Shown here: positions 1 to 64,000 of the stretch, one piece after another
Layout: each line of letters starts with the position of its first letter
Numbering within the stretch: position 1 is the stretch's first letter
From: Escherichia phage C6
Sequence record: MW679410.1
DNA length: 64,000 nucleotides
Reading direction: 5' to 3' (one strand)
Notes under the pieces: generated by a model
Database searches by the model: none
Told to the model about the DNA's origin: nothing
Seen by the model: only the letters and a program-made list of their open reading frames with translations
Position numbers and translations under genes: made by a program

Positions 1-32
1 ACACTTAATATTGTACATAATATTTCCTTAGA

Positions 33-2243
33 TTAAGCCGCTTCCACGGCTTTCATGAATTTAACGATTTGAGCTACAGAAGCCTCGGTAATGGATGTTC
101 CACGACGATACATGTAGTCCGAAACTAAATGGTAATCAGATTCAAACTGTACAGTCATTTTATCATTGTTGCTTGAAGCATTATTGGTTAACGTATTAAA
201 CGTATTGTTACAAATTCTCTTGGTGATATTCAATTTATCATCAGTGATATATCCATGGAAATTCATATAACGGAATATATCATAGAAATTGCTCAGACGA
301 GTATATGTTTCAGACACCGGCTTATCACTGAAATATTTAGTCATAAAACCAAGCTCAGGGAACTTAGCAATGATTTCAAGATAATACCTTGCACGGGTAT
401 TACTGCCAATATAATCATCAATATCTACAGCATCTAATGCTTCGGCATAAGCTTCTAACGTGGTTTCCATCAAGCATTCGCACTGGCCTAACTTTTTAAT
501 CTTTTTGGCAATCTGAGGGCGAATGATATGGAATTCGGTAGCACCAATCAAATTAGCCATACGGCACATGGTAGTGGTATTGATGTCAAAGATACCATAA
601 GCTTCGTCCATTCCCATGATATCAGAACGGCTGCCAAACAGAACATAACCGGTAATTTCTTCTGCTTCAGCTGCGGTCAAATACATGGTCTCTGTTTGCC
701 AACGCCCATCTTTAATGAACCAACGATAAGCACTTGGTGTTTTAGGACGAGGTTCTGATGAACGGACAGTAACCGGAATCCATGGCTTAACAATTTTATT
801 CAGTTCAGAGACTTTATAAAAATGAATTGTATCACCTTTAAAAAGTTCTTTAACCTTTTCAAGCTGCTGCATTTGCAGCAAAGAATTAGGGTCGACGAAA
901 ATAAGGTCAGTTCCGTATTTAGGAATATTGTGCTCTTTAACAATTTTCTTGGCTGAAGCGCTGTTGTCCATTGCCAGCGCCCAGAGTCCTCGAACTAATG
1001 GCACACGACCCTTTTCATCATCATAAACAACATGGATTTCTTTCTTATTAATGCCTAATAAGCCGCTAAGTCCTGCTACTGAAGAAGTATTACCACTCGG
1101 CTTAATTCGTTTCAAACGCGGGTCCATACAAACTTCATAAACAACGCCTAAATTAAGAAGGTCGTTTTGAAGTGTATAACGCTGGTATAATTTCTCGTAT
1201 GTTAATTTTTCAGTTGTGAACTGTTTAGTAATGCCTCTTTTAGAAAGATAATCACGGGCACTATAACCAAGGTTAGAGAGGTCACGATAAACATGGCGCG
1301 GATTATCAGATTCAACCCATTCCCGTGTATCGTTTTTAAAGACTACCGCATCTAGTGCTTCAATACGGGTTGCAATATTTTCCATTGTACGTTTATCAAG
1401 AGACAGCACTTCACGAGATGGAGCGATATCTAACGAACCCATAGGGAACTTAATATAAACTACATCATGGCGAGTACGCATCCATGTGCCTTTATTATAA
1501 GCTGAATCTAATGGGTAGACGATGCCACCATAAACTGCATAAAGACCTGAACGTTCGAAATCGCCATAACCTGTATCGGTTACCGGGTAGTAGTCTTCGA
1601 ATTCAGGGAAATAATCAACTTCAGCACCGTCAACATCGCCAAGTCCAATGAAAGGCCGCATGATATAACGAACTTCAGTTTCGAACTTACGGAAGTCTTC
1701 TTCGTCCACAGGAACTGTTATTTCGATACCTGTTTTATCACCTGGCTGCATAGGTTCGACGAAAGTAGGTTTAATCTGCGGCCCATCACCGTCCATATAC
1801 GCTACATATCCACGAACTTCGCCATTGTGCCATGAGGTGATATTAAACGTTTCGGTATAACTGAACGGAGATTTTGAACCAAGGCCAAAGCCACCGATAA
1901 AATCGTTAGAAGCTGTTTTGGATGATGCGAAATAAGAGTTATACAAACCCGTTTCGTTTTCATCACCACGAATTTGGAAATCACTCATGCCCGGCCCGAA
2001 ATCACGGCATACGAAACGTGGGTCCAGTTTACCAGGAACCTGTACTTTCCAACGTTCTTTATTACCATTCAGAATATGGGCGTCAATCATATTAGTAATT
2101 AGTTCACGTACTACAGCACGTACTTTATTACTATAAAGGTCTGATGACAGAATTTTAAAGACCTTAGGCGATGCCTGGATAGTAAAGCCTGTGGACTTAG
2201 CACCATTACCAATGATTTGTTCTTTTTCGGTTTCGATAATCAT
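33..2243 (-). CDS. rIIA: rIIA protein (membrane-associated, GHKL-like ATPase N-terminus)
   Basis: 736-aa ORF; length and sequence match my recollection of T4 rIIA; first gene of the T4 map. Confidence 0.9.
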   Translation of the reverse strand: MIIETEKEQIIGNGAKSTGFTIQASPKVFKILSSDLYSNKVRAVVRELITNMIDAHILNGNKERWKVQVPGKLDPRFVCRDFGPGMSDFQIRGDENETGLYNSYFASSKTASNDFIGGFGLGSKSPFSYTETFNITSWHNGEVRGYVAYMDGDGPQIKPTFVEPMQPGDKTGIEITVPVDEEDFRKFETEVRYIMRPFIGLGDVDGAEVDYFPEFEDYYPVTDTGYGDFERSGLYAVYGGIVYPLDSAYNKGTWMRTRHDVVYIKFPMGSLDIAPSREVLSLDKRTMENIATRIEALDAVVFKNDTREWVESDNPRHVYRDLSNLGYSARDYLSKRGITKQFTTEKLTYEKLYQRYTLQNDLLNLGVVYEVCMDPRLKRIKPSGNTSSVAGLSGLLGINKKEIHVVYDDEKGRVPLVRGLWALAMDNSASAKKIVKEHNIPKYGTDLIFVDPNSLLQMQQLEKVKELFKGDTIHFYKVSELNKIVKPWIPVTVRSSEPRPKTPSAYRWFIKDGRWQTETMYLTAAEAEEITGYVLFGSRSDIMGMDEAYGIFDINTTTMCRMANLIGATEFHIIRPQIAKKIKKLGQCECLMETTLEAYAEALDAVDIDDYIGSNTRARYYLEIIAKFPELGFMTKYFSDKPVSETYTRLSNFYDIFRYMNFHGYITDDKLNITKRICNNTFNTLTNNASSNNDKMTVQFESDYHLVSDYMYRRGTSITEASVAQIVKFMKAVEAA

Positions 2244-2250
2244 ATTTTTC

Positions 2251-2454
2251 TCAATTCAGGTTACGTTTAAAAAGGTCTGCCACTTCAAGGAGCTCGTCCT
2301 TAGTAGCGATGTCGTTGAGTATTTTATATCTGATTTCTTTAAAGCGTTCTTTAAAATCCTCAGCCGCATTGATATCAAAAAATCGTTGGATTAACCGGAA
2401 TTCTTTATGGACGGCTTTATCGAACAAATCAATATTCACTTTAAAGTTTGTCAT
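2251..2454 (-). CDS. rIIA.1-like small protein
   Basis: 67-aa ORF immediately upstream of rIIA, same strand; synteny with T4 rIIA.1. Confidence 0.6.
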   Translation of the reverse strand: MTNFKVNIDLFDKAVHKEFRLIQRFFDINAAEDFKERFKEIRYKILNDIATKDELLEVADLFKRNLN

Positions 2455-2791
2455 TTTTAACTACCTCATGTTGAACATATTCTCTGGTAGAACCTAGTTC
2501 AGCCAGAATTCTTCTCATAGAACCCATTGTACTTTTGTGCTCTCTGTGGCGATACATTATCTCTAAAACCTTTTCCTGGACAACAGGAGAGAGCGCCTGG
2601 TTATCTTTAATCTTTAAGGCAATAGATTTTACAGCCTTAAGGTATTCAAGTCCCTTACCGCTTGTAGTCACTACTCCTTCATCTTTACAGTTACGAATAG
2701 CCGTTTCCATAAAGGATAAAGCCAGGTTGTCAGTATTCACTATACTGTTATCTTGCATAATCATATTCTCACCTCTAGATAATCCTATCAC
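2441..2791 (-). CDS. hypothetical protein, 116 aa, possible helix-turn-helix
   Basis: ORF between rIIA.1 and the topoisomerase gene; no equivalent at this position in T4 as I recall; C-terminal segment STMGSMRRILAELGSTREYV is HTH-like. Confidence 0.5.
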   Translation of the reverse strand: MIGLSRGENMIMQDNSIVNTDNLALSFMETAIRNCKDEGVVTTSGKGLEYLKAVKSIALKIKDNQALSPVVQEKVLEIMYRHREHKSTMGSMRRILAELGSTREYVQHEVVKNDKL

Positions 2792-2817
2792 AGTTTTGTT
2801 ATGTTGTAAACCCCGAA

Positions 2818-2835
2818 AAGGGCCTTGCGGCCCTT
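2818..2835 (-). other. RNA stem-loop (GNRA loop)
   Basis: Minus-strand AAGGGCC-GCAA-GGCCCUU between the small ORF and the 116-aa ORF. Confidence 0.4.
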
Positions 2836-2837
2836 AA

Positions 2838-2990
2838 TTATTCAATTTTGTAGACTTGTCCTCGAACTTGATAAAATTCGCCTTCCCAGGTTTCTACCAT
2901 AATGGTCACGTACTCTGCGAACAAAGGTCTCTTCTCAGCCCAGAGATATCCAAATTCACCGGTGGCTAGCGTTATCCAGTACTTTCTCAT
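2838..2990 (-). CDS. small hypothetical protein (50 aa)
   Basis: Hand-translated ORF MRKYWITLATGEF...VYKIE with AGGAG 6 nt upstream of ATG; fills the gap between gene 39 and the 116-aa ORF. Confidence 0.35.
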   Translation of the reverse strand: MRKYWITLATGEFGYLWAEKRPLFAEYVTIMVETWEGEFYQVRGQVYKIE

Positions 2991-3033
2991 AAAGTCTCCT
3001 AATTGTATGGCACTCATGTACCATACATATTTA

Positions 3034-4851
3034 TTACGACATCCAGGCCTTACGGAGTTGAGGGTCGTTTCCTAGGAGCATTTCGAACTGTTCTTTCCAA
3101 TCTTCAGGCAATTGAACTACATCAAATTTAGGGTCTTGAATCATTCGACGGTATTCGGCCTTCTCAAGAGAACCTAGTCCTTTGATATAACGAATAGAAT
3201 GTTTTGGTAGAGAGTCCTTAGCTTTGGTATAACTAGGAACATCATAGAACCATTCCTGTTCTTTACCGACCTGAGCAATAATCACTGGGGTTTTACAGAA
3301 TCGTACTCGGCCTTGTTCAAACAATTCAGGCCATTGACTAAAGAAGGCTAGCAATGATGGATAAATCGAACCAGTACCATCCACATCGGCATCAGTCATG
3401 ATAGCGATATTACGATAGTTAGTTTTCTCTGCAGGTTCACCAATAACCAGTCCAGTGATTGCACAGATATCAAATAGTTCCTTGTTCTTCATGATATCTG
3501 TTGCTGTCATTCCCCAGGTATTCATAACCTTACCACGTAATGGATACCCGCCTTGAAGGTCTTTATTACGAACTTCAATGAAAGGACCCATAGCGGAATC
3601 ACCTTCGGTTAGGAACAGGGTTGTATCAGCATCTTTGCCGTATAAGTTAGCTTTAATATGCTTATGGACCTTGGCTTTAGAAGCTTTCTTAGCGGCTTTA
3701 GTTTCAGCAGCCTTTTCAGCTGCTAATTTACGTGCTAAAGCAGCTTCAACGATAGGCATAATCAACCCTTCGTCTTTAAGAATATACTGTGAGATTTTCT
3801 TTGCATCAATTTGAATATGGTTACGAATTTCACCGAATGGTGACGTCAAACGTTCTTTAGTCTGGGAATCAAAACGCATATTACTCATATCGCGAATGAA
3901 CATCAGCATAGTTAAGCATTCTTTAACTCGTGCCTTACTTACTTCGATGCCTTTATATTTCTTCTTGATGCCTGGCAAGAGATGTTCGCAGATATCATCA
4001 AACACACATTCAACATGATGACCACCATTCTTAGTATGAATGTTATTTACATAAGTCAGTTGACGGAATCCATCTGGAGATGTAGTAAATGCCATTGAGA
4101 CATTATCGGTTTCTTGAATTACTACATCTTTACCAAATTGATTAGCATACTTTTTAAAGTTACCATCTACTTTTTTACCATTAAAAGTAAATTGGATACT
4201 AGGATAAATTACAGCTAGAGTTTTAAGACGATCTAGAGTAATATCCAGATAAATTTGTGACAGGCTATTTTCTTCGAAATGGCTAAAGTCTGGAGTGAAT
4301 ATAACCGAAGTACCCTTACCTTTAGATTTCTTAGTAGACCAACCTTTGTTTTCCATTCCATTAGAACAGTTGACAGTAATCTCATTCTCGCCATCAGAGG
4401 TGATGCCTGTAAACAAAACAGAGAAGATATTAGTTAAACTACTACCGACACCATTCATGCCGCCTGTCTTACGCTCTGCGTCATCTCCAAAGTTACCACC
4501 TGCCTTTGGGATAGTCCATGCAGCTACAGGACCTGGGATTTGTTCACCGTTTTGGTCGATGACCATTGCTTGTGGAATACCACGACCATTATCAGAAACT
4601 GAAACCTGGTTATTCTTAATTTGAACATCAATTTTATTTGCGAATTTAAAATTGGTACGAATAGCTTCATCGACAGAGTTATCAATGATTTCGTCAATTA
4701 ATTTAACCAGTCCAGGAACATAGTTTACCTGTGTAAAATTACCAAACAGGAATCGACCGTGAGCTTCATTAGCACTGGAGCCAATATACATCCCACTACG
4801 TTTTTTGATATGTTCAATGTCGGACAGTACTTTAATTTCATTCTTAATCAT
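3034..4851 (-). CDS. 39: DNA topoisomerase II large subunit, gp39 fused to gp60 region (GyrB-like ATPase plus Toprim)
   Basis: 605-aa ORF; N-terminus is GHKL ATPase; C-terminus carries the IAIMTDADVDGTGSIYPSLL...GLGSLEKAEY segment that in T4 belongs to gp60. Confidence 0.9.
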   Translation of the reverse strand: MIKNEIKVLSDIEHIKKRSGMYIGSSANEAHGRFLFGNFTQVNYVPGLVKLIDEIIDNSVDEAIRTNFKFANKIDVQIKNNQVSVSDNGRGIPQAMVIDQNGEQIPGPVAAWTIPKAGGNFGDDAERKTGGMNGVGSSLTNIFSVLFTGITSDGENEITVNCSNGMENKGWSTKKSKGKGTSVIFTPDFSHFEENSLSQIYLDITLDRLKTLAVIYPSIQFTFNGKKVDGNFKKYANQFGKDVVIQETDNVSMAFTTSPDGFRQLTYVNNIHTKNGGHHVECVFDDICEHLLPGIKKKYKGIEVSKARVKECLTMLMFIRDMSNMRFDSQTKERLTSPFGEIRNHIQIDAKKISQYILKDEGLIMPIVEAALARKLAAEKAAETKAAKKASKAKVHKHIKANLYGKDADTTLFLTEGDSAMGPFIEVRNKDLQGGYPLRGKVMNTWGMTATDIMKNKELFDICAITGLVIGEPAEKTNYRNIAIMTDADVDGTGSIYPSLLAFFSQWPELFEQGRVRFCKTPVIIAQVGKEQEWFYDVPSYTKAKDSLPKHSIRYIKGLGSLEKAEYRRMIQDPKFDVVQLPEDWKEQFEMLLGNDPQLRKAWMS

Positions 4852-4903
4852 GTTATTTCCTCATGTAGTAGGAGAATATTATCCCATTTCACTTAAAGCA
4901 TAA

Positions 4904-4919
4904 AAGGGCCGAAGCCCTT
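4904..4919 (-). other. RNA stem-loop with UUCG tetraloop
   Basis: Minus-strand AAGGGC-UUCG-GCCCUU immediately after the stop of the lipoprotein gene and upstream of gene 39. Confidence 0.45.
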
Positions 4920-5178
4920 AATCAAATCGAATGGTCGACTTTTTAAAGAATAATCCAGAACAAACAGTTCCTTCAACCCTTTTACCTGTTGGACCTACAG
5001 CAATAAAGCCCGTACGTTGGAAGTCATCTTCAGAACAGCCGAATAGGTTGTATCCTGTGATTTGGATTTGTTCGTAGCCATTTGCATCCAATACACGGGT
5101 AGCATTATCGGCATCAGTACAACCAACCAACGAAACTGCTAGTACAATAGCTGCAATAGAACGATTAATATATTTCAT
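4918..5178 (-). CDS. putative lipoprotein (86 aa)
   Basis: Signal peptide with lipobox AVSLVGC near N-terminus. Confidence 0.6.
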   Translation of the reverse strand: MKYINRSIAAIVLAVSLVGCTDADNATRVLDANGYEQIQITGYNLFGCSEDDFQRTGFIAVGPTGKRVEGTVCSGLFFKKSTIRFD

Positions 5179-5184
5179 AATTTC

Positions 5185-5361
5185 TCACTTAGTCAGCAGG
5201 TCGTAAAAACCGCCATTAACATGTTTAGGAGCCGAGACTAACCGAACAGCCAGCCGATGGCAATCAGGGCAAACGTCATTATCTCTTTCAGAGATTTTCT
5301 TGATTTTTTCGTATTCTTTCGAGCAGTCTTCAGATTGGCATTTATAATCATAAAGTGGCAT
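5185..5361 (-). CDS. small zinc-ribbon protein (58 aa)
   Basis: Hand-translated ORF MPLYDYKCQSEDCSKEYEK...CPDCHRLAV; two CxxC pairs; start overlaps stop of upstream gene region; fits gap exactly. Confidence 0.45.
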   Translation of the reverse strand: MPLYDYKCQSEDCSKEYEKIKKISERDNDVCPDCHRLAVRLVSAPKHVNGGFYDLLTK

Positions 5362-5362
5362 A

Positions 5363-5770
5363 TTATTCCTTAAAGTGTGCTTTCAACATCTGGTAAACGG
5401 TCCAGGCTTCAGAATTATTAGAGATAGTGATTTTAGTCAAAGGGAAATCACTCGGTTCGGACGGTTTATCACTATCATCGTAGTCATAATCACGGACTTC
5501 ATCCAATTCTTCGTCGCACTCAACTTCAACCATTTCGGTAAAAAATTTCCTCTCACTAGCGTATATAACCATATCTTTATTATCGCCGTAAACCAGGTCG
5601 AAGTTGGTTACACATCCATTTGAAATTTTAACCGGGGAAAAACCTTCACCTTCAATAATAACATCGGCTACAATATTATTGATACCTCTACGACGGAATT
5701 CAGCTTCTGCCGCATCATCTTTAAAATAGTACCATTTACCTTTTTCAAATTCAGGTTCCTGATTAAACAT
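5363..5770 (-). CDS. hypothetical protein (about 135 aa; goF-position gene)
   Basis: ORF track gives 5363..5863, but the internal ATG at 5770 (MFNQEPEF...) has GGAAGG SD and avoids overlapping the upstream ORF. Confidence 0.55.
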   Translation of the reverse strand: MFNQEPEFEKGKWYYFKDDAAEAEFRRRGINNIVADVIIEGEGFSPVKISNGCVTNFDLVYGDNKDMVIYASERKFFTEMVEVECDEELDEVRDYDYDDSDKPSEPSDFPLTKITISNNSEAWTVYQMLKAHFKE

Positions 5771-5981
5771 TGTAAGTTTCCTTCCAGAAGTCGGTGCCTT
5801 CAGCAGTGATTTCACGGAACACTGCATAGATAGGATTTTTATCGCCTTGATTTTCGTATACATAAACCGACGATAAATGAGAAAACGTATCAGAATGTTC
5901 CTTTTGGACCACGATTAAATCAGGGTTGAACAGAACATCTTCAAATTCTTCACGAGTCGAGTTCATAGTAACTTTAGCCAT
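5763..5981 (-). CDS. hypothetical protein (72 aa; cef-position gene)
   Basis: ORF in T4 cef position by synteny; no motif recognised. Confidence 0.5.
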   Translation of the reverse strand: MAKVTMNSTREEFEDVLFNPDLIVVQKEHSDTFSHLSSVYVYENQGDKNPIYAVFREITAEGTDFWKETYNV

Positions 5982-6055
5982 TTTATTTTCCTCTCATTTG
6001 TTGATAGGGTAATCTTATCACTACCCTACCATATTGTATACTGTTTTTTTAAACT

Positions 6056-6622
6056 TTATGAGCGATGAATATTGGCATACTCAACAATAAAGCTTTCAGG
6101 GACCACCTTAAAGGTTCCAAGGAATACGATGTTATAGAGTTTAACACCTTCTTCAACCCATTGGTCTGTGATATAACCGGACATGCTAGTGGTTTCATAA
6201 GTACCGAAAATTTCGTCATAGTATTCAAACGGCTTAGGGGAAACGAAAAAGACACCTTTACCCAATTCCCATTTAAAATCGACACCCACATGAGACTGGT
6301 CAATAGTTTCAACGTCTTGAGCTACTACGCCACGGATATCATTGCTTTCACATACATACCCATCATGGGATTCAACTTCTTCAACTACAGGAGCGATGTA
6401 CCCAGTGAATTCAGTTGATTCCAAGAATTTAGCACGCACATAAGCGAATTGGGTTTCAGTTTGACCATTTTTAGGAATGATGCGCACTTTTACTTCAGAA
6501 TTTTCTTCACTGACACCTTCTTTAAGTTGGATGCTAACAACTTCAACTAAACGGCCTGCAGCTTTTGAACGAGACTTTTTGGATACACGAACAATACCGC
6601 CGATATCGGAAATAGTAATCAT
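6056..6622 (-). CDS. hypothetical protein, paralog 1 of a tandem pair
   Basis: 188 aa; shares C-terminal block GYITDQWVEEGVKLYNIVFLGTFKVVPESF with the next ORF. Confidence 0.7.
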   Translation of the reverse strand: MITISDIGGIVRVSKKSRSKAAGRLVEVVSIQLKEGVSEENSEVKVRIIPKNGQTETQFAYVRAKFLESTEFTGYIAPVVEEVESHDGYVCESNDIRGVVAQDVETIDQSHVGVDFKWELGKGVFFVSPKPFEYYDEIFGTYETTSMSGYITDQWVEEGVKLYNIVFLGTFKVVPESFIVEYANIHRS

Positions 6623-6664
6623 AATTTTTCTCTCTTAGTTAAAAGTTTATTCTCCATGAGAGCC

Positions 6665-6693
6665 ATTATAACATGGCTCTCGATAAAGTAAAC
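6665..6693 (-). promoter_or_regulatory. T4-type early promoter
   Basis: Minus strand GTTTAC-N17-TATAAT; inverted repeat GAGAGCCAT/ATGGCTCTC spans the -10. Confidence 0.55.
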
Positions 6694-6695
6694 TA

Positions 6696-7244
6696 CTAAT
6701 TCAATACATTAACCACTGCACTACGAGGTACTACGCTAAAATCACCAGCATGTACAACGTTCAGCAGCTCAACACCGTCTTCAACCCACTGGTCTGTTAC
6801 CCATCCACAGATAGGATTATCAAAAGGACGACGGATAGACACAGCAACACACAGCAGGTCAGTAGGGTCTTGTTCTTCAACTTCTTGGAACAGGATGAAC
6901 TCTGCTTCATAAACCAAGATTTTCTCTATTTTGTTATTGTCTAAACGACGACCGTGGATGACGTAAGATTTGGCAAACCAGTCACTTTTGGTAAATTCTT
7001 CAACAATAAATTCGCCTTCGCCAAAAACATCAGTCAGAGTTTTATGGCCGGAAATCAAGGCATTAGTTTTAATTTCAGGTTCAACCAGTTTATAGGTTTT
7101 GCCGATTTTGATAGTCTGAGTAGTCATAGTGGTTTCCTTAATTTCCAGTGGTTTAACAGGGCATACATAAGTGCTTAAAACATCAAAATCAATCAGTTTA
7201 GCTGCCGGATTTGGAGTGTATTTAGGGTTGTAATTAAATTTCAT
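6696..7244 (-). CDS. hypothetical protein, paralog 2 of a tandem pair
   Basis: 182 aa; C-terminal GWVTDQWVEDGVELLNVVHAGDFSVVPRSAV matches paralog 1. Confidence 0.7.
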   Translation of the reverse strand: MKFNYNPKYTPNPAAKLIDFDVLSTYVCPVKPLEIKETTMTTQTIKIGKTYKLVEPEIKTNALISGHKTLTDVFGEGEFIVEEFTKSDWFAKSYVIHGRRLDNNKIEKILVYEAEFILFQEVEEQDPTDLLCVAVSIRRPFDNPICGWVTDQWVEDGVELLNVVHAGDFSVVPRSAVVNVLN

Positions 7245-7750
7245 ATTGTTCTCAATTCAATAAAATCTACGAGTTCAGCATGGGATTTGCGGAACATTAC
7301 TTGGCGGCCACCAATGACAACCTCATCTTCTGGTATTTCGTAAACAGCAAGATAGAATCCTTTAGAAGATAATTCAGCACGCTCTTCACGAGTAAACCAG
7401 CGCATCATATCATACTCGCTGGCAAAGGCAAAATGGTAGAGGTTAACAAACCAACCTGGAATGTAGTTATCTACACCTTTATAATCTTCATGTTCGAATT
7501 TGGTTTTAATTACCATATTAGAATTTTTAACCAACAATTCGTCTTGACTTGGTAGTGGAATATTTTTATTATTGGTATGATGGTGTCTAAAATTAGGTCT
7601 GTCGAAACCTACTTCCAATAACCAACCTTCACTCCATTCGTCAAATGAGCCTCTATACGGGGTTAATTGGCGGCATTGTTGACGAGTGATTGCGATAACA
7701 TCGCTGTTGTCTAGGATACTGAACGATGACTCCACTCGATAAATTTTCAT
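7241..7750 (-). CDS. hypothetical protein (169 aa)
   Basis: ORF preceded by early promoter cassette and GAGGAG SD. Confidence 0.7.
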   Translation of the reverse strand: MKIYRVESSFSILDNSDVIAITRQQCRQLTPYRGSFDEWSEGWLLEVGFDRPNFRHHHTNNKNIPLPSQDELLVKNSNMVIKTKFEHEDYKGVDNYIPGWFVNLYHFAFASEYDMMRWFTREERAELSSKGFYLAVYEIPEDEVVIGGRQVMFRKSHAELVDFIELRTI

Positions 7751-7777
7751 TTTGTTCTCCTCATGTTGATAGGGTAG

Positions 7778-7806
7778 ATAATATCATGTCATGAGGAGAA
7801 GTAAAC
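7778..7806 (-). promoter_or_regulatory. T4-type early promoter cassette
   Basis: Minus strand GTTTAC-N17-TATTAT plus CTATCAAC leader and GAGGAG SD. Confidence 0.6.
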
Positions 7807-7810
7807 ACTT

Positions 7811-8485
7811 TTATCGATTTTTTACACTTAACGGGTCAGGATTCTCAGGGACATCTTCCAGGCCCAAGGCGTATCGTTGGGCATATTTAAGCATCAAGAT
7901 ATCCTTAGCACAGTCATGGATGGAGTCATGAGCAACAAAGCCGTTCAATGTTCCGTTAGGCAGAGGACACATGCTCAATCCACGAGTCAATGAATATGCT
8001 TCAATAGCCGTACGGATGTCACGTTGGTTCCAGAATTTAACCGGTTCTAATTTGCTGGTATCGATTTCATTCTCAGGGACACCTTCAGAACGATAAGCAT
8101 CGCGAATAAGGTCGACTAAGATAGGAAAGTCAAATGACATTCCACGACACCACATCTGTGATTTCCATTGGTCCACTTCGTTTTTACGGCAGTATTCCAG
8201 GAAATTACCAAGGCCGATAGAAGTGCTCACATCAATTTCAGATGGCGCCAGGTTTTTACGTGCTTCAGGCCCTTGCTCTTTCCACCACTGTAACGTGCTT
8301 TTAGAAAACAGTCGTCTATCACGTTGAGAAGCGAGGTCAAATTTAATACGAAGGCCTCGTTGAGTAAGCTCTTCAAACGTTTCTACAACCTCTGGATTAG
8401 GGTCATAAGCAATTACCGCGAGGTCGATAACCGCCGCGTTTTGGGTAGTGGCAAAGGTTTCAAAGTCAATAATTATATCTTTCAT
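7811..8485 (-). CDS. dexA: exonuclease A (DnaQ-like 3'-5' exonuclease)
   Basis: 224 aa; N-terminal IIIDFETF acidic exonuclease motif; position between motB-region genes and dda as in T4. Confidence 0.8.
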   Translation of the reverse strand: MKDIIIDFETFATTQNAAVIDLAVIAYDPNPEVVETFEELTQRGLRIKFDLASQRDRRLFSKSTLQWWKEQGPEARKNLAPSEIDVSTSIGLGNFLEYCRKNEVDQWKSQMWCRGMSFDFPILVDLIRDAYRSEGVPENEIDTSKLEPVKFWNQRDIRTAIEAYSLTRGLSMCPLPNGTLNGFVAHDSIHDCAKDILMLKYAQRYALGLEDVPENPDPLSVKNR

Positions 8486-8772
8486 TTAACGTACCTCATA
8501 AGGTCACGGATTTGGCCGACGGTGTAGTCTTCAATATAAACCGAAGAGATATTGTCGTCCATCAGTTTTTGTACAGCAATAAAATCGTATTCAATCTCTT
8601 TAAGTGAATGCAAGACCTTATGAGCCTTGCCACGGATATTGGTATCGTCTTGGTTGACCTTAATAATATATTCTGTTTCAAATTTCAACTTATAGAATTG
8701 GTCTTTAGTTACTTTAATCATATTTTCCTCAAACGTAATAAGCATCGGTACGAGCACGAGTAATACTAACAT
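8482..8772 (-). CDS. hypothetical protein (96 aa)
   Basis: ORF between dexA and dda. Confidence 0.55.
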   Translation of the reverse strand: MLVLLVLVPMLITFEENMIKVTKDQFYKLKFETEYIIKVNQDDTNIRGKAHKVLHSLKEIEYDFIAVQKLMDDNISSVYIEDYTVGQIRDLMRYVK

Positions 8773-10060
8773 AAGCTAGCTGTGAAGCTAAACTCACATC
8801 AGCCATATGCATACACGGCGTATAGATGAAACTGTTCTGGACTGTGAGGCCCTGCGATTTATGAACGGTGCTCACAGGAAGAGCTCGAACCTTAGTAAAC
8901 ATTCTCTTAGCTTTCCAAAAATCAGCCCACTTAGGTTTCTTACCCGTTCCACGCATGGCTTTGTATTCAGTAGCAACCTTAGCCAAGAAATAATGGAACT
9001 TCTCAACTGAAGCCTCATCGATAACCTTTAAATGCTCTACATAGTACTCGTCGTCTTCATCGATAGATTCTACTTGCAGGTCCCAGTAATTAATCATTTG
9101 TCGAGTGCCTACATCCTTAGCAGACAAGAACAATGAGGTGTGGTTCACATCCAGAATACGAACCATTTGGCCGTTATTAAAAATGGTTTCGGAGAATTTC
9201 TTACCGTCGTATTCAAGTTCCTTCATAAAAGGCTCTTGCATTACCAGGATTTCGCCCTTGATATAAGGTGCATCGGTTTCATAAAGCTTTTTACGAATAA
9301 TGCTATTCAGCTTTTCAACCGATTTATTTGTATAAGCAAACATCCTATTCTCAAACAAGGCATCAGCGTCTTTTACGATGGAAAAATAATTCATCATAAA
9401 ATCTTTTAAAGCAGTTTGAGATTTAAAACCATGGACACCATGTCCTTCGAATACACAATCTCTAAACCAACCGCCATTACGGATTTCAGTAGCCACCTCA
9501 ATGATAGGAGCATTACTACGCATTACTTCAGTCAAATGCAATTGCTTGATTTTTGGATGAGTAAAGAATGGAGACAACTGCGGACTACCATCACTTCCAG
9601 GTTCCACTGGCTGTAGCTGAGCTCTGTCGCCAATCCCTAATACAGTACACCATGGTGGCACGGAAGATTCAATAATCTTAAACAGCTTACCGTCAATCAT
9701 CGAGCCTTCATCAACAACTAGCACATTACATTTGCTCAAGTCAGGAGCTTCGCGTTGTTCAAAGATGTCCTGGTCTTCGTATGTAGTAGGGTTAATCTTT
9801 AGAATTCTGTGGATTGTTGATGCTTCTTGACCTGCGAGTTTCGACAACACCTTTTTGGCCGCATGGGTAGGTGCAGTCAAAATAACTCCGAGTTCACCAT
9901 TCTTGACTAGATGGTCAAGAATAAATTTGGTAAGGGTTGTTTTACCCGTACCAGCAGGGCCGTTCAATGTAATCCATTCGCCCTTACGTCGTTTAATAGC
10001 TTCAATGATTTCTTTAAAAGCCGTCCTCTGGCCGATGTTCAAGTCTTCAAATGTAATCAT
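8729..10060 (-). CDS. dda: Dda DNA helicase (SF1B)
   Basis: 443 aa; Walker A GPAGTGKTT; near-colinear with T4 Dda as I recall it. Confidence 0.9.
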   Translation of the reverse strand: MITFEDLNIGQRTAFKEIIEAIKRRKGEWITLNGPAGTGKTTLTKFILDHLVKNGELGVILTAPTHAAKKVLSKLAGQEASTIHRILKINPTTYEDQDIFEQREAPDLSKCNVLVVDEGSMIDGKLFKIIESSVPPWCTVLGIGDRAQLQPVEPGSDGSPQLSPFFTHPKIKQLHLTEVMRSNAPIIEVATEIRNGGWFRDCVFEGHGVHGFKSQTALKDFMMNYFSIVKDADALFENRMFAYTNKSVEKLNSIIRKKLYETDAPYIKGEILVMQEPFMKELEYDGKKFSETIFNNGQMVRILDVNHTSLFLSAKDVGTRQMINYWDLQVESIDEDDEYYVEHLKVIDEASVEKFHYFLAKVATEYKAMRGTGKKPKWADFWKAKRMFTKVRALPVSTVHKSQGLTVQNSFIYTPCMHMADVSLASQLAYVSITRARTDAYYV

Positions 10061-10356
10061 GCCAATTTTACTCGCTTAACATATAAAGTGTCTAAAACTA
10101 ATTTAAGTTCTCGGGCTCGTTCTTCGGTAGGATATACTGTTTTAGTTTCCCACTTATCAAACCACCATTTTCTAGGTGTGCACACCGTTTCAAGGCGTCC
10201 AAGCCGAAGATATCTTTTTGTTGTCATTTCATAAACGGATAGAGCGGTGTCGGCTCCAATCTTTGTCGAATACAAAGTCACTTCACCGGCATCTTCTAAT
10301 GGAATTTCGTACCCATCTTTGTCCTTGTGAACTAATACGTATGCATAGTACATCAC
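10057..10356 (-). CDS. hypothetical protein (99 aa)
   Basis: ORF; dda.1-position. Confidence 0.55.
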   Translation of the reverse strand: MMYYAYVLVHKDKDGYEIPLEDAGEVTLYSTKIGADTALSVYEMTTKRYLRLGRLETVCTPRKWWFDKWETKTVYPTEERARELKLVLDTLYVKRVKLA

Positions 10357-10357
10357 G

Positions 10358-11092
10358 TTAACCTCTAATCAGTGAAAAAATTGAAGCATTCAGTGGAAGA
10401 CCTTTTTTCAACTTCATTTTGTCAATAAAAGAAAGGTGTTCTAAACGCTCCAGACCTTGGATAATTTTATCATACATATCGTAACGCGTTTCTGCTTCAG
10501 ACAATTTAAACTTGACGCGCCAATCAGGCCCACCAATTAAAGATTTAAGACCCTTTTCCATAGTACCGATTGAAGCGTTAGAACCGTGGATACGGGCCTT
10601 AACCGCGATGACAGAAGGGGTCTTATCAGTAGCTCCTGATTTAATAAGGTCCTTAAGACGTTTTTCACGCTTTTTAAGGCCTTTTTGGGTATCTTTAATA
10701 TTTTTAACGATTTTACGAATTTTGTAATAATTATCAGGGGTAACTTTAAAACTATTAGGCATTTTAGAACTACCTGAAATACGGACCGCTAAACGGGTCT
10801 GGGCGCGCTTCAATTCATCTAGAGACAAATCGGCACGTAAGCTGTTGTACTTAACTTTAACCGGGATTACATTACCTTCGATATAACCAATATCATTATT
10901 AAAACGTTCAAATGAAATCTTATCATTAACTGAATTCTCATCAAAGCGCTCGCCTGAATAAGCACACACTTTTTGTTCAAGAAGTCTACGAACATACTTA
11001 CTAGACAGATTGAAGTCCTTACCACGTTTATAAGCAGAAGCTTTGGTATGTTTGCGGCGGTTGTAAACCTTTAATTCAAATTCAGGGGTCAT
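10358..11092 (-). CDS. srd: hypothetical protein, Srd-position (possible anti-sigma decoy)
   Basis: 244 aa; size and position between dda and the mod genes match T4 srd; identity by synteny only. Confidence 0.45.
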   Translation of the reverse strand: MTPEFELKVYNRRKHTKASAYKRGKDFNLSSKYVRRLLEQKVCAYSGERFDENSVNDKISFERFNNDIGYIEGNVIPVKVKYNSLRADLSLDELKRAQTRLAVRISGSSKMPNSFKVTPDNYYKIRKIVKNIKDTQKGLKKREKRLKDLIKSGATDKTPSVIAVKARIHGSNASIGTMEKGLKSLIGGPDWRVKFKLSEAETRYDMYDKIIQGLERLEHLSFIDKMKLKKGLPLNASIFSLIRG

Positions 11093-11132
11093 GATATTTT
11101 TCTCATCTTACGGACGATTAGTTGATATGTCT

Positions 11133-11161
11133 ATAGTATCAAGTTACTCGATAAAGTAAAC
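11133..11161 (-). promoter_or_regulatory. T4-type early promoter cassette
   Basis: Minus strand GTTTAC-N17-TACTAT upstream of the srd-position gene. Confidence 0.55.
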
Positions 11162-11229
11162 ACTTTTTGCTTTAAATTTTCGACGGTATAATGAATCAAG
11201 GACTTTGCCTTTCAATTAAACCGGGTGGT

Positions 11230-11844
11230 TCAGTAAGAAAGAACGGAAAGATTCCAAATGGTGTAATTATTCCATTTAGGATTTCTCTCAATAGAGTCTA
11301 CGCGCAGCGTAGTTCCCGCAGGGAACATCATCTCATCTTCATCATTGATTAATTGTAAGTTTGCTATACGGGTAGATTCAGGAAATGCGCCTGGGAACTC
11401 TTCAGGGGGAGCAGCACATAACATTTTAAAGATTTCTTCCTGATAATTGTACACAAATGGCGCATCATTAATACAAAAGATATTAAATGTTCCATAGAAG
11501 TTATAAGATGCGAAATTCCTTGCCACGTTGAAGTCTTTAGAGAAGCTCATCACACGGTCGAATTCAATTACCGCACCTACACACATTGTGGACTCTAGAT
11601 ACTTCATAGTCTTTTTAGATATGCCGCGATAGAGCTTATCAGGCACTACAGAAGTCAGGTTCTTACGGATGATTTTGTTCAGAGTTTCCTGGATACAATC
11701 TGGTTTATTTTCCATGCACTGCCAGAGGGTACTCTGTTCTAAATCAGAATACACCTCATCAATTTCTATCTGAGTATTCTCACGGAAATCATCGCATTTG
11801 ACATTGTTGATAAATTCTGCTAATTTATGGCTCGGATATAACAT
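11230..11844 (-). CDS. modB: ADP-ribosyltransferase ModB-like
   Basis: 204 aa; R-S-E ART signature: LYRG, SFS, and EDEMMF glutamate motif. Confidence 0.7.
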   Translation of the reverse strand: MLYPSHKLAEFINNVKCDDFRENTQIEIDEVYSDLEQSTLWQCMENKPDCIQETLNKIIRKNLTSVVPDKLYRGISKKTMKYLESTMCVGAVIEFDRVMSFSKDFNVARNFASYNFYGTFNIFCINDAPFVYNYQEEIFKMLCAAPPEEFPGAFPESTRIANLQLINDEDEMMFPAGTTLRVDSIERNPKWNNYTIWNLSVLSY

Positions 11845-11898
11845 ATTATTCTCCTCAGTTGGTAGAAAGATAGTACCACAAGCTTCCTTGCCTGTAAA

Positions 11899-12468
11899 CT
11901 AAAAATCCAACATTTTTAAATGAATTGTTTTATACTCGATTTCGTACGGGTCTCTTTTGACGGTTTCGATTGCAACAATCTCAAATCGCGATTGGCTGGA
12001 GACCATGAACTCACATTCAGTTTCAACCATATCATAGAGGTCAATACGAGTTTCATCAATTTCAAGGTCGTCTACATTCCCTGCAAGAACAAGGTCGATA
12101 GCATGGTTGTAGTAGTCGAAAATGAACGGTGCATTCCTGAGACTTAAAATGGTTTTGGTTCCGTATTCCCATGCCCCTGCAAACTGACGAGCCTGAGAGT
12201 ATTGTGTACTAAAAGAAGTAACGCGACCAGGAGACCATTGACACCCAACAGAAAGAACTTCAAGTTGCTCAAGTTCTCTGGTGGTAATCCCACGATACAA
12301 CTCTACTGGAACCGCTGAAGTAACATGCTTGCGAACCAGTTTGTCGAGGTCGTAATGGAAGTTAGGGTCCTTTTTAGCATCCAGACATTTCTCTAACAAC
12401 GCTTGTTCAGATTTTGAGAATTTGGAATTGATTCGGTCTTGATAAAGACATTTTTGTTCGATGTTCAT
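11899..12468 (-). CDS. modA: ADP-ribosyltransferase ModA-like
   Basis: 189 aa; LYRG arginine motif, TSFST, ECEF glutamate motif; paralog of adjacent ORF. Confidence 0.7.
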   Translation of the reverse strand: MNIEQKCLYQDRINSKFSKSEQALLEKCLDAKKDPNFHYDLDKLVRKHVTSAVPVELYRGITTRELEQLEVLSVGCQWSPGRVTSFSTQYSQARQFAGAWEYGTKTILSLRNAPFIFDYYNHAIDLVLAGNVDDLEIDETRIDLYDMVETECEFMVSSQSRFEIVAIETVKRDPYEIEYKTIHLKMLDF

Positions 12469-12492
12469 ATGACCTCCAGTGATTTAGAGGTC

Positions 12493-12521
12493 ATTATAAC
12501 ATGAAGGGAGGAGGTGTAAAC
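12493..12521 (-). promoter_or_regulatory. T4-type early promoter
   Basis: Minus strand GTTTAC-N17-TATAAT upstream of the modA-like gene. Confidence 0.55.
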
Positions 12522-12775
12522 TACTTAAACACACCAAGTGGGACGCCAAACACTGCAATGTCAGCAGCCATGCCTAATGAGGATTGGGTATATGAAGTAT
12601 AAGAGCTTTTTGATTCATACGAGCTTTTTGTTTCTGGCTTCTCGGCTTCAATCTTAAGAGCTTTCGCCTGAATATTTTTTTGCTCGATTTCCTTACGAGC
12701 CTGTTTACGGTCGATATCCAACGCCGATGTAGGTATATTAGTCAGCCAATTCATTATTTTACCCAAGGAGCCCAA
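12521..12775 (-). CDS. hypothetical protein (84 aa), C-terminal hydrophobic helix
   Basis: ORF. Confidence 0.5.
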   Translation of the reverse strand: MGSLGKIMNWLTNIPTSALDIDRKQARKEIEQKNIQAKALKIEAEKPETKSSYESKSSYTSYTQSSLGMAADIAVFGVPLGVFK

Positions 12776-12942
12776 GGTGGAGGGTCTAAGTAATAAGAAG
12801 CAAGGTCACTAAGGACCTCTTTAGGCAACTTAAAACCGTGCTTCTGTATAATCATATCAAGTTCGTTGACAAGGTCAACAGGCGGCTCCTGAGTTGTTTC
12901 AGGCTCAGGGTCCGGAATGACAAACATATCAAATAAGTCCAT
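12754..12942 (-). CDS. hypothetical protein (62 aa)
   Basis: ORF. Confidence 0.5.
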   Translation of the reverse strand: MDLFDMFVIPDPEPETTQEPPVDLVNELDMIIQKHGFKLPKEVLSDLASYYLDPPPWAPWVK

Positions 12943-13433
12943 TAGTAACCACCGATAGGACCGTACTCGTACATACGAGCTCGCACCTTAGCATCACGAA
13001 TAGCGTCTTCAGTCATGGTAAAGCGCAATCCAATATCAAAGTGTTTCCAAATCTGACGTTCGACTTCAGTAAGGTCTTCGGTAGCTGAAATCAGATAAGT
13101 ACGACCTTTAAGACGTTCGTTGGACATTCTATCGGTATCTTTATAGAAAATGTCCATTGTTCCTTCAGTATAAGGGTCTGCCGGATAACGATAACCCTTG
13201 ATATGCAATGCTTCAGCCAGGCTAAAAGGACAACCTTCAGCAACATCAACATTTTTGTTATGATAAGCCTTCATCATAACATTTTCAGGAAGCTTAATAT
13301 CTTTTAATCGCGTTTCTAACTGGGTTATAGAATTCGTACCATTATCGACAAGGATAAGACACGCCGTAGCATCATAAGGACGCGTTTGTCCGGCAGAATC
13401 ACGAACAAAGAATTCTAGTTCATAAACTTTCAT
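12942..13433 (-). CDS. hypothetical protein (163 aa)
   Basis: ORF. Confidence 0.65.
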
Positions 13434-13587
13434 TATGATTTCCTCTTCTTAGTTTACCTACTAAAGGACCATCCGGAATTTTATTTTCTTGGATGTATTT
13501 CTCGTTTTCTTCCATCATTTTACTACCAATTTTAAGAAGCAAATCCAGTGCCTCTTTAGCATGTTTTTCAGCCTCTTCAGTAGTCAT
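13420..13587 (-). CDS. small hypothetical protein (55 aa)
   Basis: Hand-translated [20 protein letters not shown]...; ATGA overlap with upstream gene stop and overlaps downstream gene start; fills an otherwise empty 150-nt gap. Confidence 0.4.
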
Positions 13588-13784
13588 GATTTATCCCCAT
13601 AGATGTCACGCATAATTCTAAGAGCTTCGCGTTCTAATTTCTTTTCGCGTTCTTCACGGATACCTTTAAGAATCCATTCTTCGGAGTCACGTTTCATTTC
13701 TGCATTGGCTTGGTCTAACCACCCGTCATCAAGATAATCGCCAGGACGGTCTAGCCAATCTTTAAGCCATGATAAAGGTTTCAT
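13584..13784 (-). CDS. hypothetical protein (66 aa)
   Basis: ORF. Confidence 0.55.
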
Positions 13785-14101
13785 TAATCACACGAGCCGG
13801 ACGATGAGCCACAGCTTCCTGAGTCAGAATAAGACGAATCACCGGTCCATGAACTAACGGCAGCCGCAACCATAATAGGAGTGGTATCAATATGGCTTGT
13901 GCGACGAGCTTCTAGATGTTCTTTAAACTTTTTAGAATTCAAAGGAAGAGCGCCTGGCCCCACATTACCAGCTTTTTCAGGTTGACGGATAACTTCTTCC
14001 ATCATACCGTCGCCCACATAAACATATTCCTTCGGACCTGAGATAGGAACCACCCCTTCGCCGGGTTTGGTCTTGAAAAAATTCTTAAGCCAACGAATCA
14101 T
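13784..14101 (-). CDS. hypothetical protein (105 aa) with Ser/Gly/Cys-rich C-terminal tail
   Basis: ORF; C-terminus GDSSYSDSGSCGSSSGSCD. Confidence 0.55.
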   Translation of the reverse strand: MIRWLKNFFKTKPGEGVVPISGPKEYVYVGDGMMEEVIRQPEKAGNVGPGALPLNSKKFKEHLEARRTSHIDTTPIMVAAAVSSWTGDSSYSDSGSCGSSSGSCD

Positions 14102-14343
14102 AGGAAACCTCGTTTAAATTCAACTTTATCGATATCATCAGTCTCGTGACGGATTTCGGCATTAAATTCGATAGAACCGTCTTCATGCATCATAAATGAA
14201 TGGACAATAACTTCGGTATACCAAGGAGTATAAAAGTACTTTTTCAATACGTGGTTAGCGATAATTTCATCCAAAGTTTTATTAGGTTTAATCCAACGAT
14301 TTAACATAGTGTTCTCCTCTATAAGGTAAGACCATCTTAACAC
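14098..14343 (-). CDS. hypothetical protein (81 aa)
   Basis: ORF. Confidence 0.55.
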   Translation of the reverse strand: MLRWSYLIEENTMLNRWIKPNKTLDEIIANHVLKKYFYTPWYTEVIVHSFMMHEDGSIEFNAEIRHETDDIDKVEFKRGFL

Positions 14344-14377
14344 AACCTTCCTAGAAAGTAAACCCTTAAAACGAAAA

Positions 14378-14397
14378 AAGGAACCCGAAGGTTCCTT
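14378..14397 (-). terminator. stem-loop terminator downstream of soc
   Basis: Minus-strand hairpin AAGGAACC-UUCG-GGUUCCUU followed by a U-run. Confidence 0.65.
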
Positions 14398-14401
14398 ATA
14401 A

Positions 14402-14635
14402 TTAAACTACTGGGGTAGGCGTGAACATTGCTGCGTTCTTGGTCTTCCAGTCAGCAGCATCAGTCACTACGGTTGAGTAGGCCGCAACGGCTGAAGGGAA
14501 AGTCTGATAATGAGAGTCTGCAATACGGTGCTCGTTTGAATAAATCTCAAACGGGACCGAAACCTCAGTACCTTTAACTTCTTTGCCTTCACCGGCTGGA
14601 TGTGTAAAGGTTTTGATATTAACGAAACCACCCAT
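14402..14635 (-). CDS. soc: small outer capsid protein Soc
   Basis: 77 aa; GFVNIKTF...HYQTFPS..AAYSTV matches my recollection of T4 Soc; preceded by late promoter. Confidence 0.8.
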   Translation of the reverse strand: MGGFVNIKTFTHPAGEGKEVKGTEVSVPFEIYSNEHRIADSHYQTFPSAVAAYSTVVTDAADWKTKNAAMFTPTPVV

Positions 14636-14666
14636 AATTAACTCCTTTGTTGTTTAATTACAGGTG

Positions 14667-14674
14667 TATTTATA
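14667..14674 (-). promoter_or_regulatory. T4-type late promoter TATAAATA for soc
   Basis: Exact TATAAATA on the minus strand about 30 nt upstream of the soc ATG. Confidence 0.6.
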
Positions 14675-14676
14675 AC

Positions 14677-15198
14677 TTAATAACCTCGGTCTTGACGAGC
14701 AAAGTTCTCAGCATTTTTCAGGTAATACAACTTAAAGATTTCTTCAGCAGTCAGACCAAGACCTTGGAACATATTCAGAACAAAGTGCAGAATATCAATC
14801 ATCTCGAATTTAATTTCAAGCTGGTCTTCAGGAGAGAGTTCGTCAATACGACGGTTACGGAATTCACCGTGCTGAGCTTTCCAAGGCTTCCAGACGCTAG
14901 ATGCGGCTTTCTCACCATTACTCATGCCACCAAGAGAAGTCAACAGTTCACGGAATTCGTCATCAATATAATCTTTCTGGTTGCGAAGCCAATCGACAAC
15001 TTGACCTGCAGTAGCCAGTTCATCGGGGTTAGAGTTAAATTCAGATTTTTCAGTAGCCAAACGGACCTGTAATGATTTCTGCATATCAAGCATAACCTGC
15101 AGAGGGTCTTTATCTTCGTGAATCAAAGCATTAAAATAAGCTTCCTCAGCTTTATCAACACCAGCAATAAGTTGTGAGCATTCGTTAAAGTGTGCCAT
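14677..15198 (-). CDS. 56: dCTP pyrophosphatase gp56 (MazG-like)
   Basis: 173 aa; position and size match T4 gp56. Confidence 0.8.
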   Translation of the reverse strand: MAHFNECSQLIAGVDKAEEAYFNALIHEDKDPLQVMLDMQKSLQVRLATEKSEFNSNPDELATAGQVVDWLRNQKDYIDDEFRELLTSLGGMSNGEKAASSVWKPWKAQHGEFRNRRIDELSPEDQLEIKFEMIDILHFVLNMFQGLGLTAEEIFKLYYLKNAENFARQDRGY

Positions 15199-15290
15199 TA
15201 TATTTTTTTCCTTTTCAATTCATTAGTAAGTTAGATAATTATAAACTGTTAGATTAAAGCGAATAAATAATAATTTAACAGGAGGATAAC

Positions 15291-15491
15291 ATGGGCAGTA
15301 TTTTTTACCAAATCTGGAAATTGGCCGAAAAGAAAGACAAGAAAATGATGTTAGGTTTTCTTGCGCTAGACGTATTCCTTTGGAATCTTCTAGTAGTCCC
15401 TGTAGCCGCTAGCCAAGGGATAATTTTACCAGCGGTTACAATGGAACACGTGTTAAGCATAATTGGATTCTTTAGCGGAATCCACGCTTAA
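15291..15491 (+). CDS. small membrane protein (66 aa) on the opposite strand
   Basis: Plus-strand ORF with perfect AGGAGG SD 7 nt upstream of ATG; two hydrophobic helices; lies in a 290-nt gap between minus-strand genes 56 and 61. Confidence 0.5.
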   Translation: MGSIFYQIWKLAEKKDKKMMLGFLALDVFLWNLLVVPVAASQGIILPAVTMEHVLSIIGFFSGIHA

Positions 15492-16516
15492 ATTTTGGAA
15501 TATTTCGAAAGTCTCATTTTAGCCATTAGACCTTGGGCTATATTAGCTTTCATATATGCCAGTACATCATTTATATCAGCTTTATCTTTCATAATCATAT
15601 CATTTATATCTTTAGAAGGCCATGGAGCCTTGTCCCAGAATAGAACCCTTTCGCCAGCATCAACTAATCGTTGCATACGCTTAATTGTGTCAGGATGGCG
15701 GGGTTCATTGTCCATCACCCAGGCACGAGTTTCTTTACATGGAACCATAGCCAAGTCCAACGACCCGCCAGTAATTGCTATTGCATTCGGTACGAATAAT
15801 GAATCGATAGGACCTTCCATTACCCACACCAATTGACGTTCATCAACCGTATCCATTCCATATATTTTTGTAGCTTGGTCATGAGCTTTTATTGTAATAT
15901 ACTTTTGTGGAGCATCTTTACGTAAGGCTCGACCCTGAAAACTTTCAATTTGTTTATTCTTATTGAAAATTGGAATAACCAAACGAGGTTCAGGCATTTC
16001 TTTAGAATAGGTCCCTGGATTCACAGAGTTAACTAATGCAGGCCATTCTTTAGTAAACCATAGCCGATTCCATTTATTTTCAGGAATGCAACGCAACGTC
16101 ACATATTTGATAATAGGATGGTCCTTTGGCATTCTATCTAATCGTTCACAGAAATTAAGCTTTTCGATAATAGGCATCTTAGCTTTAATTTTTTCAGATA
16201 TCTCCACCTTAGGTGCAGCTTGTCTCCCGAACGATTGCTCTTTATGTTTCTCAAGAATATATTCACGATATAAATCAGGCTCGTATTCGTATAGATACTT
16301 CTTAATTCCTGCTGAATAATCACAGTTAAAACAGTGCAGCATTACGGAGCCGTCATTAGCAGGATAGGCCCAAAAACGAGCTTTGTTCTCATCTTTTAGG
16401 GAGTCACCGCATACACGACAACGGCAGTTTAATTTAAAATCACTACCGGTTACTTGTCTGAATTTAGGTTGGTAATTCAAGGCACGTACAGCAAATTCTC
16501 TATCGACATATGACAT
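15488..16516 (-). CDS. 61: DNA primase gp61
   Basis: 342 aa; N-terminal Cys4 zinc ribbon (CRCRVCGD...CFNCDY) then Toprim-like region; same length as T4 gp61. Confidence 0.9.
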   Translation of the reverse strand: MSYVDREFAVRALNYQPKFRQVTGSDFKLNCRCRVCGDSLKDENKARFWAYPANDGSVMLHCFNCDYSAGIKKYLYEYEPDLYREYILEKHKEQSFGRQAAPKVEISEKIKAKMPIIEKLNFCERLDRMPKDHPIIKYVTLRCIPENKWNRLWFTKEWPALVNSVNPGTYSKEMPEPRLVIPIFNKNKQIESFQGRALRKDAPQKYITIKAHDQATKIYGMDTVDERQLVWVMEGPIDSLFVPNAIAITGGSLDLAMVPCKETRAWVMDNEPRHPDTIKRMQRLVDAGERVLFWDKAPWPSKDINDMIMKDKADINDVLAYMKANIAQGLMAKMRLSKYSKI

Positions 16517-16554
16517 TATTTTTCCTTGGGCTCTAAATTAATAGAGCCATTATA

Positions 16555-16716
16555 TCATTCGTTTTCGGATTTTTCTTTACGCTTTTTAGATGGGATTTGT
16601 TCAGGCCCTTTGTTGACGACAGCGCCTGAGGTAGTTCCGGAGGCAATAGCAGTAGGATTACCACCTGCATCACCTGCGACCATATCTTCGTTCATAACTT
16701 CTTTAAAAGATTTCAT
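16555..16716 (-). CDS. small hypothetical protein (53 aa)
   Basis: Hand-translated ORF MKSFKEVMNEDMVAGDAGGNPT...; AGGAG SD; TATAAATA-like element just upstream. Confidence 0.4.
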   Translation of the reverse strand: MKSFKEVMNEDMVAGDAGGNPTAIASGTTSGAVVNKGPEQIPSKKRKEKSENE

Positions 16717-16732
16717 AGGCTCCTGGCCTTAT

Positions 16733-16924
16733 TTATATTACGAAAATAGCTTTATCACCATTTGCATCAGTGACTTCATAGGTATCTTCGTGGTAAAGTG
16801 GAATAATCCAAGTCACACCATCACCAGCAATAATATGGATAGCTTCTTGGTCTTTTGATACGATTTCATATTCTTCGAATAACTCGAATACAGAAATCTT
16901 AGAGCCCGTACACATTGCACTCAT
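16733..16924 (-). CDS. hypothetical protein (63 aa)
   Basis: ORF. Confidence 0.5.
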   Translation of the reverse strand: MSAMCTGSKISVFELFEEYEIVSKDQEAIHIIAGDGVTWIIPLYHEDTYEVTDANGDKAIFVI

Positions 16925-17120
16925 ATTGTTCCCTTCTTTTAATCAGTTGGCGATGGGCCTTTTTAAGTTTACGAAGCTGGCGTTTAGTTGGTCGTGCAAC
17001 ATAAGCTTGAGTAGTTACTCGTCCAAAAACACCGTACTTAGGCGAAGGAGAATCGATGAAGACTTCCCATTGACAAGAGTAGCTATACACGGCTTTAGAG
17101 AATTGAGTTAAGACAAACAT
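16899..17120 (-). CDS. small basic protein with PTKRQ motif (73 aa)
   Basis: ORF; shares W-E-[VL]...PTKRQ[IL]R block with ORF 17908..18147. Confidence 0.5.
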   Translation of the reverse strand: MFVLTQFSKAVYSYSCQWEVFIDSPSPKYGVFGRVTTQAYVARPTKRQLRKLKKAHRQLIKRREQYECNVYGL

Positions 17121-17121
17121 A

Positions 17122-17562
17122 TTAACCTCGATTCATAAAAGCATTAAAAATTTGGTCATCAATTGAATAAACCGGGGCTTCCAGAATTTTCAACAGACTA
17201 TTTTTGATGTACTTGCTAGGGATATCCATATTAATGCCGTCATTCAATTCATTGTCCGGGAGGATATCTTTAAATTCAAACCCATCAAACTCAACCTTGT
17301 CAGGAATACCTTCAGCGAAAAAATAAACCAATTGATGTATTGCATTACATGAAAATAATTTAGACTTGACTGCAATAAGTTCTTGCCAATGGTTTAATTC
17401 TCTGTTAAGGAGTTTATGAGCAAATATAATTCTATCATCACTATCAACAAGAAAATAACCTAGGTATTGGTGGTCGTCGCTCCAATACATCCTGTATGCT
17501 TGTGCATTTGGATTTTTACAACGAAGTTTTTTGATAACTAAAGTTCTGTTAATCTTATTCAC
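17122..17562 (-). CDS. hypothetical protein (146 aa)
   Basis: ORF. Confidence 0.65.
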   Translation of the reverse strand: MNKINRTLVIKKLRCKNPNAQAYRMYWSDDHQYLGYFLVDSDDRIIFAHKLLNRELNHWQELIAVKSKLFSCNAIHQLVYFFAEGIPDKVEFDGFEFKDILPDNELNDGINMDIPSKYIKNSLLKILEAPVYSIDDQIFNAFMNRG

Positions 17563-17848
17563 CTGTCACCTCTTTAACGATATTTTTGTTATCGAAATTG
17601 GCATCGCAATACAAAACATAGTTATATTGCATAACACCGCTTGAAGCTAATTGGTCTGACACTTCTTTAGCCATATCAGGGCGGTCGCGTTTAGTGATGT
17701 TCATGATATCAGCATAAATCTGATGTTCAACCGATTCTTGGTCTGCAGTCATAGACCATTCACAAAGGTCTTTATCCAATCCAGCCGTAACTGGAGCGGT
17801 GCCACATGATGCTACTGTAAGGATTGCTGCGATTAATAACTTTTTCAT
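17555..17848 (-). CDS. sp: spackle-like periplasmic protein (superinfection exclusion)
   Basis: Start moved to internal ATG giving MKKLLIAAILTVASCG signal peptide; about 97 aa; position in the 61.x block matches T4 sp. Confidence 0.55.
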   Translation of the reverse strand: MKKLLIAAILTVASCGTAPVTAGLDKDLCEWSMTADQESVEHQIYADIMNITKRDRPDMAKEVSDQLASSGVMQYNYVLYCDANFDNKNIVKEVTGE

Positions 17849-17876
17849 TTTTAACTCCTCGTTAGTTGATAGGTCT

Positions 17877-17906
17877 ATAGTATCACTACCATAGACCGTT
17901 GTAAAC
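17877..17906 (-). promoter_or_regulatory. T4-type early promoter cassette
   Basis: Minus strand GTTTAC, 18-nt spacer, TACTAT, then conserved CTATCAAC leader. Confidence 0.6.
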
Positions 17907-17907
17907 A

Positions 17908-18147
17908 CTATTTCAACGAATCTTCTAAATAAATTTTACGGAATTTACGTTTTGTCTGACGAATCTGACGCTTAGTAGGCTTCACAGGAAATTCGAAGAA
18001 CTCTACGTATTCTTGTTCGTAATCGTTGTGACCGACTGAAAGAACCAGTTCCCAGTTGCTTACAGTACGTTGGATAAACATATTATGCTTACCAAAAGAT
18101 TTGTTCCAAAAAGAACTGGGAGTTGGTTTCATTAATACAATATTCAT
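17908..18147 (-). CDS. small basic protein with PTKRQ motif (79 aa)
   Basis: ORF; paralog of 16899..17120. Confidence 0.55.
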   Translation of the reverse strand: MNIVLMKPTPSSFWNKSFGKHNMFIQRTVSNWELVLSVGHNDYEQEYVEFFEFPVKPTKRQIRQTKRKFRKIYLEDSLK

Positions 18148-18288
18148 TTATTCCTCGCCTTCATGTTTATGAGCAATTTCTTCGAATTCGCTGTCACAGT
18201 CTAAACAGGTTGCGTTATCCCAAGCATCAAATACCGCTTGGTCTTCACAGACTGAACAACCGCATACTACACATTCAAATTCTTCCAT
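18148..18288 (-). CDS. small Cys-rich protein (46 aa)
   Basis: Hand-translated MEEFECVVCGCSVCEDQ...CLDCDSEFEE; fits exactly between flanking ORFs. Confidence 0.4.
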   Translation of the reverse strand: MEEFECVVCGCSVCEDQAVFDAWDNATCLDCDSEFEEIAHKHEGEE

Positions 18289-18492
18289 TTAGATTTCCTC
18301 AATGCGAGCATCATATTCAAAAACTTTATTGTCATCAACAAAGGCTTTCACCAGCGCATTATTCACTTCTGCATACTGCACTGTAACCCATTCAATCATA
18401 TTTTGGTCACTAACATCCAGAACGGTTTCTTTGGTAAACATATTACCATTTTCAAACCAACCAATAAACACTACTTTCTCTAATTTAGGCAT
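18289..18492 (-). CDS. hypothetical protein (67 aa)
   Basis: ORF. Confidence 0.55.
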   Translation of the reverse strand: MPKLEKVVFIGWFENGNMFTKETVLDVSDQNMIEWVTVQYAEVNNALVKAFVDDNKVFEYDARIEEI

Positions 18493-18822
18493 TTAGATTT
18501 CCTCACAGAAGGCCCATTCAGCATGATAAACCGTAGCGCCTTTAGTATCATTTAAACAAACCACATCTACCGGAGCAATTACACGATAAAGTCGAGGTTC
18601 TCCTCCCACTGAACGAGCTGCTCGTCCAGCATAAATCTTAGCCAAACCGATATCTTCAGTAAAGAACACACGATTTAGGTTTTTCTTACGACCGGTTTCA
18701 GACAAAACTCCTGTATCCTCAGGAGGACAAAGCATATTACCGATATTAGCAACACTACAACTTCCGTGGTAATACACTTTATATTCTGCTTTACAATCGA
18801 TGGTTTTCATTTTGTTCTCCAA
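18493..18822 (-). CDS. hypothetical protein (109 aa)
   Basis: ORF preceded by early promoter cassette. Confidence 0.6.
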   Translation of the reverse strand: MENKMKTIDCKAEYKVYYHGSCSVANIGNMLCPPEDTGVLSETGRKKNLNRVFFTEDIGLAKIYAGRAARSVGGEPRLYRVIAPVDVVCLNDTKGATVYHAEWAFCEEI

Positions 18823-18834
18823 GTTGATAGGTCT

Positions 18835-18863
18835 ATAGTATCACGCCTACAGGAGATGTAAAC
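18835..18863 (-). promoter_or_regulatory. T4-type early promoter cassette
   Basis: Minus strand GTTTAC-N17-TACTAT plus CTATCAAC leader. Confidence 0.6.
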
Positions 18864-18877
18864 CCTTAAAAACAAAA

Positions 18878-18895
18878 AAGGAGCCGAGGCTCCTT
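18878..18895 (-). terminator. stem-loop terminator after gene 41
   Basis: Minus-strand hairpin AAGGAGCC-UCGG-CUCCUU followed by UUUUUUGUUUUU. Confidence 0.65.
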
Positions 18896-20333
18896 AAAAT
18901 TTGATAGATGCTGCTAAATCGTCCAAATCACTTCTATTAACACGCGTCTGTCGATTGACCTCGGCTTGACGATTCATCTCACCTGTAGCCTCACGAACAG
19001 TGTTCACTGGGCCTGGGTTGGAATCGTCTTCAACTTCGTACCAACGTTGATTTCCTTTCTTAACACCAATCTTAAATTTGTTGTAGTAGCTCTTATCACC
19101 ATAACGAGATTTAAGCTGCTTAACCATCTGCATACCCATCTGAGCAAACTCTTCTGTCTCGACCACACCTAACATGAAGTCTGCAGTATGTGCAATACCA
19201 AAGGATTCGGCAATATCAGCCATATCGATTTCGGCTGCAACGTTCGCACCACGAGTAGTCTGGGCCGCAGTCCACAACAGTAATTTCTTCTCTACTGCCA
19301 GTCCACGTAGTTCTTCGGCTACCATCTTAATCAATCCGTAACTGTTTTCAGAGAAAACTTTCGTACGAGACGATGCACAGATAGCCAAGTAGTCGACGAT
19401 AACGACCTGTGGGACAAAGTTTTGTTTGAGCTTATATTCGTTTAATAATGCACGGAAGGTATCGGCATTAGCACCACCGGTAGGATACTGTTTAATCTTT
19501 AAACGACCTAAGGTAGCAGTTGAACGCCATTTATCCATCTTAGCTTTATATTCAGGCCAAGAGACATGGCCATCATCGATATCGTCTAGTGATACATCCA
19601 GAAGGTTTGCATCGATACGCTTAGCACATACTTCCTCTGCCATCTCCATGGAGATATAAAGAACATCGTATCCGGATTGAAGGTAATCAGCAGCCAATGA
19701 ACACAGACCAAGAGACTTACCTACGTTTGTTCCTGCCAACAATACGTTTTCAGTACCAAACTCAGCACCACCTTTAGTAATCTTATTCAGAATATTAAGA
19801 CGGAACGGGACCTTACGTGCTTTATCGGAATAACTTTTGAATCGTTCTTCGTAGTCATCCATCCAGTCATGACCTAATTCAGAATCGAAACAAATCGATA
19901 ATGCATCACGCATGATATCTGGAATAGCACCAATACCTGGAAGTTTTCTATTTTGTTGCTCAACCGGAAGGTCGGCATTAGTTTGGATTTCAATGATTTT
20001 TGAAGTTGCATTATACATCGCTGCTTTCTGAACGTATTTCTCCGTCTCTTTAACCAACCATTCTTGGTCTTCAGGTCCAGCATTCAGTGAGCTTAAAAGC
20101 TCTTTAGCTCCTTGATGTTCGACTTCTGAAAGCGTGCTGTTATCTAATGCAATGCTCAATGCGTTCTTAGAAGGCACTGCATTATATTCATTGACGTGTT
20201 TTTTAATTTCTTTGAAAAGGGTCTTTGCAGGACCCTGGTCAAAATAAGAATCATTCATATAAGGCCAGACCTTAGTGAAATAATCACTATTGCCTAGCAG
20301 TTGAGCCAAAATAGTTTCTACCACTTCCACCAC
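18894..20333 (-). CDS. 41: replicative DNA helicase gp41 (DnaB-like)
   Basis: 479 aa; Walker A GTNVGKSLG; RecA-like C-terminal domain. Confidence 0.9.
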   Translation of the reverse strand: MVEVVETILAQLLGNSDYFTKVWPYMNDSYFDQGPAKTLFKEIKKHVNEYNAVPSKNALSIALDNSTLSEVEHQGAKELLSSLNAGPEDQEWLVKETEKYVQKAAMYNATSKIIEIQTNADLPVEQQNRKLPGIGAIPDIMRDALSICFDSELGHDWMDDYEERFKSYSDKARKVPFRLNILNKITKGGAEFGTENVLLAGTNVGKSLGLCSLAADYLQSGYDVLYISMEMAEEVCAKRIDANLLDVSLDDIDDGHVSWPEYKAKMDKWRSTATLGRLKIKQYPTGGANADTFRALLNEYKLKQNFVPQVVIVDYLAICASSRTKVFSENSYGLIKMVAEELRGLAVEKKLLLWTAAQTTRGANVAAEIDMADIAESFGIAHTADFMLGVVETEEFAQMGMQMVKQLKSRYGDKSYYNKFKIGVKKGNQRWYEVEDDSNPGPVNTVREATGEMNRQAEVNRQTRVNRSDLDDLAASIKF

Positions 20334-20647
20334 CTCTTAGATTTAATTTTATCCAGTTCTTCTTGTATTTGCATTGTAACACATTTTTCTACATGAAGCG
20401 CTAGCTCTTCTTTTCGGTCTTCGGAAGGTGTTCCGAAATCAACCGACACTTTTCCATCTTTCTCAATAACAATATTCATCACATAAACGATGTGAGCAGT
20501 GCCATCGGGTAAAGTAAGCATAATTTCCTGCTTAACAGAACCCATTGACTTACGGATTATATCTAATGATTTCTCATAATAACGAGGGTCACTAGGACCC
20601 TCTTCGGCATCTTTAACAAAATTATCTAAATCAGATAAATCAGTCAT
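20318..20647 (-). CDS. 40: gp40-position protein (109 aa)
   Basis: Between 41 and uvsX as in T4; identity by synteny only. Confidence 0.5.
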   Translation of the reverse strand: MTDLSDLDNFVKDAEEGPSDPRYYEKSLDIIRKSMGSVKQEIMLTLPDGTAHIVYVMNIVIEKDGKVSVDFGTPSEDRKEELALHVEKCVTMQIQEELDKIKSKRWWKW

Positions 20648-21821
20648 GGTCGCTCACAAAATTCATGTTTTCTAAATCGCTTTCGATGTCAGCAGCGCTT
20701 TGGGTATTTCCACCTAATTTAACAGCAACGTTCTTAGAGACACGAGAGTTAATAAGGTCGTTCACTGCATCGTCAACTTCTTTAATAGAATTAATTGCAC
20801 CAAGCTTATACTTATTCTCGATTGCTTCACGGAACGGAGCGTGTTTAAACAGCGGTCCCCAGAACTCAACACAATCGGTAGCTTTAGCACGCCATGCTTT
20901 TTCTTCTTGAACCATTTCACCCGTGGTTTCGTCAAGGAATGCACGATTATACCAACCAGCTTTAGGTTTCACTACAAAGCCGATATCAGTAGCCATTTCA
21001 AGCAATCCACTGAACGGGTCGATACCGCCTTCAAAGTTAACGGTGATAGGGAACGTTGACTTCTCTTTAACCGTACGAGATTTCTCAGCCTTCAGTGTGA
21101 AGTCATAACCGGTGAGCTCAGTACCATCTTTAACCTGGCGTTTAGAGATAAAGAATACGGTAGACGCAGAATAAAGAATACCAGTACCACCACCCATAAT
21201 CTCTTTAGGATACATTCCACCAATTTCCATAGCCGTGTGGTTAATTGCTACACAAGGGATATCTTTGATGGTCAGATAAGGTGTTACGATACGGAACAGA
21301 GATTTCAGTGACTTAGCACGAGTCATATCACCTACAACTTTCTCGTTCAAAGCATCTTCGGTTTCTTTCTTAGAAGCAGTGTTACCAATGGAGTCGATAA
21401 AGATAATAACCTTTTCGCCACGAGTAATTTCTTCTAACTGGTTAGTCATATCAACTTTAAGCTGTTCGACTGACTGGATTGGTGTATGAACCACACGTTC
21501 CAAATCAACACCCATCGAACGGAAATAAGATTCTGAAGCACCAAACTCAGAGTCATAGAACAAACAAATTGCGTCTGGATATTTCTTCATATATGCCGCA
21601 ACCATGGTAAGTCCAAACAACGTTTTAAAGTGTTTAGATGGAGCAGCAAAGATTGTCAAACCTGATTGTAAGCCTGCATTCAACGCACCACCTAATGCAA
21701 TATTCAGCATAGGGATACGAGTAGGAACTTCGTCACGACCATTAAACAATTTAGATTTGGTCAGGTCGGCAGTCATTTTAGAAGTAGAAGCTTTAATCAA
21801 ACGGGATTTTAAATCAGACAT
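20640..21821 (-). CDS. uvsX: UvsX recombinase (RecA/Rad51 family)
   Basis: 393 aa; RecA-fold ATPase; T4 UvsX length. Confidence 0.9.
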   Translation of the reverse strand: MSDLKSRLIKASTSKMTADLTKSKLFNGRDEVPTRIPMLNIALGGALNAGLQSGLTIFAAPSKHFKTLFGLTMVAAYMKKYPDAICLFYDSEFGASESYFRSMGVDLERVVHTPIQSVEQLKVDMTNQLEEITRGEKVIIFIDSIGNTASKKETEDALNEKVVGDMTRAKSLKSLFRIVTPYLTIKDIPCVAINHTAMEIGGMYPKEIMGGGTGILYSASTVFFISKRQVKDGTELTGYDFTLKAEKSRTVKEKSTFPITVNFEGGIDPFSGLLEMATDIGFVVKPKAGWYNRAFLDETTGEMVQEEKAWRAKATDCVEFWGPLFKHAPFREAIENKYKLGAINSIKEVDDAVNDLINSRVSKNVAVKLGGNTQSAADIESDLENMNFVSDHD

Positions 21822-21898
21822 TATATTTTTCCATAGGCATCATTATATTTTACTCACGTTTTAAGATAGGGTAATTATATCACTTCATATTTACAGCG

Positions 21899-22792
21899 TT
21901 AAAGGACCACGTCCTCATAACTTGGCATTTCGTGCTCAGAATGGATATGGGCACCGAAATAAATGAATTCAGCTAGACCAGGATGGAATACTAAATCAGG
22001 ATTCTCATGATAAATGATATGGGGTCTTGATTTCAGAATCTGATAATATTCAACCTTACTCGGTTTGAATTTAATAATCTCTACATCAGGGCGATAGTCT
22101 TCACGCTTAAATGAATCATTCGGATCGGTGATGTAAAGACGAGCACCTTCAGCCGCGGCTTGGTCTACAACTCTTTCGAATTGATAACATTTATCTGAGA
22201 TACGGAATGGATGGAAAATACCATCAATTTTAATAGGCGCTAGACCTTCAGAGTAACGCTCAATTACTGCCGGATTAATTACCTTTTGGTCTACAAAAAT
22301 CTTATCAGAGGATGCACCTCGTGACACCAGGACGTCTTTCTGGCATTGATTCAGGACTGTAGTATAAATCGAACGTTCAACTGAAGACACGTCGATATCA
22401 ATGAACTCATCAATATAATAACGAGGAACTTCAGGGTCCATTGTAATGTTAAAGTTGAATTGTACAGTCTGAGCACCATCATAACCTGTGATATCGGTTA
22501 CCAATCCTGAGCAGTCATAGTATTCGATTAACGAATCAACAACGAACTCATTTTCAGACCAAAAATGTTTACGAGTTTCATAAGCATTTTCTTTATACCA
22601 GAGTGGTACAAAATTCAGTTCAGGAAATAATTCAATGCATTCTTTGATATCGCTCGAATTTCTAGGATAAGCCAGATAATCACCTGGGCAAGCACGGTTT
22701 AAATGGAGTTGAAAATTGCCGTCCTTAAGGACGGCATATTCACCTGTTTCGTAACTACGCATACTGAAAATAGGAACGATAAACAAACTCAT
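21899..22792 (-). CDS. hypothetical protein (297 aa) occupying the T4 beta-glucosyltransferase locus; candidate DNA-modifying transferase
   Basis: ORF between uvsX and gene 42, where T4 has beta-gt; no similarity by eye to T4 beta-gt; function inferred from position only. Confidence 0.65.
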   Translation of the reverse strand: MSLFIVPIFSMRSYETGEYAVLKDGNFQLHLNRACPGDYLAYPRNSSDIKECIELFPELNFVPLWYKENAYETRKHFWSENEFVVDSLIEYYDCSGLVTDITGYDGAQTVQFNFNITMDPEVPRYYIDEFIDIDVSSVERSIYTTVLNQCQKDVLVSRGASSDKIFVDQKVINPAVIERYSEGLAPIKIDGIFHPFRISDKCYQFERVVDQAAAEGARLYITDPNDSFKREDYRPDVEIIKFKPSKVEYYQILKSRPHIIYHENPDLVFHPGLAEFIYFGAHIHSEHEMPSYEDVVL

Positions 22793-23487
22793 TTCAGGAA
22801 TCCTCGAACGTAGTCAAAATCACGTTCAAATACGTGTGCACTAACCATAGTATGGGAATACGTGCCCAGACCAACACCACACTGTTCAGCAATAAAGGCC
22901 ATCAGTTTACCCTGCAGATAGAAATCCAGCTGCATAACGATAGCACAGTTCTGTGAACGCATATGAGTGTGTGCATACAGACGTCCATCACGAATATAAT
23001 ATGTTACCGAATCGGTACATGGATATTCTAGGGATTCGTCAGAATCAAGGAGGGCTTGGTCTTGTTCTTGGAGAATTTGGAACACAACTCTTCGCGAGTT
23101 AGGCTTTTCTTTAAGCTCTTTAAGTAAGGCTGGGAGTTGGGCCACAATTCGAGGTCCATAGAAAGTGTTGAAGTTTGCAGGCAATACGTCACTTTTCGGC
23201 TTATCAATGAACTTAGCAACATTAGGATATTCCTTAAATGCTTCGGCGGCATCAGTACCACCAGAAATCATAAATTTCCAGAAAGATTCGGCATAATCAT
23301 AGTTGATACGATTAATGCGGGGATCGGTGAATTTGTAAGTGCTTGCATCCAGAACTTCAACTGAAGCCGAACCAATTTCATAACAACGACCGATACGAGA
23401 ATCAACTGCAAACTGTGGAGCTTCCAGGATTTCTTCGTTCATTTGCTTAAACGCGTTTTCAAAACTAACAGCGGTAATGTGTTTCAT
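22789..23487 (-). CDS. 42: dCMP hydroxymethylase-like enzyme (thymidylate synthase fold)
   Basis: 232 aa; TS-family motifs NSRRVVFQ, catalytic-Cys context YPCTDSV, MRSQN...QLD with Asp at the cytosine-specifying position; diverged from T4 gp42. Confidence 0.75.
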   Translation of the reverse strand: MKHITAVSFENAFKQMNEEILEAPQFAVDSRIGRCYEIGSASVEVLDASTYKFTDPRINRINYDYAESFWKFMISGGTDAAEAFKEYPNVAKFIDKPKSDVLPANFNTFYGPRIVAQLPALLKELKEKPNSRRVVFQILQEQDQALLDSDESLEYPCTDSVTYYIRDGRLYAHTHMRSQNCAIVMQLDFYLQGKLMAFIAEQCGVGLGTYSHTMVSAHVFERDFDYVRGFLK

Positions 23488-24020
23488 TTATTCACCTTAT
23501 TTTCAATATATTCATTCAGACGTTTTAATTCTACCATATCGACGTTAAGCAAGTTATTATGACCGTCATGGTTTAAAACTTTAAAAACATTTTTAAAACA
23601 GTCTTCATATTTCTGGATAGTTAGGTTGAACTCATCTTTGGTCAATTTAATAAGGTCATCTTCGAAGTCTTCATCCAATGGATTACGGGTTAAAATAACC
23701 TCAATAATATTGAATTCAGATTTAAACCCTTTCCAATCTTCCAATTCTACATAAGGGTCCATTTCACCGCGAAGGAATCCAGAGTAAACAATATTACTAG
23801 GATATCCACGGTCTAAGATGTAGACAAAATTAGGGTCTAAAAACTTATATAAGGTTTCGACTAAAGCCTTATCATTATCAGTCCCTATTGAAATGCACTT
23901 ACCATTAATCTTTTTAGGAAAATCAATAAGACGATATTTCTTATCAGACAAAAGTGATTCAATTAAAGTAGACTTCCCGGAATTATCCGGGCCGTCGATA
24001 ACAATGATTTTTGGTTTCAC
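23484..24020 (-). CDS. thymidylate-kinase-like dNMP kinase (P-loop)
   Basis: 178 aa; Walker A GPDNSGKST and DRGY motif resembling the TMK DRY motif. Confidence 0.65.
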   Translation of the reverse strand: MKPKIIVIDGPDNSGKSTLIESLLSDKKYRLIDFPKKINGKCISIGTDNDKALVETLYKFLDPNFVYILDRGYPSNIVYSGFLRGEMDPYVELEDWKGFKSEFNIIEVILTRNPLDEDFEDDLIKLTKDEFNLTIQKYEDCFKNVFKVLNHDGHNNLLNVDMVELKRLNEYIENKVNK

Positions 24021-24415
24021 GGATGATATGCCTTATAGGTTTCAAGAGTTCCTTCACGAACCATTTCTTTAAAGTGGTCAGGACGGATTGCTCGGTCATC
24101 GATGATAAAAGTATAACTCGGCTTATGTGTAAGCAGATTATGATATTTCAATCCAATCTTTTCAAGGTTCTTAACCAATGCAGGAACTACTTCAACCAAG
24201 ATTCGACCAGGTCCACATGAAGTCATGCCACGAGCAGTGAACAGCGTAATCTCATAACCTTCGTCATAAAGCTTATTAATCATGGACACCATTTCGGTGT
24301 CCGGTTTAAAGTTTTCGTAATCACGGTCATGGTTCCAAACCGTGATTGTATTATCGATGTCAAAACATAAATGGGGCTTATTTTCTACTCGATGCGACAT
24401 TAAATTTTCTTCCAT
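24017..24415 (-). CDS. small HAD-superfamily phosphatase
   Basis: 132 aa; motif I DIDNTIT (DxDxT). Confidence 0.65.
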   Translation of the reverse strand: MEENLMSHRVENKPHLCFDIDNTITVWNHDRDYENFKPDTEMVSMINKLYDEGYEITLFTARGMTSCGPGRILVEVVPALVKNLEKIGLKYHNLLTHKPSYTFIIDDRAIRPDHFKEMVREGTLETYKAYHP

Positions 24416-26073
24416 TGTTTGTGGAGTTCAGTAGAACCTGTAGGTTTATATTTTACACCAGTTTCTTGGTCAAGCAAAACCCACTTATCAGGACAACGAG
24501 TGATAATTTGGGCCGTGATAGGGTCACGAACTTCATCGACGAATTCACCTGTAATAAGCTTACGCTTGCGAGGATGCCGCTTCAGCAGCACACTCAGTTG
24601 ATATAAACCATTGTAATAAGCACCCAGAGCTTTCAGAGGGTTATTTTTAAAGTAACCTGCCAATGCCATCCAGATAACAGCAATCCAGAGCTTGTGCTTA
24701 AATGTACACATTGGAATATCATCTAAAGGCATAACCTTTTCAATATCAACGAATACACGAGTTCCGTTACGAGTTAAGCCACCCCATAGAGGGTCAGAGT
24801 TAAATTTGTCATACCCATCGATAGAATAAAGCACCTTAGCTTCATCATAAATCGCAGGGCCTTTAGAACTATTACCAAAATAACCACGTGGGTCGATGAT
24901 TTTAATATCACCTTCGTCCGACAACATAATATTACTGTAGTGCGGGTCACCGTGAATAAGTTGGTACGGTTCTTTATGTTCAGACAGAATTTCTAAGGCG
25001 TGGCGAAGAAGTTTTTCAGGGTCGCCTACCTTAAAGTCATTGACATGGGTAATACCCTGTGGAGCAAAGCCTTCAATCAATCCAGCAATAGAAGCATTAC
25101 GAATAAGGACCTTGTCCAATACTTCTTTCTTAACATCGGAATACCATTGCTCATCGGATGGATTATCGATAGTCCCACCGAATGAACGTAATGCACTAAT
25201 AACCTTATAAACCATGAGGACTTTAGTTTCTTTAGACATGAACCGATAGGCATCTGCCATAGTACGACCAAAGATACGTTCCATTTTAATGAATTCACCT
25301 GGAGCAAAGTCTACAATGCTCGGAACGAATTCAGAATCAATAGAATTATACCAATTGATTTCTTTAGATTGGATTTCTTTACCTAATTCGTTGGTAGGTA
25401 CTTTAATAGCCAGATTCTCAGTGAACTCTAATTTATTAAATTCACGGTTAATTTCGGATTCTTCATGGGCCTTAGCCAGTTTCAGTTTGTCACCGACATC
25501 AACTACAAAGTCTAGCTTACGTTCGGTCAAATGGACCATTGAATCCAGGTTGTCGGCAAGGTCTTCACCATAATTAGAGCGGTTGAAACCTGTCCAATTA
25601 GCCACCTGATACAAACCAACCACACCGCCACCGGTACCAATTTCACGCAGGTACGGTTCTTCAAATGTAAAACGACAGTCAGTCCCGTAGGTATAACAGT
25701 AGTCGTTATCCCACTCAACTTTATGACCCTCAGGAATGATGTCACACCAGTTAAACAGGACATTGTGCCCGATAATATCTTCAGCAATGCAATCAATAGC
25801 ATGAGCTGAACCATTGGCGACATCTACGTTACGAATAGTGAATTTAGGCTTATCACTATTAATCATGTTAATGGATTTAATGTAACCCTTAACGAGGTCA
25901 TTAAATTTGCTGTGAATAACCAGAATAATTTCATCTGATTGATTACTATACAAATCATACAAATGTTTTAATACAGTATGTTGTTTGTAGTTAACCAGTA
26001 CCTTCGGGATTTCGTTAGTAATTGGATACAACCGTGAGCCAAGACCCGCGCCTAAAATAACAACCTTTTTCAT
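24400..26073 (-). CDS. bifunctional sugar-1-phosphate nucleotidyltransferase (N-terminal) and APH/choline-kinase-like sugar kinase (C-terminal)
   Basis: Start moved to MKKVVILGAGLGSRLYPIT (GxGxR NTP-transferase motif; GAGGA SD); C-terminal HGDPHYSNIML...DIKIIDPRG is the catalytic loop of the APH/ChoK/MtnK kinase family. Confidence 0.8.
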   Translation of the reverse strand: MKKVVILGAGLGSRLYPITNEIPKVLVNYKQHTVLKHLYDLYSNQSDEIILVIHSKFNDLVKGYIKSINMINSDKPKFTIRNVDVANGSAHAIDCIAEDIIGHNVLFNWCDIIPEGHKVEWDNDYCYTYGTDCRFTFEEPYLREIGTGGGVVGLYQVANWTGFNRSNYGEDLADNLDSMVHLTERKLDFVVDVGDKLKLAKAHEESEINREFNKLEFTENLAIKVPTNELGKEIQSKEINWYNSIDSEFVPSIVDFAPGEFIKMERIFGRTMADAYRFMSKETKVLMVYKVISALRSFGGTIDNPSDEQWYSDVKKEVLDKVLIRNASIAGLIEGFAPQGITHVNDFKVGDPEKLLRHALEILSEHKEPYQLIHGDPHYSNIMLSDEGDIKIIDPRGYFGNSSKGPAIYDEAKVLYSIDGYDKFNSDPLWGGLTRNGTRVFVDIEKVMPLDDIPMCTFKHKLWIAVIWMALAGYFKNNPLKALGAYYNGLYQLSVLLKRHPRKRKLITGEFVDEVRDPITAQIITRCPDKWVLLDQETGVKYKPTGSTELHKQWKKI

Positions 26074-26133
26074 TATCTGTTCCTCAAGTGAATGTAGGTA
26101 CATTATACACTATTTTTAATAAATTGGTATTGC

Positions 26134-26634
26134 TTAAATCTTATCTTTACCGATTTCAATACACTGTTCTATTGCCGCCGGTACTTTGGTCTTGAGCTTA
26201 TTGATTTGTTTCTTATAATCACGGGCCTTATCAAAGCTTTCGGTTTCGAGCATTTCGTAATAACGAGCCTCATGGATGGAAATCTGTAGATTGATATGAT
26301 TTACGCACATCGCATACAGTTTCTGTTTTTTGTACAAATCGTCTTGACGCTTCATTTCTGCCTGGTGTTTGGCTAGTACCGCTTCACGCTTGGACTCTTG
26401 TTCACGTTGGAATTCAATTTCCCTTTGAGCATATTTTGCACAGTTATTACCGCATTGATTATTAGCTCGGGTATACACAAGTCCAGAACCTGCACGGAAT
26501 TTCATTTCGCCATCGAATTGTTTCTGTTCAGCTGCGATACGAGCTTTACCAACTTCATCAGCCGAAACTGCATCACCATATTGGACCGCGCAACCTGATA
26601 GGAGCATACTCATTGCGATAATTAACTTTTTCAT
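26134..26634 (-). CDS. putative lipoprotein (166 aa)
   Basis: Signal peptide with lipobox LLSGCA; coiled-coil-like remainder. Confidence 0.65.
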   Translation of the reverse strand: MKKLIIAMSMLLSGCAVQYGDAVSADEVGKARIAAEQKQFDGEMKFRAGSGLVYTRANNQCGNNCAKYAQREIEFQREQESKREAVLAKHQAEMKRQDDLYKKQKLYAMCVNHINLQISIHEARYYEMLETESFDKARDYKKQINKLKTKVPAAIEQCIEIGKDKI

Positions 26635-26641
26635 AATATCC

Positions 26642-26779
26642 TCAATTAAAACAGTTATACTTAATTTGTGCTATAAGAATAATCCATCCAATGATGAGTG
26701 TCGGAATCATTGGCGGAATTACCACTGCCCAATAAATGGTAAAGGCAGTCATTATAAGAAATAAAATAATTATTTTCAT
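26642..26779 (-). CDS. small membrane peptide (45 aa)
   Basis: Hand-translated MKIIILFLIMTAFTIYWAVVIPP...; ATGA overlap with imm stop. Confidence 0.4.
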   Translation of the reverse strand: MKIIILFLIMTAFTIYWAVVIPPMIPTLIIGWIILIAQIKYNCFN

Positions 26780-27012
26780 TGCTTAACAATAATGATTTGT
26801 GCGTTTGATTTACGTTCAGCGACGATGGCCCAGATTAAAGCCACTACCCAACCAATCATCGTCCAGCCTAACAGGAGATTAAGGAAGAAAATTCCTACAT
26901 TACTACGAGTGCCTCGCAGAAGAGCCAGAATCCATGGTAAAAAGTAACCGATGAACATAATAACCAGAGAACCGAATCCTAAAACACCAGCACTAACGAT
27001 TAAAGCTTCCAT
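26776..27012 (-). CDS. imm: superinfection immunity membrane protein Imm-like
   Basis: 78 aa; two TM helices; motif LLGWTMIGWVVALIWA; position just upstream of gene 43 as in T4. Confidence 0.65.
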   Translation of the reverse strand: MEALIVSAGVLGFGSLVIMFIGYFLPWILALLRGTRSNVGIFFLNLLLGWTMIGWVVALIWAIVAERKSNAQIIIVKQ

Positions 27013-27042
27013 TGTAATTTCCTCATGTAGTTGATAGGAAGG

Positions 27043-27072
27043 ATACTACCACGTTCCATGTGGTATGTAAAC
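27043..27072 (-). promoter_or_regulatory. T4-type early promoter cassette
   Basis: Minus strand GTTTAC-N18-TAGTAT plus CTATCAAC leader. Confidence 0.55.
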
Positions 27073-27074
27073 AC

Positions 27075-29786
27075 TTAAAAGTCGAACATGTCAAATAATG
27101 TTGCTTTTTTCTCGTAGTCGATTTTAGCGGACTCGGTAAAACCAGTCAGAGGCTTGATAAAGGTCTTTTGGAACAGTACGTTGTAGTCCATCCAACGGAG
27201 GACTTGGTCACGAATCTGAACCGGGAGTTCAATACCTGACGGCCATGCCATACAAGCTTCACCGAATGGGTTGCCTTCTTTAAGTGGCAGAACATACACC
27301 TTTTCACCATCAACGATACGAGGCATAGTCAAATCACCTGCAGAAGCACGCATGTAAGCTAAGCAACCTTTGATGTGGTATGGGCATTTAGAACCAGGGA
27401 ATCCGCCTTCATTATATTTCTCGATGTTGTTAGCACTGGATACTGCTGCAATGCTTACATAGTTTAGTTCGTTAAATTCCTTATTAAACTGTTTGAAATA
27501 TTCTTGCAAAGAAGCCTCGCCTTCCTGAAGCATACGACGGATACATTCCTTCAGAGCTTTCTGAACTGCTTTAGGTGTACTTGATTTCTGAGTTTCAAGG
27601 CCCATGATTTTCAAGTGTGGTTCGGCATAACGAGTACCTTCCATGTCCCAAACGTTCAGTGCATAACGTTTCTTGCCTGTCCAGAATCCGCCAAGACCTT
27701 TAGAACCAAGTGGAGGACCAGCAATAGCTTCTCGGTCCATGAACATCAAATGTTGTTTGTTGTTCATATACTCGCACATCTCACGGAAGCCTGCATCAAT
27801 AGCAGGTTCCATACGTTCGCGTGCAAATTTATCTAAGAAGTCGACCCAATGGTTAGTATCACGGAATTTATCTTCGCCTACTTTATTGATGATTGCATCT
27901 GCCTTAACATAAATGGAGTCAGTATCACCATAGAGCACGAACTTCTGATTTTCAGTCTTACACACGCTATTCAGATATTCGTTAACCTTACGTTCAATCC
28001 ATTGGAGGGCCATTTGACCAAACAGTGTGATTGCAGTTGCGTTCCTGAGGTCGTAGTAACGGAACCATACGTTACCAAGTGCACCATAAAGGGAGTTGAT
28101 AAGTAACTTACGGTTAATCTGAGCCGTGTTACCTGCAACTTCAGTGAGCTCGGCTTTCTTCAACATTTCTCTTAAAGAAGGTGCTGACAGTGTTTTAATC
28201 TTGGCTTTGATTTCGTCAGAGAAGTCAAAACGATAATCTATATCCAGTGGACTATCAACCGAGAGATTAGGATTTTCTAATGCTTCTTTAATTAACTCAC
28301 CATTACGTTGAGCTGCAAGCATGTAACCTTTATGTTCTTTACGTTGTAAGAACACCTTAGTGATTTCTGTCGGAATCACACCTTCACGGTCTTTATAGTA
28401 CATCATGCCGTTAGGAGAGCAACTGTAGGTATCGCTAGGACGCTGAGCAGTTCCGGCAATATATTCATGTATCGGTGCGTTAGCGAATGTCCCTGCGATG
28501 GTCTCTGGGCTTATATTCACTTGTCGAATGATACTCGGATACAGAGATGTAAGGTCGAAACTCATTACATATTTGTATGCGTTAGGAATAGGTTCCTTAA
28601 CGAAAGCGCCAGGATAAGGTTGGACCACGTGTGAACGAGCTTGTGGAATGACCTTGCCTTGTTCTTTAAGGCTATTAAAGATAATAGCGTCCCAAGTCTT
28701 AATTGGACTGAACACCGATTGAATCTGCATCTTAGCATAATAACCCATGTCCAAACTCAGAAGAATGAACTGGCGTTTCATATCAATCTGCACTACACGA
28801 TATACGTCGATAATGTTATAGGAAATATATCGTTGGTGGTTAGTCTCACGTAACTTGGAGATTGGACCATCATATTTCAACTTACCTACTTTCAATTCAT
28901 ATTCAGAAACATAATCCAGGGAATAAGAAGGCTGGTTGGTAAAGCTGAATTTTTTATACAGGTCAATATAATCTAGAACAGAGATACCGAACAAAGTAAT
29001 GATTTCACGAGCACCGTACATGTTCTCGATAACTTTAACACGAGTTTTACGATGTGGGCTTAATCGCTTAGCAGTGTTCTCACCGAACAGATTTTTCAGA
29101 CGGTTATAAACGTATGGTACGTCAAACGACTCAACGTTCCATCCAGTCAAAATCACAGGAGTTTTCTGTTGCCAGAAATTCAGATACTCAAGCATCATTT
29201 CTTCTTCAGAATTAAACGGAAGATAAACGATTTTGTCAATGATTTCTTGTGGAACTTCGTCACCACCTTCGTCTTGGAGTTTCTCAGCGATTTTAATCGA
29301 CCACTCTTCAACAGTACCATAAGGCGAAACTAAAAGGTCGAATACATAGAATTTATCGTCAATCGAGTCGTAGTGGGTAATAGCATCGATAGGGTGTTTA
29401 GCCTGAGCTGGTTCAGGGAATCCATCAGGAGATGTTACCTCGATGTCGAAGTTAGCAATACGAATCTTAGAAGAATCATATTTGATTTCTTTACGATAGG
29501 TATCGGACAAATAGGCTAATTTATAGTCGTCCATACCTAGGGCTTCGAGACCCATATCGTCCATACGTTTCATCCATTGGGATGCATCACGCATAGAATC
29601 GAATTCTTTCTTAACACAACCCTTACCATAGATATCAATGTATTTTACAGCTTGCTCTGGGTTAGCATGCATAAACATTGTAGGCTTGTAAGGAACTTCA
29701 CGACTACGTTCTTTGCCATTTTTATCGATGTAACGTTCGAGAATATTATCACCGATTTGTTCGACTGTCAAATAGAATTCTTGCAT
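27075..29786 (-). CDS. 43: DNA polymerase gp43 (family B)
   Basis: Start set at MQEFYLTVEQ (903 aa); exo and pol motifs (FDIEV, YGDTDS); near-identical in places to RB69 gp43 as I remember it. Confidence 0.95.
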   Translation of the reverse strand: MQEFYLTVEQIGDNILERYIDKNGKERSREVPYKPTMFMHANPEQAVKYIDIYGKGCVKKEFDSMRDASQWMKRMDDMGLEALGMDDYKLAYLSDTYRKEIKYDSSKIRIANFDIEVTSPDGFPEPAQAKHPIDAITHYDSIDDKFYVFDLLVSPYGTVEEWSIKIAEKLQDEGGDEVPQEIIDKIVYLPFNSEEEMMLEYLNFWQQKTPVILTGWNVESFDVPYVYNRLKNLFGENTAKRLSPHRKTRVKVIENMYGAREIITLFGISVLDYIDLYKKFSFTNQPSYSLDYVSEYELKVGKLKYDGPISKLRETNHQRYISYNIIDVYRVVQIDMKRQFILLSLDMGYYAKMQIQSVFSPIKTWDAIIFNSLKEQGKVIPQARSHVVQPYPGAFVKEPIPNAYKYVMSFDLTSLYPSIIRQVNISPETIAGTFANAPIHEYIAGTAQRPSDTYSCSPNGMMYYKDREGVIPTEITKVFLQRKEHKGYMLAAQRNGELIKEALENPNLSVDSPLDIDYRFDFSDEIKAKIKTLSAPSLREMLKKAELTEVAGNTAQINRKLLINSLYGALGNVWFRYYDLRNATAITLFGQMALQWIERKVNEYLNSVCKTENQKFVLYGDTDSIYVKADAIINKVGEDKFRDTNHWVDFLDKFARERMEPAIDAGFREMCEYMNNKQHLMFMDREAIAGPPLGSKGLGGFWTGKKRYALNVWDMEGTRYAEPHLKIMGLETQKSSTPKAVQKALKECIRRMLQEGEASLQEYFKQFNKEFNELNYVSIAAVSSANNIEKYNEGGFPGSKCPYHIKGCLAYMRASAGDLTMPRIVDGEKVYVLPLKEGNPFGEACMAWPSGIELPVQIRDQVLRWMDYNVLFQKTFIKPLTGFTESAKIDYEKKATLFDMFDF

Positions 29787-29845
29787 TTCATTTCCTTTAT
29801 AGACGAGTGATTGTCTTTTGTTTGTTGATGAATCATTATACTCCA

Positions 29846-29865
29846 AAAGGGACCGAAGTCCCTTT
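29846..29865 (-). other. RNA stem-loop with UUCG tetraloop between regA-distal ORF and gene 43
   Basis: Minus-strand AAAGGGAC-UUCG-GUCCCUUU; no strong U-run; terminator or stability/processing element. Confidence 0.4.
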
Positions 29866-29867
29866 GC

Positions 29868-30083
29868 TTAAATTTCTATTGTAAAACGTTTAATGGTTGG
29901 ATTGCCATATTCGTCTTTAGTTCTAATCATAGCCTGGAAGACTTGCTGACCTGGATGTAATAACTTATGGAGGTCCTTTTGAAATTCTATTTGGAGCTCT
30001 TCGGAAAGGTCAAAAACAGTTTGAGTTGGGGAAAGTCCGTATACCTCTTTAAGACGTTCACACATTTCAATTTCAAGAATCAT
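29868..30083 (-). CDS. hypothetical protein (71 aa)
   Basis: ORF track gives 29868..30185, but that overlaps regA; the internal ATG at 30083 gives a non-overlapping gene. Confidence 0.35.
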   Translation of the reverse strand: MILEIEMCERLKEVYGLSPTQTVFDLSEELQIEFQKDLHKLLHPGQQVFQAMIRTKDEYGNPTIKRFTIEI

Positions 30084-30084
30084 A

Positions 30085-30447
30085 TTAATTACCAATGGTG
30101 TACTTAGACAGTAGTTCCCAGTCATTTTTCTGCTTAAAGGAAATGACACGGAAGTTATTGGTGATTTCGAACAGTTCAGATTCATCTACAATATCAATCA
30201 GTCCCCACTCCTTAAGAAGCTGGGCAATCGAATCACGACGTTGGTAGTCTTCACCATCGATATCAACTTGGCGGCCATCCATACGCAACATCTCTTTAAA
30301 GTGGACGATATAATATAGCCCTTGCTTTTGCAGAATGTGGCAAGATTGATATAGTTTCTTTTCTTTATTATTAGCGATACCCATACGAGTTAGGGTCTCT
30401 TTTACTTTCAAGAAGTCTTCAGGTTGTTTCAGAGTAATTTCAATCAT
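30085..30447 (-). CDS. regA: translational repressor RegA
   Basis: 120 aa; MIEITLKQPEDFLKVKETLTRMGIANNK... closely matches T4 RegA. Confidence 0.9.
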   Translation of the reverse strand: MIEITLKQPEDFLKVKETLTRMGIANNKEKKLYQSCHILQKQGLYYIVHFKEMLRMDGRQVDIDGEDYQRRDSIAQLLKEWGLIDIVDESELFEITNNFRVISFKQKNDWELLSKYTIGN

Positions 30448-30453
30448 TTTAAT

Positions 30454-31026
30454 TTACCATTCCAATGCTTTCTTTTTCAAGTCTTTTTGTTCTTTAACAT
30501 TTTTGGTTACGGATTTCAGGAACTCGTCTGTAACCAACCCTTTCATCTTCTTAAGCATTGCCGGAAGATGGCCTTTAATTTTATAAGTCTCGAGATAACG
30601 ATAAGCGTCATCATTATTAATTGAATGGTATTTCATCAATAAACGAGTAATAAAAACTACACTAACTTCATCATCATGGGCCTTAGCCCATTTACCAAAT
30701 CTCTTACCCTTAGGAACCGCATGTAAAAGATAGTTGAAGTGACTTTGGTCATCAAGTTTCAAACAGTTAACCATTGCCGCCTGCATAATGCAATCTACAT
30801 GTTGGCTCAAACTATTATCGAGCCAAAATTGATTGTAGTTTTCCGACTGAGCCAAGTTACGTTGGTTCTTACCATATGTGATATCGTTCATAATGGCGAA
30901 CAATTCGTTTTCAGCCTTTTCTTTAAATGAATCGGCCAAGGCTTGAATAGCAGCATCGTTACGTTGTTTCCAAGCAACTTCATGTTCGTTCAGTTCAACG
31001 TCATCATCAAAAAGACTTATAGCCAT
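30454..31026 (-). CDS. 62: clamp loader small subunit gp62
   Basis: 190 aa; overlaps gene 44 stop; T4 synteny. Confidence 0.8.
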   Translation of the reverse strand: MAISLFDDDVELNEHEVAWKQRNDAAIQALADSFKEKAENELFAIMNDITYGKNQRNLAQSENYNQFWLDNSLSQHVDCIMQAAMVNCLKLDDQSHFNYLLHAVPKGKRFGKWAKAHDDEVSVVFITRLLMKYHSINNDDAYRYLETYKIKGHLPAMLKKMKGLVTDEFLKSVTKNVKEQKDLKKKALEW

Positions 31027-31976
31027 TGGAGCTCCAGAGCAAGTTGGATGAACAGATAAGTCATGTGAATTTCTGGGTTAGCCGCAATACCGTGGTATTG
31101 GTTATTTTCACCGACAATTTCGTACATTCTAACAATGCTTGGTCCAGGCAATTTACCATAGAGTTCGTTAGCCAGTGACATAATAAAGTTGGAATAGTCA
31201 TTGACATGGCGCGGAGCTAATGCACGGAGTTCTTTAAAGTTTTTATCTTTAAGTGCAGCCACTACTTCATCGATAGGCGAATTGGTATTCATTACAATAC
31301 TCAAAATGCCTGTATCGATTTTACCACCAGATGAGTAACGGTCCAGTTGGTTAACTGTTTTACGGAAGTCAGGAAAGTTTTGTTTAACTAAAGCAGCAAT
31401 AACTTTAAGGTCTTCGACTTCGATATTTTCGTTTTTACAGATTGCTACAGCACGATGAATCATTTCTTTCATCATAGATGTTTGGTCGGCCGGAGTGGCT
31501 TCACCAAATTTAATAACACGACAACGGGATTGAAGTGGGCCGATAATACCATCAATATTGTTTGCTGTAATAATTACAGAACAGTTTGAGGAATAGGCTT
31601 CTAAGAACGAACGAAGGTGACGTTGAGCTTCAGCAACACCTGCACGGTCGAATTCGTCGATAACAATTACCTTACGCTTACCTTCGATAGATTTGGAAGA
31701 TGCAAAACGAGTAAGTTCGTTACGAACGAAATCAATACGGCAGTCAGAACCGTTAACAAACAGCATGTCTGAATTTGTATCAGCACACAATGCTTTAGCT
31801 ACGGTAGTTTTGCCCGTGCCTGGTGAAGCAGAGACTAGGATAATGTTAGGGATTAGGCCCTTATTAACAATGGCTTGGAGGGTTTCTTTATCATGAGCAG
31901 GCAGAATACACTCAGATAAAGTACCTGGACGATATTTCTGTTCCCACATGAATTCATTATTATTTACTGTAAGCAT
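31017..31976 (-). CDS. 44: clamp loader large subunit gp44 (AAA+)
   Basis: 319 aa; Walker A SPGTGKTT; same length as T4 gp44. Confidence 0.9.
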   Translation of the reverse strand: MLTVNNNEFMWEQKYRPGTLSECILPAHDKETLQAIVNKGLIPNIILVSASPGTGKTTVAKALCADTNSDMLFVNGSDCRIDFVRNELTRFASSKSIEGKRKVIVIDEFDRAGVAEAQRHLRSFLEAYSSNCSVIITANNIDGIIGPLQSRCRVIKFGEATPADQTSMMKEMIHRAVAICKNENIEVEDLKVIAALVKQNFPDFRKTVNQLDRYSSGGKIDTGILSIVMNTNSPIDEVVAALKDKNFKELRALAPRHVNDYSNFIMSLANELYGKLPGPSIVRMYEIVGENNQYHGIAANPEIHMTYLFIQLALELQWL

Positions 31977-32014
31977 ATTAATTTCCTCAGGTTTGTTTTT
32001 ACATTATACTCCAA

Positions 32015-32031
32015 GGGAGGAGATTCCTCCC
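32015..32031 (-). other. stem-loop between genes 45 and 44
   Basis: GGGAGGAGAUUCCUCCC inverted repeat in the 45-44 intergenic region. Confidence 0.4.
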
Positions 32032-32037
32032 TATGCT

Positions 32038-32736
32038 TTAGAACGAGTGGCTTGAGCCTGCTTCCATAGCCAATACATAAGAAGCTTGTGAACCTTCAAA
32101 CTTGGCTGCGAAACGAGCATCTTGACCTTCACCACGAGCCCATAGCAATACATGGTAATCGGCTGGCATCATTTTCATATTGGTTTTGTTGATAATGAAT
32201 TTGAATTCAGGGCCATCATGGTCTGCAACCACTAAGGAATACAATGGACGCGCCAGGTCCTTATCATCAACTTGTTTGTAACCATTGATTACAATTTTAC
32301 CATTGTCTACAGTGATTGCAAATGTATCAATACTCAGTCCAGAGGACACACGCATCAACTGTTGGTAATCTTCAGCTTTAAGGTCAAAAATAACTTCAGC
32401 CACTGGGAACGGAATAGCTTTGCTTGGGAATGCAATTGTGCTTGGGTCGGCAATAGGCCACTTAATAGTTGAACGTTGGTCTTTAATAATTAAAGTGGTT
32501 TGGTCTTCACTTACCGAAACTTCAGCACTATCGGATACCAATGACAGAATACTTAAGAAGCCGTTCAAATCATAAATTGCGGCTTCGATATCAAAGGTGT
32601 CATTTACAGTAGCTTCACCATAACTTGCACCCGTTACTGAACGAGTTAGAATAGTGTTACCAGGTTTAAGCATGATACCTGGGTTAATACCGGAGAAGTT
32701 TTTCAGAATGTTCAGAGTTTCTTTAGAGAATTTCAT
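32038..32736 (-). CDS. 45: sliding clamp gp45
   Basis: 232 aa; near-colinear with T4 gp45. Confidence 0.9.
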   Translation of the reverse strand: MKFSKETLNILKNFSGINPGIMLKPGNTILTRSVTGASYGEATVNDTFDIEAAIYDLNGFLSILSLVSDSAEVSVSEDQTTLIIKDQRSTIKWPIADPSTIAFPSKAIPFPVAEVIFDLKAEDYQQLMRVSSGLSIDTFAITVDNGKIVINGYKQVDDKDLARPLYSLVVADHDGPEFKFIINKTNMKMMPADYHVLLWARGEGQDARFAAKFEGSQASYVLAMEAGSSHSF

Positions 32737-32761
32737 AATGTTTCCTTATCAAGTCAAATTA

Positions 32762-33217
32762 TTAAGCAATAACGATCATTTGTTTACGAATGGATTCAGG
32801 CAGAGATTCAATATACTCTGGAATCTGGGAAGCAACAATAGCACCAGCTTCAAGCAGTTGTTCGTCAAAATCTACGCAATAATCATCTTCGAGACGTTCA
32901 GAACCATCACGGTCGATAACCAGTTTAGCACCTGCGGCCAGTGAATCATTATAGTGGCGACGCATAATTTCTACCCACTTATCGGATACGTCGTTATCAA
33001 TGATACCGTAGAGCATGAACTTAGTTTCTTGTGGAAGAGACTGCAGACGACGTGCAGAGTCGGTATCAATATTCAGTACCCATGATTTACGGATACGGTT
33101 TTGGTTATGTGGGTTGGAATCGGTACGAATGGTTTTAACTTGGATATCTTTAACAGTAATAGCGTTAGCAAACATAATATTTTCTCTCATTTGGTTGGTA
33201 GATGTATTATAAATCAA
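32762..33217 (-). CDS. rpbA: RNA polymerase-binding protein RpbA-position gene
   Basis: 151-aa ORF (true start may be an internal Met); synteny between 45 and 46. Confidence 0.5.
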   Translation of the reverse strand: MIYNTSTNQMRENIMFANAITVKDIQVKTIRTDSNPHNQNRIRKSWVLNIDTDSARRLQSLPQETKFMLYGIIDNDVSDKWVEIMRRHYNDSLAAGAKLVIDRDGSERLEDDYCVDFDEQLLEAGAIVASQIPEYIESLPESIRKQMIVIA

Positions 33218-33235
33218 TATTTTAAAGCACTTAAT

Positions 33236-33427
33236 TTAATCAAAGTATTCATAAACGAACCAGGCAGGGTTCCTGTTCGACATGATTTTAACATACTCTG
33301 ACTTAAAAGCATTTCGGAGATAATCTTCAGTAACAAGATGTTCGTCACCGGAGAAGTTGTTAACTAAAACATACCGCTTTAGTTCAGGAACGGCCAACAA
33401 ATGCTGGCCTGTTATAAAATCACTCAT
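33236..33427 (-). CDS. hypothetical protein (63 aa; 45.2-position)
   Basis: ORF. Confidence 0.55.
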   Translation of the reverse strand: MSDFITGQHLLAVPELKRYVLVNNFSGDEHLVTEDYLRNAFKSEYVKIMSNRNPAWFVYEYFD

Positions 33428-35106
33428 TCCATCACCGTGAATCGTCCAACTTTCTTCATTTGAAGATGTTGGCCATAAGCTTGTGGGTCATGGTCTCGGT
33501 GAGAGATAATGAACACGTTCGTATCCTCAAGGCTATTCAAGATGGTTGCAATGGTCTTAACGCCTTCAGCGTCAGTAGCACTGTCAAATACCTCATCAAG
33601 AATTAACGTGCTGATATTAACACCTGATACCTTTGAAGCAATATCACGCCATGTAAAAAGTAGTGCGATATCAATACGTGCTTTCTCACCCTGTGAAAAT
33701 GAAGCATAACTAAAGTCTTCACGTCCACGTGATTTAATCGTCTCATTGAACTCTTCGTCCAGTGTAAAGACGTAGTCGGCTTCCATAATCTTCAAATAAG
33801 AATTTATCTGCTTATTAAAGATAGGAATGTATTTCTTAATAATGGAACCTTTAATACCGGTGTCCTTCAACATTTCTGTCAGAATTCCACGATGATATTT
33901 TTCCATTACTAAGGACGATTTGGTAGAGACGATTTTATCAAGCTCTGCTTGAAGCGTGGCAATCTCTTCGGCGTTACTTACGAACTCAGCAGCTGCTTGG
34001 TCGATTAATACTTTAACTTTTTTAGCTTTCTCTACAGCAGTAATGGCTTGTTGCTTATGAGTAGCTATCTGAGATTTAATAGCCAGCGCTTTATTACGTT
34101 GTTCGGTTACTTGGTCCTTAATGAGCTTGAGTTCTTGGTACTGCTCATTAATCTTATCCAAAGATTTTTGAAGCTCAAAGTTCTTATCCTTAATTTTAGT
34201 AAGGATATTTCCATGCTCTTCCAATCCTTGCATACATGTAGGACAACTACCGCCGGTTTCGTATAATTTCACGACCTTAGTAAAGGTTGCCATATCATTC
34301 TTGATTGCAAATCCTTTATTGCTCAGGTCACTCATAGAGTCGCTAGGGTCATCATCGACGATGACATTGAGTAATTCATCAGTCAGTTTTTCTATGTTGC
34401 CCTTCGCAGTCCTGGCTTCTTTAACGAGCTCATCGTACATTGTTTGTAGACGTGCTGCATTTTCACCAGATAATTTACGCTGACGTTCTTCATTGTCATT
34501 ATAAATTTTAATTTGCTGGGTAATAGAATCCTGTTTAACGTCGATTACTTGGATTTGGCTATTGGTCTCACGAATCAAAGATTTGTTCAACTTGTCCATA
34601 TCCGCTAATACAGAAACCTCTAAGAGGTCTTCCACAAGCTTTCGGCGCGCAGGGGTCGACAAACCCATGAAAGGGGTATACCCTGCTGTACCAAGTACGA
34701 CAATCTGTTTGAAACTGGTATATGACATTCCGATAAGCTGTTCAAATTCTGCTTGGAAGTCTTTACTGCTGGCAGATTCATCAAGACGTTCACCGCCACA
34801 AGAGATTTCAAAAATATTGGGTTTTTGCCCGCGCTTGATATAGTATTCTTTGCCATCATATTCCATCCACAGTTCGACCAAAAGGTCTTTCTTATTACTT
34901 GAGTTAATCAACTGCCCTTTCTTAACATCACGAAAAGGCTTACCGAACAGAGCAAATGTAACGGCTTCAAGGAACGTAGATTTCCCAGCGCCATTTTTAC
35001 CGGTGACTAAGGTCTTTTGGACCTTATCAAGTTGGATTGTAATAGATTGCTGACCTACCGACATAATATTTTTATACGTTACTTTCTTTAACTTAAACGT
35101 TTTCAT
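33424..35106 (-). CDS. 46: recombination endonuclease subunit gp46 (Rad50/SbcC-like ATPase)
   Basis: 560 aa; Walker A GKNGAGKST, long coiled coil, C-terminal signature/Walker B; same length as T4 gp46. Confidence 0.9.
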   Translation of the reverse strand: MKTFKLKKVTYKNIMSVGQQSITIQLDKVQKTLVTGKNGAGKSTFLEAVTFALFGKPFRDVKKGQLINSSNKKDLLVELWMEYDGKEYYIKRGQKPNIFEISCGGERLDESASSKDFQAEFEQLIGMSYTSFKQIVVLGTAGYTPFMGLSTPARRKLVEDLLEVSVLADMDKLNKSLIRETNSQIQVIDVKQDSITQQIKIYNDNEERQRKLSGENAARLQTMYDELVKEARTAKGNIEKLTDELLNVIVDDDPSDSMSDLSNKGFAIKNDMATFTKVVKLYETGGSCPTCMQGLEEHGNILTKIKDKNFELQKSLDKINEQYQELKLIKDQVTEQRNKALAIKSQIATHKQQAITAVEKAKKVKVLIDQAAAEFVSNAEEIATLQAELDKIVSTKSSLVMEKYHRGILTEMLKDTGIKGSIIKKYIPIFNKQINSYLKIMEADYVFTLDEEFNETIKSRGREDFSYASFSQGEKARIDIALLFTWRDIASKVSGVNISTLILDEVFDSATDAEGVKTIATILNSLEDTNVFIISHRDHDPQAYGQHLQMKKVGRFTVME

Positions 35107-35327
35107 GTATTGTTCTCACGAATTGTTTGTTCAGCATATTCTAGCATTTCTTCGGAAGAAGCAAACACGTCGTCAAGTTCCATGGCCCATGAAACACCTT
35201 CAGAATATTCAGAAGTGACATACATAGTTCCGGTATACCAAGAACCATCCACGTCCCATTCTACATTACCGAACCAGCCATCGCCAATATGAAAATCATG
35301 TTTATACATTTTCATCATTATAAGCAT
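35103..35327 (-). CDS. hypothetical protein (74 aa)
   Basis: ORF. Confidence 0.55.
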   Translation of the reverse strand: MLIMMKMYKHDFHIGDGWFGNVEWDVDGSWYTGTMYVTSEYSEGVSWAMELDDVFASSEEMLEYAEQTIRENNT

Positions 35328-35565
35328 CCTTGATGCATGATTCAGCCATATGAATTAATGTTTCTGGAGTATCATCTACCATTACATTAAAGCTAAATTC
35401 CACAGCCCAATCAGTAGCAACATAAACTTTAATAAGCTCGTTGGTATCGCGAGTGCTCACGGCTTCAAACCAGAACTTAATTGTATTAGGTTGTCCGTCG
35501 TCATCAATAACGATACAGTCGTGTTCTAGTTCAAGTCCTGATTTTTTGAATTCATCTAAAGTCAT
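35302..35565 (-). CDS. hypothetical protein (87 aa)
   Basis: ORF. Confidence 0.55.
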   Translation of the reverse strand: MTLDEFKKSGLELEHDCIVIDDDGQPNTIKFWFEAVSTRDTNELIKVYVATDWAVEFSFNVMVDDTPETLIHMAESCIKDAYNDENV

Positions 35566-36584
35566 CGTGTAACCTCATTATAAAGTTGTGCAGCCATAGT
35601 CTTAAGGGCTTTAACATCGTCTTCAGTGTGGCCATCAGGAAGGGCATCGATATAATCATACATCATATCCAAGAGGGACTTAACTTCATCTTCCTCTTCA
35701 GAATCATCGATATCAACACTGTTATCTACCTTAGACACGATACGTAAAGAATGGACCACCTTTTCAAGCTCTGATTCGAACTTAGTAAGACCGTCATCAA
35801 TTTTATCGACTATAACACGAACTGCGATATTTGTAAAATCTTTGTAATCGATAGTCGCGTTAGGATAATGAATCTTACGGTGCCAACAGGTTTCATTAAT
35901 GATGAAATCCATCTTATGAGTTTCTGTGTCGAAAATCCAGAATCCGCGAGGGTCGTTCTCGTCACCAGCAGTCAGGGTCCATGGCGTACCAATATACTTA
36001 ACGTTTGCTGCATCAGAAATAGTATGGAAGTGTCCAGACCATACCTGCTTATACTTCTTAAGGAAATCAGGTTCTAAACCATGAGATTTCATTCCTTTAT
36101 AGAAATAGAAACCATTTAATTCCCAGTGACCTATACAGAAATCTGCTGTGGTATTTTTGATATGCTCCATGATATCGGTAGTGTTTTCTTCACACATCCA
36201 TGGAATCAAATCAATTTCGGTGCCATCAAAATTAACCGTAGTAGGTTTCTCAATAACCTTGATATGGTCATATTTACCCAGAACTTCTGAAGCTGCGTTC
36301 GGAGTTAGGGTATTTTTGTAGTGCATATCATGGTTGCCAACGATAGTATACATGGTAATGCCGTTGGCTTTAAGCAAATCGGAGATTTCGCGAGCGAATT
36401 CCATGCACTTGTGGGTAATTGCTTTACGAACGTCAAAGATATCACCGTACTGAATCCAGACAGTAATGCCATTTGCTTTAGAATAATTAATAGCGTCTTG
36501 GATACCTTGACGTTGGATATTTTGTACCCATACATCATCGGCCTTAACTCCAAGGTGCCAGTCACCTGTGTTTAATATTTTCAT
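35562..36584 (-). CDS. 47: recombination nuclease subunit gp47 (Mre11/SbcD-like)
   Basis: Start set at MKILNTGDWHLG (phosphoesterase motif I); metallophosphatase motifs; about 340 aa. Confidence 0.9.
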   Translation of the reverse strand: MKILNTGDWHLGVKADDVWVQNIQRQGIQDAINYSKANGITVWIQYGDIFDVRKAITHKCMEFAREISDLLKANGITMYTIVGNHDMHYKNTLTPNAASEVLGKYDHIKVIEKPTTVNFDGTEIDLIPWMCEENTTDIMEHIKNTTADFCIGHWELNGFYFYKGMKSHGLEPDFLKKYKQVWSGHFHTISDAANVKYIGTPWTLTAGDENDPRGFWIFDTETHKMDFIINETCWHRKIHYPNATIDYKDFTNIAVRVIVDKIDDGLTKFESELEKVVHSLRIVSKVDNSVDIDDSEEEDEVKSLLDMMYDYIDALPDGHTEDDVKALKTMAAQLYNEVTR

Positions 36585-36724
36585 AAGCCAAGCGCCGTTA
36601 TCGCAGTGCAAAATAAAATTATTGAAATGAACCCGTCAGGAGTGGAAAAGAATCCTATCCAACAAGCTCGTGTGAATGTATAGAATGCCATGAATAGCAC
36701 GACATATCCTAAAAATAATTCCAT
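36581..36724 (-). CDS. small membrane protein (47 aa)
   Basis: Hand-translated MELFLGYVVLFMAFYTF...; GAGGAG SD; stop overlaps gene 47 start. Confidence 0.45.
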   Translation of the reverse strand: MELFLGYVVLFMAFYTFTRACWIGFFSTPDGFISIILFCTAITALGL

Positions 36725-36773
36725 ATGTTCTCCTCAGTTTAGACTATTGTACTCCGATATACCTAAAGCAAAA

Positions 36774-36793
36774 AAGGAGCCTAAGCTCCTTTA
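36774..36793 (-). terminator. stem-loop terminator
   Basis: Minus-strand AAAGGAGC-loop-GCUCCUUU followed by U-rich tract. Confidence 0.55.
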
Positions 36794-36954
36794 CCAACTA
36801 ATACACCGTACAGAGGTTCGTGATTAGACCTGAACTTGATAGGCTTATATGTAATAGTACCTTCATTTTCTGCTTTAATACGAGCGGCTTCAAATTTAAG
36901 CAACATCTCATTTTTGTCAGATTTAATCTTATCAAAATCCATCGAATTCGTCAT
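36781..36954 (-). CDS. small hypothetical protein (57 aa)
   Basis: Hand-translated MTNSMDFDKIKSDKNEMLLKFEAAR... Confidence 0.35.
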   Translation of the reverse strand: MTNSMDFDKIKSDKNEMLLKFEAARIKAENEGTITYKPIKFRSNHEPLYGVLVGKGA

Positions 36955-37043
36955 TCATACAACCTCTTAAACTTTTTCATATTCGTCATTCATAAGCTTA
37001 AAAATCAGGGTGTTCGTCTTTCATTAGCCACCTGTCCATGTTA

Positions 37044-37244
37044 TCATCGTTGCCACCATTTCTTAAGTTGGTGTGAATCCACCCAAACCTTGGCTACAGG
37101 CTCAATCTGAAAAATACCATCAGAATATTGACCCATCATTTTGTATTCGGTTTCGGACTGCTTAATACAGATATTACCGTATGAGCGAAGTCTAAAGGCG
37201 GCTCCAATAAGAAGCCGTTTAAAGGGTTTATTTACTAGAGCCAT
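37044..37244 (-). CDS. hypothetical protein (66 aa)
   Basis: ORF. Confidence 0.45.
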   Translation of the reverse strand: MALVNKPFKRLLIGAAFRLRSYGNICIKQSETEYKMMGQYSDGIFQIEPVAKVWVDSHQLKKWWQR

Positions 37245-37539
37245 TGACGATTTCCCAAATTTGTTTGCGGGTAGATTCCCACATCAATTGAACAAGTTCA
37301 TCAGTAACAGGTTGACGGTAAATACCACGTAATTTAATTAAAGCGTACTTATATGCTTCAAAGTTGTTTTCAAGTACAGCGCCTTGGGCATGGAGATTTA
37401 AACGACGGATTTCACGAGCATTCTTCTTAAGAATCTTAGCCGCTTGAGAATTAGCTTCTTTAATATTGTGCTCTTCTAAACGTTGCTGGGCTTCTTCAAT
37501 TTGCTCATCAGTCAATTGAGAAATGTCATGGCTTTGCAT
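37228..37539 (-). CDS. hypothetical protein (103 aa)
   Basis: ORF. Confidence 0.55.
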   Translation of the reverse strand: MQSHDISQLTDEQIEEAQQRLEEHNIKEANSQAAKILKKNAREIRRLNLHAQGAVLENNFEAYKYALIKLRGIYRQPVTDELVQLMWESTRKQIWEIVNGSSK

Positions 37540-37540
37540 A

Positions 37541-37771
37541 TTAATCCTTTGGAGTCAATTCAATAGTGAAGTAGAAATTAGCGTTCTCAACATGATAACG
37601 ATAATCTACGTTATTGTCAGGAGAAGTGAATTCAATATTCCTGACGTTAAGTGGGTCAATATCAATAGGAAGGCCTTTAACATCCCGTAATATCAATTTA
37701 ATAAAATAAGGGAGTGCTTCGAAGTCTTCCATTCCATCTAAAAGTGGAGTGATATTAATCTGATGTTCCAT
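37541..37771 (-). CDS. hypothetical protein (about 76 aa)
   Basis: ORF; start ambiguous, trimmed to limit overlap with gene 55. Confidence 0.45.
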
Positions 37772-38312
37772 ATAAAAAATCCAGTTCGCCAACTTTAGGT
37801 TCGGCACTCTTATCAGACCCTGGTGCTTTAGTTAAAGAGGTTTCATACTGAGTCATTTTGTCGTAGATATCTTGGATAAAGGTTTCATCTGCAATACCTA
37901 CCATGTCGTCATCATTACTGTCATAGACGTTATGGACGAAGTAGCTATATTTCTTTGCCATTTCTTTACGTTCTTTTTTGATACGCTGAACGAAGGCATT
38001 AAAACAAGCCATAGTGATATATGCATGTGGGTTGTCGTATTTTGTTTCGTCGAAGTTGTGAAGACCTTTAATCGAAGCTTCGATTCCGTCAGCAATCATT
38101 TCTTGCTTCCAAGATTGGGTATATCCTGAGAAGTTGAAACGTTTACTTAGTCCTTCAGCAATGAGCATAATAGCCAAGCCAATAACGTCGTTCTGGCGAA
38201 CTATTTTATTAGGATCGGTATTTTCTCTGAGCTCTGTTTTCCATTGGGTAATAGCTTTCAGAAGCTCCTTATTATTTACATAGTTATTTTTAGTCAGTTT
38301 AATTTCGGTCAT
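37755..38312 (-). CDS. 55: late-transcription sigma factor gp55
   Basis: 185 aa; NYVNNKELL...[36 protein letters not shown] matches T4 gp55. Confidence 0.9.
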
Positions 38313-38378
38313 TGTTACCTCAGATAACTCAAATCATAGGTCTATTATATCATAGTATTTGAAGACCCTTTTAAAGCA

Positions 38379-38642
38379 TCAACGGAGTAAGCAATAAGCC
38401 TGAAATACTGTTTCAAGGATTTTTTTGAACTCTTCAAAGGAAGGAGCTCCTTCAAACCCTTGGCTTTGAATGTAAAGACAGAATTGTTGGTAAAGGACCA
38501 AATATTCTGATTGGTTATATTTGGAAATATGAGACTTCCATACTTCGGAAGTCTCTCCACAAATAAACTCAACATTCATATAGCTATCTATTAAGAAAAT
38601 CCCTAGTCCTTCGTAGGCGAGGGTAGTGGATACAGGGGTCAT
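38379..38642 (-). CDS. hypothetical protein (87 aa)
   Basis: ORF. Confidence 0.5.
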   Translation of the reverse strand: MTPVSTTLAYEGLGIFLIDSYMNVEFICGETSEVWKSHISKYNQSEYLVLYQQFCLYIQSQGFEGAPSFEEFKKILETVFQAYCLLR

Positions 38643-38905
38643 TGTAGGAATCGAGCTCCTTCCAGTGCATCATCAAGATTATCAAACTCATCGACGTAAT
38701 CAACACCGCCAACTTCGTCCTTCGCATACAACCAATACTGGTGGAATTCGTATTCAATAATAAAGTGGTCGCCCTCAATCTGGAGAACCCCATCGCCATT
38801 AAATTGAACTGCATAACCGGTAAAGCGGACATCATTCAGGAGTTCTTCTTTCATAGCAATCATTTCCAAGTTTTTATCGTAATTAGAGAGTTTTATTTTA
38901 ATCAT
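38639..38905 (-). CDS. hypothetical acidic protein (88 aa)
   Basis: ORF. Confidence 0.5.
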   Translation of the reverse strand: MIKIKLSNYDKNLEMIAMKEELLNDVRFTGYAVQFNGDGVLQIEGDHFIIEYEFHQYWLYAKDEVGGVDYVDEFDNLDDALEGARFLQ

Positions 38906-39146
38906 TTAAATAATCCTCAAATTCATTTAATGTCATGCCTTCGTCCCAAGCTGTTTTAGGATTAGGCATTTTCATATAAGTGGTCTCAGAGCTTATAGGA
39001 AATATCCTGAAATCACGACGGATTACACTTAGCCTCTTAGCCGCTTTTATAACAGTTTCAATATTATCCATCATGGGTGTACGTTGGAAACCGGCTAAAG
39101 CTTTAAGGACGATTATAACCGATACACCTTCAGGCAAATTACTCAT
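38898..39146 (-). CDS. hypothetical protein (82 aa)
   Basis: ORF. Confidence 0.5.
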   Translation of the reverse strand: MSNLPEGVSVIIVLKALAGFQRTPMMDNIETVIKAAKRLSVIRRDFRIFPISSETTYMKMPNPKTAWDEGMTLNEFEDYLND

Positions 39147-39529
39147 TTTGCCGCCTTAACAATTTTAAGGTCGACGAATTTTTTCTTACGTTGGTTTTTC
39201 ATACGACGGATAGTTTTATCCGAGATTTCACCAGGGGCCCAAGCTTTAGATTCTACACCAAAGGCAGCGACATCGAATTCATCAAGGATATATTGAACCA
39301 GGATTTCACGAATACCGTTCTTACCAATTTTCTGGTCTTTAGAGTGCATGATTGGTAACAGTTCAGCAACCCATTGGTCAAGAACCTGAGGAGTTACAAA
39401 ACCGGTTTTCATCAGTTCGTTTACTTTATCGAAAGCGAAAGAGTTCAGTACGTTTTTAATAGCTTGTGACATAATAATTTCCTCAGTTTTAAAGTTATAA
39501 TCCGTAGGACCATTATACTCTGGTCCCAA
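39143..39529 (-). CDS. hypothetical protein (128 aa)
   Basis: ORF. Confidence 0.55.
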   Translation of the reverse strand: MGPEYNGPTDYNFKTEEIIMSQAIKNVLNSFAFDKVNELMKTGFVTPQVLDQWVAELLPIMHSKDQKIGKNGIREILVQYILDEFDVAAFGVESKAWAPGEISDKTIRRMKNQRKKKFVDLKIVKAAK

Positions 39530-39540
39530 GAGTTTGTAAA

Positions 39541-39789
39541 CTATTTTTGTGCTTTAGCACCTTTCCAACCTTCATACATCATTGCGGCGGAAATTAACAA
39601 AGCACCCGAGCAACTTGAATATTTGTGATTCCAAAACCAGTTTAGAAAAACTTCGTCATCAATACCTTGGGCCATCATATTTTCAAAGAACTGACGACGG
39701 GCTTCAGCAATACGTTGTGATAATTTAGATTCAGGATTCATTTTAAATTTTCCAATTGCCATTTTCATCAATGAATTCAATCCAGTCAT
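39541..39789 (-). CDS. hypothetical protein (start ambiguous, 66-82 aa)
   Basis: ORF. Confidence 0.45.
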   Translation of the reverse strand: MTGLNSLMKMAIGKFKMNPESKLSQRIAEARRQFFENMMAQGIDDEVFLNWFWNHKYSSCSGALLISAAMMYEGWKGAKAQK

Positions 39790-39881
39790 TTACTGACCAC
39801 TTGGTTGTATCGCCTTTTGGAGCCACATTTAAAGTATATAACCCTTGCTTAAAAAGCATTCGTTTGATATTCATATTTTCC

Positions 39882-40175
39882 TCAGCTGTAACGATAACAT
39901 TCGTTTGATTTACGTTTTGCAACTTGATGAGAAGTATTGTAATCAGGTTCATCGTCGTTGTAAACATCTTTTTTCAGCTTTCTCACTTCTTTACGAAGCT
40001 GGCGATTCATTTCATTCTTAACTTCAGAATCAACACCGCGCATACGTTTCCACTTGTCAGAACGGAAGATATTTTCTTCAACCAAATCCTGACTTACGCC
40101 GTCCGGTGCTTTACGACGTCCGGAATAATAAAAATCTTTTACAGACAATTCTTTACGACGGATAGTTTTACCCAT
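39882..40175 (-). CDS. hypothetical basic protein (97 aa)
   Basis: ORF; Lys/Arg-rich. Confidence 0.5.
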   Translation of the reverse strand: MGKTIRRKELSVKDFYYSGRRKAPDGVSQDLVEENIFRSDKWKRMRGVDSEVKNEMNRQLRKEVRKLKKDVYNDDEPDYNTSHQVAKRKSNECYRYS

Positions 40176-40177
40176 AG

Positions 40178-40432
40178 TTACCTCAGCAGTTTGTATCCAA
40201 TAAGATTTTTAATGTATTGGACATCTTTGACATCCAAATCTAACTTAATATCTTTCAGGCGTTCGGCCAGAGTAAGAAATGTTACACGTTTCCAATTCTT
40301 AACAGGACAGCAATAAGTTTTAGGGCCGTTAGCGATTTCAATATTCTTATCAGTGATGGTGATAAAAATCAAACGTTCATCATCAAGATTAAGGGTGGCG
40401 ACATTTTTCATTGAGTGTAATTTCAGGCTCAT
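40178..40432 (-). CDS. hypothetical protein (84 aa)
   Basis: ORF. Confidence 0.5.
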   Translation of the reverse strand: MSLKLHSMKNVATLNLDDERLIFITITDKNIEIANGPKTYCCPVKNWKRVTFLTLAERLKDIKLDLDVKDVQYIKNLIGYKLLR

Positions 40433-40611
40433 GATTTAATTTCCTTTGCTACTGAACAAAATAAAGAACGGTCGCACACCATCAATGGGGCATCAGGGTG
40501 AGTCAAAGGTTGATACCATACATCAAGATTTGTTACCTTTGTTACTTGAACAGGGTAGCCATTTACTGAATAATACTGGTCGACTTTAATTTCTTTATCT
40601 TGGATAGTCAT
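40429..40611 (-). CDS. hypothetical protein (60 aa)
   Basis: ORF preceded by early promoter cassette. Confidence 0.5.
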   Translation of the reverse strand: MTIQDKEIKVDQYYSVNGYPVQVTKVTNLDVWYQPLTHPDAPLMVCDRSLFCSVAKEIKS

Positions 40612-40640
40612 AATGTTCTCCTCATGTGTTGATAGGATAG

Positions 40641-40669
40641 ACTATAACACGTGAGGAGAGGAAGTAAAC
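40641..40669 (-). promoter_or_regulatory. T4-type early promoter cassette
   Basis: Minus strand GTTTAC-N17-TATAGT plus CTATCAAC leader and GAGGAG SD. Confidence 0.6.
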
Positions 40670-40670
40670 A

Positions 40671-40988
40671 CTAATCTTCAATTAAATCTTGGTCATAGCC
40701 AAGTTCAATCAAAAGTGATTTGAAGGCAGGAATATTTTCTATTTTCTTATTATCGACAAAGATGACAGGATAGCGTATCGCTAAGCTCTTGAAGCCTGCA
40801 CGTTTGGCCAATGATACTATAAGAGGCTTGTCATATACTGCGCCTGACGGCGTCTGGTTAATCACAGGATAGAAAGTATGTGGGATAGAAAGGGAATTTA
40901 GGAGCGATAGAACTGCAATGCACCCTGGACAGCGCATGACTGTCTCAGGGATACCGTAAATCTCAATTTTAGTTAACTTTTGGTCCAC
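40671..40988 (-). CDS. glutaredoxin/thioredoxin-fold protein (NrdH-like?)
   Basis: 105 aa; CPGC redox motif after a beta-strand (IEIYGIPETVMRCPGC). Confidence 0.5.
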   Translation of the reverse strand: MDQKLTKIEIYGIPETVMRCPGCIAVLSLLNSLSIPHTFYPVINQTPSGAVYDKPLIVSLAKRAGFKSLAIRYPVIFVDNKKIENIPAFKSLLIELGYDQDLIED

Positions 40989-41265
40989 AGGAAATAACTC
41001 CTTGGTAGTCCCAGGTTTTTAGAACTTCGTCCTCATTAGTTCCATACGGGACGTAAATCTGAATAAGAAAACCAGTGTCATCGAAAGAGAAATAAACAGT
41101 CGGTTTAATACCATGAATCTCTGACAGGGCATAGATGTCCTTGAGGTCTTCTTCCTTACCGACAAAGAATTCCGGGTTCAGGTCACAGTCATGGAAGTAC
41201 CAATCATCACCGAATTTGTCCCATGCGGTCCAATTGGTAGCTACATATTCTTCAAAACGTTTCAT
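40969..41265 (-). CDS. hypothetical protein (98 aa)
   Basis: ORF. Confidence 0.55.
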   Translation of the reverse strand: MKRFEEYVATNWTAWDKFGDDWYFHDCDLNPEFFVGKEEDLKDIYALSEIHGIKPTVYFSFDDTGFLIQIYVPYGTNEDEVLKTWDYQGVISCGPKVN

Positions 41266-41477
41266 TCTTTCACCTTCATCATTTTGGAAATAACACCATG
41301 AACAGACTGGATTCGTTTTTCGAACTCGGACCCTTCAAGACCTTTTTCAGTACTCAGGGCGCCGATAATAACAAACAGTAATCCAAACGGGATGACCAGG
41401 ATTAAAAGGCATACGATAAACAGGGCAAATGTAATATTGGCCAGGATATCAGAAACAGCATTACGAAATTTGTTCAT
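41262..41477 (-). CDS. small membrane protein (about 71 aa)
   Basis: ORF; start probably MNKFRNAV; one TM helix. Confidence 0.5.
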   Translation of the reverse strand: MNKFRNAVSDILANITFALFIVCLLILVIPFGLLFVIIGALSTEKGLEGSEFEKRIQSVHGVISKMMKVKE

Positions 41478-41602
41478 TAAAGAACCCACATGTTAGTTAC
41501 AACAAATAACCATTGAGCAGGATACTCAACACCCATAATACGAACCGCATCGTTAAGAGATTCGGCTAAAGCATAAAATGTGTAGCCATAAAAATTAATC
41601 AT
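41477..41602 (-). CDS. small hypothetical protein (41 aa)
   Basis: Hand-translated MINFYGYTFYALAESLNDAV...; ATGA overlap with gene 49 stop. Confidence 0.35.
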   Translation of the reverse strand: MINFYGYTFYALAESLNDAVRIMGVEYPAQWLFVVTNMWVL

Positions 41603-42072
41603 TTAAGCGATTTCCTCAGTTGTTTTTTGAATGAATCCACCATTTGTTTCTTAGTGGCAGATTCATTATAAGTCATTCCGTGTGAAAGCATTTCAGCAAT
41701 CATTTCTTCCTTACCTAACCTGCTGAACTCTTTGGTTTTATCAGGAACGAAATTAGGATGAATATTGTTTTCAGTATAATCAGCTTTCAGATAGACCAGC
41801 AAATTCTCTAACCATTCGAGGTAGTCAACGTTTTGACCTTTAAGACCAGAACGGTTGAACTTATGCTTCATTTGTCCTTCTGCTGCATTGCACAGGTTAC
41901 ATAGTAAACCACGAACCTTACCGGCTTTTGGCCCGTTTAACTCGTGGTCGTGGTCAAGGTGGTTACTTTGAACATCAGGGTTTAATTCACGTTTACAAAT
42001 CAAACACTTACCACATTGTGCATCATAAAGTTTTTGTTTTTCTTCTTTGTATAATTTGCCGGTCAACAACAT
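41599..42072 (-). CDS. 49: endonuclease VII gp49 (Holliday-junction resolvase)
   Basis: 157 aa; MLLTGKLYKEEKQK...CLIC...HLDHDHELNGPKAGKVRGLLCNLCNAAEG nearly identical to T4 gp49. Confidence 0.9.
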   Translation of the reverse strand: MLLTGKLYKEEKQKLYDAQCGKCLICKRELNPDVQSNHLDHDHELNGPKAGKVRGLLCNLCNAAEGQMKHKFNRSGLKGQNVDYLEWLENLLVYLKADYTENNIHPNFVPDKTKEFSRLGKEEMIAEMLSHGMTYNESATKKQMVDSFKKQLRKSLK

Positions 42073-42201
42073 AATAAACCCTTACCATTATTAGATAAGG
42101 GTATTTATTAATATCCTAATAGTTTAGCAGTGCAACTTAGCACTAACAACAATCCGAATAAAACAACTCCGACCCAAAATACCGTAATAAGGGCATCCAT
42201 A

Positions 42202-42378
42202 TCAGACCCCATAGAACGAACGATGCAAACGTTTAAATTGACGAATCATCTTTTTAGTAGGACGGGTATATAATCCTATACAGGTGGCCATAAACTGGTC
42301 GGTAGGGCTTCCTTTGATAAGAAGTTTCCAGACCTTATCACCATTCAACTTTTCGGTATAGACTAATTTGGTTTTCAT
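42202..42378 (-). CDS. small hypothetical protein (58 aa)
   Basis: Hand-translated MKTKLVYTEKLNGDKVWKLL... Confidence 0.35.
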   Translation of the reverse strand: MKTKLVYTEKLNGDKVWKLLIKGSPTDQFMATCIGLYTRPTKKMIRQFKRLHRSFYGV

Positions 42379-42551
42379 CAGAACGCCTTATCAGCAAAGC
42401 GAAGTTGAGCTTCAAGCCAATGGATATAGTCGGCTGCAGCTTTAATCAAATCGGATTCTAGGTCAGGTAAAGAACCCGAATCCGACAACTCGTAAAGCGA
42501 ATGTTCAATCAGACGGCCTTTGTGAAGGCCAATTTCAATTTTGGTACTCAT
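42378..42551 (-). CDS. small hypothetical protein (57 aa)
   Basis: Hand-translated MSTKIEIGLHKGRLIEHSLYEL...; TGATG overlap with next ORF. Confidence 0.35.
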   Translation of the reverse strand: MSTKIEIGLHKGRLIEHSLYELSDSGSLPDLESDLIKAAADYIHWLEAQLRFADKAF

Positions 42552-42667
42552 ATCCAAACTCCATATCGATTAAATCATTGTTTGAAGGTTCATTATACTC
42601 TATTTCGGAATCGTTGTAAACCGGTTCCTCTGGCTCGGTAGTTTCCCACCGAGCGACATACCATGGC

Positions 42668-42976
42668 TTAACGGTCACACCACCAACTCGATACTTCAAA
42701 ATCAGGTTCACCGTCTTCCCAATACCAAGGGCCAATTGGGTGCCAATCGCCATGTTCATCTTCTTCAAATTCTTCAGATTCAAGCCCAACGTATTGCCAT
42801 TGGACTTCATAAGCAGTGCCACCAATTACAACGGTGTTCTCACCATACGGGTGAGCTACAACAAAGTCAATACCTTCTGCTTTAGCCAACCAAACCATAT
42901 ATTCGTATAGCTTATATTCCAGGTCATCTTCGGTGCCATCACCTAGAAAAATGGTTTGTTCGTTTAATTCAATCAT
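42668..42976 (-). CDS. hypothetical acidic Trp-rich protein (102 aa)
   Basis: ORF; a second acidic ORF (42535..42825) overlaps it in another frame. Confidence 0.5.
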   Translation of the reverse strand: MIELNEQTIFLGDGTEDDLEYKLYEYMVWLAKAEGIDFVVAHPYGENTVVIGGTAYEVQWQYVGLESEEFEEDEHGDWHPIGPWYWEDGEPDFEVSSWWCDR

Positions 42977-43149
42977 AATTCCACCATAAATTCAAATAGC
43001 TGGTCACGTACACAAGTATCAGTCCAACCCCATTCGGTGGCTTCTTCTTTTAACCAATCCGGGAGATTTGCCAATACGGTTTCTTTACTAGGCGCAGGAG
43101 TATCAAACTCTCTTGCGCAGGTTCCATAAGCTATATCAAATTCAGTCAT
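42973..43149 (-). CDS. hypothetical protein (58 aa)
   Basis: ORF; start taken at MTEFDIAYG. Confidence 0.45.
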   Translation of the reverse strand: MTEFDIAYGTCAREFDTPAPSKETVLANLPDWLKEEATEWGWTDTCVRDQLFEFMVEL

Positions 43150-43313
43150 TTGAAGTTCCAGAATGAAGCACCAACCAGAAATAAAGGCCAACAAATCATA
43201 GACGTCAGCCACCAACAAAAGTCACCTGCACCGAAATCATCTAATTTAGCTAGGGTCTTAGCATAACCAATACCGATGATAAGATACAAAATACCCAACA
43301 ATAATTCAATCAT
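43146..43313 (-). CDS. small membrane protein (55 aa)
   Basis: Hand-translated MIELLLGILYLIIGIGYAK...; ATGA overlaps at both ends. Confidence 0.4.
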   Translation of the reverse strand: MIELLLGILYLIIGIGYAKTLAKLDDFGAGDFCWWLTSMICWPLFLVGASFWNFK

Positions 43314-43573
43314 TTGAAATACGCTCGCAGTTGGTCAAAGCCACCAATAGAAGTTCCGTCTGGAGCAAATACCTGAGGCATAGTCAAACCCACCTGAGAT
43401 TCGCGACCAAGAGCAGCCAAGAGTTCAGCAATCTTCTCGTCATCAAATACACCTTTTTCCGGCATTACGTTAATGAATTCGTAAGGTTGTTTCTTAACAT
43501 CAAGCAGACGTTTGGCATTATCACAGAAAACACAACGGTGAATATTTGAATCGTAACCATAAACTTTAAACAT
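43310..43573 (-). CDS. nrdC: thioredoxin NrdC
   Basis: 87 aa; MFKVYGYDSNIHRCVFCDNAKRLL... closely matches T4 NrdC. Confidence 0.85.
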   Translation of the reverse strand: MFKVYGYDSNIHRCVFCDNAKRLLDVKKQPYEFINVMPEKGVFDDEKIAELLAALGRESQVGLTMPQVFAPDGTSIGGFDQLRAYFK

Positions 43574-43574
43574 T

Positions 43575-43811
43575 TTAAATTCCTAATATTTGTTTGAATG
43601 CTTCAGAACGGTCAAGTTCTGTTCCATATTTTTCCATGTGCTCATATTTTAAATCATACACATCAGATAGTATATTATTATACGAGCGAGTTAAAGCAGA
43701 TTTTAAAACTGAATAACTATCCGGGAATTTACCATGCTCTTTATAATAAGCTAGAGTAAGTTCGCGGACTGCCTTATCGGCAGCCTCTACATATTCTTTA
43801 CGCTTTGCCAT
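43575..43811 (-). CDS. hypothetical protein (about 78 aa)
   Basis: ORF; start taken at MAKRKEYVE. Confidence 0.5.
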
Positions 43812-44139
43812 TTTCGTCTCGCTCAAATTTATGTTTACAATGGCGACATTTGTAACGAAGATTACTAGTCTGCCAATGGACCAATTGAACCTGTTCTGTG
43901 CCGCACTTAGGACAGTTAGGAACATTCTTAGAAGCTTGTTCTCGTCGTGCGACCATAGCCATTACAGCGTCCCAATTAACGACATCACCATAATCATCAC
44001 AGCCATGAATTTTACCAACCAATTCAGCTTCAACATCCGCGGCTTTAATAAATTTTAAAAGACCTTTATTAAGTCCCGCTGCGGGGGCCCATTCTGGAAA
44101 TGCAGTTTCTGCAATATCTTCAGCTAAACGTTGTTTCAT
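43798..44139 (-). CDS. zinc-ribbon protein (113 aa)
   Basis: C-terminal CPKCG...CRHCKH. Confidence 0.55.
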
Positions 44140-45146
44140 TTCAGCAGCTCCAGAGCCTGTTCAAGACGGTCTAAACGATTGGTAGACTCTTCCCAAAGTT
44201 TCTTGGCAGCGGTATATTGCCCGGTCAGTTTTTTGTTGATAGCCAGGGCATCTTTATACGCTTTTTCTAAGGCAACGATTTCCGGTAACTTGGATTTAGT
44301 AATTGGTGTAGGGGCCATGATAGGGCTGTTCAAGTCGTTAATCAAGTCTTCTAATGTAGCAGGCTCTTTATCAGTATTCACAATTTCCTCACATTTTTCT
44401 TGGTAAATTTCAGCGTCAGTTTTTGGAACAGGGCATTTGATTTCGCGAACTGTTACTAAAGCTTCATATCCTTTCCAGCCTAAGTGGTGTTTGATTTCTT
44501 GAATCTCATATTTCTCTACTGTATCCATCAAAGCTAAAGCCTGTTCTACCATATTCAGGGTATTGTAGGAAATATCTTGGTATTTCGAAACTTCAACTTC
44601 ATCTTTAGGTTTCCAACTAGGCGACCAAATAATAGAAATAAGTACCTTCCCTTTATAGTTGTTTGTTTTAATCATGCCATTAGCCATAGGGTGGATAGTA
44701 CGGCAATCACCCTTTACAAAGGTTTTGGTTGCTGCTTTTAGAATTAATGCAGAGTTAGCCTTAAATTCGCCAGCCCAACGTTGTGGAAATAGGCCCTTAG
44801 GGTCGGTACCTTTAATTTTGACATACCCTTTTAAAACATCACCAAACCATTGGTAGCTAACAACGTGGCTAGAACCTGGATATTTCTCTTTGCCAAACTC
44901 TGAAAGGATGTCCTTATTGACCAGACGCGAAAGCAGTCGAGAACTTTTAAATGTATCTACGATATCAGTAATAAACAAACGACCCGCAATCTTTTCGATT
45001 TCATCTTTGAAACAACCAGATAGTGCTCCATCAATTTGGTCTACCCATTTATTGATATTAGAAACTATTACCACATATGGGGTTAATGGAGGGGTGTTGG
45101 CAGTGATATACGTAGTAAAGGCATTAATGTATTCAGTACGAGTCAT
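44136..45146 (-). CDS. hypothetical protein (336 aa), C-terminal coiled coil
   Basis: ORF. Confidence 0.7.
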   Translation of the reverse strand: MTRTEYINAFTTYITANTPPLTPYVVIVSNINKWVDQIDGALSGCFKDEIEKIAGRLFITDIVDTFKSSRLLSRLVNKDILSEFGKEKYPGSSHVVSYQWFGDVLKGYVKIKGTDPKGLFPQRWAGEFKANSALILKAATKTFVKGDCRTIHPMANGMIKTNNYKGKVLISIIWSPSWKPKDEVEVSKYQDISYNTLNMVEQALALMDTVEKYEIQEIKHHLGWKGYEALVTVREIKCPVPKTDAEIYQEKCEEIVNTDKEPATLEDLINDLNSPIMAPTPITKSKLPEIVALEKAYKDALAINKKLTGQYTAAKKLWEESTNRLDRLEQALELLK

Positions 45147-45172
45147 GATATTCTCCTCAAGTTGATAGAAAG

Positions 45173-45202
45173 ATTATACTCCATCCATCCTTGGATGTAA
45201 AC
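45173..45202 (-). promoter_or_regulatory. T4-type early promoter cassette
   Basis: Minus strand GTTTAC-N18-TATAAT plus CTATCAAC leader and GAGGAG SD. Confidence 0.6.
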
Positions 45203-45203
45203 A

Positions 45204-46109
45204 TTATTTTAGAGCTAATACTGCCGCGCGGAGCTTGTCACGCTGGAGTTCCATGTTCTTGATGCGAATCAATACGTCTTGGATACTCTTTTTCTCATCT
45301 TCGATCTGACCGTTTAAACGGTGGATTGATTCCTGGATGTAGTCCTCATGATACTTCTCGATAGGTTTCATCGTAGGGTTAGTAACCACCATAGAATTAT
45401 CAGGTGCAATTTTCCAATGATATGGTTTGGAATTGAATGGACTCGGCACAGCCGTGGTTTTGAATTTGTCATAGGCTGCATACTGGCCTACACTGTCACA
45501 TGATACTGTAGAAGTAGAGATAGAGATACGTCGTTCCATTTGTGGTTCCTTTTGTTGGGATTGATAAGGGGCATAAGACAAAAGGTATTCGCGAGTTAGT
45601 TTAATATTAAAATAAACTGCATCAGCCCGACCAGAACAATCAGCGTATTCATCGGTTGTAACTTTATATGATTCCACAGCCTTAATACGAGTCATTGCTT
45701 CTCTGAATAAGGTTTCAAATGCTTCACGAAGGGCTTTATTACCTTTTGAGGTAGGACGGAAACGAACTTGAATACCGTCTGCCAAAATATTAATGACCAG
45801 GTTACGAGCCGTAAAATTAATATTCTTGATATTAACAGGAACCGTAGAAATGCGCCCTGCTGTAGCCAAGAGGTCTTTGATATTAGCTCGCAATGTTGCA
45901 CCGAACAGGTGGGCCGGGCAACGGCAATAATCGTTCAAAGAAGAGATATAAGTTCCTTTACGGCCTACGCCATAAGTATAATTACCATTACAAATATGGC
46001 CAAAGTCAGCTAGGCGGTCAATAGCGATACGACGTGTGGTATCAAAATCATATCGGGAATATTCTTTACGTGTTTTAATGTTCATATTAAAGTCCAAATA
46101 ATTTTTCAT
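45204..46109 (-). CDS. hypothetical protein (301 aa)
   Basis: ORF. Confidence 0.7.
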   Translation of the reverse strand: MKNYLDFNMNIKTRKEYSRYDFDTTRRIAIDRLADFGHICNGNYTYGVGRKGTYISSLNDYCRCPAHLFGATLRANIKDLLATAGRISTVPVNIKNINFTARNLVINILADGIQVRFRPTSKGNKALREAFETLFREAMTRIKAVESYKVTTDEYADCSGRADAVYFNIKLTREYLLSYAPYQSQQKEPQMERRISISTSTVSCDSVGQYAAYDKFKTTAVPSPFNSKPYHWKIAPDNSMVVTNPTMKPIEKYHEDYIQESIHRLNGQIEDEKKSIQDVLIRIKNMELQRDKLRAAVLALK

Positions 46110-46290
46110 AGAATTTAGCGATTGGCCAGGTTATAATAAAAACTATCCCAAACATAACAAGAACTGGCCAGATAAAGGTGGCAAACACTGCTTCACCACC
46201 TGAGTTAATTTCCATATGATTACGACCAATAAGGACAGTAATGAATCCTATCACAAGGTATCCAAAAATAAAACTGATAATTATAGCCAT
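46087..46290 (-). CDS. small membrane protein (67 aa)
   Basis: Two TM helices. Confidence 0.5.
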   Translation of the reverse strand: MAIIISFIFGYLVIGFITVLIGRNHMEINSGGEAVFATFIWPVLVMFGIVFIITWPIAKFYEKLFGL

Positions 46291-46291
46291 A

Positions 46292-47137
46292 TTAATCCTT
46301 AAGAAGATTTAGGATATCGATATATTTTTGACGTTCAGCCTTAGCTTTAGCATTCAGACCAGAGAGTCGGAAAATCTCATCATCTTGTTGTTGGATTGTA
46401 ACATTCAAGCAAGTAAGCAAATTGCTAAAATACTCGATTTGAGATTGATGCTTCTCATTGCTGCGCACTGGCACAGGTTCCATTTTAGGAGCTTGTTCTG
46501 AATGACTTTTAACTTCATTACCTGGCTTAACAAGTTTAATACGCCAGCCTGTACTGGTATTAACATTATCGAAGGTAAGAATACCGCTACGTTCGAGTTC
46601 GGACAAAGCCAATCGAAGATGGAATTTCCAGTTGTCATATTGACAACCACTAAAAGTTGAAGTAAGATACTCGTTTTCGTTACCCGGTTGGTTGACAATA
46701 TTAAAGATAATCCAATCGCCTGAACCATTAGTCTTAAATGGCATTTGCTTATCTTTACCTAAAGCCAGACGAGCACCCAGTGCTAGTAAACGACGTTGGT
46801 TAGTACGAAGGTCTTTAACAACTTCATCAAATGACATCGCCGGGATTAAACGACCATAGAGGTCGTAGCCTTTGTTATAATTTCTAAGAATAATTCTGGC
46901 GTTAGCACGAGTCAACATACCGGCCCTGTGAAGAGATTTCATGACTCGGTCTTCTAACGTAAACAAACCTTTAGTCTTGTCAAAGATTTTAGTGAATTCA
47001 TCTACAGAAATACAAACTTCAAACTTTTCCCACATCATGGCCAAAACCTTTTCAACCACTTCTTTATTCAGTGGAATACGACCAAATTTAATAACCTTTT
47101 TAACTTCAGAACGAATTTGATTAATTGCCTGTGACAT
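46292..47137 (-). CDS. hypothetical protein (281 aa)
   Basis: ORF. Confidence 0.7.
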   Translation of the reverse strand: MSQAINQIRSEVKKVIKFGRIPLNKEVVEKVLAMMWEKFEVCISVDEFTKIFDKTKGLFTLEDRVMKSLHRAGMLTRANARIILRNYNKGYDLYGRLIPAMSFDEVVKDLRTNQRRLLALGARLALGKDKQMPFKTNGSGDWIIFNIVNQPGNENEYLTSTFSGCQYDNWKFHLRLALSELERSGILTFDNVNTSTGWRIKLVKPGNEVKSHSEQAPKMEPVPVRSNEKHQSQIEYFSNLLTCLNVTIQQQDDEIFRLSGLNAKAKAERQKYIDILNLLKD

Positions 47138-47200
47138 AATAATTTCCTCAGTAAGTAATTAAGAACCTAGAACCATTATACCATCCTTGGTATAAAGCGT

Positions 47201-47725
47201 TTATGCGAGAACCGTCTTTAAACGCTCTTCAAATTTCTGAAGCAGAGCTTGGCGTTCAGCTCGTTGTGATTTGTACTGCTCGATACGACCTGAAGTGAGG
47301 GCGTACTGTTCATTTACTGATTCCCGCATGAATTCAGGAATCTCTTTACAAGCTTTGATTTCGTCAAACTTATCAATAACCGCTTGTTCCTCGGCAATCA
47401 GATTATCGAAATAAGCGATATCAGATTTAACGTTTGCCAGGTCGGATTCGGTAGGCATTAAACGTTTGTTACGTTCAGCTTGATAAGCTTGATTGTTTTC
47501 ACGACTCCAGTAAAGAATACGTTTTTTGTTGGTGTTTTTATAGAGCTCTACAATACCAACTGAATCGATGATAGCAATCCAGTTCCAACGGCTTTTGTAA
47601 ATCTCTCCTCCGGCAACGGTAATCTCATTACCACAAGCAACGTCGTTAAAGAACTTGCTTTGTTTTTCAGATTTGAAATTACCATTATTAAAATTAATCA
47701 GTGAAAAAATATCTTTAGCGTTCAT
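47201..47725 (-). CDS. hypothetical protein (174 aa)
   Basis: ORF preceded by early promoter cassette. Confidence 0.65.
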   Translation of the reverse strand: MNAKDIFSLINFNNGNFKSEKQSKFFNDVACGNEITVAGGEIYKSRWNWIAIIDSVGIVELYKNTNKKRILYWSRENNQAYQAERNKRLMPTESDLANVKSDIAYFDNLIAEEQAVIDKFDEIKACKEIPEFMRESVNEQYALTSGRIEQYKSQRAERQALLQKFEERLKTVLA

Positions 47726-47751
47726 GATAACCTCCAGTAGTTGATAGGTCT

Positions 47752-47780
47752 ATAGTATCATTTCTGCCGGAGATGTAAAC
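47752..47780 (-). promoter_or_regulatory. T4-type early promoter cassette
   Basis: Minus strand GTTTAC-N17-TACTAT plus CTATCAAC leader. Confidence 0.6.
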
Positions 47781-47782
47781 AA

Positions 47783-48124
47783 CTAATAGAAACTTTTTTC
47801 ACCGGCTTGTCCACTAAACCAAGCGGACTGGGTGTTCTCTTTCCGTCGGTGTTCAATACGAATGCGATATTCATTCCTGATGGCGCAGAGTTCACCTCGG
47901 AAGTCGCCTGCCAACTGTACCTGCTTGCGGTCTAGATTTATTAAGGCTTGGGTCTTCGCTGCCAAGAGCAGTCTCCTGTAGTCTCCTTCTTCACAATCAG
48001 TTTTATAAACTTTATTAGTATATCCGTCGATAAGTTCTTTATCATAGTCCTCGACAGATTGTTTCATAGCTTTGGAAAAAGTCTGACCTGCATTAAAAAG
48101 ATTGTAAATAAATTGTTCGAACAT
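47783..48124 (-). CDS. hypothetical protein (113 aa)
   Basis: ORF. Confidence 0.55.
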   Translation of the reverse strand: MFEQFIYNLFNAGQTFSKAMKQSVEDYDKELIDGYTNKVYKTDCEEGDYRRLLLAAKTQALINLDRKQVQLAGDFRGELCAIRNEYRIRIEHRRKENTQSAWFSGQAGEKSFY

Positions 48125-48134
48125 AATTTCACCT

Positions 48135-49115
48135 TTATTTCAGAAGGGTAACTTCAGCGATTTCGTTCCAGTCATTTTTATCGGTGGCAATGAAGTCCGC
48201 CAGATAAAGAGCTGTACGTAATGATACGTTACGAAGACGAGATACATTAGCCTTCATCCATGCTAAAGCTTGATAAGTCTCAGCATCAGTCAGACCTCGA
48301 TTTTGCATCATATCAGTGGACAGGATAACGTCTTCAACACGAACCATAATCTCTTCGTTAGAGTGAACTCCGAGGTCTAAGTAAACTGAACGAGATACTA
48401 AAGCCTGGAGGTGTGGAGCAAGTTTAGTTCCACGCTCTAATTCACGGTCGATATCAACGTTGGTGATGAACACGATGGTGCCTTCGTATTCGAATTCTTT
48501 ATCGATGTTTTTGTCATCGAGATAAGAACTTGAAGTGCTCCAGCACACCTTACGTTTTTCACCGGTATCCAATGCTGCTTTTAACAGGTTCAGGATATCC
48601 ATATCAGAGAATACATCAACATCATCGATAAGAAGAACACTATTAGGGCCGCGGTTATTCCAAAGCTGCTCGTAAAGACCGATTCCACTAATCTTTCCGT
48701 TGATTGATTTATATTCGATAGTTTCATTTTCGTGGGCATTCTGTAATGCTTTATCCAAAGAATACGTTTTACCAATACCTGCGGCACCAGAGATGATAAG
48801 GGAACGAATTTTACCATCGATGATTCCGTTAGTCATCATGTTCATTACTTTAAAACGTTTGTTGATGCGATGTTTCATTTCTTCAGAGGATTCAGTAACA
48901 ACTGCAGGAGCTTCAGCACCTTCCATTTCAACGTCACATTTGAACACCCATACACCACGTTCAACACCATCAATCTGTACGAATACCTTGCCATCACCGA
49001 GGTGAGCTTCGGATTCATGAATTTTATTAGGGAACCAGGTTTTACCTGAACTCATGAACGTACCAGAGATTTCATTACCGCGATAGATACCTTTGTTGAT
49101 TTTGATAGTTAACAT
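48135..49115 (-). CDS. AAA-type P-loop ATPase
   Basis: Start set at MLTIKINKG with GGAG SD; Walker A GAAGIGKT; Walker B-like LLIDDVD. Confidence 0.7.
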   Translation of the reverse strand: MLTIKINKGIYRGNEISGTFMSSGKTWFPNKIHESEAHLGDGKVFVQIDGVERGVWVFKCDVEMEGAEAPAVVTESSEEMKHRINKRFKVMNMMTNGIIDGKIRSLIISGAAGIGKTYSLDKALQNAHENETIEYKSINGKISGIGLYEQLWNNRGPNSVLLIDDVDVFSDMDILNLLKAALDTGEKRKVCWSTSSSYLDDKNIDKEFEYEGTIVFITNVDIDRELERGTKLAPHLQALVSRSVYLDLGVHSNEEIMVRVEDVILSTDMMQNRGLTDAETYQALAWMKANVSRLRNVSLRTALYLADFIATDKNDWNEIAEVTLLK

Positions 49116-49152
49116 TATATTCTCCATTTCACTCAGTAGATTTGATAGGTCC

Positions 49153-49181
49153 ATAATAACATGCTCTACGAGGTTGTAAAC
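49153..49181 (-). promoter_or_regulatory. T4-type early promoter cassette
   Basis: Minus strand GTTTAC-N17-TATTAT; divergent from the plus-strand late promoter. Confidence 0.55.
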
Positions 49182-49187
49182 TACTTT

Positions 49188-49195
49188 TATAAATA
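49188..49195 (+). promoter_or_regulatory. T4-type late promoter TATAAATA
   Basis: Exact TATAAATA on the plus strand 22 nt upstream of the ATG at 49218, followed by AAGGAG SD. Confidence 0.6.
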
Positions 49196-49217
49196 TTTTA
49201 TTTAAAGGAGAAGGTTT

Positions 49218-49973
49218 ATGATTATATCAGCAAAAACCATCGATGAATTGAACGAGAAGGTCCAGTTAGCATTAGACGATAACTGGCATCTTTTTGGTTC
49301 AACGGTAGTCCTTCCTAATACTGTAACTGATAACAGCGAACGATTCTTTCAAACGATGTCAAAATCAGTTACCCAGATTCCAGGACCTCCTGGACAAAAA
49401 GGTGATAAAGGTGACCCCGGAAATCCTGGCGACCCGGGAGTTCAAGGTGAACCAGGAAAGTCTTCATACCAATTATGGATTGATGAAGGTAATAGTGGAA
49501 CAGTAGATGATTTTTTGACTGCAATAGCAGGAAAGAGAAGAAAATCAGAAGTGTTTTGGAGTGGTATAAACGTTCTATTAACTAATGGTGCGACTTCAAA
49601 CATAATTAGTATTTTAAAGGGGATTCCGCCGACAGCAGGGACTCTATCTCCGTTTTTTAGAACTGCTGATGATAAGATGTGGCCATATAACCAAGACAGA
49701 AGCCTAATGTTTAAACTCAACCTTATTGGTAATTTTACAGGAGTCTCGCAAGCTCGAAGTATAACATTAAATTTCGTTGGAACCAACGGAAACACCTATA
49801 CACAGAACCGTCCAGAAAATGCTACAGATATTTTGTCTTTTACGACGTTCTTTAGCATTGATAAAGATGGGGCAATGGCAACCAATGGTACAGCTATAAC
49901 TGTTACGCCAAATGGCGGCAACTTTACAATAACCTCTGCATTGTTAGTAGCTGAACAAACAGTGACTTCATAA
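49218..49973 (+). CDS. collagen-repeat protein (251 aa), probable late/virion-associated
   Basis: Plus-strand ORF; nine Gly-X-Y triplets (GPPGQKGDKGDPGNPGDPGVQGEPGKS); Asn/Thr/Gly-rich beta-type C-terminal domain; own late promoter and terminator. Confidence 0.75.
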   Translation: MIISAKTIDELNEKVQLALDDNWHLFGSTVVLPNTVTDNSERFFQTMSKSVTQIPGPPGQKGDKGDPGNPGDPGVQGEPGKSSYQLWIDEGNSGTVDDFLTAIAGKRRKSEVFWSGINVLLTNGATSNIISILKGIPPTAGTLSPFFRTADDKMWPYNQDRSLMFKLNLIGNFTGVSQARSITLNFVGTNGNTYTQNRPENATDILSFTTFFSIDKDGAMATNGTAITVTPNGGNFTITSALLVAEQTVTS

Positions 49974-49980
49974 ACAAAAA

Positions 49981-49998
49981 AAGGGCCATATGGCCCTT
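49981..49998. terminator. bidirectional stem-loop terminator
   Basis: AAGGGCC-AUAU-GGCCCUU palindrome; U-run on the minus-strand side, A-run on the plus side; sits between convergent genes. Confidence 0.6.
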
Positions 49999-50236
49999 AG
50001 ATTGCACTCCAAAAATTATGGAATCTTATAGTATTGATAGCCCAGTTAACAAACCTGCGAGTTTGTTTGGGAGTTGGTTTACATACATATTTGACATTGA
50101 CTCGGCGTCCGGTTTCTTTACAGACGGCTTCAAGATACCAACGTCGAGTTTTATGAGGTCTTCCATACGATAGAAAGACGTTAATTTCTTCTTTAGCGGT
50201 AATAAGCGTTGTGGTTGTCAAGGTACACCTCTTCAA
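49997..50236 (-). CDS. hypothetical basic protein (79 aa)
   Basis: ORF. Confidence 0.5.
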   Translation of the reverse strand: MKRCTLTTTTLITAKEEINVFLSYGRPHKTRRWYLEAVCKETGRRVNVKYVCKPTPKQTRRFVNWAINTIRFHNFWSAI

Positions 50237-51203
50237 CGAACTTGTCCCAGAACTTCATATCTACCTTATCAGGCATACCATTCTTAGCGGCCCAGATAGC
50301 ATTAGTTTCGACTTCATCAACGATAGCTTCAAGTTCGGCCTGTACATCTTTAAAAGCATGAAGCCCTTGTTTGATTTCAAGGATAAACGGTGCTGTACGT
50401 AAAGGATATTGGAGGTCGCCTGTTTGATAGATTTCCTTCAACTGATAACCAGCACGATAAGCGTGGCTCAGAGCTTTCCAGTCAATACCTTCATTAGCTT
50501 CAGCTTTACGAGCACGTTCACCGTATTCCGCATCGAGCTTATTCAGAGATTGCTTGAGCTCGATTAATGACAGAGTGGTTTGGTATTTACGTCCGAGAAC
50601 AGTATAGAACGTTTGAGGTCCGGTTTTCTCATGGTTATGGAATACCCATTCACAGAACTCATTTTCAGGGAGTCGATGTTTGATATCTTCTACCTTAGTG
50701 CGACGTTGCTTAGTCGAACCGTCTTCTTGATAATCGACCCACTGTTCAGGAATCTGGTTAACAATAGCCAGTACACCACGCAGAGCAGCCAGTCGAGAAC
50801 CCTTAACGCCATATTTAGAAGCTTGCTTACGGACGTACCCTAAATAGGCTTTCATGTTGGTTGTATAGAACAGAGAACGGTTGCCTTGGATAAATTTCCA
50901 TACATCAGGTAAATCAGATTTAACCACCATTTCAGGTGGAGTGTGAATCATATCCAGAGCAACGGTTTCGCCTTCAGCCGCTAGTTTAAAGAAATATTTC
51001 AGACTGTAAAGCTCGTGGTCAACATCATCTTTAGTGTTTTTGGAAGCGGTGTTATTCGTATTCAGGTTGGTATGGTTCATAGCCGTACCTAACAGAATAT
51101 CACGCGGATGTGGAACAAAGATTTCTTTAAAATCGACATCAGATTCCGGAGTACTTGTTCCGTAAAGATGGCTACCGAAGTAGCCTTTCATAACTGTTCT
51201 CAT
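50193..51203 (-). CDS. polymerase-beta-superfamily nucleotidyltransferase (336 aa)
   Basis: N-terminal GSHLYGTSTPESDVDF matches the G[SG]x(9-13)DxD minimal NTase motif. Confidence 0.65.
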   Translation of the reverse strand: MRTVMKGYFGSHLYGTSTPESDVDFKEIFVPHPRDILLGTAMNHTNLNTNNTASKNTKDDVDHELYSLKYFFKLAAEGETVALDMIHTPPEMVVKSDLPDVWKFIQGNRSLFYTTNMKAYLGYVRKQASKYGVKGSRLAALRGVLAIVNQIPEQWVDYQEDGSTKQRRTKVEDIKHRLPENEFCEWVFHNHEKTGPQTFYTVLGRKYQTTLSLIELKQSLNKLDAEYGERARKAEANEGIDWKALSHAYRAGYQLKEIYQTGDLQYPLRTAPFILEIKQGLHAFKDVQAELEAIVDEVETNAIWAAKNGMPDKVDMKFWDKFVEEVYLDNHNAYYR

Positions 51204-51652
51204 TCTTTGTCCTCGAAGTGGATTACCGGACAGACCTTAGATTTACGAGCTTTGATATATTGAATAACGATATTTTCTTTAATTTCCTTTCCTTCACGTT
51301 TAGCTTTAATTAGTTGCCATTCCTTTTCTTCTTTACGTAAATCATACCAGGCCCATAAACTCATTATACAATACACAATACCAACGGCTACCGCTAGAAT
51401 AAGAGCCAGTGTAACCAGTCCTAAAATAAAACCCAAACCCAAACCAACAGGAGTACTCAATACAAAGAACTGCTCCAATATACCGGCACCTGCAACAGTT
51501 AAGCCGAAAATAGTACTACCTGCAAGCACAGAACACATAAAGAACACCCAAACCATTTTCCAGAAGTATGCGCATAATGAGCGCGGACGTGAATAACTGG
51601 CATAAAAACGGTCATGTAGTTTAACGTGCCAAGAGTTTGTATTGATAATCAT
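51200..51652 (-). CDS. membrane protein (150 aa)
   Basis: Three predicted TM helices; stop overlaps NTase start. Confidence 0.6.
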   Translation of the reverse strand: MIINTNSWHVKLHDRFYASYSRPRSLCAYFWKMVWVFFMCSVLAGSTIFGLTVAGAGILEQFFVLSTPVGLGLGFILGLVTLALILAVAVGIVYCIMSLWAWYDLRKEEKEWQLIKAKREGKEIKENIVIQYIKARKSKVCPVIHFEDKE

Positions 51653-51662
51653 AATATTTTCC

Positions 51663-52223
51663 TTAAGAGTTCATAGTTGGGATAACAGAGTTCAGATAAG
51701 AGACTAAAACTTTTAGCTCGTCCTTAGTAAATACCACTTCATTTTCACCGTCGTGTCTTTGGGTCAAGGATAGCAAATCACGACCCTGATGTTGATACAC
51801 GGTTAATTCAGTATCGTAATCCAGTTCTTCTTCATCACCTTCAAAGGTTTCACTAGAACGAATCACAGCATCTTGGCCTGGGACTTTCCATTCAACTTCT
51901 GGATGGCATTCTTCCTGGAACAGTTTAAAAATACATTTAAAGAAATTAGCAGAATCACTAATGCTTAGACATTCCCCATCCGTTTCCAAATTAAACCCGT
52001 TGTCATGGTTATAAATCTGGGCCCACATATCATCGTTAATATTAAATACACCTCTAAAACTACCCTTAAGATATTCATGTTTGTCCAAAACCTTTAAATC
52101 GTAAAGTGGTTTGATATCTTGGATAGTCAGTACGATTTTATCGTCTTCTTGTGAAAGCACAATTGCATTATCAACTACTTCAGCGGTCAGGTCACCAAAC
52201 AGCCCAGATGTTTCAATAATCAT
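51663..52223 (-). CDS. hypothetical acidic protein (186 aa)
   Basis: ORF. Confidence 0.65.
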   Translation of the reverse strand: MIIETSGLFGDLTAEVVDNAIVLSQEDDKIVLTIQDIKPLYDLKVLDKHEYLKGSFRGVFNINDDMWAQIYNHDNGFNLETDGECLSISDSANFFKCIFKLFQEECHPEVEWKVPGQDAVIRSSETFEGDEEELDYDTELTVYQHQGRDLLSLTQRHDGENEVVFTKDELKVLVSYLNSVIPTMNS

Positions 52224-52233
52224 TTTCTGTTCC

Positions 52234-52416
52234 TCATTTCACATTTTGTTTAATAAAATTTAACAACTCTTTAAGAGCTTCATCTTCTTCTTTAGAAAGC
52301 CTGCTGCATTCACTAGCTGGGTAATCATTGCAAAACGCAGTTTCAAATCTAGCAACTGTACCTGCATAGGCCTCGATAAGCTCTTCAAGCTTTAAATGCT
52401 TTTCTTCGGTTTTCAT
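52234..52416 (-). CDS. hypothetical protein (60 aa)
   Basis: ORF. Confidence 0.45.
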   Translation of the reverse strand: MKTEEKHLKLEELIEAYAGTVARFETAFCNDYPASECSRLSKEEDEALKELLNFIKQNVK

Positions 52417-52419
52417 AAA

Positions 52420-52692
52420 TCACCGGTTATGTTTTAAAATACTATAAAGCTCTTCGACCTGGCTCGCATTCAGACAAATCATATCATTTTCTTGTTGGAG
52501 CGTAATTCCACCTTTTTCTTCCCAATCTTTAACAAAGATGTCATCGTCAGATTCTTCAACATCTGCCAAGAGGACAATAATACCATCTTCAGAATTACCA
52601 CTCGGATCATATAACATTACAGTTTCCTCGCTAACCATGAAAAGAATAAACCAATTAAAACGGGCCCTACAACCATTGTTAACCAAGCCCAA
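52420..52692 (-). CDS. hypothetical protein (90 aa)
   Basis: ORF. Confidence 0.5.
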   Translation of the reverse strand: MGLVNNGCRARFNWFILFMVSEETVMLYDPSGNSEDGIIVLLADVEESDDDIFVKDWEEKGGITLQQENDMICLNASQVEELYSILKHNR

Positions 52693-52737
52693 GGTTCAAG
52701 ATAGTAAATCATCTTCATGCTCCTGTGCCATCGGCCA

Positions 52738-52920
52738 TTATGCTTTCAACTCATTAAGATACTCAACCAAGGCCGCTTTAGAGTTAGCCAAATCTCGTTT
52801 ACACTGCTCTATTCCGGAATATGAATAGCCTTCGCAATGTTCTACTGCAATATCATAAGAATCCCGTTCAATAGCAGTGGCTAGTTTAAGGATTTGTTCA
52901 ATCTGTTCAGTAGTTAACAT
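52738..52920 (-). CDS. hypothetical protein (60 aa)
   Basis: ORF. Confidence 0.45.
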   Translation of the reverse strand: MLTTEQIEQILKLATAIERDSYDIAVEHCEGYSYSGIEQCKRDLANSKAALVEYLNELKA

Positions 52921-52924
52921 AATA

Positions 52925-53161
52925 TCACCAGTATTTGTTGATGGTAGAAATTAATTCTTGGACCTGGGCTGTATTCAGTTTACACCCACAACCCTTTAAT
53001 GTGTCTTTAAGGAGCCACGGTTCCTTGAGCTCGTCCTTTTCCAGACGAATTCTGTATCCTCGATAATCGGCAAAGATACTTCGGTCGTCGAATATCTTAA
53101 TCTCAAGGATACGACCGTTGATTTCATATTCTAATGAAACCGTAGTACTTGCAAGTTTCAT
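52925..53161 (-). CDS. hypothetical protein (78 aa)
   Basis: ORF preceded by early promoter cassette. Confidence 0.5.
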   Translation of the reverse strand: MKLASTTVSLEYEINGRILEIKIFDDRSIFADYRGYRIRLEKDELKEPWLLKDTLKGCGCKLNTAQVQELISTINKYW

Positions 53162-53188
53162 ACTGTTTTCCTCATTAGTTGATAGGTC

Positions 53189-53217
53189 TATAGTATCATG
53201 TTCCTAGAGGATGTAAA
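53189..53217 (-). promoter_or_regulatory. T4-type early promoter cassette
   Basis: Minus strand GTTTAC-N17-TACTAT plus CTATCAAC leader. Confidence 0.6.
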
Positions 53218-53232
53218 CACTAAAAATGAAAA

Positions 53233-53256
53233 AAGGTCCCACCGAAGTGAGACCTT
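53233..53256 (-). terminator. stem-loop terminator
   Basis: Minus-strand AAGGUC...UUCG...GACCUU hairpin followed by UUUUUUCAUUUUU. Confidence 0.6.
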
Positions 53257-53259
53257 TGA

Positions 53260-53643
53260 TTATTCTAACGTCAGCAAATACTTAGTCTGGTAAAAGACGC
53301 CAGTGATATCGTCCAAAGTCGACTGGATGGCCTTAGGAAGGGTGTCATAGATTTTATCAGATGCTTTAAGAAGCTCGTCAAGAAAATCTACCGGGTCCTT
53401 AGGCAAGTCTGAAGCAGACGGTAATGATGCTTTATATTCTTTGCCACTGAATCCAAGATATTGCTCACTAAATTGGTCCAGAGGTCCTTGAACTTCTACA
53501 TAATAGAAGTCATACGCTTTGTGTCTTGCATAGCTTTTGGTTTCTAAATGGGCTGACTTAAAATAGGCTAAAGAAACCAGTAGCCAACCAATATAAGAAT
53601 CCACTTCAGACCCTCGACCGGGTACGAAATCATTGAACTTCAT
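53260..53643 (-). CDS. hypothetical protein (127 aa)
   Basis: ORF. Confidence 0.55.
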   Translation of the reverse strand: MKFNDFVPGRGSEVDSYIGWLLVSLAYFKSAHLETKSYARHKAYDFYYVEVQGPLDQFSEQYLGFSGKEYKASLPSASDLPKDPVDFLDELLKASDKIYDTLPKAIQSTLDDITGVFYQTKYLLTLE

Positions 53644-53923
53644 CTTCCACCTTCATTAGTTTTACATAACGCTCTCCGATGGCGCGACCTTCAATTGAGC
53701 ATGCTTCTATAGTCCGACAACTTGAATTCTTCCAGGAAGCCGTAACATAGGCCCAATAGTCTTCGGAGGCCTTTACGCTAGGTCTACTCATTTGCGCATA
53801 AACAGGCATCGCACTACTAGCAAACGCGTCCATCAATTTATCATTGGTATCATTTGCTAGTGAAACTGAAGGGCCTAAACATCCCGCCATAAGGATACAA
53901 GCCGCTGTACGGAAAATATCCAT
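53630..53923 (-). CDS. rI: RI-like lysis-inhibition antiholin (signal-anchored periplasmic protein)
   Basis: 97 aa, N-terminal signal/anchor; same length as T4 RI and in the same position two genes upstream of tk. Confidence 0.5.
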   Translation of the reverse strand: MDIFRTAACILMAGCLGPSVSLANDTNDKLMDAFASSAMPVYAQMSRPSVKASEDYWAYVTASWKNSSCRTIEACSIEGRAIGERYVKLMKVEDEVQ

Positions 53924-54015
53924 ACAAATGTCCTTTGTTGTTTTATACTATTTGCCTTTCGGCCTTAACCGATAGCGATTACCAAAAGCTAAAGCTCTAC
54001 GGTTAGTATTATTAT

Positions 54016-54294
54016 TTATAGCTTTTTAAGCTTACGACAATAAGAATAGAACACGTCGTTAAAATTATATTCAACCCAATTCCTCTGTATAGGCGAGGTA
54101 ATGGAAAGCATATAATGCGCTTTAATTAAATCCATCCCATTTTTATTAGGACACTCTTTATTATTAGCATTATACGTCGCTGCTACAACCTCTATCTCTC
54201 TTTTGTAAGCCACACCATCCATGATAGGCAAAAGAACAATATAAGAAATAGCCACAGCGAACGCTAGAATTAAAATCTTTGAATTTAGGTCCAT
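54016..54294 (-). CDS. membrane protein (92 aa)
   Basis: N-terminal TM helix. Confidence 0.5.
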   Translation of the reverse strand: MDLNSKILILAFAVAISYIVLLPIMDGVAYKREIEVVAATYNANNKECPNKNGMDLIKAHYMLSITSPIQRNWVEYNFNDVFYSYCRKLKKL

Positions 54295-54301
54295 AGTACC
54301 C

Positions 54302-54874
54302 TCAACTCGTTATTTCTATCCAGTGCTTCCTGCACAATGACACGTAAGAATCGTTGCCACCTATAGAAACTTGGGCTCCGTCCTTAATTGCGATACCATC
54401 TTGGATACGAGCCGTCATAGTAGCTTTACGGCCGCAATGGCACACACCTTTGTACTCAACGAGTTTATCTGCTGTAGCGAGTAATTCAGCAGAGCCAGGA
54501 AACAGTTTACCCTGAAAATCAGTTCTTAGTCCATAGCACATAACCGGAACATTATAATTGTCTACTATCTTTGCCAGTTGTTTTATCTGTACAGGTTCTA
54601 AGAATTGCGCTTCATCCACAAACACACAGTGGATATCTTTTTGAGATTCAGCCCAACGATAGAACTCGTATAGGTCCATATTCGGAGTCACTGCATTAGC
54701 CTCTTGGCTAATCCCTATACGAGACGAAATGCTATGGCTTGATTCTCTATTGTCTATCGCAGGCTTTAAAAGAAGTACGCCCATACCACGTTCTTTGTAG
54801 TTATGAGCGGCTGTTAGCAATGAAGCAGTCTTTCCAGAATTCATTGCAGCATAGTGAAAATAAAGTTGGGCCAT
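54302..54874 (-). CDS. tk: thymidine kinase
   Basis: 190 aa; Walker A MNSGKTASLL; C-terminal zinc cluster CHCGRKA...CRKH. Confidence 0.9.
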   Translation of the reverse strand: MAQLYFHYAAMNSGKTASLLTAAHNYKERGMGVLLLKPAIDNRESSHSISSRIGISQEANAVTPNMDLYEFYRWAESQKDIHCVFVDEAQFLEPVQIKQLAKIVDNYNVPVMCYGLRTDFQGKLFPGSAELLATADKLVEYKGVCHCGRKATMTARIQDGIAIKDGAQVSIGGNDSYVSLCRKHWIEITS

Positions 54875-54883
54875 ATTACCTTC

Positions 54884-55090
54884 TTAAAGACTATTTACAT
54901 AAGCTATTAATTCATTTTCTTTCTCATCAAATCGATTGGCAAATTCTTCCTGATGTTCGGGAGATAGCGGGCCGTATTCATCATAAAAGGCGTTTGCTTC
55001 TGTATGCTCGTCCAAAAGCTCATGGATAAGCTCAAACAATTTATCTTTCTGTTCTTTACTCAGACTCATAACCATTGCACCTTTAAGCAA
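54884..55090 (-). CDS. hypothetical acidic protein (68 aa)
   Basis: ORF. Confidence 0.5.
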   Translation of the reverse strand: MLKGAMVMSLSKEQKDKLFELIHELLDEHTEANAFYDEYGPLSPEHQEEFANRFDEKENELIAYVNSL

Positions 55091-55278
55091 TATTCTTCTA
55101 CATGCTGTTTACGTTTATTTTTATCTATAAAAGTATATTCAACATATTCACCGATATACCATTTATCGGTGTTGTGTTGACTTTTTATAGGGCATTTAGT
55201 TACTCGGGTTTCGGTCCAGTGTCGAATAATTTCCGCTTTGTTTTTAGGGTCAAACGGATGCGGGTAATGGGCTTTCAT
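55066..55278 (-). CDS. hypothetical protein (70 aa)
   Basis: ORF. Confidence 0.5.
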   Translation of the reverse strand: MKAHYPHPFDPKNKAEIIRHWTETRVTKCPIKSQHNTDKWYIGEYVEYTFIDKNKRKQHVEEYCLKVQWL

Positions 55279-55717
55279 AATCTACCACCACTAAATTAAT
55301 ATCAGGAGTAAACAAATTAATCAATTGATAAACCTTGTCCCAATCACCACCAGCAATACCACAACCAATGCGAGGAATATAAATTCTTGGTTTAAACAAA
55401 AGACCTTTTGCGGTACGGTTTAATTCTATCATACAGTTTACTAAAGCACCATAATCAAGATTAGGGCCTGGTTCATATTGGGTATATAAATTATAGCAAA
55501 TTTGGCCGTTATTACCTGTGGCTTGAGTAAACGTGCCAAGTTTTTCCAAATTGCCTAAATAAGTGGTTTTATCGATAGCGAGAATAGGTGGATAAGCCTT
55601 AGCCAATTGTCCGGCTACACCTGAACCCATTGTGTGGAAACAGTTACACCCGTGTGCAACATTATTACCTTGAAGAAATAGGGCGACGATATCGCCCTTA
55701 ATATAATCAATAATCAT
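55250..55717 (-). CDS. macro-domain protein (ADP-ribose binding/hydrolase)
   Basis: 155 aa; GNNVAHGCNCFHTMGSGVAGQL resembles the N-A-A-N...G-G-G-V macro motif; second glycine-rich loop IGCGIAGG. Confidence 0.6.
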   Translation of the reverse strand: MIIDYIKGDIVALFLQGNNVAHGCNCFHTMGSGVAGQLAKAYPPILAIDKTTYLGNLEKLGTFTQATGNNGQICYNLYTQYEPGPNLDYGALVNCMIELNRTAKGLLFKPRIYIPRIGCGIAGGDWDKVYQLINLFTPDINLVVVDYESPLPASV

Positions 55718-56070
55718 TTAGAGTTTAATCCTCGATTGTAAGAATCAACGAGTCTGTCTACCATAGACGCGCACATTTCTTTGTACTTTTTATCAGATGG
55801 AATACATTCAGTAACGTTTAGACGTTGCTCGTATCTTTTAGAAAGAGTTTTCTCTTTCATTCTGCGATGCTCTACGTCGTTCTGTCCATCTTTAAAAGCA
55901 GCTGTGATTTTTGAACTGAATTCGATAACGCATTCAGTATTACTTGGATGACAATAATCTTTTGCTGTACGGGTAGCATACTCAACAATTGAATTATTGC
56001 TATCATCAACTTGTGACGCTAATACTCCCGGAGCGATCAACATAAGCGCTATAGTCATCTGTTTAATCAT
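55714..56070 (-). CDS. secreted protein (118 aa; vs-position)
   Basis: N-terminal signal peptide MIKQMTIALMLIAPGVLAS. Confidence 0.5.
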   Translation of the reverse strand: MIKQMTIALMLIAPGVLASQVDDSNNSIVEYATRTAKDYCHPSNTECVIEFSSKITAAFKDGQNDVEHRRMKEKTLSKRYEQRLNVTECIPSDKKYKEMCASMVDRLVDSYNRGLNSK

Positions 56071-56610
56071 TTAATATACCGCCTCAAACATCTTTTTAGA
56101 TTTTAGGTAATTGGCCTTTTCTAGAACTTCAGAAGCATATTTACTGCCTGCTTTGACGTTCCAGCCCGCATTATAAGAAGCAATCGCTTTTCTCAGGTCA
56201 CCTTTGTGAACATCAATCCAATAAGACAGTTCAATGTAGGCCCAAGAGGCACTGTTCTGTCGTTTTTGGACCATACGAATTATTTCTTTGTCAGACATCT
56301 TCCAACCTACCTGTTGAACACGACTTCTTAACGTAGGCAAGTAATTTTGGAACATGCCATAAGCATGGTGCTTATCTTTATTTAAACCTTGATTAATTCC
56401 GGCGGATGATTCCTGCCATAGTAATCCGGCCATGATATATCCTAATCCTTTTTGATTAGGGTTTTCTTTGAACTTTCCCGACTTTTGGTATTGTTCACCG
56501 AAAGCATACGCATAATGTAAATTATCGAGTTGTTCATTACTGAAAGTAGGCTCTACGCTATGGGCAGACATACTAACTGTCAATAGTAAAGTGGCTAATA
56601 CTTTTTTCAT
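56071..56610 (-). CDS. secreted lytic-transglycosylase-like protein
   Basis: 179 aa; signal peptide; SLT-like catalytic segment LWQESS...HAYGMFQ. Confidence 0.5.
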   Translation of the reverse strand: MKKVLATLLLTVSMSAHSVEPTFSNEQLDNLHYAYAFGEQYQKSGKFKENPNQKGLGYIMAGLLWQESSAGINQGLNKDKHHAYGMFQNYLPTLRSRVQQVGWKMSDKEIIRMVQKRQNSASWAYIELSYWIDVHKGDLRKAIASYNAGWNVKAGSKYASEVLEKANYLKSKKMFEAVY

Positions 56611-56622
56611 GAGACCTCATTA

Positions 56623-57081
56623 TTAAAGATAGATTACTTTAGTGCTTGTTTTACCTTCTAAACGTTTAGAGTTAACAAATGCCATACGGCATTTAAGGGA
56701 ATATCCTTTATCAGGATGTTTACGGTCTACTGTCATACCTAGCCATAAGGTTTTATCGGTAATTTCGAGACGCAATGGACGATACACTTTACCAGGGACA
56801 ATTTCAGATTCTACATCAGGCAGAGGTTCCTGGATTAAGAATTCATGGATTTCTTTAACATGGTTATGGAGTTGCTTGAATAAAGCAAAAACGTATTTTT
56901 CGTCGATTTCACGTTGGATAGCACGGTCCAACAAATGATTAGAGTACTTAATAAAGAAGGCTGGGACTCCGCTCTTAATGGCGGCTTTTTTGATGGACGC
57001 ATTCAGTTCACGGAATTCGGTTTCGAACTGACGACGTAATTTGTTGCGGCGGATGAATACTTCTGAATTAATTTCTGACAT
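56623..57081 (-). CDS. regB: endoribonuclease RegB
   Basis: 152 aa; EVFIRRNKLRRQFE...HLLDRAIQREIDE matches T4 RegB. Confidence 0.8.
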   Translation of the reverse strand: MSEINSEVFIRRNKLRRQFETEFRELNASIKKAAIKSGVPAFFIKYSNHLLDRAIQREIDEKYVFALFKQLHNHVKEIHEFLIQEPLPDVESEIVPGKVYRPLRLEITDKTLWLGMTVDRKHPDKGYSLKCRMAFVNSKRLEGKTSTKVIYL

Positions 57082-57109
57082 TTTGTAATCTCCTGTAGTT
57101 GATAGGTTT

Positions 57110-57138
57110 ATAGTATCATGTCTACAGGAGATGTAAAC
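57110..57138 (-). promoter_or_regulatory. T4-type early promoter cassette
   Basis: Minus strand GTTTAC-N17-TACTAT plus CTATCAAC leader. Confidence 0.6.
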
Positions 57139-57142
57139 TGCT

Positions 57143-57394
57143 TTATTCTTGGAATGGGGTAAGTTTTCCAGCAGCTGAACAAATTTCTACCAGTACAGGG
57201 TAAAACTCTTTCACTTGTTCAAGGCGTTGGGCGGCATACTGTACTTCGCCTTCTTCGAGACAAGCCAATTGGTCGTCAAGCAAGTATTTGTGGTAACCAG
57301 TACAGGCTTCACCGACGATACGCTGGAAATCTTGTAAACTTTCAATTTTCATCAGTATTTTTCCTCGGGTTGGAAAACGGAACGGCACGCCCAC
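57143..57394 (-). CDS. hypothetical protein (83 aa)
   Basis: ORF. Confidence 0.5.
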   Translation of the reverse strand: MGVPFRFPTRGKILMKIESLQDFQRIVGEACTGYHKYLLDDQLACLEEGEVQYAAQRLEQVKEFYPVLVEICSAAGKLTPFQE

Positions 57395-57630
57395 ATGCTT
57401 GCTTCTTTCAAGCGTTCGATTGCTGTACGAATCTGGGCTAGGCGTTCATGGGTGAGGTTAAATTCTTCATCACTCATTTTATCAACACCCGAGCATGTAA
57501 AGGCTTCAACATATTCTTCTTCCAAGGCTTTAAAGATTAACCCCAATCGAACTTCAGCATCTTTAATCGCATTCACTTTACTGATTTTGTCGTCGGTATG
57601 CGGTTTGTAACCCTTGATATCTTCAATCAT
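57352..57630 (-). CDS. hypothetical protein (92 aa)
   Basis: ORF. Confidence 0.5.
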   Translation of the reverse strand: MIEDIKGYKPHTDDKISKVNAIKDAEVRLGLIFKALEEEYVEAFTCSGVDKMSDEEFNLTHERLAQIRTAIERLKEASMWACRSVFQPEEKY

Positions 57631-57845
57631 TTCACTTCCTCATCAGATGCAGTATCATATTCTACCAAACGAAGCCCATCATATCCACCACTAACAGAGA
57701 TATATGTGCTCGGATAAACGGTTTCTTTACCATTCCATTGTCCACCATCCCAGCATTCCAAAAAGCCTTGTTCGCCCTGTTCGTGGAACCAGTCAACAAA
57801 CATCTTCAGAGCTTCATCAGAGCCTTCAATTGTCAATTTAGACAT
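57627..57845 (-). CDS. hypothetical protein (72 aa)
   Basis: ORF. Confidence 0.5.
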   Translation of the reverse strand: MSKLTIEGSDEALKMFVDWFHEQGEQGFLECWDGGQWNGKETVYPSTYISVSGGYDGLRLVEYDTASDEEVK

Positions 57846-58182
57846 ATTTCTTCCAGTCAGAAATCATATGAATCTCTTGGTCATAAGTTAAGAGACTGCG
57901 AGTAATAATACCCTTACAAGGCCCTGAGATGAACTCGAGAGTGAAGTAAGGAACCTGTTTCATTAATCGGATACTTGGGGCATGACATCTAAAACGAGAG
58001 CCCTTAAAGGGCCCTGTCATGAACACGTATTCTAGTGGGTAAAAATAAGCATATTCAAAATTCGCGGTAAGGTCCTCTCTTCGAACCTTACGTGAGAAAT
58101 AACAGAACTCAAAAAGTTCTTCATCAGTCATCATTGCATTCCTATCACAAAGAACAGAGGCAAAGGTTTGTCGCCTTGGCAC
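57838..58182 (-). CDS. hypothetical protein (start ambiguous, about 98-114 aa)
   Basis: ORF. Confidence 0.5.
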   Translation of the reverse strand: MPRRQTFASVLCDRNAMMTDEELFEFCYFSRKVRREDLTANFEYAYFYPLEYVFMTGPFKGSRFRCHAPSIRLMKQVPYFTLEFISGPCKGIITRSLLTYDQEIHMISDWKKYV

Positions 58183-58658
58183 ATAAATTTATTAATCATT
58201 ACCTGATAAGCTTCATAGAACTTATCCATTGCCGGAAGGCGCATCGGCTCTTCGATAATAATCAATAATCGAGTAACAGATAGTCCACGATACTTATGGA
58301 AATGGTCTTCATCAAGGAAACTGCGCACAGTATCATAGACAATAAAACCAGGACCTTCGACTTGGAGATGTGGTTGTGCCTTAGAAACCTGTTTTATTAC
58401 ATTACAAATTTCCCGCGAGCGATGCGAAGAACTTGACATAACAATCACATCATTACCTTTGGAAACCCAATCAGCTGCGAACTGAGCAAGGGCACTTGTT
58501 TTACCTGTTTGGCGTCCGCCATCAAGTCGAAGAGTACCAAACTCTTGCATTCTTGAAGCAGGTTCGTACCAGGTATATTGGTCTGAGTCTAAACGTTCAA
58601 TGGCGCGTTCAGCGAAGGCGTGCATTAAGGTTAGATAAATGGGAGTTAAAAATTTCAT
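58131..58658 (-). CDS. small P-loop NTPase (175 aa)
   Basis: Walker A GGRQTGKTSA; Walker B-like IIIEEP. Confidence 0.6.
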   Translation of the reverse strand: MKFLTPIYLTLMHAFAERAIERLDSDQYTWYEPASRMQEFGTLRLDGGRQTGKTSALAQFAADWVSKGNDVIVMSSSSHRSREICNVIKQVSKAQPHLQVEGPGFIVYDTVRSFLDEDHFHKYRGLSVTRLLIIIEEPMRLPAMDKFYEAYQVMINKFMCQGDKPLPLFFVIGMQ

Positions 58659-58819
58659 AGTAGTCTCTTAGTGGTGGGGCCATTCCTTGGCACATTAAGT
58701 CATCCATGTATCCGTATGTAAACCCTTTACCGCACTTGGGCTCGACCTTATTACAGGTAGGGAAAGGCCCATCACTCAGAGGACACGACGTTCATGAGGA
58801 GAGGGTCGGCTTGCCTTTA

Positions 58820-59119
58820 TTAGAAAGAACCAGAACCTTTAATTGTGTTCTGACGACCTTTATTTTCTAATTCAGAGTGGTCGATTTCATATGCTTGTGC
58901 TACGCCAAAGGCCTTTTTAACTTTAGCTAAAGAACCTTTAGATGTAACAATATTAAAAGTATTACCTTTGGTAAAATCAACCAAATCCACTTGTACACCC
59001 TGTTTACCGAGGCTTGCTACAATAGCATCAACATATTCTTGGTCTAAATTGCCTTGAACTCCAATTTGAAATGCTTTAGGAGCTTTGGCTTCTGTAATAA
59101 ATTCTTGATAAGTTTTCAT
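58820..59119 (-). CDS. internal protein (IPII-like) with capsid-targeting sequence
   Basis: 99 aa; N-terminus MKTYQEFITEA is the T4 internal-protein CTS. Confidence 0.7.
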   Translation of the reverse strand: MKTYQEFITEAKAPKAFQIGVQGNLDQEYVDAIVASLGKQGVQVDLVDFTKGNTFNIVTSKGSLAKVKKAFGVAQAYEIDHSELENKGRQNTIKGSGSF

Positions 59120-59162
59120 TGTTATTCCTTAAGTTGATAGAAGTATTCTATCACGGATTTAA

Positions 59163-59579
59163 TTAAGCGTAAATAGCCTTGCCATAATGTTTGTACCAGG
59201 TAGGACGCTGTGCAATTTTTTCGTCCAAACGGGCCTGAGATATAGCAATAGAAGCTTCGTGTGGAGTATAGTCACCACGGAATTCCTGAGGAATATCACT
59301 AATGTCCTGGACCGTAGTATCCTTGATATTAAAACCACGTTTTAAACATTCCGCTATAAGCTCGATTTGACGTTTACGTAAAAATTCAAGCTTATCATAA
59401 AAGAAAGTAACATGGCCGGTACCAAGGATAAAAGTAGAGCTAATTTTAAAATCACGAACACGTTTACCATTAGCAACATGCTTACGAACTGCACCGAAAA
59501 CACGTGGTAATTCGCGATATTCAGCCATTAAGTGTTGGTCGGCCAATTCAGATACTAAGGTAAGGTTAATACGAGTCAT
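59163..59579 (-). CDS. denV: endonuclease V (pyrimidine-dimer DNA glycosylase)
   Basis: Start set at [34 protein letters not shown], which matches T4 DenV. Confidence 0.85.
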
Positions 59580-59639
59580 TTTAGTGTTCTCCATGTTTGT
59601 GTGAGAACACTATATCACAGCTATTGTAAAAGTAAACTG

Positions 59640-59942
59640 TTATTTACCTTTAATTGCTTTAGCTGCTTCGGTAGCCGCTTGCTGAAGGTCATCCATAGAC
59701 ATACCAAACTTAGAAGCAAAGTTATCAATTTTCTTTTCGACAGAATTCAAAGGCTTGGCCTGTTTACCTTCATTAGCGCCCGGGAGAGCGAGAATACGCT
59801 CTTTCTCAATATAAAGGCTTACAAGTTTCTTACGGTCTTTATCTGGCAAATCATGAAATGAATGGGCCTTTTTATTTACGGCGGCTTCTAATTTACCTGC
59901 AGTTACGCGGGCTTCAGTGATAAATTCTTGATAGGTTTTCAT
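59640..59942 (-). CDS. internal protein with capsid-targeting sequence
   Basis: 100 aa; N-terminus MKTYQEFITEA. Confidence 0.7.
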   Translation of the reverse strand: MKTYQEFITEARVTAGKLEAAVNKKAHSFHDLPDKDRKKLVSLYIEKERILALPGANEGKQAKPLNSVEKKIDNFASKFGMSMDDLQQAATEAAKAIKGK

Positions 59943-59983
59943 ATGTTTCCTTTAAAGGTAAATAGGTCTAAGTATTCGCTTTA

Positions 59984-60580
59984 TTAATTACCACGGGCCG
60001 CATTAGCAACGGCGTAAGCGTACTGGATATTAGCGTCTTTAAACGTACCTTTAGAGGTATCTAGTTCTGCCTTAAAGCCAGCTTTAGTCATAACATCAGC
60101 GAATTCTTTACGGAAAGCCATTGTATCAAGACCTTTCCATGTTGATTTGTGCTTGGCAAATTCAAGACCAGCGAAGTTGACAGCCTTAGCCAATTTATTA
60201 TCAATAGCCCATTTACCTGCTTTAGGTACAAATACCGGGCCTTTCTGTTTAGAGAACAGTTTTAAATTCCAGCGACGAAGGTCACCGTCGGCTTTAATAA
60301 AAGCTGCGTCCAAGTTACTAGCAACAACATCTTGGATATGGCCAAATTTAAGTCCATCAGCTTCAATATTTAGGTCGTTACGCCAGCGAAGTCCTTCCCA
60401 GGCGAAAGCTTTAAAGTCGGAAGCCTTTGTAGCTAAATACCGTTCAATAGGAGCTGTTTTAGCGTCAAAACCGTTTCCTGGGTTGTCAACGCCGTTTCCT
60501 CGGTAAGTCCACTCATCTTTATTAATGCCTTGGACCTTTCCTACAGAAGCTTCGGCGATAAATTCTTTATACGTTTTCAT
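59984..60580 (-). CDS. internal protein (IPIII-like) with capsid-targeting sequence
   Basis: 198 aa; N-terminus MKTYKEFIAEA; close to T4 IPIII length. Confidence 0.7.
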   Translation of the reverse strand: MKTYKEFIAEASVGKVQGINKDEWTYRGNGVDNPGNGFDAKTAPIERYLATKASDFKAFAWEGLRWRNDLNIEADGLKFGHIQDVVASNLDAAFIKADGDLRRWNLKLFSKQKGPVFVPKAGKWAIDNKLAKAVNFAGLEFAKHKSTWKGLDTMAFRKEFADVMTKAGFKAELDTSKGTFKDANIQYAYAVANAARGN

Positions 60581-60633
60581 ACGGGTTCCTTAAAGGTAAA
60601 TATTTTAATTGGTATGTTCAAGTAACTGTAGAT

Positions 60634-60662
60634 ATACTATCACAATTCTAGGAGATGTAAAC
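60634..60662 (-). promoter_or_regulatory. T4-type early promoter
   Basis: Minus strand GTTTAC-N17-TAGTAT upstream of an internal-protein gene. Confidence 0.5.
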
Positions 60663-61061
60663 TTATTTGTAGGTTTTCATCCAATTCTTGAACAAAGCCG
60701 CGACGTCTTTCTCTTTAACGTTCAGTTTAACGTCCAACATTTTACCACCCGCTGCTCTCGTTTGGCGAATCTTAGCAGTACCGGTTTCACCATTCCACTC
60801 AACATAATACTGTCCAGTGTTCATTGCAATACCGTCACCGTAGTCTTCATTTTTAGAAGTGGTGAAGGCCAGCTTCATAGTCTTAGAGACGCGAGCCTGC
60901 ATGCCTGTCTGCAGAGCGTTACGAACTCGAATAACCTGAGGAGTGGCCTGGGTCAGGTTCTCATTCAGTTCTTCAGTGAACTCTTCAGATTCAAACATAT
61001 CCAAAAGTTCTTTAGATGCAGGAATTACATTCTCTGCGATAAATTCATTATAAGTTTTCAT
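60663..61061 (-). CDS. internal protein with capsid-targeting sequence
   Basis: 132 aa; N-terminus [11 protein letters not shown]. Confidence 0.7.
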
Positions 61062-61542
61062 ATGCTTTCCAAGTACCTGTTTTAAATGTAGAAATCACGC
61101 GCTTAGCACGATTAGGAGTTTGTCTATACCAACGAGATTGGGCCAGGTTAACTGCCGCATCGTCCCAACGTTTCTGTTGGAGCATACGTAAAGAGTTAGT
61201 GAACCCGGCTACACCTGCTTCACCCATCTGGAAGACCATGTTAATTAAAGCACAACGACGAACTTCGTCCAGCACATCATAAACAGGTTTCAATTTAGGA
61301 TTACGCAGAATAGCTCTACGAGCATTTTCAACCGATCGGTTAAAGAGTTGCTCAGCTTCAGCCATAGTAATACGGCCATTACAAACCCGGCCCATAAGCT
61401 TATCAAGTTCAGCGCGAGCAACATCTTTAGATGGGTTCTTGGTAACCAACTGACCAATCCCAATAGTCCAATAACCTTCGGTGTCTTTATAAAGATTTAA
61501 ATCAAGACCTTCGTCTTGACGTAACATATCAAAAATATCCAT
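61048..61542 (-). CDS. e: lysozyme (endolysin, T4 e family)
   Basis: 164 aa; [32 protein letters not shown]... matches T4 lysozyme. Confidence 0.9.
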
Positions 61543-61572
61543 AATACCTCCTGAGTATAGGAGGTATTTATA

Positions 61573-62022
61573 TCAAAAGAGCGAATCTAAAACCTTAAAC
61601 ATCGACGGGCCCATGACATATTCCCATTGTGGACGTTTAATCAAAGCGAATGCATCGAATTCAGGAATCGTGCGACCGTCAGGGAATGTATGGTAAGCTG
61701 TACATTTGCAATCCTTGAACTGCTCGTGTTCCACAGGCACAGTATATAAGAACAGGTGTAGATTCTTATTGCTTGAATATTTGAACTCACCTAGGTCTTT
61801 CAGGAACGCAGGGTCGTATGCTGTGAATCCAATCTCTTCTTCGGTTTCACGCATCGCCGCTTGAATAGGCTCTTCGCCTGGTTCTACATGACCTTTAGGG
61901 ATGTCCCATTTATGACGCATATTCTCTGGATTACGAGAGCCTGTTACACGGCCCATGACCAGTTCTTTATCAACGGTCATGAATAAAATACCTGCCGATA
62001 ATTCTTTCGCTTTCTTACTCAT
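61573..62022 (-). CDS. nudE: Nudix hydrolase NudE
   Basis: Nudix box GHVEPGEEPIQAAMRETEEEIGF; start placed at an internal Met to avoid overlap with the upstream ORF. Confidence 0.75.
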   Translation of the reverse strand: MSKKAKELSAGILFMTVDKELVMGRVTGSRNPENMRHKWDIPKGHVEPGEEPIQAAMRETEEEIGFTAYDPAFLKDLGEFKYSSNKNLHLFLYTVPVEHEQFKDCKCTAYHTFPDGRTIPEFDAFALIKRPQWEYVMGPSMFKVLDSLF

Positions 62023-62260
62023 CGTCTCGTTCCCATGATTGTTTAAAAATATCTCGTATAATAATTTCAACACACGTTTCTGTTGACGGACTTTCACTAT
62101 CAGATATTTGGACCATATAATCAGAAATAGGTCGGAACATATCCAAGTCGCTTTCTAAATCTTCTTTGATTTTCTCTTCTGATGTTCCGGTGTCATAGGA
62201 ATACAGATAAGAATCACATGACTCGGATTTAATATAAATTGCAATACTCATTTGCGGCAT
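62015..62260 (-). CDS. hypothetical acidic protein (81 aa)
   Basis: ORF. Confidence 0.5.
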   Translation of the reverse strand: MPQMSIAIYIKSESCDSYLYSYDTGTSEEKIKEDLESDLDMFRPISDYMVQISDSESPSTETCVEIIIRDIFKQSWERDDE

Positions 62261-62835
62261 TCCTCAATAAAGGAGTTCAATGTATTTTTCTTGGTGTTAT
62301 CATCATATACCTTTTTAACTTTAGAAATACGAAAAGGTACTTCGATAACCGAGGTCCATAAAAATGATGCAATAAGACCCGAGATAGCTGCAGACATCGC
62401 TGAAGCAAATACACAAATAGGCAGGTCATTATCTGTTGTCAGGAAAAACCAAAGGAGTGGAAAAAATAATATTCCCATCCAAACATAGAACCTAGAACTC
62501 ACTAATTTGTCATATTCGTCACTCCATGCACGAAAGCCGTATTTTTTGCTATAACAAATCAATGGGTCAGGTGTCTGTTCTTTGAGCGGTTCTGGTTGCC
62601 AACCGTTTACAATATAGCCCATTTTATATTCCTCAATTAAAAGCCGTTTCATTTCAGCAGTACAACCTGACCAATCTATCGTACTAGCTGGAATTCCTTC
62701 ATCACCATCATCAATATTTCGCCAGGACTTTTTAATAATCATATGCTCACCACTTGGGATAATAATTCCGGCATTTTCCGACCGACGGATGAAGTTTGTA
62801 TCAATGCCCATACACCCGGGTTCATAAAGGGCCAT
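62248..62835 (-). CDS. membrane protein (195 aa)
   Basis: Two TM helices in the C-terminal half. Confidence 0.6.
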   Translation of the reverse strand: MALYEPGCMGIDTNFIRRSENAGIIIPSGEHMIIKKSWRNIDDGDEGIPASTIDWSGCTAEMKRLLIEEYKMGYIVNGWQPEPLKEQTPDPLICYSKKYGFRAWSDEYDKLVSSRFYVWMGILFFPLLWFFLTTDNDLPICVFASAMSAAISGLIASFLWTSVIEVPFRISKVKKVYDDNTKKNTLNSFIEECRK

Positions 62836-63524
62836 TACCAGCCCTCCATAGGGAATTCCAGATATACTTGAGCATTAACACGGATTTCATTAGTAATCTT
62901 TTTAACACGGTCGGTATTACGAGACACACGACCAAACCAGCGCCAACCGTTACTTACTGCACGAGAACCCGTATGCCATGTCTGCCAATCAAACTGGAGC
63001 AACGTGCGGTCAGGAGCATCCCACTTGGTTAATTCATTAGACTCAATTTTTTCCAGAACTTCTTTATGCCACTGACGATAGATAAGTTCGCCTTCAGGAA
63101 TCTGGCTAAATTGCGCAGTTCCGGTTGCAAAATGGGTAGGACACACATCAGCGTTAACAAGACCAAGAATATGTTCAGAATGGTAACGAGGATTATCATA
63201 ATCAGGCTGCCCTGCGGTAATAAAGTGTTGACCGACCGGAATATCCGGGCGTGGTACATCATCATGGTGGAAGCCTGGAATTGCAGGGTACCAGCCGGGC
63301 ATTAACATGTGTACACGGGAATCAAATACAATATCAGGGCCACATTGCCAATCTTCAGGCAGGTTTTCAATAAAGCTACGAGTAATAGGACCGCCGTGTT
63401 TATGAGCAAAATAAGCATCGCAATTAAAGAACATAGGCTCATTTTTAATCATATCATTACTGATATCTTGAGCAAAATTACCTACTATAGAAGCTTTAGA
63501 ATTAAAAGTTTTTGGGCCATTCAT
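62835..63524 (-). CDS. hypothetical protein (229 aa)
   Basis: ORF; His/Asp-rich segment PGFHHDDVP. Confidence 0.65.
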   Translation of the reverse strand: MNGPKTFNSKASIVGNFAQDISNDMIKNEPMFFNCDAYFAHKHGGPITRSFIENLPEDWQCGPDIVFDSRVHMLMPGWYPAIPGFHHDDVPRPDIPVGQHFITAGQPDYDNPRYHSEHILGLVNADVCPTHFATGTAQFSQIPEGELIYRQWHKEVLEKIESNELTKWDAPDRTLLQFDWQTWHTGSRAVSNGWRWFGRVSRNTDRVKKITNEIRVNAQVYLEFPMEGW

Positions 63525-63538
63525 AATATTTTCCTCAC

Positions 63539-63751
63539 TTACTTTTTGTTGAAAAAGTACATTTTACCTTTAGGGGATAAGGATACACGAAGTGCGTTAC
63601 CAATACCAACTGAACATTTAACCAGGTCAGCAGATTTCAATTCACCAAATGCTTGACGAAGGTCACCGTCACGAGTGTTAACCATCAGGCATTTAGCACC
63701 AGCTGCACGAACTTCGTTTAACATGTTGATTGCTTGGTTAGAAAGTTTCAT
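63539..63751 (-). CDS. hypothetical protein (about 70 aa)
   Basis: Start set at MKLSNQAINML, downstream of the promoter cassette that lies inside the longer ORF-track call. Confidence 0.55.
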   Translation of the reverse strand: MKLSNQAINMLNEVRAAGAKCLMVNTRDGDLRQAFGELKSADLVKCSVGIGNALRVSLSPKGKMYFFNKK

Positions 63752-63788
63752 TTTATTCTCCGTTTCACTCTGTTGTTTTGATAGGTCT

Positions 63789-63817
63789 ATAGTATCATGC
63801 CTATAGACCTTGTAAAC
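63789..63817 (-). promoter_or_regulatory. T4-type early promoter cassette
   Basis: Minus strand GTTTAC-N17-TACTAT with flanking inverted repeat AGGTCTATAG/CTATAGACCT. Confidence 0.6.
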
Positions 63818-63826
63818 AATTTTATG

Positions 63827-64000
63827 CAATTATTTTTCGAAAGGACGAATTAAATGATGATTATCTTGGAAACGCTTGATGTAGTCGTTTTCACCTAAAG
63901 TCTTGTACATATTAACCACAGCTTGGTAGTTTTCCCAGGCATACTCGCGGAACCAACCTGAAGTGATTGAGGTACACACTTTCTCAAGGGCCATATAGAA
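63827..64000 (-). CDS. partial CDS (C-terminal part; start lies beyond the window)
   Basis: Open minus-strand frame running to the window edge, ending ...HHLIRPFEK stop. Confidence 0.4.

Follow-up and report, generated by a model that had tools for sequence, protein, structure and literature searches.

T4-type early promoter cassettes of Escherichia phage C6 carry embedded hairpins that may fold on read-through RNA

We analyzed a 64,000-nt stretch of Escherichia phage C6 DNA (MW679410.1; hereafter, the window), which corresponds to the rIIA-to-e early region in a Dhakavirus of the JS98/IME08 group. IME08 aligns with the window in nine collinear blocks at 92.6-97.4% identity (mostly 94-97%, ~95% overall). 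The window holds 24 copies of a promoter cassette, all on the minus strand. The genes behind these promoters are orthologues of T4 immediate-early genes (motB, motB.2, srd, modA, modB, imm, regB, denV, and others), and T4 early promoters are present at orthologous places, some with identical sequence.

The pattern GTTTAC-N15-19-TANNNT has 26 matches in the window, 24 of them on the minus strand (two of these 24 are alternative registers of one same site), compared to 4.3 +/- 2.0 in dinucleotide shuffles, of which 0/100 reach 26. A relaxed scan of the window yielded 22 promoters with an exact GTTTAC, all on the minus strand, and no exact GTTTAC promoter on the plus strand. Our curated set of 24 consists of these 22 plus two one-mismatch copies (ATTTAC at 59174 and GTATAC at 6041), and every member is followed by a Shine-Dalgarno sequence (SD) and an ORF of 43-336 aa that begins with ATG. 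The promoters take the form GTTTAC, 17-18 nt, and a TG-extended TAnnnT, and the aligned copies give the consensus aaAa..GTTTACAtc ... cgTGaTA.tAT...cCTa.caAc. A core of ~22 nt (GATACTATAGACCTATCAACTA) is repeated and nearly identical in 6-7 copies, and it offers homology through which cassettes could occasionally recombine with one another. Each cassette starts a few bases from the stop codon of the upstream gene and fuses the promoter to SD and ATG.

An initial annotation had described a recurring minus-strand element of ~45 nt, in at least 14 copies, with a 17-nt spacer and a T4 early promoter layout. The recurrence is borne out by the excess of matches over shuffles, and each of the positions listed for the copies is the low end of a pattern match; the actual count is 24, 13 copies have a 17-nt spacer but the other 11 have one of 18 nt, and the conserved unit is instead ~100 nt, from an A-rich stretch at ~-45 down to the ATG. 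The T4 layout is confirmed by the consensus (GTTTAC, TGn, -10, A-rich UP), the orthologous genes, and the T4 promoters at the same places, and the repeats are almost certainly T4-type early (immediate-early) promoters. Host sigma-70 RNA polymerase would recognize the A-rich UP region, the GTTTAC -35, the TG-extended -10 (TAnnnT), and a start-site box, CCTATCAAC.

The cassettes contain two classes of stem, one across the -10 and the other with the spacer as an anti-SD, and RNA-fold z-scores of single cassettes range from -2.1 to -6.4. In the regB cassette (57079..57138; -18.4 kcal/mol, z = -6.4), the spacer ATCTCCTGTAG pairs with the SD-containing CTACAGGAGAT, and the loop holds the -10 (57110-57115), the predicted +1 (about 57103), and CCTATCAAC (57098-57106). 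The 55.6 cassette (40609..40669; -18.3 kcal/mol, z = -6.1) likewise has its box in the loop of an anti-SD stem (CTCTCCTCACGTG with CACATGAGGAGA). Before motB.2 (7748..7806; -18.3 kcal/mol, z = -5.4), a perfect 11-bp anti-SD stem joins TTCTCCTCATG and CATGAGGAGAA; the T4 motB.2 orthologue has another complementary pair, TTCCTCGGTTAG/CTACTGAGGA. In the denV cassette (59577..59637; z = -3.7), the anti-SD GTGTTCTC is part of the -10/discriminator, immediately 5' of the predicted +1, and its partner at the SD is GAGAACAC. The nrdC.8 stem (47723..47780; ATCTCCGGCAG/CTACTGGAGGT, z = -2.1) is degraded here, with one wobble and one mismatch, and perfect in relatives, while modB (12466..12521) has an ACCTCC/GGAGGT anti-SD stem and breakpoints versus relatives at its -35. 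The cassette before a 78-aa ORF (53159..53218) has a weak anti-SD stem (TCCTC/GAGGA), an adjoining upstream intrinsic terminator (53232-53257), and an indel junction versus IME08 orf92 (53156-53177). Upstream of the RB69 orf040c-like gene (18808..18863), which is also preceded by a terminator, the anti-SD stem is partial (TCTCC/GGAGA), and in one relative it is perfect, at 11 bp. The nrdC.4 cassette (45144..45202; box TCTATCAAC) has a mixed-type stem (-11.9 kcal/mol).

A stem across the -10 is found before a 70-aa ORF (63749..63817, -35 to ATG; -10 at 63789-63794), where 63800-63811 pairs with 63782-63793 and the box CCTATCAAA lies at 63778-63785. The inverted repeat first quoted there, at 63781-63810 (AAGGTCTATAGG / ACTATAGACCTA), is real, at -15.9 kcal/mol, and the whole-cassette RNA has z = -4.3. 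Stems also cross the -10 before motB (6620..6693; GAGAGCCAT/ATGGCTCTC, -20.8 kcal/mol, z = -4.8) and before the 55.2-like gene (39470..39541; GGGACCA/TGGTCC), whose -35 to -10 region is identical to that of the T4 motB promoter. The sp (spackle) cassette (17846..17906; -16.6 kcal/mol, z = -3.65) has an 11-bp stem, GGTCTATGGTA/TACTATAGACC, around the -10 with a GUGA loop. In the cef cassette (5979..6041; -35 GTATAC; -17.4 kcal/mol, z = -4.4), the spacer (GGTAGGGTA) forms a 12-bp stem with TACCCTATC, and thus the box itself is paired. The nrdC.10 cassette (49113..49181) combines box CCTATCAAA with an imperfect stem, CCTCGTAGA/TCTACTGAG, and homology to IME08 breaks 7 nt upstream of its -35.

In the remaining cassettes, pairing is weaker or other features are more prominent. 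The imm cassette (27010..27072) has box CCTATCAAC and a weak stem; srd (11090..11161) has box CATATCAAC, and the pairing-energy check found no stem; and the cassette before a 99-aa internal-protein gene (59117..59174; -35 ATTTAC, box TCTATCAAC) has no significant stem by spacer/downstream pairing energy. The modA cassette (11842..11899) has a degenerate box, TCTACCAAC. Terminators lie upstream of the cassettes before mrh.2 (14305..14363) and a 107-aa ORF (2762..2811), and a motif and pairing-energy check of the latter found no box and no stem. Two early promoters lie within upstream coding sequence: one before a 57-aa, 49.1-like ORF (42549..42621), which is inside the end of that sequence, is orthologous to T4 position 47452, and showed neither box nor strong stem in the same check, and one before a 43-aa ORF (39872..39965), orthologous to T4 position 41261. 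The cassette before a 198-aa internal-protein (IP)-like gene (60578..60662) has an orphan anti-SD-like spacer (ATCTCCTAG), a CTACAG remnant, and a long, unrelated leader, and is probably recombinant.

Exact CCTATCAAC has nine matches, all on the minus strand and all 3-4 nt past a -10 hexamer, and nowhere else; with at most one mismatch, it is found in 14 of the 24 promoters and is absent from 10. The initial annotation had taken this sequence for a conserved transcribed leader. Its conservation stands, but it is not primarily a leader: the -10 lies at a fixed distance, whereas the ATG can be anywhere from about 15 to 31 nt away, so the box reads as a start-site element (about -3 to +6) rather than as a signal in a translated leader. 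By the usual 7-8 nt rule, +1 would be the A of ATCAAC, which is likely the only part of the supposed leader that is transcribed. Such a reading fits the preference of T4-like early promoters for C at -3 to -1 (PMC1524935). Alternatively, CCTATCAAC could be an RNA leader through which a phage or host factor (RegA, RegB) controls early-mRNA stability or translation: the box is highly conserved in the phage group (112 IMG/VR loci) and partly transcribed, regB is encoded within the window behind the promoter at 57138, and the RegB motif GGAG occurs in 14 of the 24 SDs. GGAG, however, is in the SD and not in the box, which is anchored to the -10 rather than to SD or ATG and is missing from the 10 promoters noted above. 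The box is also unlike both the RegB target (GGAG plus an A-rich tract) and the RegA target (AU-rich sites at the AUG; PMC3014915), and its TATCA is only partially complementary to the extended -10 TGATA, without covariation. We give this explanation the lowest probability of those considered.

Spacers are complementary to the downstream sequence of their own cassette. In the window, cognate pairing is -10.9 kcal/mol compared to -7.7 for swapped pairs (n = 24, p < 5e-5). The difference extends to 129 non-redundant cassettes (-11.5 vs -7.8 kcal/mol, z = -16.7), in which pairing at -14 kcal/mol or below is seen for 38% of cognate but 6% of swapped pairs, and to the T4 cassettes (-12.3 vs -7.4 kcal/mol, z = -9). 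The same test at 81 promoter-less gene junctions showed no effect (z = +1), with none reaching -14 kcal/mol, and the region upstream of the -35 showed no cognate pairing with the leader. Pairing of the SD region is likewise cognate-specific (z = -7.6), and the more frequent stem class does not involve the SD. An embedded hairpin is present in about half of the cassettes, with no stem in 65 of 129.

The anti-SD stems of regB, motB.2, denV, and nrdC.8 have changed in a compensatory manner from copy to copy and from genus to genus. Across 16 aligned SD-stem cassettes, 5 of 11 pairs changed on both sides, and 94% of the 11-bp-helix cells are paired (94.9% over the whole tested structure), a level that 0/500 shuffles reach and that compares to at most 53% in slid controls; the alignment was picked by pairing energy, which inflates the percentage paired but not the double changes. 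For the same gene in different phages, the arms differ yet remain self-complementary, and denV shows three different architectures. The suggestion that the inverted repeats carry information beyond the promoter thus gains support from complementarity copy by copy and from the compensatory changes, and, as judged from these patterns, the hairpins are very likely real and selected. They could also be functionless by-products of cassette duplication, gene conversion, or template-switch "quasi-palindrome correction," with CCTATCAAC conservation reflecting only the recent common ancestry of the copies. The near identity of the ~22-nt core would agree with such an origin, as would the same cassette driving different genes in different phages, the decayed or chimeric stems (47780, 60662, and locus L104), and the stemless half of the cassettes. 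Yet variable arms around a constant core are the opposite of simple copying, pairing is kept across genera despite differing arms (regB, motB.2, nrdC.8; T4 vs C6), and stems are limited to promoter-bearing junctions and to the spacer, so we regard by-products as highly improbable.

With transcription predicted to start between the two arms, folding would be confined to read-through RNA. The 5' arm lies in the spacer, where alone upstream of +1 the promoter leaves the sequence free, and the 3' arm is either the -10/discriminator/start region or the region of the SD. A transcript from the promoter itself would lack the 5' arm and have an open leader, and RNA from upstream promoters would contain both arms and fold. 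In the SD-pairing copies (regB, motB.2, 55.6, nrdC.8, denV, and modB), read-through RNA would be translationally silent for that gene and its GGAG shielded from RegB, and expression would depend on the gene's own early promoter. Stems enclosing only the -10 could serve on read-through RNA as a structural boundary, an attenuator, or a 3'-end stabilizer.

In folding predictions, the unpaired probability of the SD is 0.36 in read-through RNA vs 0.57 in the promoter's own RNA (p = 5e-4), with values of 0.03 vs 0.62 for denV and 0.01 vs 0.62 for motB.2. Values under 0.1 are predicted for 10/129 cognate read-through RNAs, compared to 11/645 chimeric RNAs (p = 8e-4) and 0/129 own transcripts. Mean SD accessibility does not differ between cognate read-through RNAs and chimeras (0.41 vs 0.43), so SD masking is a minority property, predicted to be strong in about 8% of copies and moderate in up to 25%; the difference in SD accessibility from promoter-less genes is marginal (p = 0.046). 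That the hairpins act on read-through RNA and mask the SD in a subset is therefore a tentative proposal, to which we give somewhat less than even odds. As an overall reading, we favor T4-type early promoter cassettes with embedded hairpins that fold on read-through RNA, at a probability of roughly 0.55. We found no earlier description in the literature of SD-masking read-through hairpins with early promoters.

The stems could instead be transcription attenuators or terminators for polymerase arriving from upstream, insulating the cassettes, as first proposed for the published PeSL ("promoter-early stem-loop") class; SD pairing would then be incidental to forcing a stem into very short intergenic space. 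An RB49 PeSL stem-loop placed before lacZ lowered expression to an extent similar to that of the rrnB T1 terminator (PMC2839356), and as the fusion was transcriptional, the stem-loop acted on transcription and not translation, which counts against SD masking. Hairpins also occur only where a new transcription unit begins, a true hairpin-plus-T-run terminator lies directly upstream of four cassettes, and the SD is outside most stems. However, no T-run follows any embedded stem, and the terminator scan finds only the separate upstream terminators. Pairing of the arms with the SD is cognate-specific, and the denV SD is masked by three independent solutions, which would be needless for a pure terminator. 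We consider attenuation unlikely as the main role.

Another explanation is that the palindromes act in DNA, as cruciforms or single-stranded hairpins for cassette recombination (gene shuffling, mini-circles) or as a site for a dimeric protein controlling early promoters or their shut-off. PeSL mini-circles have been reported for RB49 and phi1 (PMC2839356), and the mechanism of early-promoter shut-off is said not to be fully understood (PMC3014915). The majority of stems form perfect Watson-Crick palindromes, and the sense strand folds at nearly the same energy as the antisense strand (-16.0 vs -15.1 kcal/mol). Of eight homology breaks versus IME08, three involve a cassette or the repeated 5' ends of IP genes, and cassettes, which make up 4.6% of the sequence, hold 24 of 148 breakpoints versus IMG/VR relatives, an enrichment of about 3.5-fold. 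The earlier proposal of recombination hotspots is thus upheld as to the link with indels, which is modest. The only clean indel junction, though, is in the SD direct repeat and not in a palindrome. Dyad centers spread over about 11 nt (-3 to +8 from the -10) and arms differ between copies, so the cassettes share no common operator. The loops of the SD-type stems, at 23-30 nt, are unfavorable for cruciform extrusion. Internal helix mismatches are G.T-biased on the sense strand (G.T 11 vs A.C 2), an asymmetry with p about 0.07 (binomial estimate) against the 108:67 of composition-matched chance helices. Altogether, action in DNA seems very unlikely.

The cassettes share with T4 early promoters (PMC2988021, PMC1524935) the GTTTAC -35, 17-18 nt spacer, TG-extended -10, A-rich upstream region, C favored just before +1, and position before immediate-early gene orthologues. 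The box, in contrast, occurs in about 6-8 of 25 T4 promoters, denV included (AGACCTATCAAC), and is much more uniform in C6 (14/24). We can say with good confidence that the cassettes belong to the PeSL class, a kind of cassette already published from RB49/phi1, PST/T4, and nt-1/KVP40 and mentioned in passing as "PeSL-like sequences" in JS98 (PMC2839356, PMC4122927). Both are repeated intergenic composites of AT-rich region, early promoter, stem-loop, SD, and ATG, with stems between -35 and -10 or overlapping the -10, and with indels between close relatives associated with the cassettes. The published stems, said in PST/T4 to sit just upstream of the promoter, are described as terminators/attenuators and recombination sites, while spacer-SD pairing, covariation, and a translation consequence are undescribed (PMC2839356, PMC4122927); the text of the 2010 PeSL paper makes no mention of translation or ribosomes. 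Unlike those stems, the C6 stems are not G/C tracts and have no T-runs.

The closest functional parallel is T4 e, soc, 49, and I-TevI, in which promoter-containing hairpins silence long transcripts (PMC3014915). There, the SD pairs with sequence upstream of the proximal promoter's start site, so that long transcripts fold and are untranslated, and the proximal transcript, without the 5' arm, is translated; RNA structure is also known to shield GGAG from RegB (PMC3014915). In C6, the likeness is predicted from the sequence, and the function is inferred. The T4 promoters concerned are late and keep late functions silent early, whereas the internal promoter in C6 is early, its spacer is itself the 5' arm, and the arrangement recurs at many genes in a repeated cassette.

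An 8-kb sample of the window shares 94.8% identity with Escherichia phage IME08 (Dhakavirus, Tevenvirinae) and also matches many other T4-like phages. IME08 positions 1-63,195 are collinear with the whole window, which is the rIIA-to-e early region; the genes annotated there are all on the minus strand. G+C content is 38-41% across the entire window. The mobE gene of IME08 (15232-15888), encoding an HNH homing endonuclease, is missing at window ~15218-15263, an indel unrelated to the promoter cassettes.

The cassettes repeated on the minus strand are T4-type early promoters. The pattern GTTTAC-N15-19-TANNNT matches the window 26 times (24 on the minus strand), where 4.3 matches would be expected and no shuffle reached 26. 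All 13 coordinates listed in the initial annotation, which had proposed a recurring minus-strand cassette with a T4 early promoter layout, are real pattern matches. All 22 exact GTTTAC promoters detected in a relaxed scan lie on the minus strand; together with two that carry one mismatch, these make up 24 curated promoters (named here by the window coordinate of their upstream, -35 end), and an SD and an ORF beginning with ATG follow each of them. T4 early promoters are described as consisting of an UP region, -35 GTTTAC, TGn and -10 (PMC2988021, PMC1524935). The window consensus, aaAa..GTTTACAtc....cgTGaTA.tAT...cCTa.caAc, has the same elements: -35 GTTTAC, a spacer of ~17 nt, a TGn-extended TAnnnT -10 and an A-rich UP region, with TG preceding most -10 hexamers and aaAa lying upstream of the promoters. 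A generic TTGACA/TATAAT sigma-70 scan of the window was not enriched (60 found vs 54 expected), so the enrichment is peculiar to the T4-type pattern. Rfam 15 gave no match at gathering score across the whole window.

The promoters point in the direction of transcription before early genes, and the genes served are orthologues of T4 early genes: cef, motB, motB.2, srd, modA, modB, mrh.2, sp, imm, 55.x, nrdC.4, nrdC.8, nrdC.10, regB, denV and the internal-protein (IP) genes. Orthologous T4 sites also have promoters; the GenBank record examined for T4 (AF158101) contains no promoter or start-site annotation. Altogether, the original promoter interpretation was right. The promoter positions also have a practical use, as they fix several over-extended CDS starts in related-genome annotations. 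Several IME08 CDSs (regB 56920-57471, sp, imm, nrdC.10 and others) are annotated as starting 5' of the promoter-proximal SD and ATG, crossing the promoter, and these starts are probably over-extended. IME08 regB is annotated as 183 aa vs 152 aa from the SD-supported start, the latter agreeing with the T4 regB CDS of 153 aa (462 nt). The ORFs behind promoters 2811 and 53218 seem to have no annotation in IME08.

All nine exact copies of the box CCTATCAAC, initially described as a conserved transcribed leader, lie 3-4 nt past the -10 hexamer of a curated promoter, and 14 of the 24 promoters carry the box with at most one mismatch. Its distance to the -10 is 3-4 nt in every copy, whereas its distance to the ATG varies from ~15 to 31 nt. 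Based on the usual rule of a start 7-8 nt past the -10, which would put +1 at the A of ATCAAC, the box would span -3 to +6, a position that agrees with the preference for C at -3 to -1 reported for T4-like early promoters (PMC1524935). Since the box is anchored to the -10 and not to the ATG, it is a promoter or start-site element of which only ATCAAC would be transcribed, and start-site box is a better name for it than "transcribed leader". The initial annotation had also made its reading depend on the presence of the leader in related phages, where it is indeed found: an IMG/VR scan yielded 112 loci with the box, and of 25 predicted T4 early promoters about 6-8 have the box or ACAACTATCAAC, among them that of denV (AGACCTATCAAC).

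Two other accounts of the box were rejected. If it were kept through pairing of its TATCA with TGATA of the extended -10, the two should covary, and no covariation is seen when the -10 region changes. Its reverse complement has a -35-like TTGATA, as an antisense promoter would need, and sequence inspection found no properly spaced plus-strand -10 following it. Candidate contributions of the box are to start-site choice, to promoter escape or to the Alt-modified polymerase, or it may just reflect gene-conversion homogenisation.

The inverted repeats in the cassettes are real, selected structures. We computed the RNA duplex energy of each spacer with its own downstream segment, from the -10 to the ATG (cognate), and compared it with pairs in which the spacer was combined with the segment of another cassette (swapped). 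Cognate and swapped energies were -10.9 and -7.7 kcal/mol for the 24 window copies (p < 5e-5), -11.5 and -7.8 kcal/mol for 129 non-redundant cassettes from the window and IMG/VR (z = -16.7), and -12.3 and -7.4 kcal/mol for 25 T4 promoters (z = -9). At 81 window gene junctions without a promoter, they were -6.0 and -6.2 kcal/mol (z = +1). Energies of -14 kcal/mol or below were reached by 38% of cognate vs 6% of swapped pairs in the 129-cassette set, and by none of the 81 promoter-less window junctions. Folds of single-cassette RNAs gave z-scores of -2.1 to -6.4. The earlier suggestion of an added regulatory role is supported insofar as the repeats carry information additional to the promoter, their pairing being specific to each copy. 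The analysis has some value through this quantitative, controlled demonstration of selection on the stems, for which the evidence is copy-by-copy complementarity, compensatory changes, restriction to promoter-bearing junctions and conservation, as a property, between Dhakavirus and T4.

A fixed operator-like dyad is argued against by the dyad centres, which are scattered across ~11 nt, from -3 to +8 with the -10 as reference. A palindrome reaching 5' of the -35 was also rejected: that region has no cognate pairing with the leader (z = +1.1), so the 5' arm is confined to the spacer. Sense and antisense energies are near-equal, with a weak difference (-16.0 vs -15.1 kcal/mol, p = 0.01). Internal helix mismatches comprise 11 G.T vs 2 A.C, for which our own binomial estimate against the chance-helix baseline of 108:67 gives p ~0.07. 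Both observations are suggestive of a sense-strand structure, not decisive.

The stems fall into two classes, while 65 of the 129 cassettes have no significant stem. In class B (32% of cassettes; cognate specificity z = -13.3), the partner of the spacer is the 3' portion of the -10, the discriminator or the box, as at window promoters 63817, 17906, 6693, 6041 and 39541. In class A (24% of cassettes; cognate specificity z = -7.6), the spacer pairs with the SD region. Window promoters of class A include 57138 (regB; spacer arm ATCTCCTGTAG, SD arm CTACAGGAGAT), 7806 (motB.2; TTCTCCTCATG, CATGAGGAGAA), 40669 (55.6; CTCTCCTCACGTG, CACATGAGGAGA) and 12521 (modB; ACCTCC, GGAGGT). At 59637 (denV; GTGTTCTC, GAGAACAC) the anti-SD lies in the discriminator, right before the inferred +1, and at 47780 (nrdC.8) the pairing has decayed in the window.

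Both sides change in 5 of 11 pairs (22 cells) in an alignment of 16 class-A cassettes. In the 11-bp helix 94% of cells are paired (94.9% over the whole tested structure), a level reached by 0 of 500 shuffles and compared with at most 53% in slid controls; because the 16 cassettes were picked for their pairing energy, the paired percentage is biased, though the double changes are not. At orthologous genes the arms differ across phages yet stay self-complementary. The T4 arms of regB (TTTTCCTCTTGACTG/CAGTTAAGAGGAGAA), motB.2 (TTCCTCGGTTAG/CTACTGAGGA) and nrdC.8 (GTTCCTCTGT/ACGGAGGAAC) are unlike their window counterparts in sequence and have the same pairing property, while the T4 denV cassette is the same cassette as that of window regB.

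The cassettes belong to the published class of promoter-early stem-loops (PeSLs), so their kind is already known. PeSLs, which combine an early promoter, a stem-loop, an SD and an ATG, were published for RB49/phi1 and later for PST/T4 and nt-1/KVP40, with proposed roles as terminator/attenuator and in recombination, and the same papers mention "PeSL-like sequences" in JS98 (PMC2839356, PMC4122927). Class B corresponds to PeSL subclasses already drawn for RB49/phi1. About half of the copies have all parts of the composite: AT-rich region, early promoter, stem-loop (next to the promoter or overlapping it) and SD with start codon. The embedded stems, class B included, have no T-run and so are not intrinsic terminators in form; separate upstream terminators stand at 4 of 24 copies. 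Indels and replacements between close relatives occur at the cassettes, with modest support. As first stated, the finding is ordinary, and the window adds another phage group to the described early promoters and PeSLs.

The proposal that the repeats could act as recombination hotspots has some support. Three of eight homology breaks between the window and IME08 touch a cassette or the repeated 5' ends of IP genes, and in IMG/VR relatives 24 of 148 breakpoints (16%) fall in cassettes, which form 4.6% of the sequence, an approximate enrichment since some other breakpoints look like stored-locus gaps. The effect is modest and agrees with what is published on PeSLs. The same cassette stands before different genes from phage to phage. 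IME08 orf92 (87 aa, IME08 53229-53489) is missing in the window, and the junction (53156-53177) lies in the SD direct repeat TAATGAGGA(G/A)AAC; thus, the promoter that serves orf92 in IME08 serves the following gene in the window. A window-specific segment of 1.09 kb (59951-61037) lies in the IP locus, and its edges are repeated IP gene 5' ends (CATATGAAAACxTATxAxGAATTTATC). The IP locus (neighbouring 59117-61110) is expanded relative to IME08, with several tandem genes starting MKTY(Q/K/N)EFI; polymorphism of this expanded-locus type is already known.

Another window-specific segment, of 1 kb (49189-50199), is entirely missing in IME08 and ends 7 nt 5' of the -35 of promoter 49181. It carries the sole plus-strand gene of the region, an ORF at 49218-49973. 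The 251-aa product contains a collagen-like G-x-y run, and Pfam identifies an Sf6-type tail-needle-knob domain in it (Phage_tail_NK, E = 7e-33). On the plus strand, the T4 late-promoter consensus TATAAATA lies ~25 nt 5' of the ATG of this ORF, at a position that overlaps the UP region of minus-strand early promoter 49181. Directly past the stop of the ORF is a hairpin with a T-run (49981-49998); the T-run is on the minus strand, so the hairpin is placed to terminate minus-strand transcription, not that of the ORF.

Some individual cassettes look like recombinants. In the cassette at 60578-60662, the spacer is anti-SD-like (ATCTCCTAG), a CTACAG remnant lies past the -10, and the 53-nt leader that comes next is unrelated; the cassette looks like a chimera whose 5' arm lost its partner. 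The 35 nt at 39507-39541 (GTTTACAAACTCTTGGGACCAGAGTATAATGGTCC), which start at the -35 and run 5 nt past the -10, match the T4 motB promoter (NC_000866 ~7181-7215) without a difference; in the window they drive another gene (55.2-like) and look like a transplanted promoter. The motB (6672-6681) and srd (11140-11155) promoters have their first nine spacer bases in common (TTTATCGAG) and then diverge, a hint of mosaic cassettes.

Class-A pairing may bear on translation. The inferred +1 would lie between the arms, as the spacer or discriminator holds the 5' arm and the 3' arm lies downstream, so a promoter's own RNA would lack the 5' arm; own leaders are predicted to be almost unstructured (about -0.5 to -6 kcal/mol). 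The stop codons of the preceding genes adjoin the -35, and just 4 of 24 cassettes follow a terminator; RNA that reads through from upstream promoters should thus be common and carry both arms. In the window, the predicted probability that the SD is unpaired is 0.36 in read-through vs 0.57 in own RNA (p = 5e-4). It falls below 0.2 in read-through RNA for 6 of 24 copies, with predicted values of 0.01 (promoter 7806), 0.03 (59637), 0.12 (63817), 0.12 (47780), 0.16 (40669) and 0.19 (57138). Strong masking (< 0.1) is predicted for 10 of 129 cognate read-through RNAs vs 11 of 645 chimeras (1.7%; p = 8e-4), and for no own transcript. Mean SD accessibility over the 129 cassettes does not differ between cognate read-through RNAs and chimeras (0.41 vs 0.43), which rules out SD masking as general to all cassettes and makes it a minority feature; we therefore limit the claim to a subset. 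The RegB motif GGAG lies inside 14 of 24 SDs, and GGAG can be shielded from RegB by RNA structure (PMC3014915); structure over GGAG may likewise make the long read-through form RegB-resistant.

From these predicted structures, we tentatively propose, with a probability of roughly 0.35, that in T-even-type phages including T4 (regB, denV, motB.2, nrdC.8) the spacer acts as an anti-SD, such that the gene would be translated only from own-promoter RNA; on read-through RNA, which would be abundant, it would be silent and its GGAG protected from RegB. If true, a modular code coupling promoter use to translation would be built into a mobile promoter cassette, and some immediate-early protein synthesis would be strictly tied to the brief window of early-promoter activity. 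This would explain how translation of each gene is tied to its own promoter in a dense array of tandem, unterminated early units. T4 regB and denV are simple testable cases. Spacer-SD pairing at early promoters has no prior description in the accessible literature, although older T4 literature may mention it.

The T4 e, soc, 49 and I-TevI hairpins (PMC3014915) resemble the cassettes in that the SD is paired in the long transcript, as predicted here for a minority of the cassettes, and in that the proximal start lies between the arms, leaving the gene's own transcript without the 5' arm. In contrast, the internal promoter of that type is late (gp55), whereas the cassettes have an early one of sigma-70 type, which would make them a variant of the type and not a member. 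Thus, we infer that the class-A subset may be an early-promoter variant of the known T4 translational-masking mechanism and, if the proposal is true, the early-gene counterpart of the classic e/soc/49/I-TevI mechanism.

Follow-up and report, generated by a model that had tools for sequence, protein, structure and literature searches.

Approximately 130 genes of bacteriophage T4 still have no assigned function. The described gene to which the open reading frame (ORF) analyzed here is related, T4 mrh.1, encodes a protein (NP_049642, UniProt P20706) of the DUF7206 family, and our searches of the literature on mrh.1 and DUF7206 found no functional study; mrh is also absent from the main text of HIDEN-SEQ, a transposon study of T4. 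Time-resolved omics data of T4 place the mrh.1 mRNA among the early transcripts and give the protein class as NA, and in the same data the mrh.2, mrh, and srh proteins were detected (PMC9697503 supplement). The very few tryptic sites (Lys/Arg) in T4 Mrh.1 are the simplest explanation for its absence from proteomics; alternatively, a modified tail could account for the missing protein. In the CRISPRi-ART screen of T4, knock-down of mrh.1 was classed as Semi-Fit, with a log2 score of 0.79 and a p of 0.069, which is a weak effect toward slightly lower T4 fitness, and the gene is among the five Semi-Fit T4 genes with purely unknown function (PMC11879866 supplement). The gene is widespread, as T4-type mrh.1 is found in 502 phage records, all at an identity of at least 80%, and a query with the Dhakavirus type matched 179 records.

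The window, that is, the whole stretch of 64,000 nucleotides of Escherichia phage C6 (MW679410.1) that was analyzed, comes from a Dhakavirus, a JS98-like T-even phage, and its best match is Escherichia phage LHE83. A previous sequence-only reading had drawn attention to a 105-aa ORF with an odd Ser/Gly/Cys-rich C-terminus, and this ORF is present exactly as described, on the minus strand, from an ATG at 14101..14099 to a TAA at 13786..13784. We consider it almost certain that the ORF is the Dhakavirus ortholog of the T4 early gene mrh.1, and that its tail is under selection. The Pfam profile PF23836 (DUF7206) matched it with an E of 3.3e-32 and a score of 111.7 bits (cut-off 25.6), residues 1-105 aligning to profile positions 1-107 of 107, and phrog_2031 matched it with an E of 1.2e-28; orthologs in phages JS10, Bp7, and SP18 carry the annotation mrh.1. 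DUF7206 was the sole Pfam match, and nothing significant emerged from searches of NCBIfam and the PDB with the window protein. T4 mrh.1 (L002 3186..3527) sits in the equivalent position, downstream of soc and mrh.2, and the window ORF lies, as expected of a DUF7206 gene, in a same-strand T-even early region, after soc and mrh.2 and before the srh, mrh, and mod genes. All of the signature motifs of the family are present as well, namely M-I-x-W-L-K, the E-Y-x-Y-x-G-D-G hairpin, and a Ser-rich tail with two or four Cys that ends in Cys-Asp; the signature residues are W4, K6, Y28, G30, D31, G32, C97, C104, and D105, and G98 departs from the consensus, which is Asp in most members. The family itself is already known, and the window ORF is a further member of it and not a system of a new kind. 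The tail signature (two or four Cys and a terminal Cys-Asp), on the other hand, seems not to have been reported in the literature that was searched.

The early block to which the ORF belongs runs along the minus strand in the order 61, 56, soc, mrh.2, mrh.1, srh, modA.4, mrh, modB, and modA, with the following features:

15488..16516, minus strand: primase gene 61, early block
14677..15198, minus strand: dCTPase gene 56, early block
14402..14635, minus strand: soc, early block
14378..14397, minus strand: terminator-like intrinsic hairpin 3' of soc, 8-bp stem, AAGGAACCTTCGGGTTCCTT then TTTTCGTTTT
14334..14363, minus strand: candidate early promoter for mrh.2-mrh.1-srh, GTTTAC, 18 nt, TAAGAT, with TGT abutting the -10 hexamer
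14098..14307, minus strand: mrh.2 ortholog, 69 aa from the ATG at 14307, phrog_1873, E 1.6e-33
13784..14101, minus strand: coding sequence of the mrh.1 ortholog, 105 aa plus stop, Pfam DUF7206, phrog_2031
13584..13784, minus strand: srh ortholog, 66 aa, postulated sigma-32 decoy, phrog_2441, E 3.2e-34
13420..13587, minus strand: modA.4-like gene, early block
12942..13433, minus strand: mrh, early block

The genes surrounding mrh.1 are tightly packed, as its start overlaps the stop of mrh.2 (ATGA) and its stop overlaps the start of srh (TAATG), and a Shine-Dalgarno GAGG is found 6 nt 5' of its ATG. The candidate promoter was read by eye and is under the scan threshold (8/12 matches), so that its assignment leans on the known pattern of T4 early promoters. 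That the ORF would encode an early phage protein, as had been supposed from sequence alone, agrees both with its position in this T-even early block and with the early transcript of its T4 counterpart. The N-terminus MLNRWIKPN is common to the window Mrh.2 and to T4 Mrh.2. In terms of gene content relative to T4 (L002, T4 11500..17500), the interval 12942..15198 of the window is without the segF homing endonuclease between 56 and soc, and one gene of the mrh family (PF24070) is found in the window, after srh and modA.4, compared to two in T4 (mrh and modA.3, both phrog_1234). A 66-aa hydrophobic ORF (MGSIFYQIWKLAEKKDKKMMLGFLALDVFLWNLLVVPVAASQGIILPAV...) occupies 15291..15491 on the opposite (plus) strand between 56 and 61, and LHE83 has an equivalent opposite-strand coding sequence between the same two genes, annotated as hypothetical. 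The most divergent members of the Mrh.1 family are also located in T4-like early regions, where they adjoin Mod ADP-ribosyltransferase, Dda helicase, and DexA.

With regard to the protein itself, two AlphaFold2 runs, performed with 45 and 55 aligned sequences, returned a mean pLDDT of approximately 58 and a pTM of 0.18-0.19, too poor for a meaningful fold search, and Mrh.1 is predicted from these models to be a mostly disordered protein. AlphaFold2 assigns residues 3-8 to a short helix, 24-38 (EYVYVGDGMMEEV) to a beta-hairpin, and 56-68 to a second helix, with coil from approximately residue 70 to the end; in both runs the tail was modeled as coil with a pLDDT of about 45-51, in keeping with the flexible tail that had been suggested earlier. 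The parts of the protein can be placed on the DNA as follows:

14069..14101, minus strand: N-terminal amphipathic helix, residues 1-11, MIRWLKNFFKT, with the conserved pattern M-I-x-W-L-K-x-L/F-F and the motif KPGEGVVPI after it
13988..14032, minus strand: conserved beta-hairpin, residues 24-38, KEYVYVGDGMMEEVI, with strands at 24-28 and 34-38 (AlphaFold2)
13928..13973, minus strand: second linear motif, residues 43-58, K-A-G-N-V-G-P-G-A-L-P-L-N-x-x-x-L-K (KAGNVGPGALPLNSKKLKEHL and variants), recurrent in the family
13787..13855, minus strand: conserved C-terminal tail, residues 83-105, SSWTGDSSYSDSGSCGSSSGSCD, with Cys97, Cys104, and the terminal Asp105, from the alignments

The hydrophobic moment of the N-terminal 11 residues is 0.80. 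The possibility of an exported or membrane-spanning Mrh.1 was considered and rejected, as the protein has no signal peptide, its N-terminus is amphipathic, and its longest hydrophobic run, PIMVAAAV, counts 8 residues where about 18 or more are needed; the equivalent segment of T4 Mrh.1 is VPVHVWAG. The strongly conserved hairpin (EYVYMGDGMMEEV; as a pattern, E-Y-V-Y-x-G-D-G-M-M-E-E-V) has Y28, G30, and G32 invariant, and its pN/pS is 0.145. The linker that follows is rich in Ser and Thr and varies in length, with family members ranging from 96 to 164 aa, and the motif at residues 43-58 is found within Dhakavirus, Moonvirus, Kanagawavirus, Kagamiyamavirus, and several metagenomic lineages, and is absent from T4 and Marfavirus. 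With conserved ends, a variable linker, and predicted disorder, Mrh.1 looks like an intrinsically disordered effector. Compared to the window protein, T4 Mrh.1 shares the N-terminal helix, the GDG hairpin, and the Cys-Asp C-terminus, but carries four Cys (C-x3-C-x3-C-x4-C-D) instead of two (C-x6-C-D) and is without the KAGNVGPGALPLN linker motif. Two long variants of the family, of 164 aa (P0025) and 138 aa (P0015), are mosaics, the former being composed of a T4-type N-terminal half, a Dhakavirus-type half ('MEEIIRQPEKAGNVG...SSW'), and a four-Cys T4-type tail, and such arrangements point to recombination or duplication inside the linker.

The C-terminal 19 residues of the window protein are GDSSYSDSGSCGSSSGSCD. 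The Ser content of SSWTGDSSYSDSGSCGSSS is the highest of any 19-residue stretch encoded by the 218 ATG-initiated ORFs (50 aa or longer) of the 64-kb window, and the probability of finding 10 or more Ser in 19 residues is 3e-8 at a background Ser of 6%, which bears out the claim that this composition is unusual. When 1.84 billion representative proteins were searched with a profile, only 37 clusters at 50% identity emerged, with one architecture throughout, barring a few truncated or frameshifted fragments, and the tail is common to these clusters and to at least eight T-even genera, including Dhakavirus, Tequatrovirus, Marfavirus, Winklervirus, Kagamiyamavirus, Moonvirus, and Kanagawavirus, as well as to metagenomic lineages. 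The sequence-only reading would have been refuted by a tail that is not conserved in orthologs, and the opposite was found: after setting aside 4 truncated or frameshifted fragments from 103 distinct family sequences, 98 of the 99 intact members end in CD, and the remaining one ends in CN. That reading is thereby partly supported: of its three suggestions, a flexible tail, a metal-binding site, and a modification site, the first agrees with the AlphaFold2 models, and it left a known gene, mrh.1/DUF7206, unrecognized.

Among the same 99 proteins, the last 25 residues contain exactly two Cys in 92 and four, as in T4, in 7, and no member has one or three; outside the tail, Cys accounts for 0.1% of the protein residues. 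Basic residues are nearly missing from the tail, where one Lys or Arg was counted in approximately 2,475 residues, and Ser makes up 47% of its last 20 residues, followed by Asp (18%), Gly (12%), Cys (11%), and Tyr (7%). The Cys are spaced as C-x5-10-C, most often as C-x6-C (62/99 members), and the T4 type has C-x3-C-x3-C-x4-C. Phage EcS1 has Ser at the position of the usual first Cys and a new Cys 18 residues upstream, which indicates that a Cys pair was retained despite the loss of one of its positions. In 45 close or moderately distant homologs, SSWTGDSSYS(SY)DSGSCDSSSSSCD is near-invariant and the middle of the protein is rewritten, and T4 Mrh.1 ends in WAGDSCGSSCDSSCSSTSCD despite an identity to the window protein of about 45-50% that covers only the N-terminal 40-50 residues; the orthologs from Marfavirus, Winklervirus, Kagamiyamavirus, Moonvirus, Kanagawavirus, and metagenomes end in ...S-C-D-S-x(4-6)-[SGT]-C-D. 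Mean majority-residue conservation falls from 0.83 in the hairpin and 0.75 in the tail (residues 86-105) to 0.64 in the N-terminus and 0.36 in the middle, and in these alignments the hairpin and the tail are the two best conserved parts of DUF7206. The window allele differs from LHE83 (L001 3001..3324) and from the consensus in two respects, a two-codon deletion (SSYS--DSGS instead of SSYSSYDSGS) and a Gly in place of the Asp after the first Cys (SCG instead of SCD), and the same SSYS--DSGS/SCG allele is also present in three other loci (L008, L009, and L011).

A repetitive, Ser-rich stretch at the end of a gene could in principle be a non-functional by-product of slippage, or a DNA or RNA signal (ribosome-binding or coupling) that serves the downstream gene, and both the two-codon Ser-Tyr length difference between the window and LHE83 and the overlap of the mrh.1 stop with the srh start would be compatible with such an origin. 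Codon usage, however, speaks against it. Both TCN and AGY codons are found in the conserved Ser columns, and a switch from one to the other needs at least two substitutions; the final Cys codon is TGT in 10 and TGC in 8 of the distinct tails, and for the final Asp codon GAT outnumbers GAC by 15 to 3. Between genera, synonymous sites have reached saturation (pS 0.88). Such synonymous variation of the Ser, Cys, and Asp codons indicates that selection acts on the protein and not on the DNA. Furthermore, the gene found 3' of the tail is mrh in T4 and srh in the window, and the tail is retained in both, despite the different downstream gene and junction. Because codons change freely, TCN and AGY included, as the amino acids are kept, because the Cys-Asp end persists in all intact members barring the single CN, and because the downstream gene differs, a DNA signal or slippage junk can be ruled out, and we give this explanation practically no credence. 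Our codon comparison has shown purifying selection on the tail at the protein level, and the tail is very probably functional.

As to what that function might be, we tentatively propose, in a reading that may well prove wrong, that the tail is a flexible thiolate/carboxylate ligand, tethered to the N-terminal module, for a metal or for a site, metal-containing or basic, on a partner. The tail would be the working end of the protein, with Cys97, Cys104, the neighboring Asp side chains, and the free C-terminal carboxylate as ligands, and the N-terminal helix and hairpin would dock Mrh.1 to its target or to the membrane. The tail itself might bind a metal ion or cluster (Zn, Fe, or Cu), which would be bridged between two chains in the two-Cys forms and held within one chain in the four-Cys T4 form; alternatively, the tail might be inserted into a site on a host target that is basic or holds a metal. 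What suggests a ligand is the combination of an even number of thiols, an Asp beside each Cys in most members, the invariant Cys-Asp end, the lack of basic residues, and flexibility, and indeed the strictly even Cys number, the adjacent Asp, and the invariant terminal Cys-Asp favor a paired-thiol function such as metal chelation. Several features, on the other hand, argue against a metal: the canonical motif is missing, as there are no CxxC pairs and no His; the spacing of 5-10 residues between Cys, and of 18 in one lineage, is loose for a preorganised site; the window protein has Gly and not Asp after its first Cys; and even Cys numbers would equally fit a disulfide or a paired modification. 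Similarly, neither the C-x5-10-C spacing nor the C-x3-C-x3-C-x4-C of the T4 type corresponds to the fixed CxxC pairs or the C-x2-C-x2-C-x3-C spacing of zinc ribbons, zinc knuckles, or ferredoxin-type proteins, and Pfam matches DUF7206 only.

Known proteins offer some chemical precedents. Sensors of the MerR family have a metal-binding Cys loop near the C-terminus, such as the C-x7-C of CueR. Like these loops, that of Mrh.1, with its two Cys 6-8 residues apart, is Ser/Asp/Gly-rich and near the C-terminus, and could provide bis-thiolate coordination; unlike the MerR sensors, Mrh.1 has neither a MerR fold nor a DNA-binding domain, its tail is disordered with no dimer interface to hold the loop, and there is no homology between the two. 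In metallocarboxypeptidase inhibitors, and in the 'cysteine switch' and 'aspartate switch' of metalloprotease pro-domains, a terminus or a Cys or Asp enters the catalytic zinc site, and the resemblance to Mrh.1, a thiol beside a carboxylate at a flexible terminus, is a chemical analogy alone, with no homology. Mercapto-acyl amino-acid drugs such as captopril provide a chemical likeness for Cys-Asp-COOH. By analogy, Cys-Asp-COOH might be an encoded thiol plus carboxylate 'warhead' that a disordered tail would bring to the metal in the active site of a metalloenzyme of the host, such as a zinc protease with a part in the stress response or in phage exclusion, with the helix and hairpin again as the docking part. 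This more specific idea is highly improbable in our judgment, yet if it were true it would make Mrh.1 an early phage inhibitor of a new kind.

The free C-terminus might also be read without any metal, if the tail were an acidic, disordered short linear motif that acts as a partner-binding peptide, a nucleic-acid mimic, or a stability signal, and in which the Cys pair would form a redox-sensitive loop or simply be part of the recognized sequence. That the last two residues are invariant and that no member extends beyond them suggests recognition of the terminus itself, and this explanation is also in line with the strongly negative charge of a tail without basic residues and with the disorder that AlphaFold2 predicts for Mrh.1; a second conserved motif in the linker, KAGNVGPGALPLNSKKLKEHL, suggests in turn a protein built from several short binding motifs. 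It leaves unexplained, however, why the number of Cys is always even and why the loss of a Cys is compensated, and a stable disulfide is improbable given the reducing cytoplasm and the lack of a signal peptide. We regard this explanation as rather doubtful. Acidic C-terminal tails attached to an OB fold are found in E. coli SSB, T4 gp32, and T7 gp2.5, with hydrophobic/acidic ends that carry no Cys, and they serve as tethered peptides for binding. The tail of Mrh.1 is like them in being disordered, acidic, and Ser-rich with a conserved extreme C-terminus, and Mrh.1 is unlike these proteins in that no OB domain could be detected in it with Pfam, NCBIfam, or the PDB.

Another explanation, which we hold to be quite unlikely, is that the tail is a site of covalent modification, whereby a host or phage enzyme would have to modify the Ser/Cys-rich C-terminus for Mrh.1 to become active. 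Such a modification might be phosphorylation of Ser or Tyr, the formation of azoles or thioethers known from ribosomal peptide natural products, acylation, or an ADP-ribosylation for which the neighboring Mod or Alt would be responsible. The precursor of microcin B17, McbA, and similar modified peptides have a Gly/Ser/Cys-rich C-terminal core with Gly-Ser-Cys triplets behind a conserved N-terminal part. The content of Ser, Gly, and Cys in the Mrh.1 tails (47%, 12%, and 11%, respectively) and the Gly-Ser or Ser-Ser that precedes the Cys recall such cores, and the conserved N-terminal part could serve as a recognition 'leader'. Compared to McbA-type precursors, however, Mrh.1 is much longer, 96-164 aa being long for a peptide precursor, its tail is acidic with an invariant Cys-Asp end, and no sequence homology was found; moreover, the annotations and Pfam labels of nine loci contain no cognate modifying enzyme, whether cyclodehydratase, lanthionine synthetase, radical-SAM maturase, or kinase. 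Mod ADP-ribosyltransferases are encoded within approximately 2 kb of mrh.1 in every genome examined, and directly adjoin it in one (L035). The Mod and Alt enzymes of T4 are arginine-specific, and the tail has no Arg, which argues against them as the modifying enzymes. A modified or otherwise unusual peptide could explain why Mrh.1 went unassigned in T4 proteomics where its neighbors were assigned, but, as said above, the few tryptic sites of the T4 protein do so more simply.

Whether as a ligand for metal, which is the reading that we tentatively prefer, or otherwise, what had been noted as an odd tail can now be described as a specific signature, an acidic Ser-rich stretch with two or four Cys and a Cys-Asp end, that is found across the enterobacterial T-even genera sampled. 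Such a signature is a concrete handle for experiments and could help show what this early, widely conserved protein of host takeover does. The result is a useful lead on a known family.

We also evaluated sigma-32 mimicry, as postulated for the neighbor Srh, by Mrh.1 itself, in which the N-terminus would resemble the 'RpoH box' and the tail an acidic Ser-rich stretch of RpoH, and rejected it, as the best alignment to RpoH covered 12 residues with an E of 0.64. When Srh was run likewise, its residues 12-59 aligned to residues 234-279 of E. coli RpoH with a pairwise E of 6e-5, which fits the annotation of Srh as a postulated sigma-32 decoy.

A further ORF of this region is the following:

12521..12754, minus strand: 77-aa ORF, phrog_14077, with a Ser/Tyr-rich stretch KSSYESKSSYTSYTQSS and a hydrophobic C-terminus LGMAADIAVFGVPLGVFK

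The N-terminal NWL of this ORF and its Ser/Tyr stretch made it a candidate paralog of Mrh.1, which was discarded when a profile comparison aligned only 4 residues with a probability of 0.5%; in the T4 annotation, no gene is present in the mod-mrh interval where the 77-aa ORF would correspond. The pattern W-[LIF]-[KT] occurs within the first 10 residues of only 4 of the 218 ATG-initiated ORFs (at least 50 aa), all of them on the minus strand and within 1.8 kb, namely mrh.2 (MLNRWIKP), mrh.1 (MIRWLKN), srh (MKPLSWLKD), and the 77-aa ORF (MNWLTN), and the longer pattern W-L-K-x-[FW]-[FL]-x(1-2)-[KR]-P-G-[ED] is common to Mrh.1 and Srh. This common N-terminus could be a shared docking or membrane-targeting element, or the trace of a duplication.

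Follow-up and report, generated by a model that had tools for sequence, protein, structure and literature searches.

Judged by sequence comparison, the lone plus-strand open reading frame (ORF) of 66 aa that lies between dCTPase gene 56 and primase gene 61 is a true gene, strongly conserved among T-even phages. It is probably also correct that this gene belongs to the late class and encodes a bitopic membrane protein in the N-in/C-out orientation. The gene family is already catalogued and is not a new kind of system. The original prediction of a small membrane-protein gene running opposite to the surrounding early and middle genes turned out to describe a genuine gene, which is under purifying selection and is present in about 800 phage records. 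The window, i.e. the whole 64-kb stretch of DNA that was analysed, comes from a Dhakavirus (a JS98-like T-even phage), and the 2 kb around the ORF is 92-96% identical to many Dhakavirus genomes. The features at this locus are the following:

14677..15198, minus strand: dCTPase gene 56 (annotation of near-identical phages and Pfam)
15238..15261, minus strand: sequence resembling a MotA-type middle promoter of gene 56 (cGCTTTA, 11 nt, TATAAT), given as context (consensus match only)
15262..15269, plus strand: late-promoter-like element AATAAATA of the gp55 type, consensus TATAAATA at -13 to -6 (motif position and conservation)
15280..15285, plus strand: Shine-Dalgarno sequence AGGAGG, 5 nt 5' of the ATG (sequence)
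15291..15491, plus strand: coding sequence of the 66-aa protein, phrog_2024 / RB69ORF029w family (translation; profile match, E 5.4e-28)
15345..15413, plus strand: predicted transmembrane helix, codons 19-41 (hydropathy, AF2 and TMHMM of RB69ORF029w)
15381..15446, plus strand: signature W-N-x4-P-x-A-x-[T/A/S]-x-G-x3-P-x2-T-x-E, codons 31-52 (column counts)
15464..15484, minus strand: weak hairpin just 3' of the gene 61 stop codon and inside the last codons of the ORF, given as context (fold)
15488..15491, no strand assigned: 4-nt TTAA palindrome common to the stop codons of the ORF (plus) and gene 61 (minus) (sequence)
15488..16516, minus strand: primase gene 61 (annotation of near-identical phages and Pfam)

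The ORF was found as predicted, with an ATG start and 66 residues at 15291..15491 on the plus strand; its translated product is MGSIFYQIWKLAEKKDKKMMLGFLALDVFLWNLLVVPVAASQGIILPAVTMEHVLSIIGFFSGIHA. Likewise, the predicted AGGAGG is present at 15280-15285, 5 nt before the ATG, and the flanking genes are indeed 56 and 61: in the annotations of near-identical Dhakavirus genomes, the genes around the ORF appear as soc, 56 (dCTPase) and 61 (primase), names that Pfam supports. The gap between genes 56 and 61 measures 289 nt, in accordance with the 290 nt first given, but the AT-richness ascribed to it does not extend beyond the 92-nt untranslated stretch 15199-15290, where the GC content is about 24%, whereas the body of the ORF has 36-45%, matching the neighbouring genes. 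The description of the neighbours as convergent or divergent could be sharpened. The ORF is divergent (head-to-head) with respect to gene 56, which starts at 15198, and convergent (tail-to-tail) with gene 61, with which it shares the 4-nt stop overlap. The same TTAA overlap is present in T4, RB18, RB69, R3_1, VR26, Ursula, CIP9, STP4-a and PEi20. A GGAGG or AAGGAG in front of the ATG is kept in 13 of the 13 lineages aligned, and in the predicted fold of the window both the Shine-Dalgarno sequence and the ATG are unpaired, the initiation region being free of structure (fold z = +0.69).

Codon analysis of 15 nucleotide sequences gave pS values of 0.6-0.98, i.e. saturated, against pN values of 0.17-0.34, and dN/dS was about 0.06 in the two closest informative pairs (the window versus 04086, and PEi20 versus CIP9). 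The saturation of synonymous sites together with the low pN and dN/dS shows that the ORF is protein-coding. Length (52-74 aa), position and motif are retained down to about 20% identity. We found no conserved ORF on the opposite strand; a minus-strand ORF of 51 aa at 15305..15460 was rejected because T4, with only 20-28-aa ORFs there, has no counterpart.

The window protein matches the profile of phrog_2024, a family that includes RB69ORF029w, over its full length (residues 1-64 against profile positions 1-64 of 65). It belongs to the Dhakavirus/Marfavirus subtype (MG[ST]IFYQIWK...), which shares about 20% identity with the T4/RB69 subtype. With the window protein as the query, tblastn detected Dhakavirus-type members in 132 phage records (E <= 0.01), and a T4-type query returned 693 phage records (E <= 0.001); with both queries, the family amounts to the roughly 800 records mentioned above. 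A primase at least 60% identical to that of the window is found in about 1,010 records. Since a profile search among 1.8 billion representative proteins returned just 15 clusters, the phrog_2024 family is narrow. Conservation in related genomes had been named as a check on the original prediction, and the gene proved to be kept across at least nine T-even lineages.

The annotation of the gene is uneven. Many records label the family member "hypothetical protein", RB18 describes it as "similar to RB69ORF029w; RB32ORF030w", RB69 lists it as RB69ORF029w, and the records of JS98, JS10 and IME08 carry no annotation of the 66-aa gene. In T4 (NC_000866.4), the gap between dam and gene 61 holds a homologous 66-aa ORF at 17738..17938 on the plus strand, with AGGAGG 6 nt 5' of the ATG and the TTAA stop overlap with gene 61, and no CDS is recorded for it; the T4 record X01416 from 1984 likewise has none. 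Two family members bear misnames, "DNA packaging ATPase" in Klebsiella phage SAKp28 and "Holin" in phage OE5505 (P0024 and P0057). Two records seemed to place the gene at a second genomic location beside a "thymidylate synthase", which we rejected because the neighbour is a mislabelled primase (in OR842557, at 4198-5442).

The primase gene and the ORF abut tail-to-tail, usually with the 4-nt stop overlap, in Dhakavirus, Tequatrovirus, Mosigvirus, Kanagawavirus, Jiaodavirus, Gelderlandvirus, Marfavirus, Gaprivervirus and Citrobacter phage Ursula, and its upstream neighbour varies by lineage (gene 56, dam, mobE or other small ORFs). No 66-aa gene lies at the primase 3' position in RB43, 44RR, an RB49-like phage, phiR1-RT and a Providencia phage. 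The Gaprivervirus VR26 (retrieved piece 995-1401) has two tandem paralogs, 8 nt apart, behind a single CATAAATA: VR26_031 is of the T4/RB69 type and VR26_032 of the Dhakavirus type. MN01, SP18 and others likewise have two locations in each record. Some Dhakavirus genomes carry the homing-endonuclease gene mobE as an insertion between gene 56 and the 66-aa ORF, and in IME08 this insertion (retrieved piece 682-1338) stops just 5' of the late-promoter motif.

The original prediction had found no canonical early or late promoter and had regarded AATAAATA as the nearest late-like element. The element is present at 15262-15269, where a late promoter is conserved in 13 of 13 lineages, which supersedes the first statement, and "late-like" does not do it justice, since an A at position -13 occurs at nine of 50 listed T4 sites. 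When the 13 lineages are aligned on their start codons, every one has a TAAATA core 20-28 nt 5' of the ATG, while the remaining upstream sequence is unrelated among them; the per-lineage shuffle probability of TAAATA is 0.01-0.06. The forms of the element are distributed as follows:

TATAAATA (canonical): Q7622, R3_1, CIP9
AATAAATA: the window, RB18, RB69, KpV477
GATAAATA: T4
CATAAATA: PEi20, VR26
ATTAAATA: STP4-a, SEA1, Ursula

IME08, of the same genus as the window phage, has the canonical TATAAATA at the identical distance of 21 nt from the ATG, although mobE has replaced everything upstream, and is the fourth retrieved genome with the canonical form besides Q7622, R3_1 and CIP9. The T4 ORF has NATAAATA 21 nt 5' of its ATG, and its promoter variant is GATAAATA; this variant and the ATTAAATA of three lineages are rarer forms, a point that counts against a late promoter. 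The 50 listed late promoters of T4 comprise 32 perfect matches, nine sites with A at -13 and one with TA changed to AT, so that A(-13) is the natural deviation met most often; such variants are reported to serve as promoters in vitro, and RNA 5' ends formed in vivo have been connected with them (Geiduschek and Kassavetis, PMC2988020). In other T4-like phages, position -13 is A or T (Nolan et al., PMC1524935). As a caveat, the hidden Markov model of Nolan et al. called no late promoter 5' of RB69ORF029w. On both strands of the 64 kb, AATAAATA occurs three times, against about nine copies expected from dinucleotide shuffles. Because of the conserved position, the canonical forms in relatives, the A(-13) precedent and the rarity in the window, AATAAATA at 15262-15269 is very probably a real gp55-type late promoter of the ORF, and the 66-aa gene is apparently switched on late in infection. 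Genes of the T4 late type, which depend on gp55, gp33 and gp45, have a TATAAATA-type element about 10 bp upstream of the transcription start and no -35 element, and AATAAATA fits this pattern. The scarcity of AATAAATA across the window may reflect avoidance of spurious late promoters.

Scans of the region revealed no excess of sigma-70-type promoters over shuffles (5 found, 4.0 expected) and no excess of terminators. The hairpins at the junction of gene 61 and the ORF are neither significant in the fold (z -0.64 and -1.33) nor conserved in position, and we therefore rejected a conserved RNA structure there; an Rfam search at the ORF also gave no match. A search of the accessible literature for expression or functional data on the ORF in T4 or its relatives found none, be it a transcript, a start site, a peptide or a phenotype.

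Several elements around the ORF concern the transcription of its neighbours. The weak hairpin of the window lies in the last codons of the ORF, whereas in Tequatrovirus the annotated terminator of the primase gene sits in the first codons (Yersinia phage fPS-65, retrieved piece 605-645); it consists of ATGGCA...TGCCAT followed by a T-run on the minus strand, within codons 2-15 of the ORF, at about 3250-3285 of the retrieved piece in T4. A hairpin of high GC content lies between the two genes in KpV477. The middle-promoter look-alike lies about 40 nt upstream of gene 56, back-to-back with the plus-strand late element, in a layout comparable to that in X01416, where the T4 promoter P(M)16.53 precedes gene 56/69. 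In T4, the middle promoter of gene 56 that corresponds to it is linked to the origin oriA, and IME08 has a perfect TGCTTTA at the equivalent place, upstream of mobE. A perfect TATAAATA on the minus strand at 16730-16737, 13 nt upstream of a 53-aa gene 61.1-like ORF (16555..16716), would give late minus-strand transcription toward the primase gene, converging on the small ORF. Another perfect TATAAATA, at 14667-14674 on the minus strand, is located 31 nt upstream of soc.

The protein had been predicted to be a two-helix membrane protein. Its membrane nature is supported, but two membrane-spanning helices are probably wrong. The AF2 model contains helices at residues 3-14, 16-41 and 51-62, with a moderate overall pLDDT of 71 and values of 81-86 in helix 16-41. 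The last of these helices comprises only 12 residues, too short to span a membrane, which leaves one probable transmembrane helix (~16-41) and a 12-residue C-terminal helix. TMHMM for RB69ORF029w likewise gives one transmembrane segment, 21-41, and SignalP no signal peptide (Nolan 2006, suppl. file 2). Hydropathy, the AlphaFold model and the published TMHMM result agree on a single membrane helix, and by hydropathy this helix is marginally hydrophobic and contains D27 and N32. The N-terminal segment is basic (K10, K14, K15, K17, K18) and the C-terminal part acidic, which suggests an N-in/C-out orientation according to the positive-inside rule. These predictions are best accounted for by a single transmembrane helix in the N-in/C-out orientation and, on the periplasmic side, a short helix of amphipathic character.

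The conserved signature falls on the periplasmic end of the transmembrane helix and the next loop. Column counts over 57 sequences showed W31 and P37 in all 57, N32 in 56, G43, P47 and E/D52 in 55 each, A39 in 54 and T50 in 49. The signature is retained in the two most distant clusters of the family, P0074 and P0075, which are members of phrog_2024 with E values of 6e-11 and 9e-10, respectively. Their contigs are metagenomic and not T4-like: one is siphovirus-like with a serine recombinase, and the other has internal-virion-protein-like genes. On both contigs (L024 9260-10210 and L025 9272-10159), the microprotein is the third member of a module with a 94-aa membrane and coiled-coil protein and endonuclease VII, located on the same strand at the end of the structural operon. 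This placement points again to late expression. In the case of P0074, the phage looks temperate, and the gene stands last in its tail operon with the integrase as neighbour, a setting typical of morons. P0075 has a marginal match to the PHROG holin family phrog_3427 (E 0.002), and its 94-aa neighbour has marginal matches to Rz-like spanin families (E ~0.006); as pointers to lysis, these sequence matches at the locus of the distant members (E 0.002-0.006) are only hints. Among isolated phages, neither a search with the 94-aa protein nor a DNA search with the three-gene module gave a match.

Searches for a known function returned little beyond the family itself. For the window protein, there was no Pfam family at E <= 10, no PADLOC match and no meaningful NCBIfam match, the single NCBIfam line (SspI, E 0.12) being noise. 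In PHROG, the window and T4 proteins matched only phrog_2024 even at E <= 1. A profile search of the PDB gave chance matches to membrane helices only (E >= 0.26). Comparison of the AF2 model with viral structures, the scope of the fold search, gave family members only (E >= 0.0095), and no meaningful distant match can be expected from a helical model of 66 residues with a pLDDT of 71. A relationship to Imm or Sp was likewise not detected, as no Pfam, NCBIfam or PADLOC family matched; the absence of any Pfam match at E <= 10 rules out the Imm and Sp families, provided that Pfam includes them.

How the gene might work can be outlined from these data. It would be transcribed opposite to its early and middle neighbours from the gp55/gp33-dependent late promoter AATAAATA, an A(-13) variant of TATAAATA. 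The inferred transcription start is at about 15275, which would leave a leader of some 16 nt, with translation beginning at the strong, unstructured AGGAGG site. The product would consist of a cytoplasmic, amphipathic basic N terminus, a transmembrane helix (~19-41) and a 25-residue periplasmic tail made up of the conserved loop and the short amphipathic helix. The invariant W31 and P37, with the near-invariant N32, A39 and G43, cluster at the outer end of the helix, which suggests that the protein binds a conserved partner in the envelope, helix to helix or next to the membrane, and does not itself act as an enzyme or channel. Our best guess, a tentative one, is an accessory role in late envelope events, e.g. 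in lysis timing or lysis inhibition. The lysis role itself is a guess: T4 already has a lysis set comprising a holin, two antiholins and spanins, the C terminus of the ORF protein is unlike that of holins, no holin family was matched, and the gene is absent from this position in the RB49-, RB43-, 44RR- and phiR1-RT-like phages.

The original prediction had pointed to exclusion or immunity functions, for which we found no support, given the gp55-type late promoter and the lack of any Imm/Sp, PADLOC or NCBIfam match. According to this explanation, the membrane protein would keep secondary phages from penetrating the envelope or bringing in their DNA, as T4 Imm or HK97 gp15 do. As a small inner-membrane protein, the product has the right size, and HK97 gp15 provides a precedent for a small inner-membrane exclusion protein encoded within a late (tail) operon (PMC3594210). 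The position of P0074 at the end of a tail operon beside an integrase is also typical of morons, and the two diverged paralogs kept adjacent in Gaprivervirus are what one would expect of specificity variants. However, T-even phages establish exclusion within minutes through imm and sp, both early genes, and T4 Imm and Sp are expressed early. The conserved promoter of the 66-aa gene is of the late class and therefore a poor fit, and the gene has neither a position on the early strand nor a standout sigma-70-type promoter. The protein also resembles no Pfam or PADLOC family in sequence, and its most conserved part is invariant across genera, whereas determinants of exclusion specificity usually diversify. 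We consider this function unlikely.

Rather improbable, too, is that this late gene, kept in most Tevenvirinae, encodes a new kind of envelope effector that also travels in unrelated phages within the three-gene module, whether as a transmembrane microprotein tuning holin T, lysis inhibition or another late membrane step by helix-helix binding, or as a 25-residue periplasmic peptide delivered by a signal peptide. The latter variant can also stand by itself. Residues 1-41 would then be a long signal peptide, cut by signal peptidase I (SPase I) after A39-x-[T/A/S]41, and a hydrophobic peptide of 25 residues would be freed to the periplasm or the outer leaflet. The basic n-region, the hydrophobic core and the invariant P37 conform to this layout. 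A39-x-[T/A/S]41 after P37 fits the SPase I rule, with A at -3 and T, A or S at -1 in 54 of 57 sequences each, and the T4-type members read A-I-A|H-G. Nevertheless, T occupies -1 in about half of the sequences. Threonine is a poor signal peptidase I residue at this position. The hydrophobic core of 18-22 residues resembles that of an anchor and includes the invariant W31 and the nearly invariant N32, which would be unexpected in a disposable signal peptide. Such a long core with an invariant W31, together with the negative SignalP result for RB69ORF029w, argues for an uncleaved anchor and leaves the secreted peptide quite doubtful.

A true holin or pinholin, which would oligomerise via its polar transmembrane helix and permeabilise the inner membrane, is very unlikely. 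In its favour are the small size, the apparently late expression, a single helix that is weakly hydrophobic and contains polar residues, the "Holin" label of one family member in UniProt and the marginal match of P0075 to phrog_3427. The UniProt label, however, is an unreviewed prediction, and the window and T4 proteins match phrog_2024 but no PHROG or Pfam holin family. The usual holin has a charged C terminus, the reverse of the ORF protein, whose charged segment is N-terminal and whose C terminus is hydrophobic, lacking a charged hydrophilic tail. In addition, T-even phages already use holin T.

The least probable explanation is a function at the RNA level, in which a late plus-strand transcript running antisense into gene 61 helps in its shut-off, or in which the region is a primase terminator plus a gene 56 promoter and the ORF is incidental: the convergent layout with overlapping stop codons, the lack of a strong plus-strand terminator in most lineages and the terminator-like hairpins of the primase transcript within the ORF are in line with it, but it is hard to reconcile with strong purifying selection at the protein level with saturated synonymous sites, with hairpins that are neither conserved in position nor significant, with the GC-rich hairpin between the ORF and gene 61 in KpV477, which should confine the transcript to the ORF, and with the lack of an Rfam match. 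An antisense side effect alongside the protein is possible. The candidate readings overlap in part, and the remaining probability belongs to something else.

Few viruses have been studied as thoroughly as T4 and its relatives, and relatives of T4 are widely used in phage therapy cocktails. Purifying selection keeps the 66-aa gene in roughly 800 sequenced phages, yet the T4 reference has neither an entry nor a name for it. The present analysis gives annotators grounds to add the gene to T4, JS98, JS10 and IME08, and the assignment as a probable membrane protein of the late class reduces the experimental work to a handful of simple tests. Its value lies in tidying the annotation and in pointing to a cheap experiment.

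Compared with known systems, T4 Imm and Sp resemble the ORF protein as small T-even envelope proteins encoded a few kilobases away in the same early-gene arm; in RB69, sp and imm are near gene 61. The genes imm and sp are on the early strand, and their products have no detectable sequence relationship to the ORF protein, whereas the ORF follows a late-type promoter on the other strand. Imm is a protein with two membrane helices, Sp a periplasmic one. HK97 gp15, a moron exclusion protein of the YebO family, is a small inner-membrane protein encoded among late genes (PMC3594210), resembling the context of P0074. It differs in being unrelated in sequence and expressed from a prophage, whereas the phage of the window is of the virulent T-even type. 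The T7 holin gp17.5 and the T4 antiholin RI are of similar size, late, and have a single membrane helix with polar residues, RI in the N-in/C-out orientation. Neither is homologous to the ORF protein, whose periplasmic part has only about 25 residues and whose gene is near no lysis gene, and the charge distribution of T7 gp17.5 is opposite to that of the ORF protein. The T4 ORF at 17738..17938 shares the length of 66 aa and the TTAA overlap with that of the window and differs in the promoter form GATAAATA, in having dam upstream and in the spacing of AGGAGG from the ATG (6 versus 5 nt). Finally, phrog_2024 with RB69ORF029w and RB32ORF030w has the same length, the same tail-to-tail position relative to the primase gene and the same signature, and nothing essential differs.
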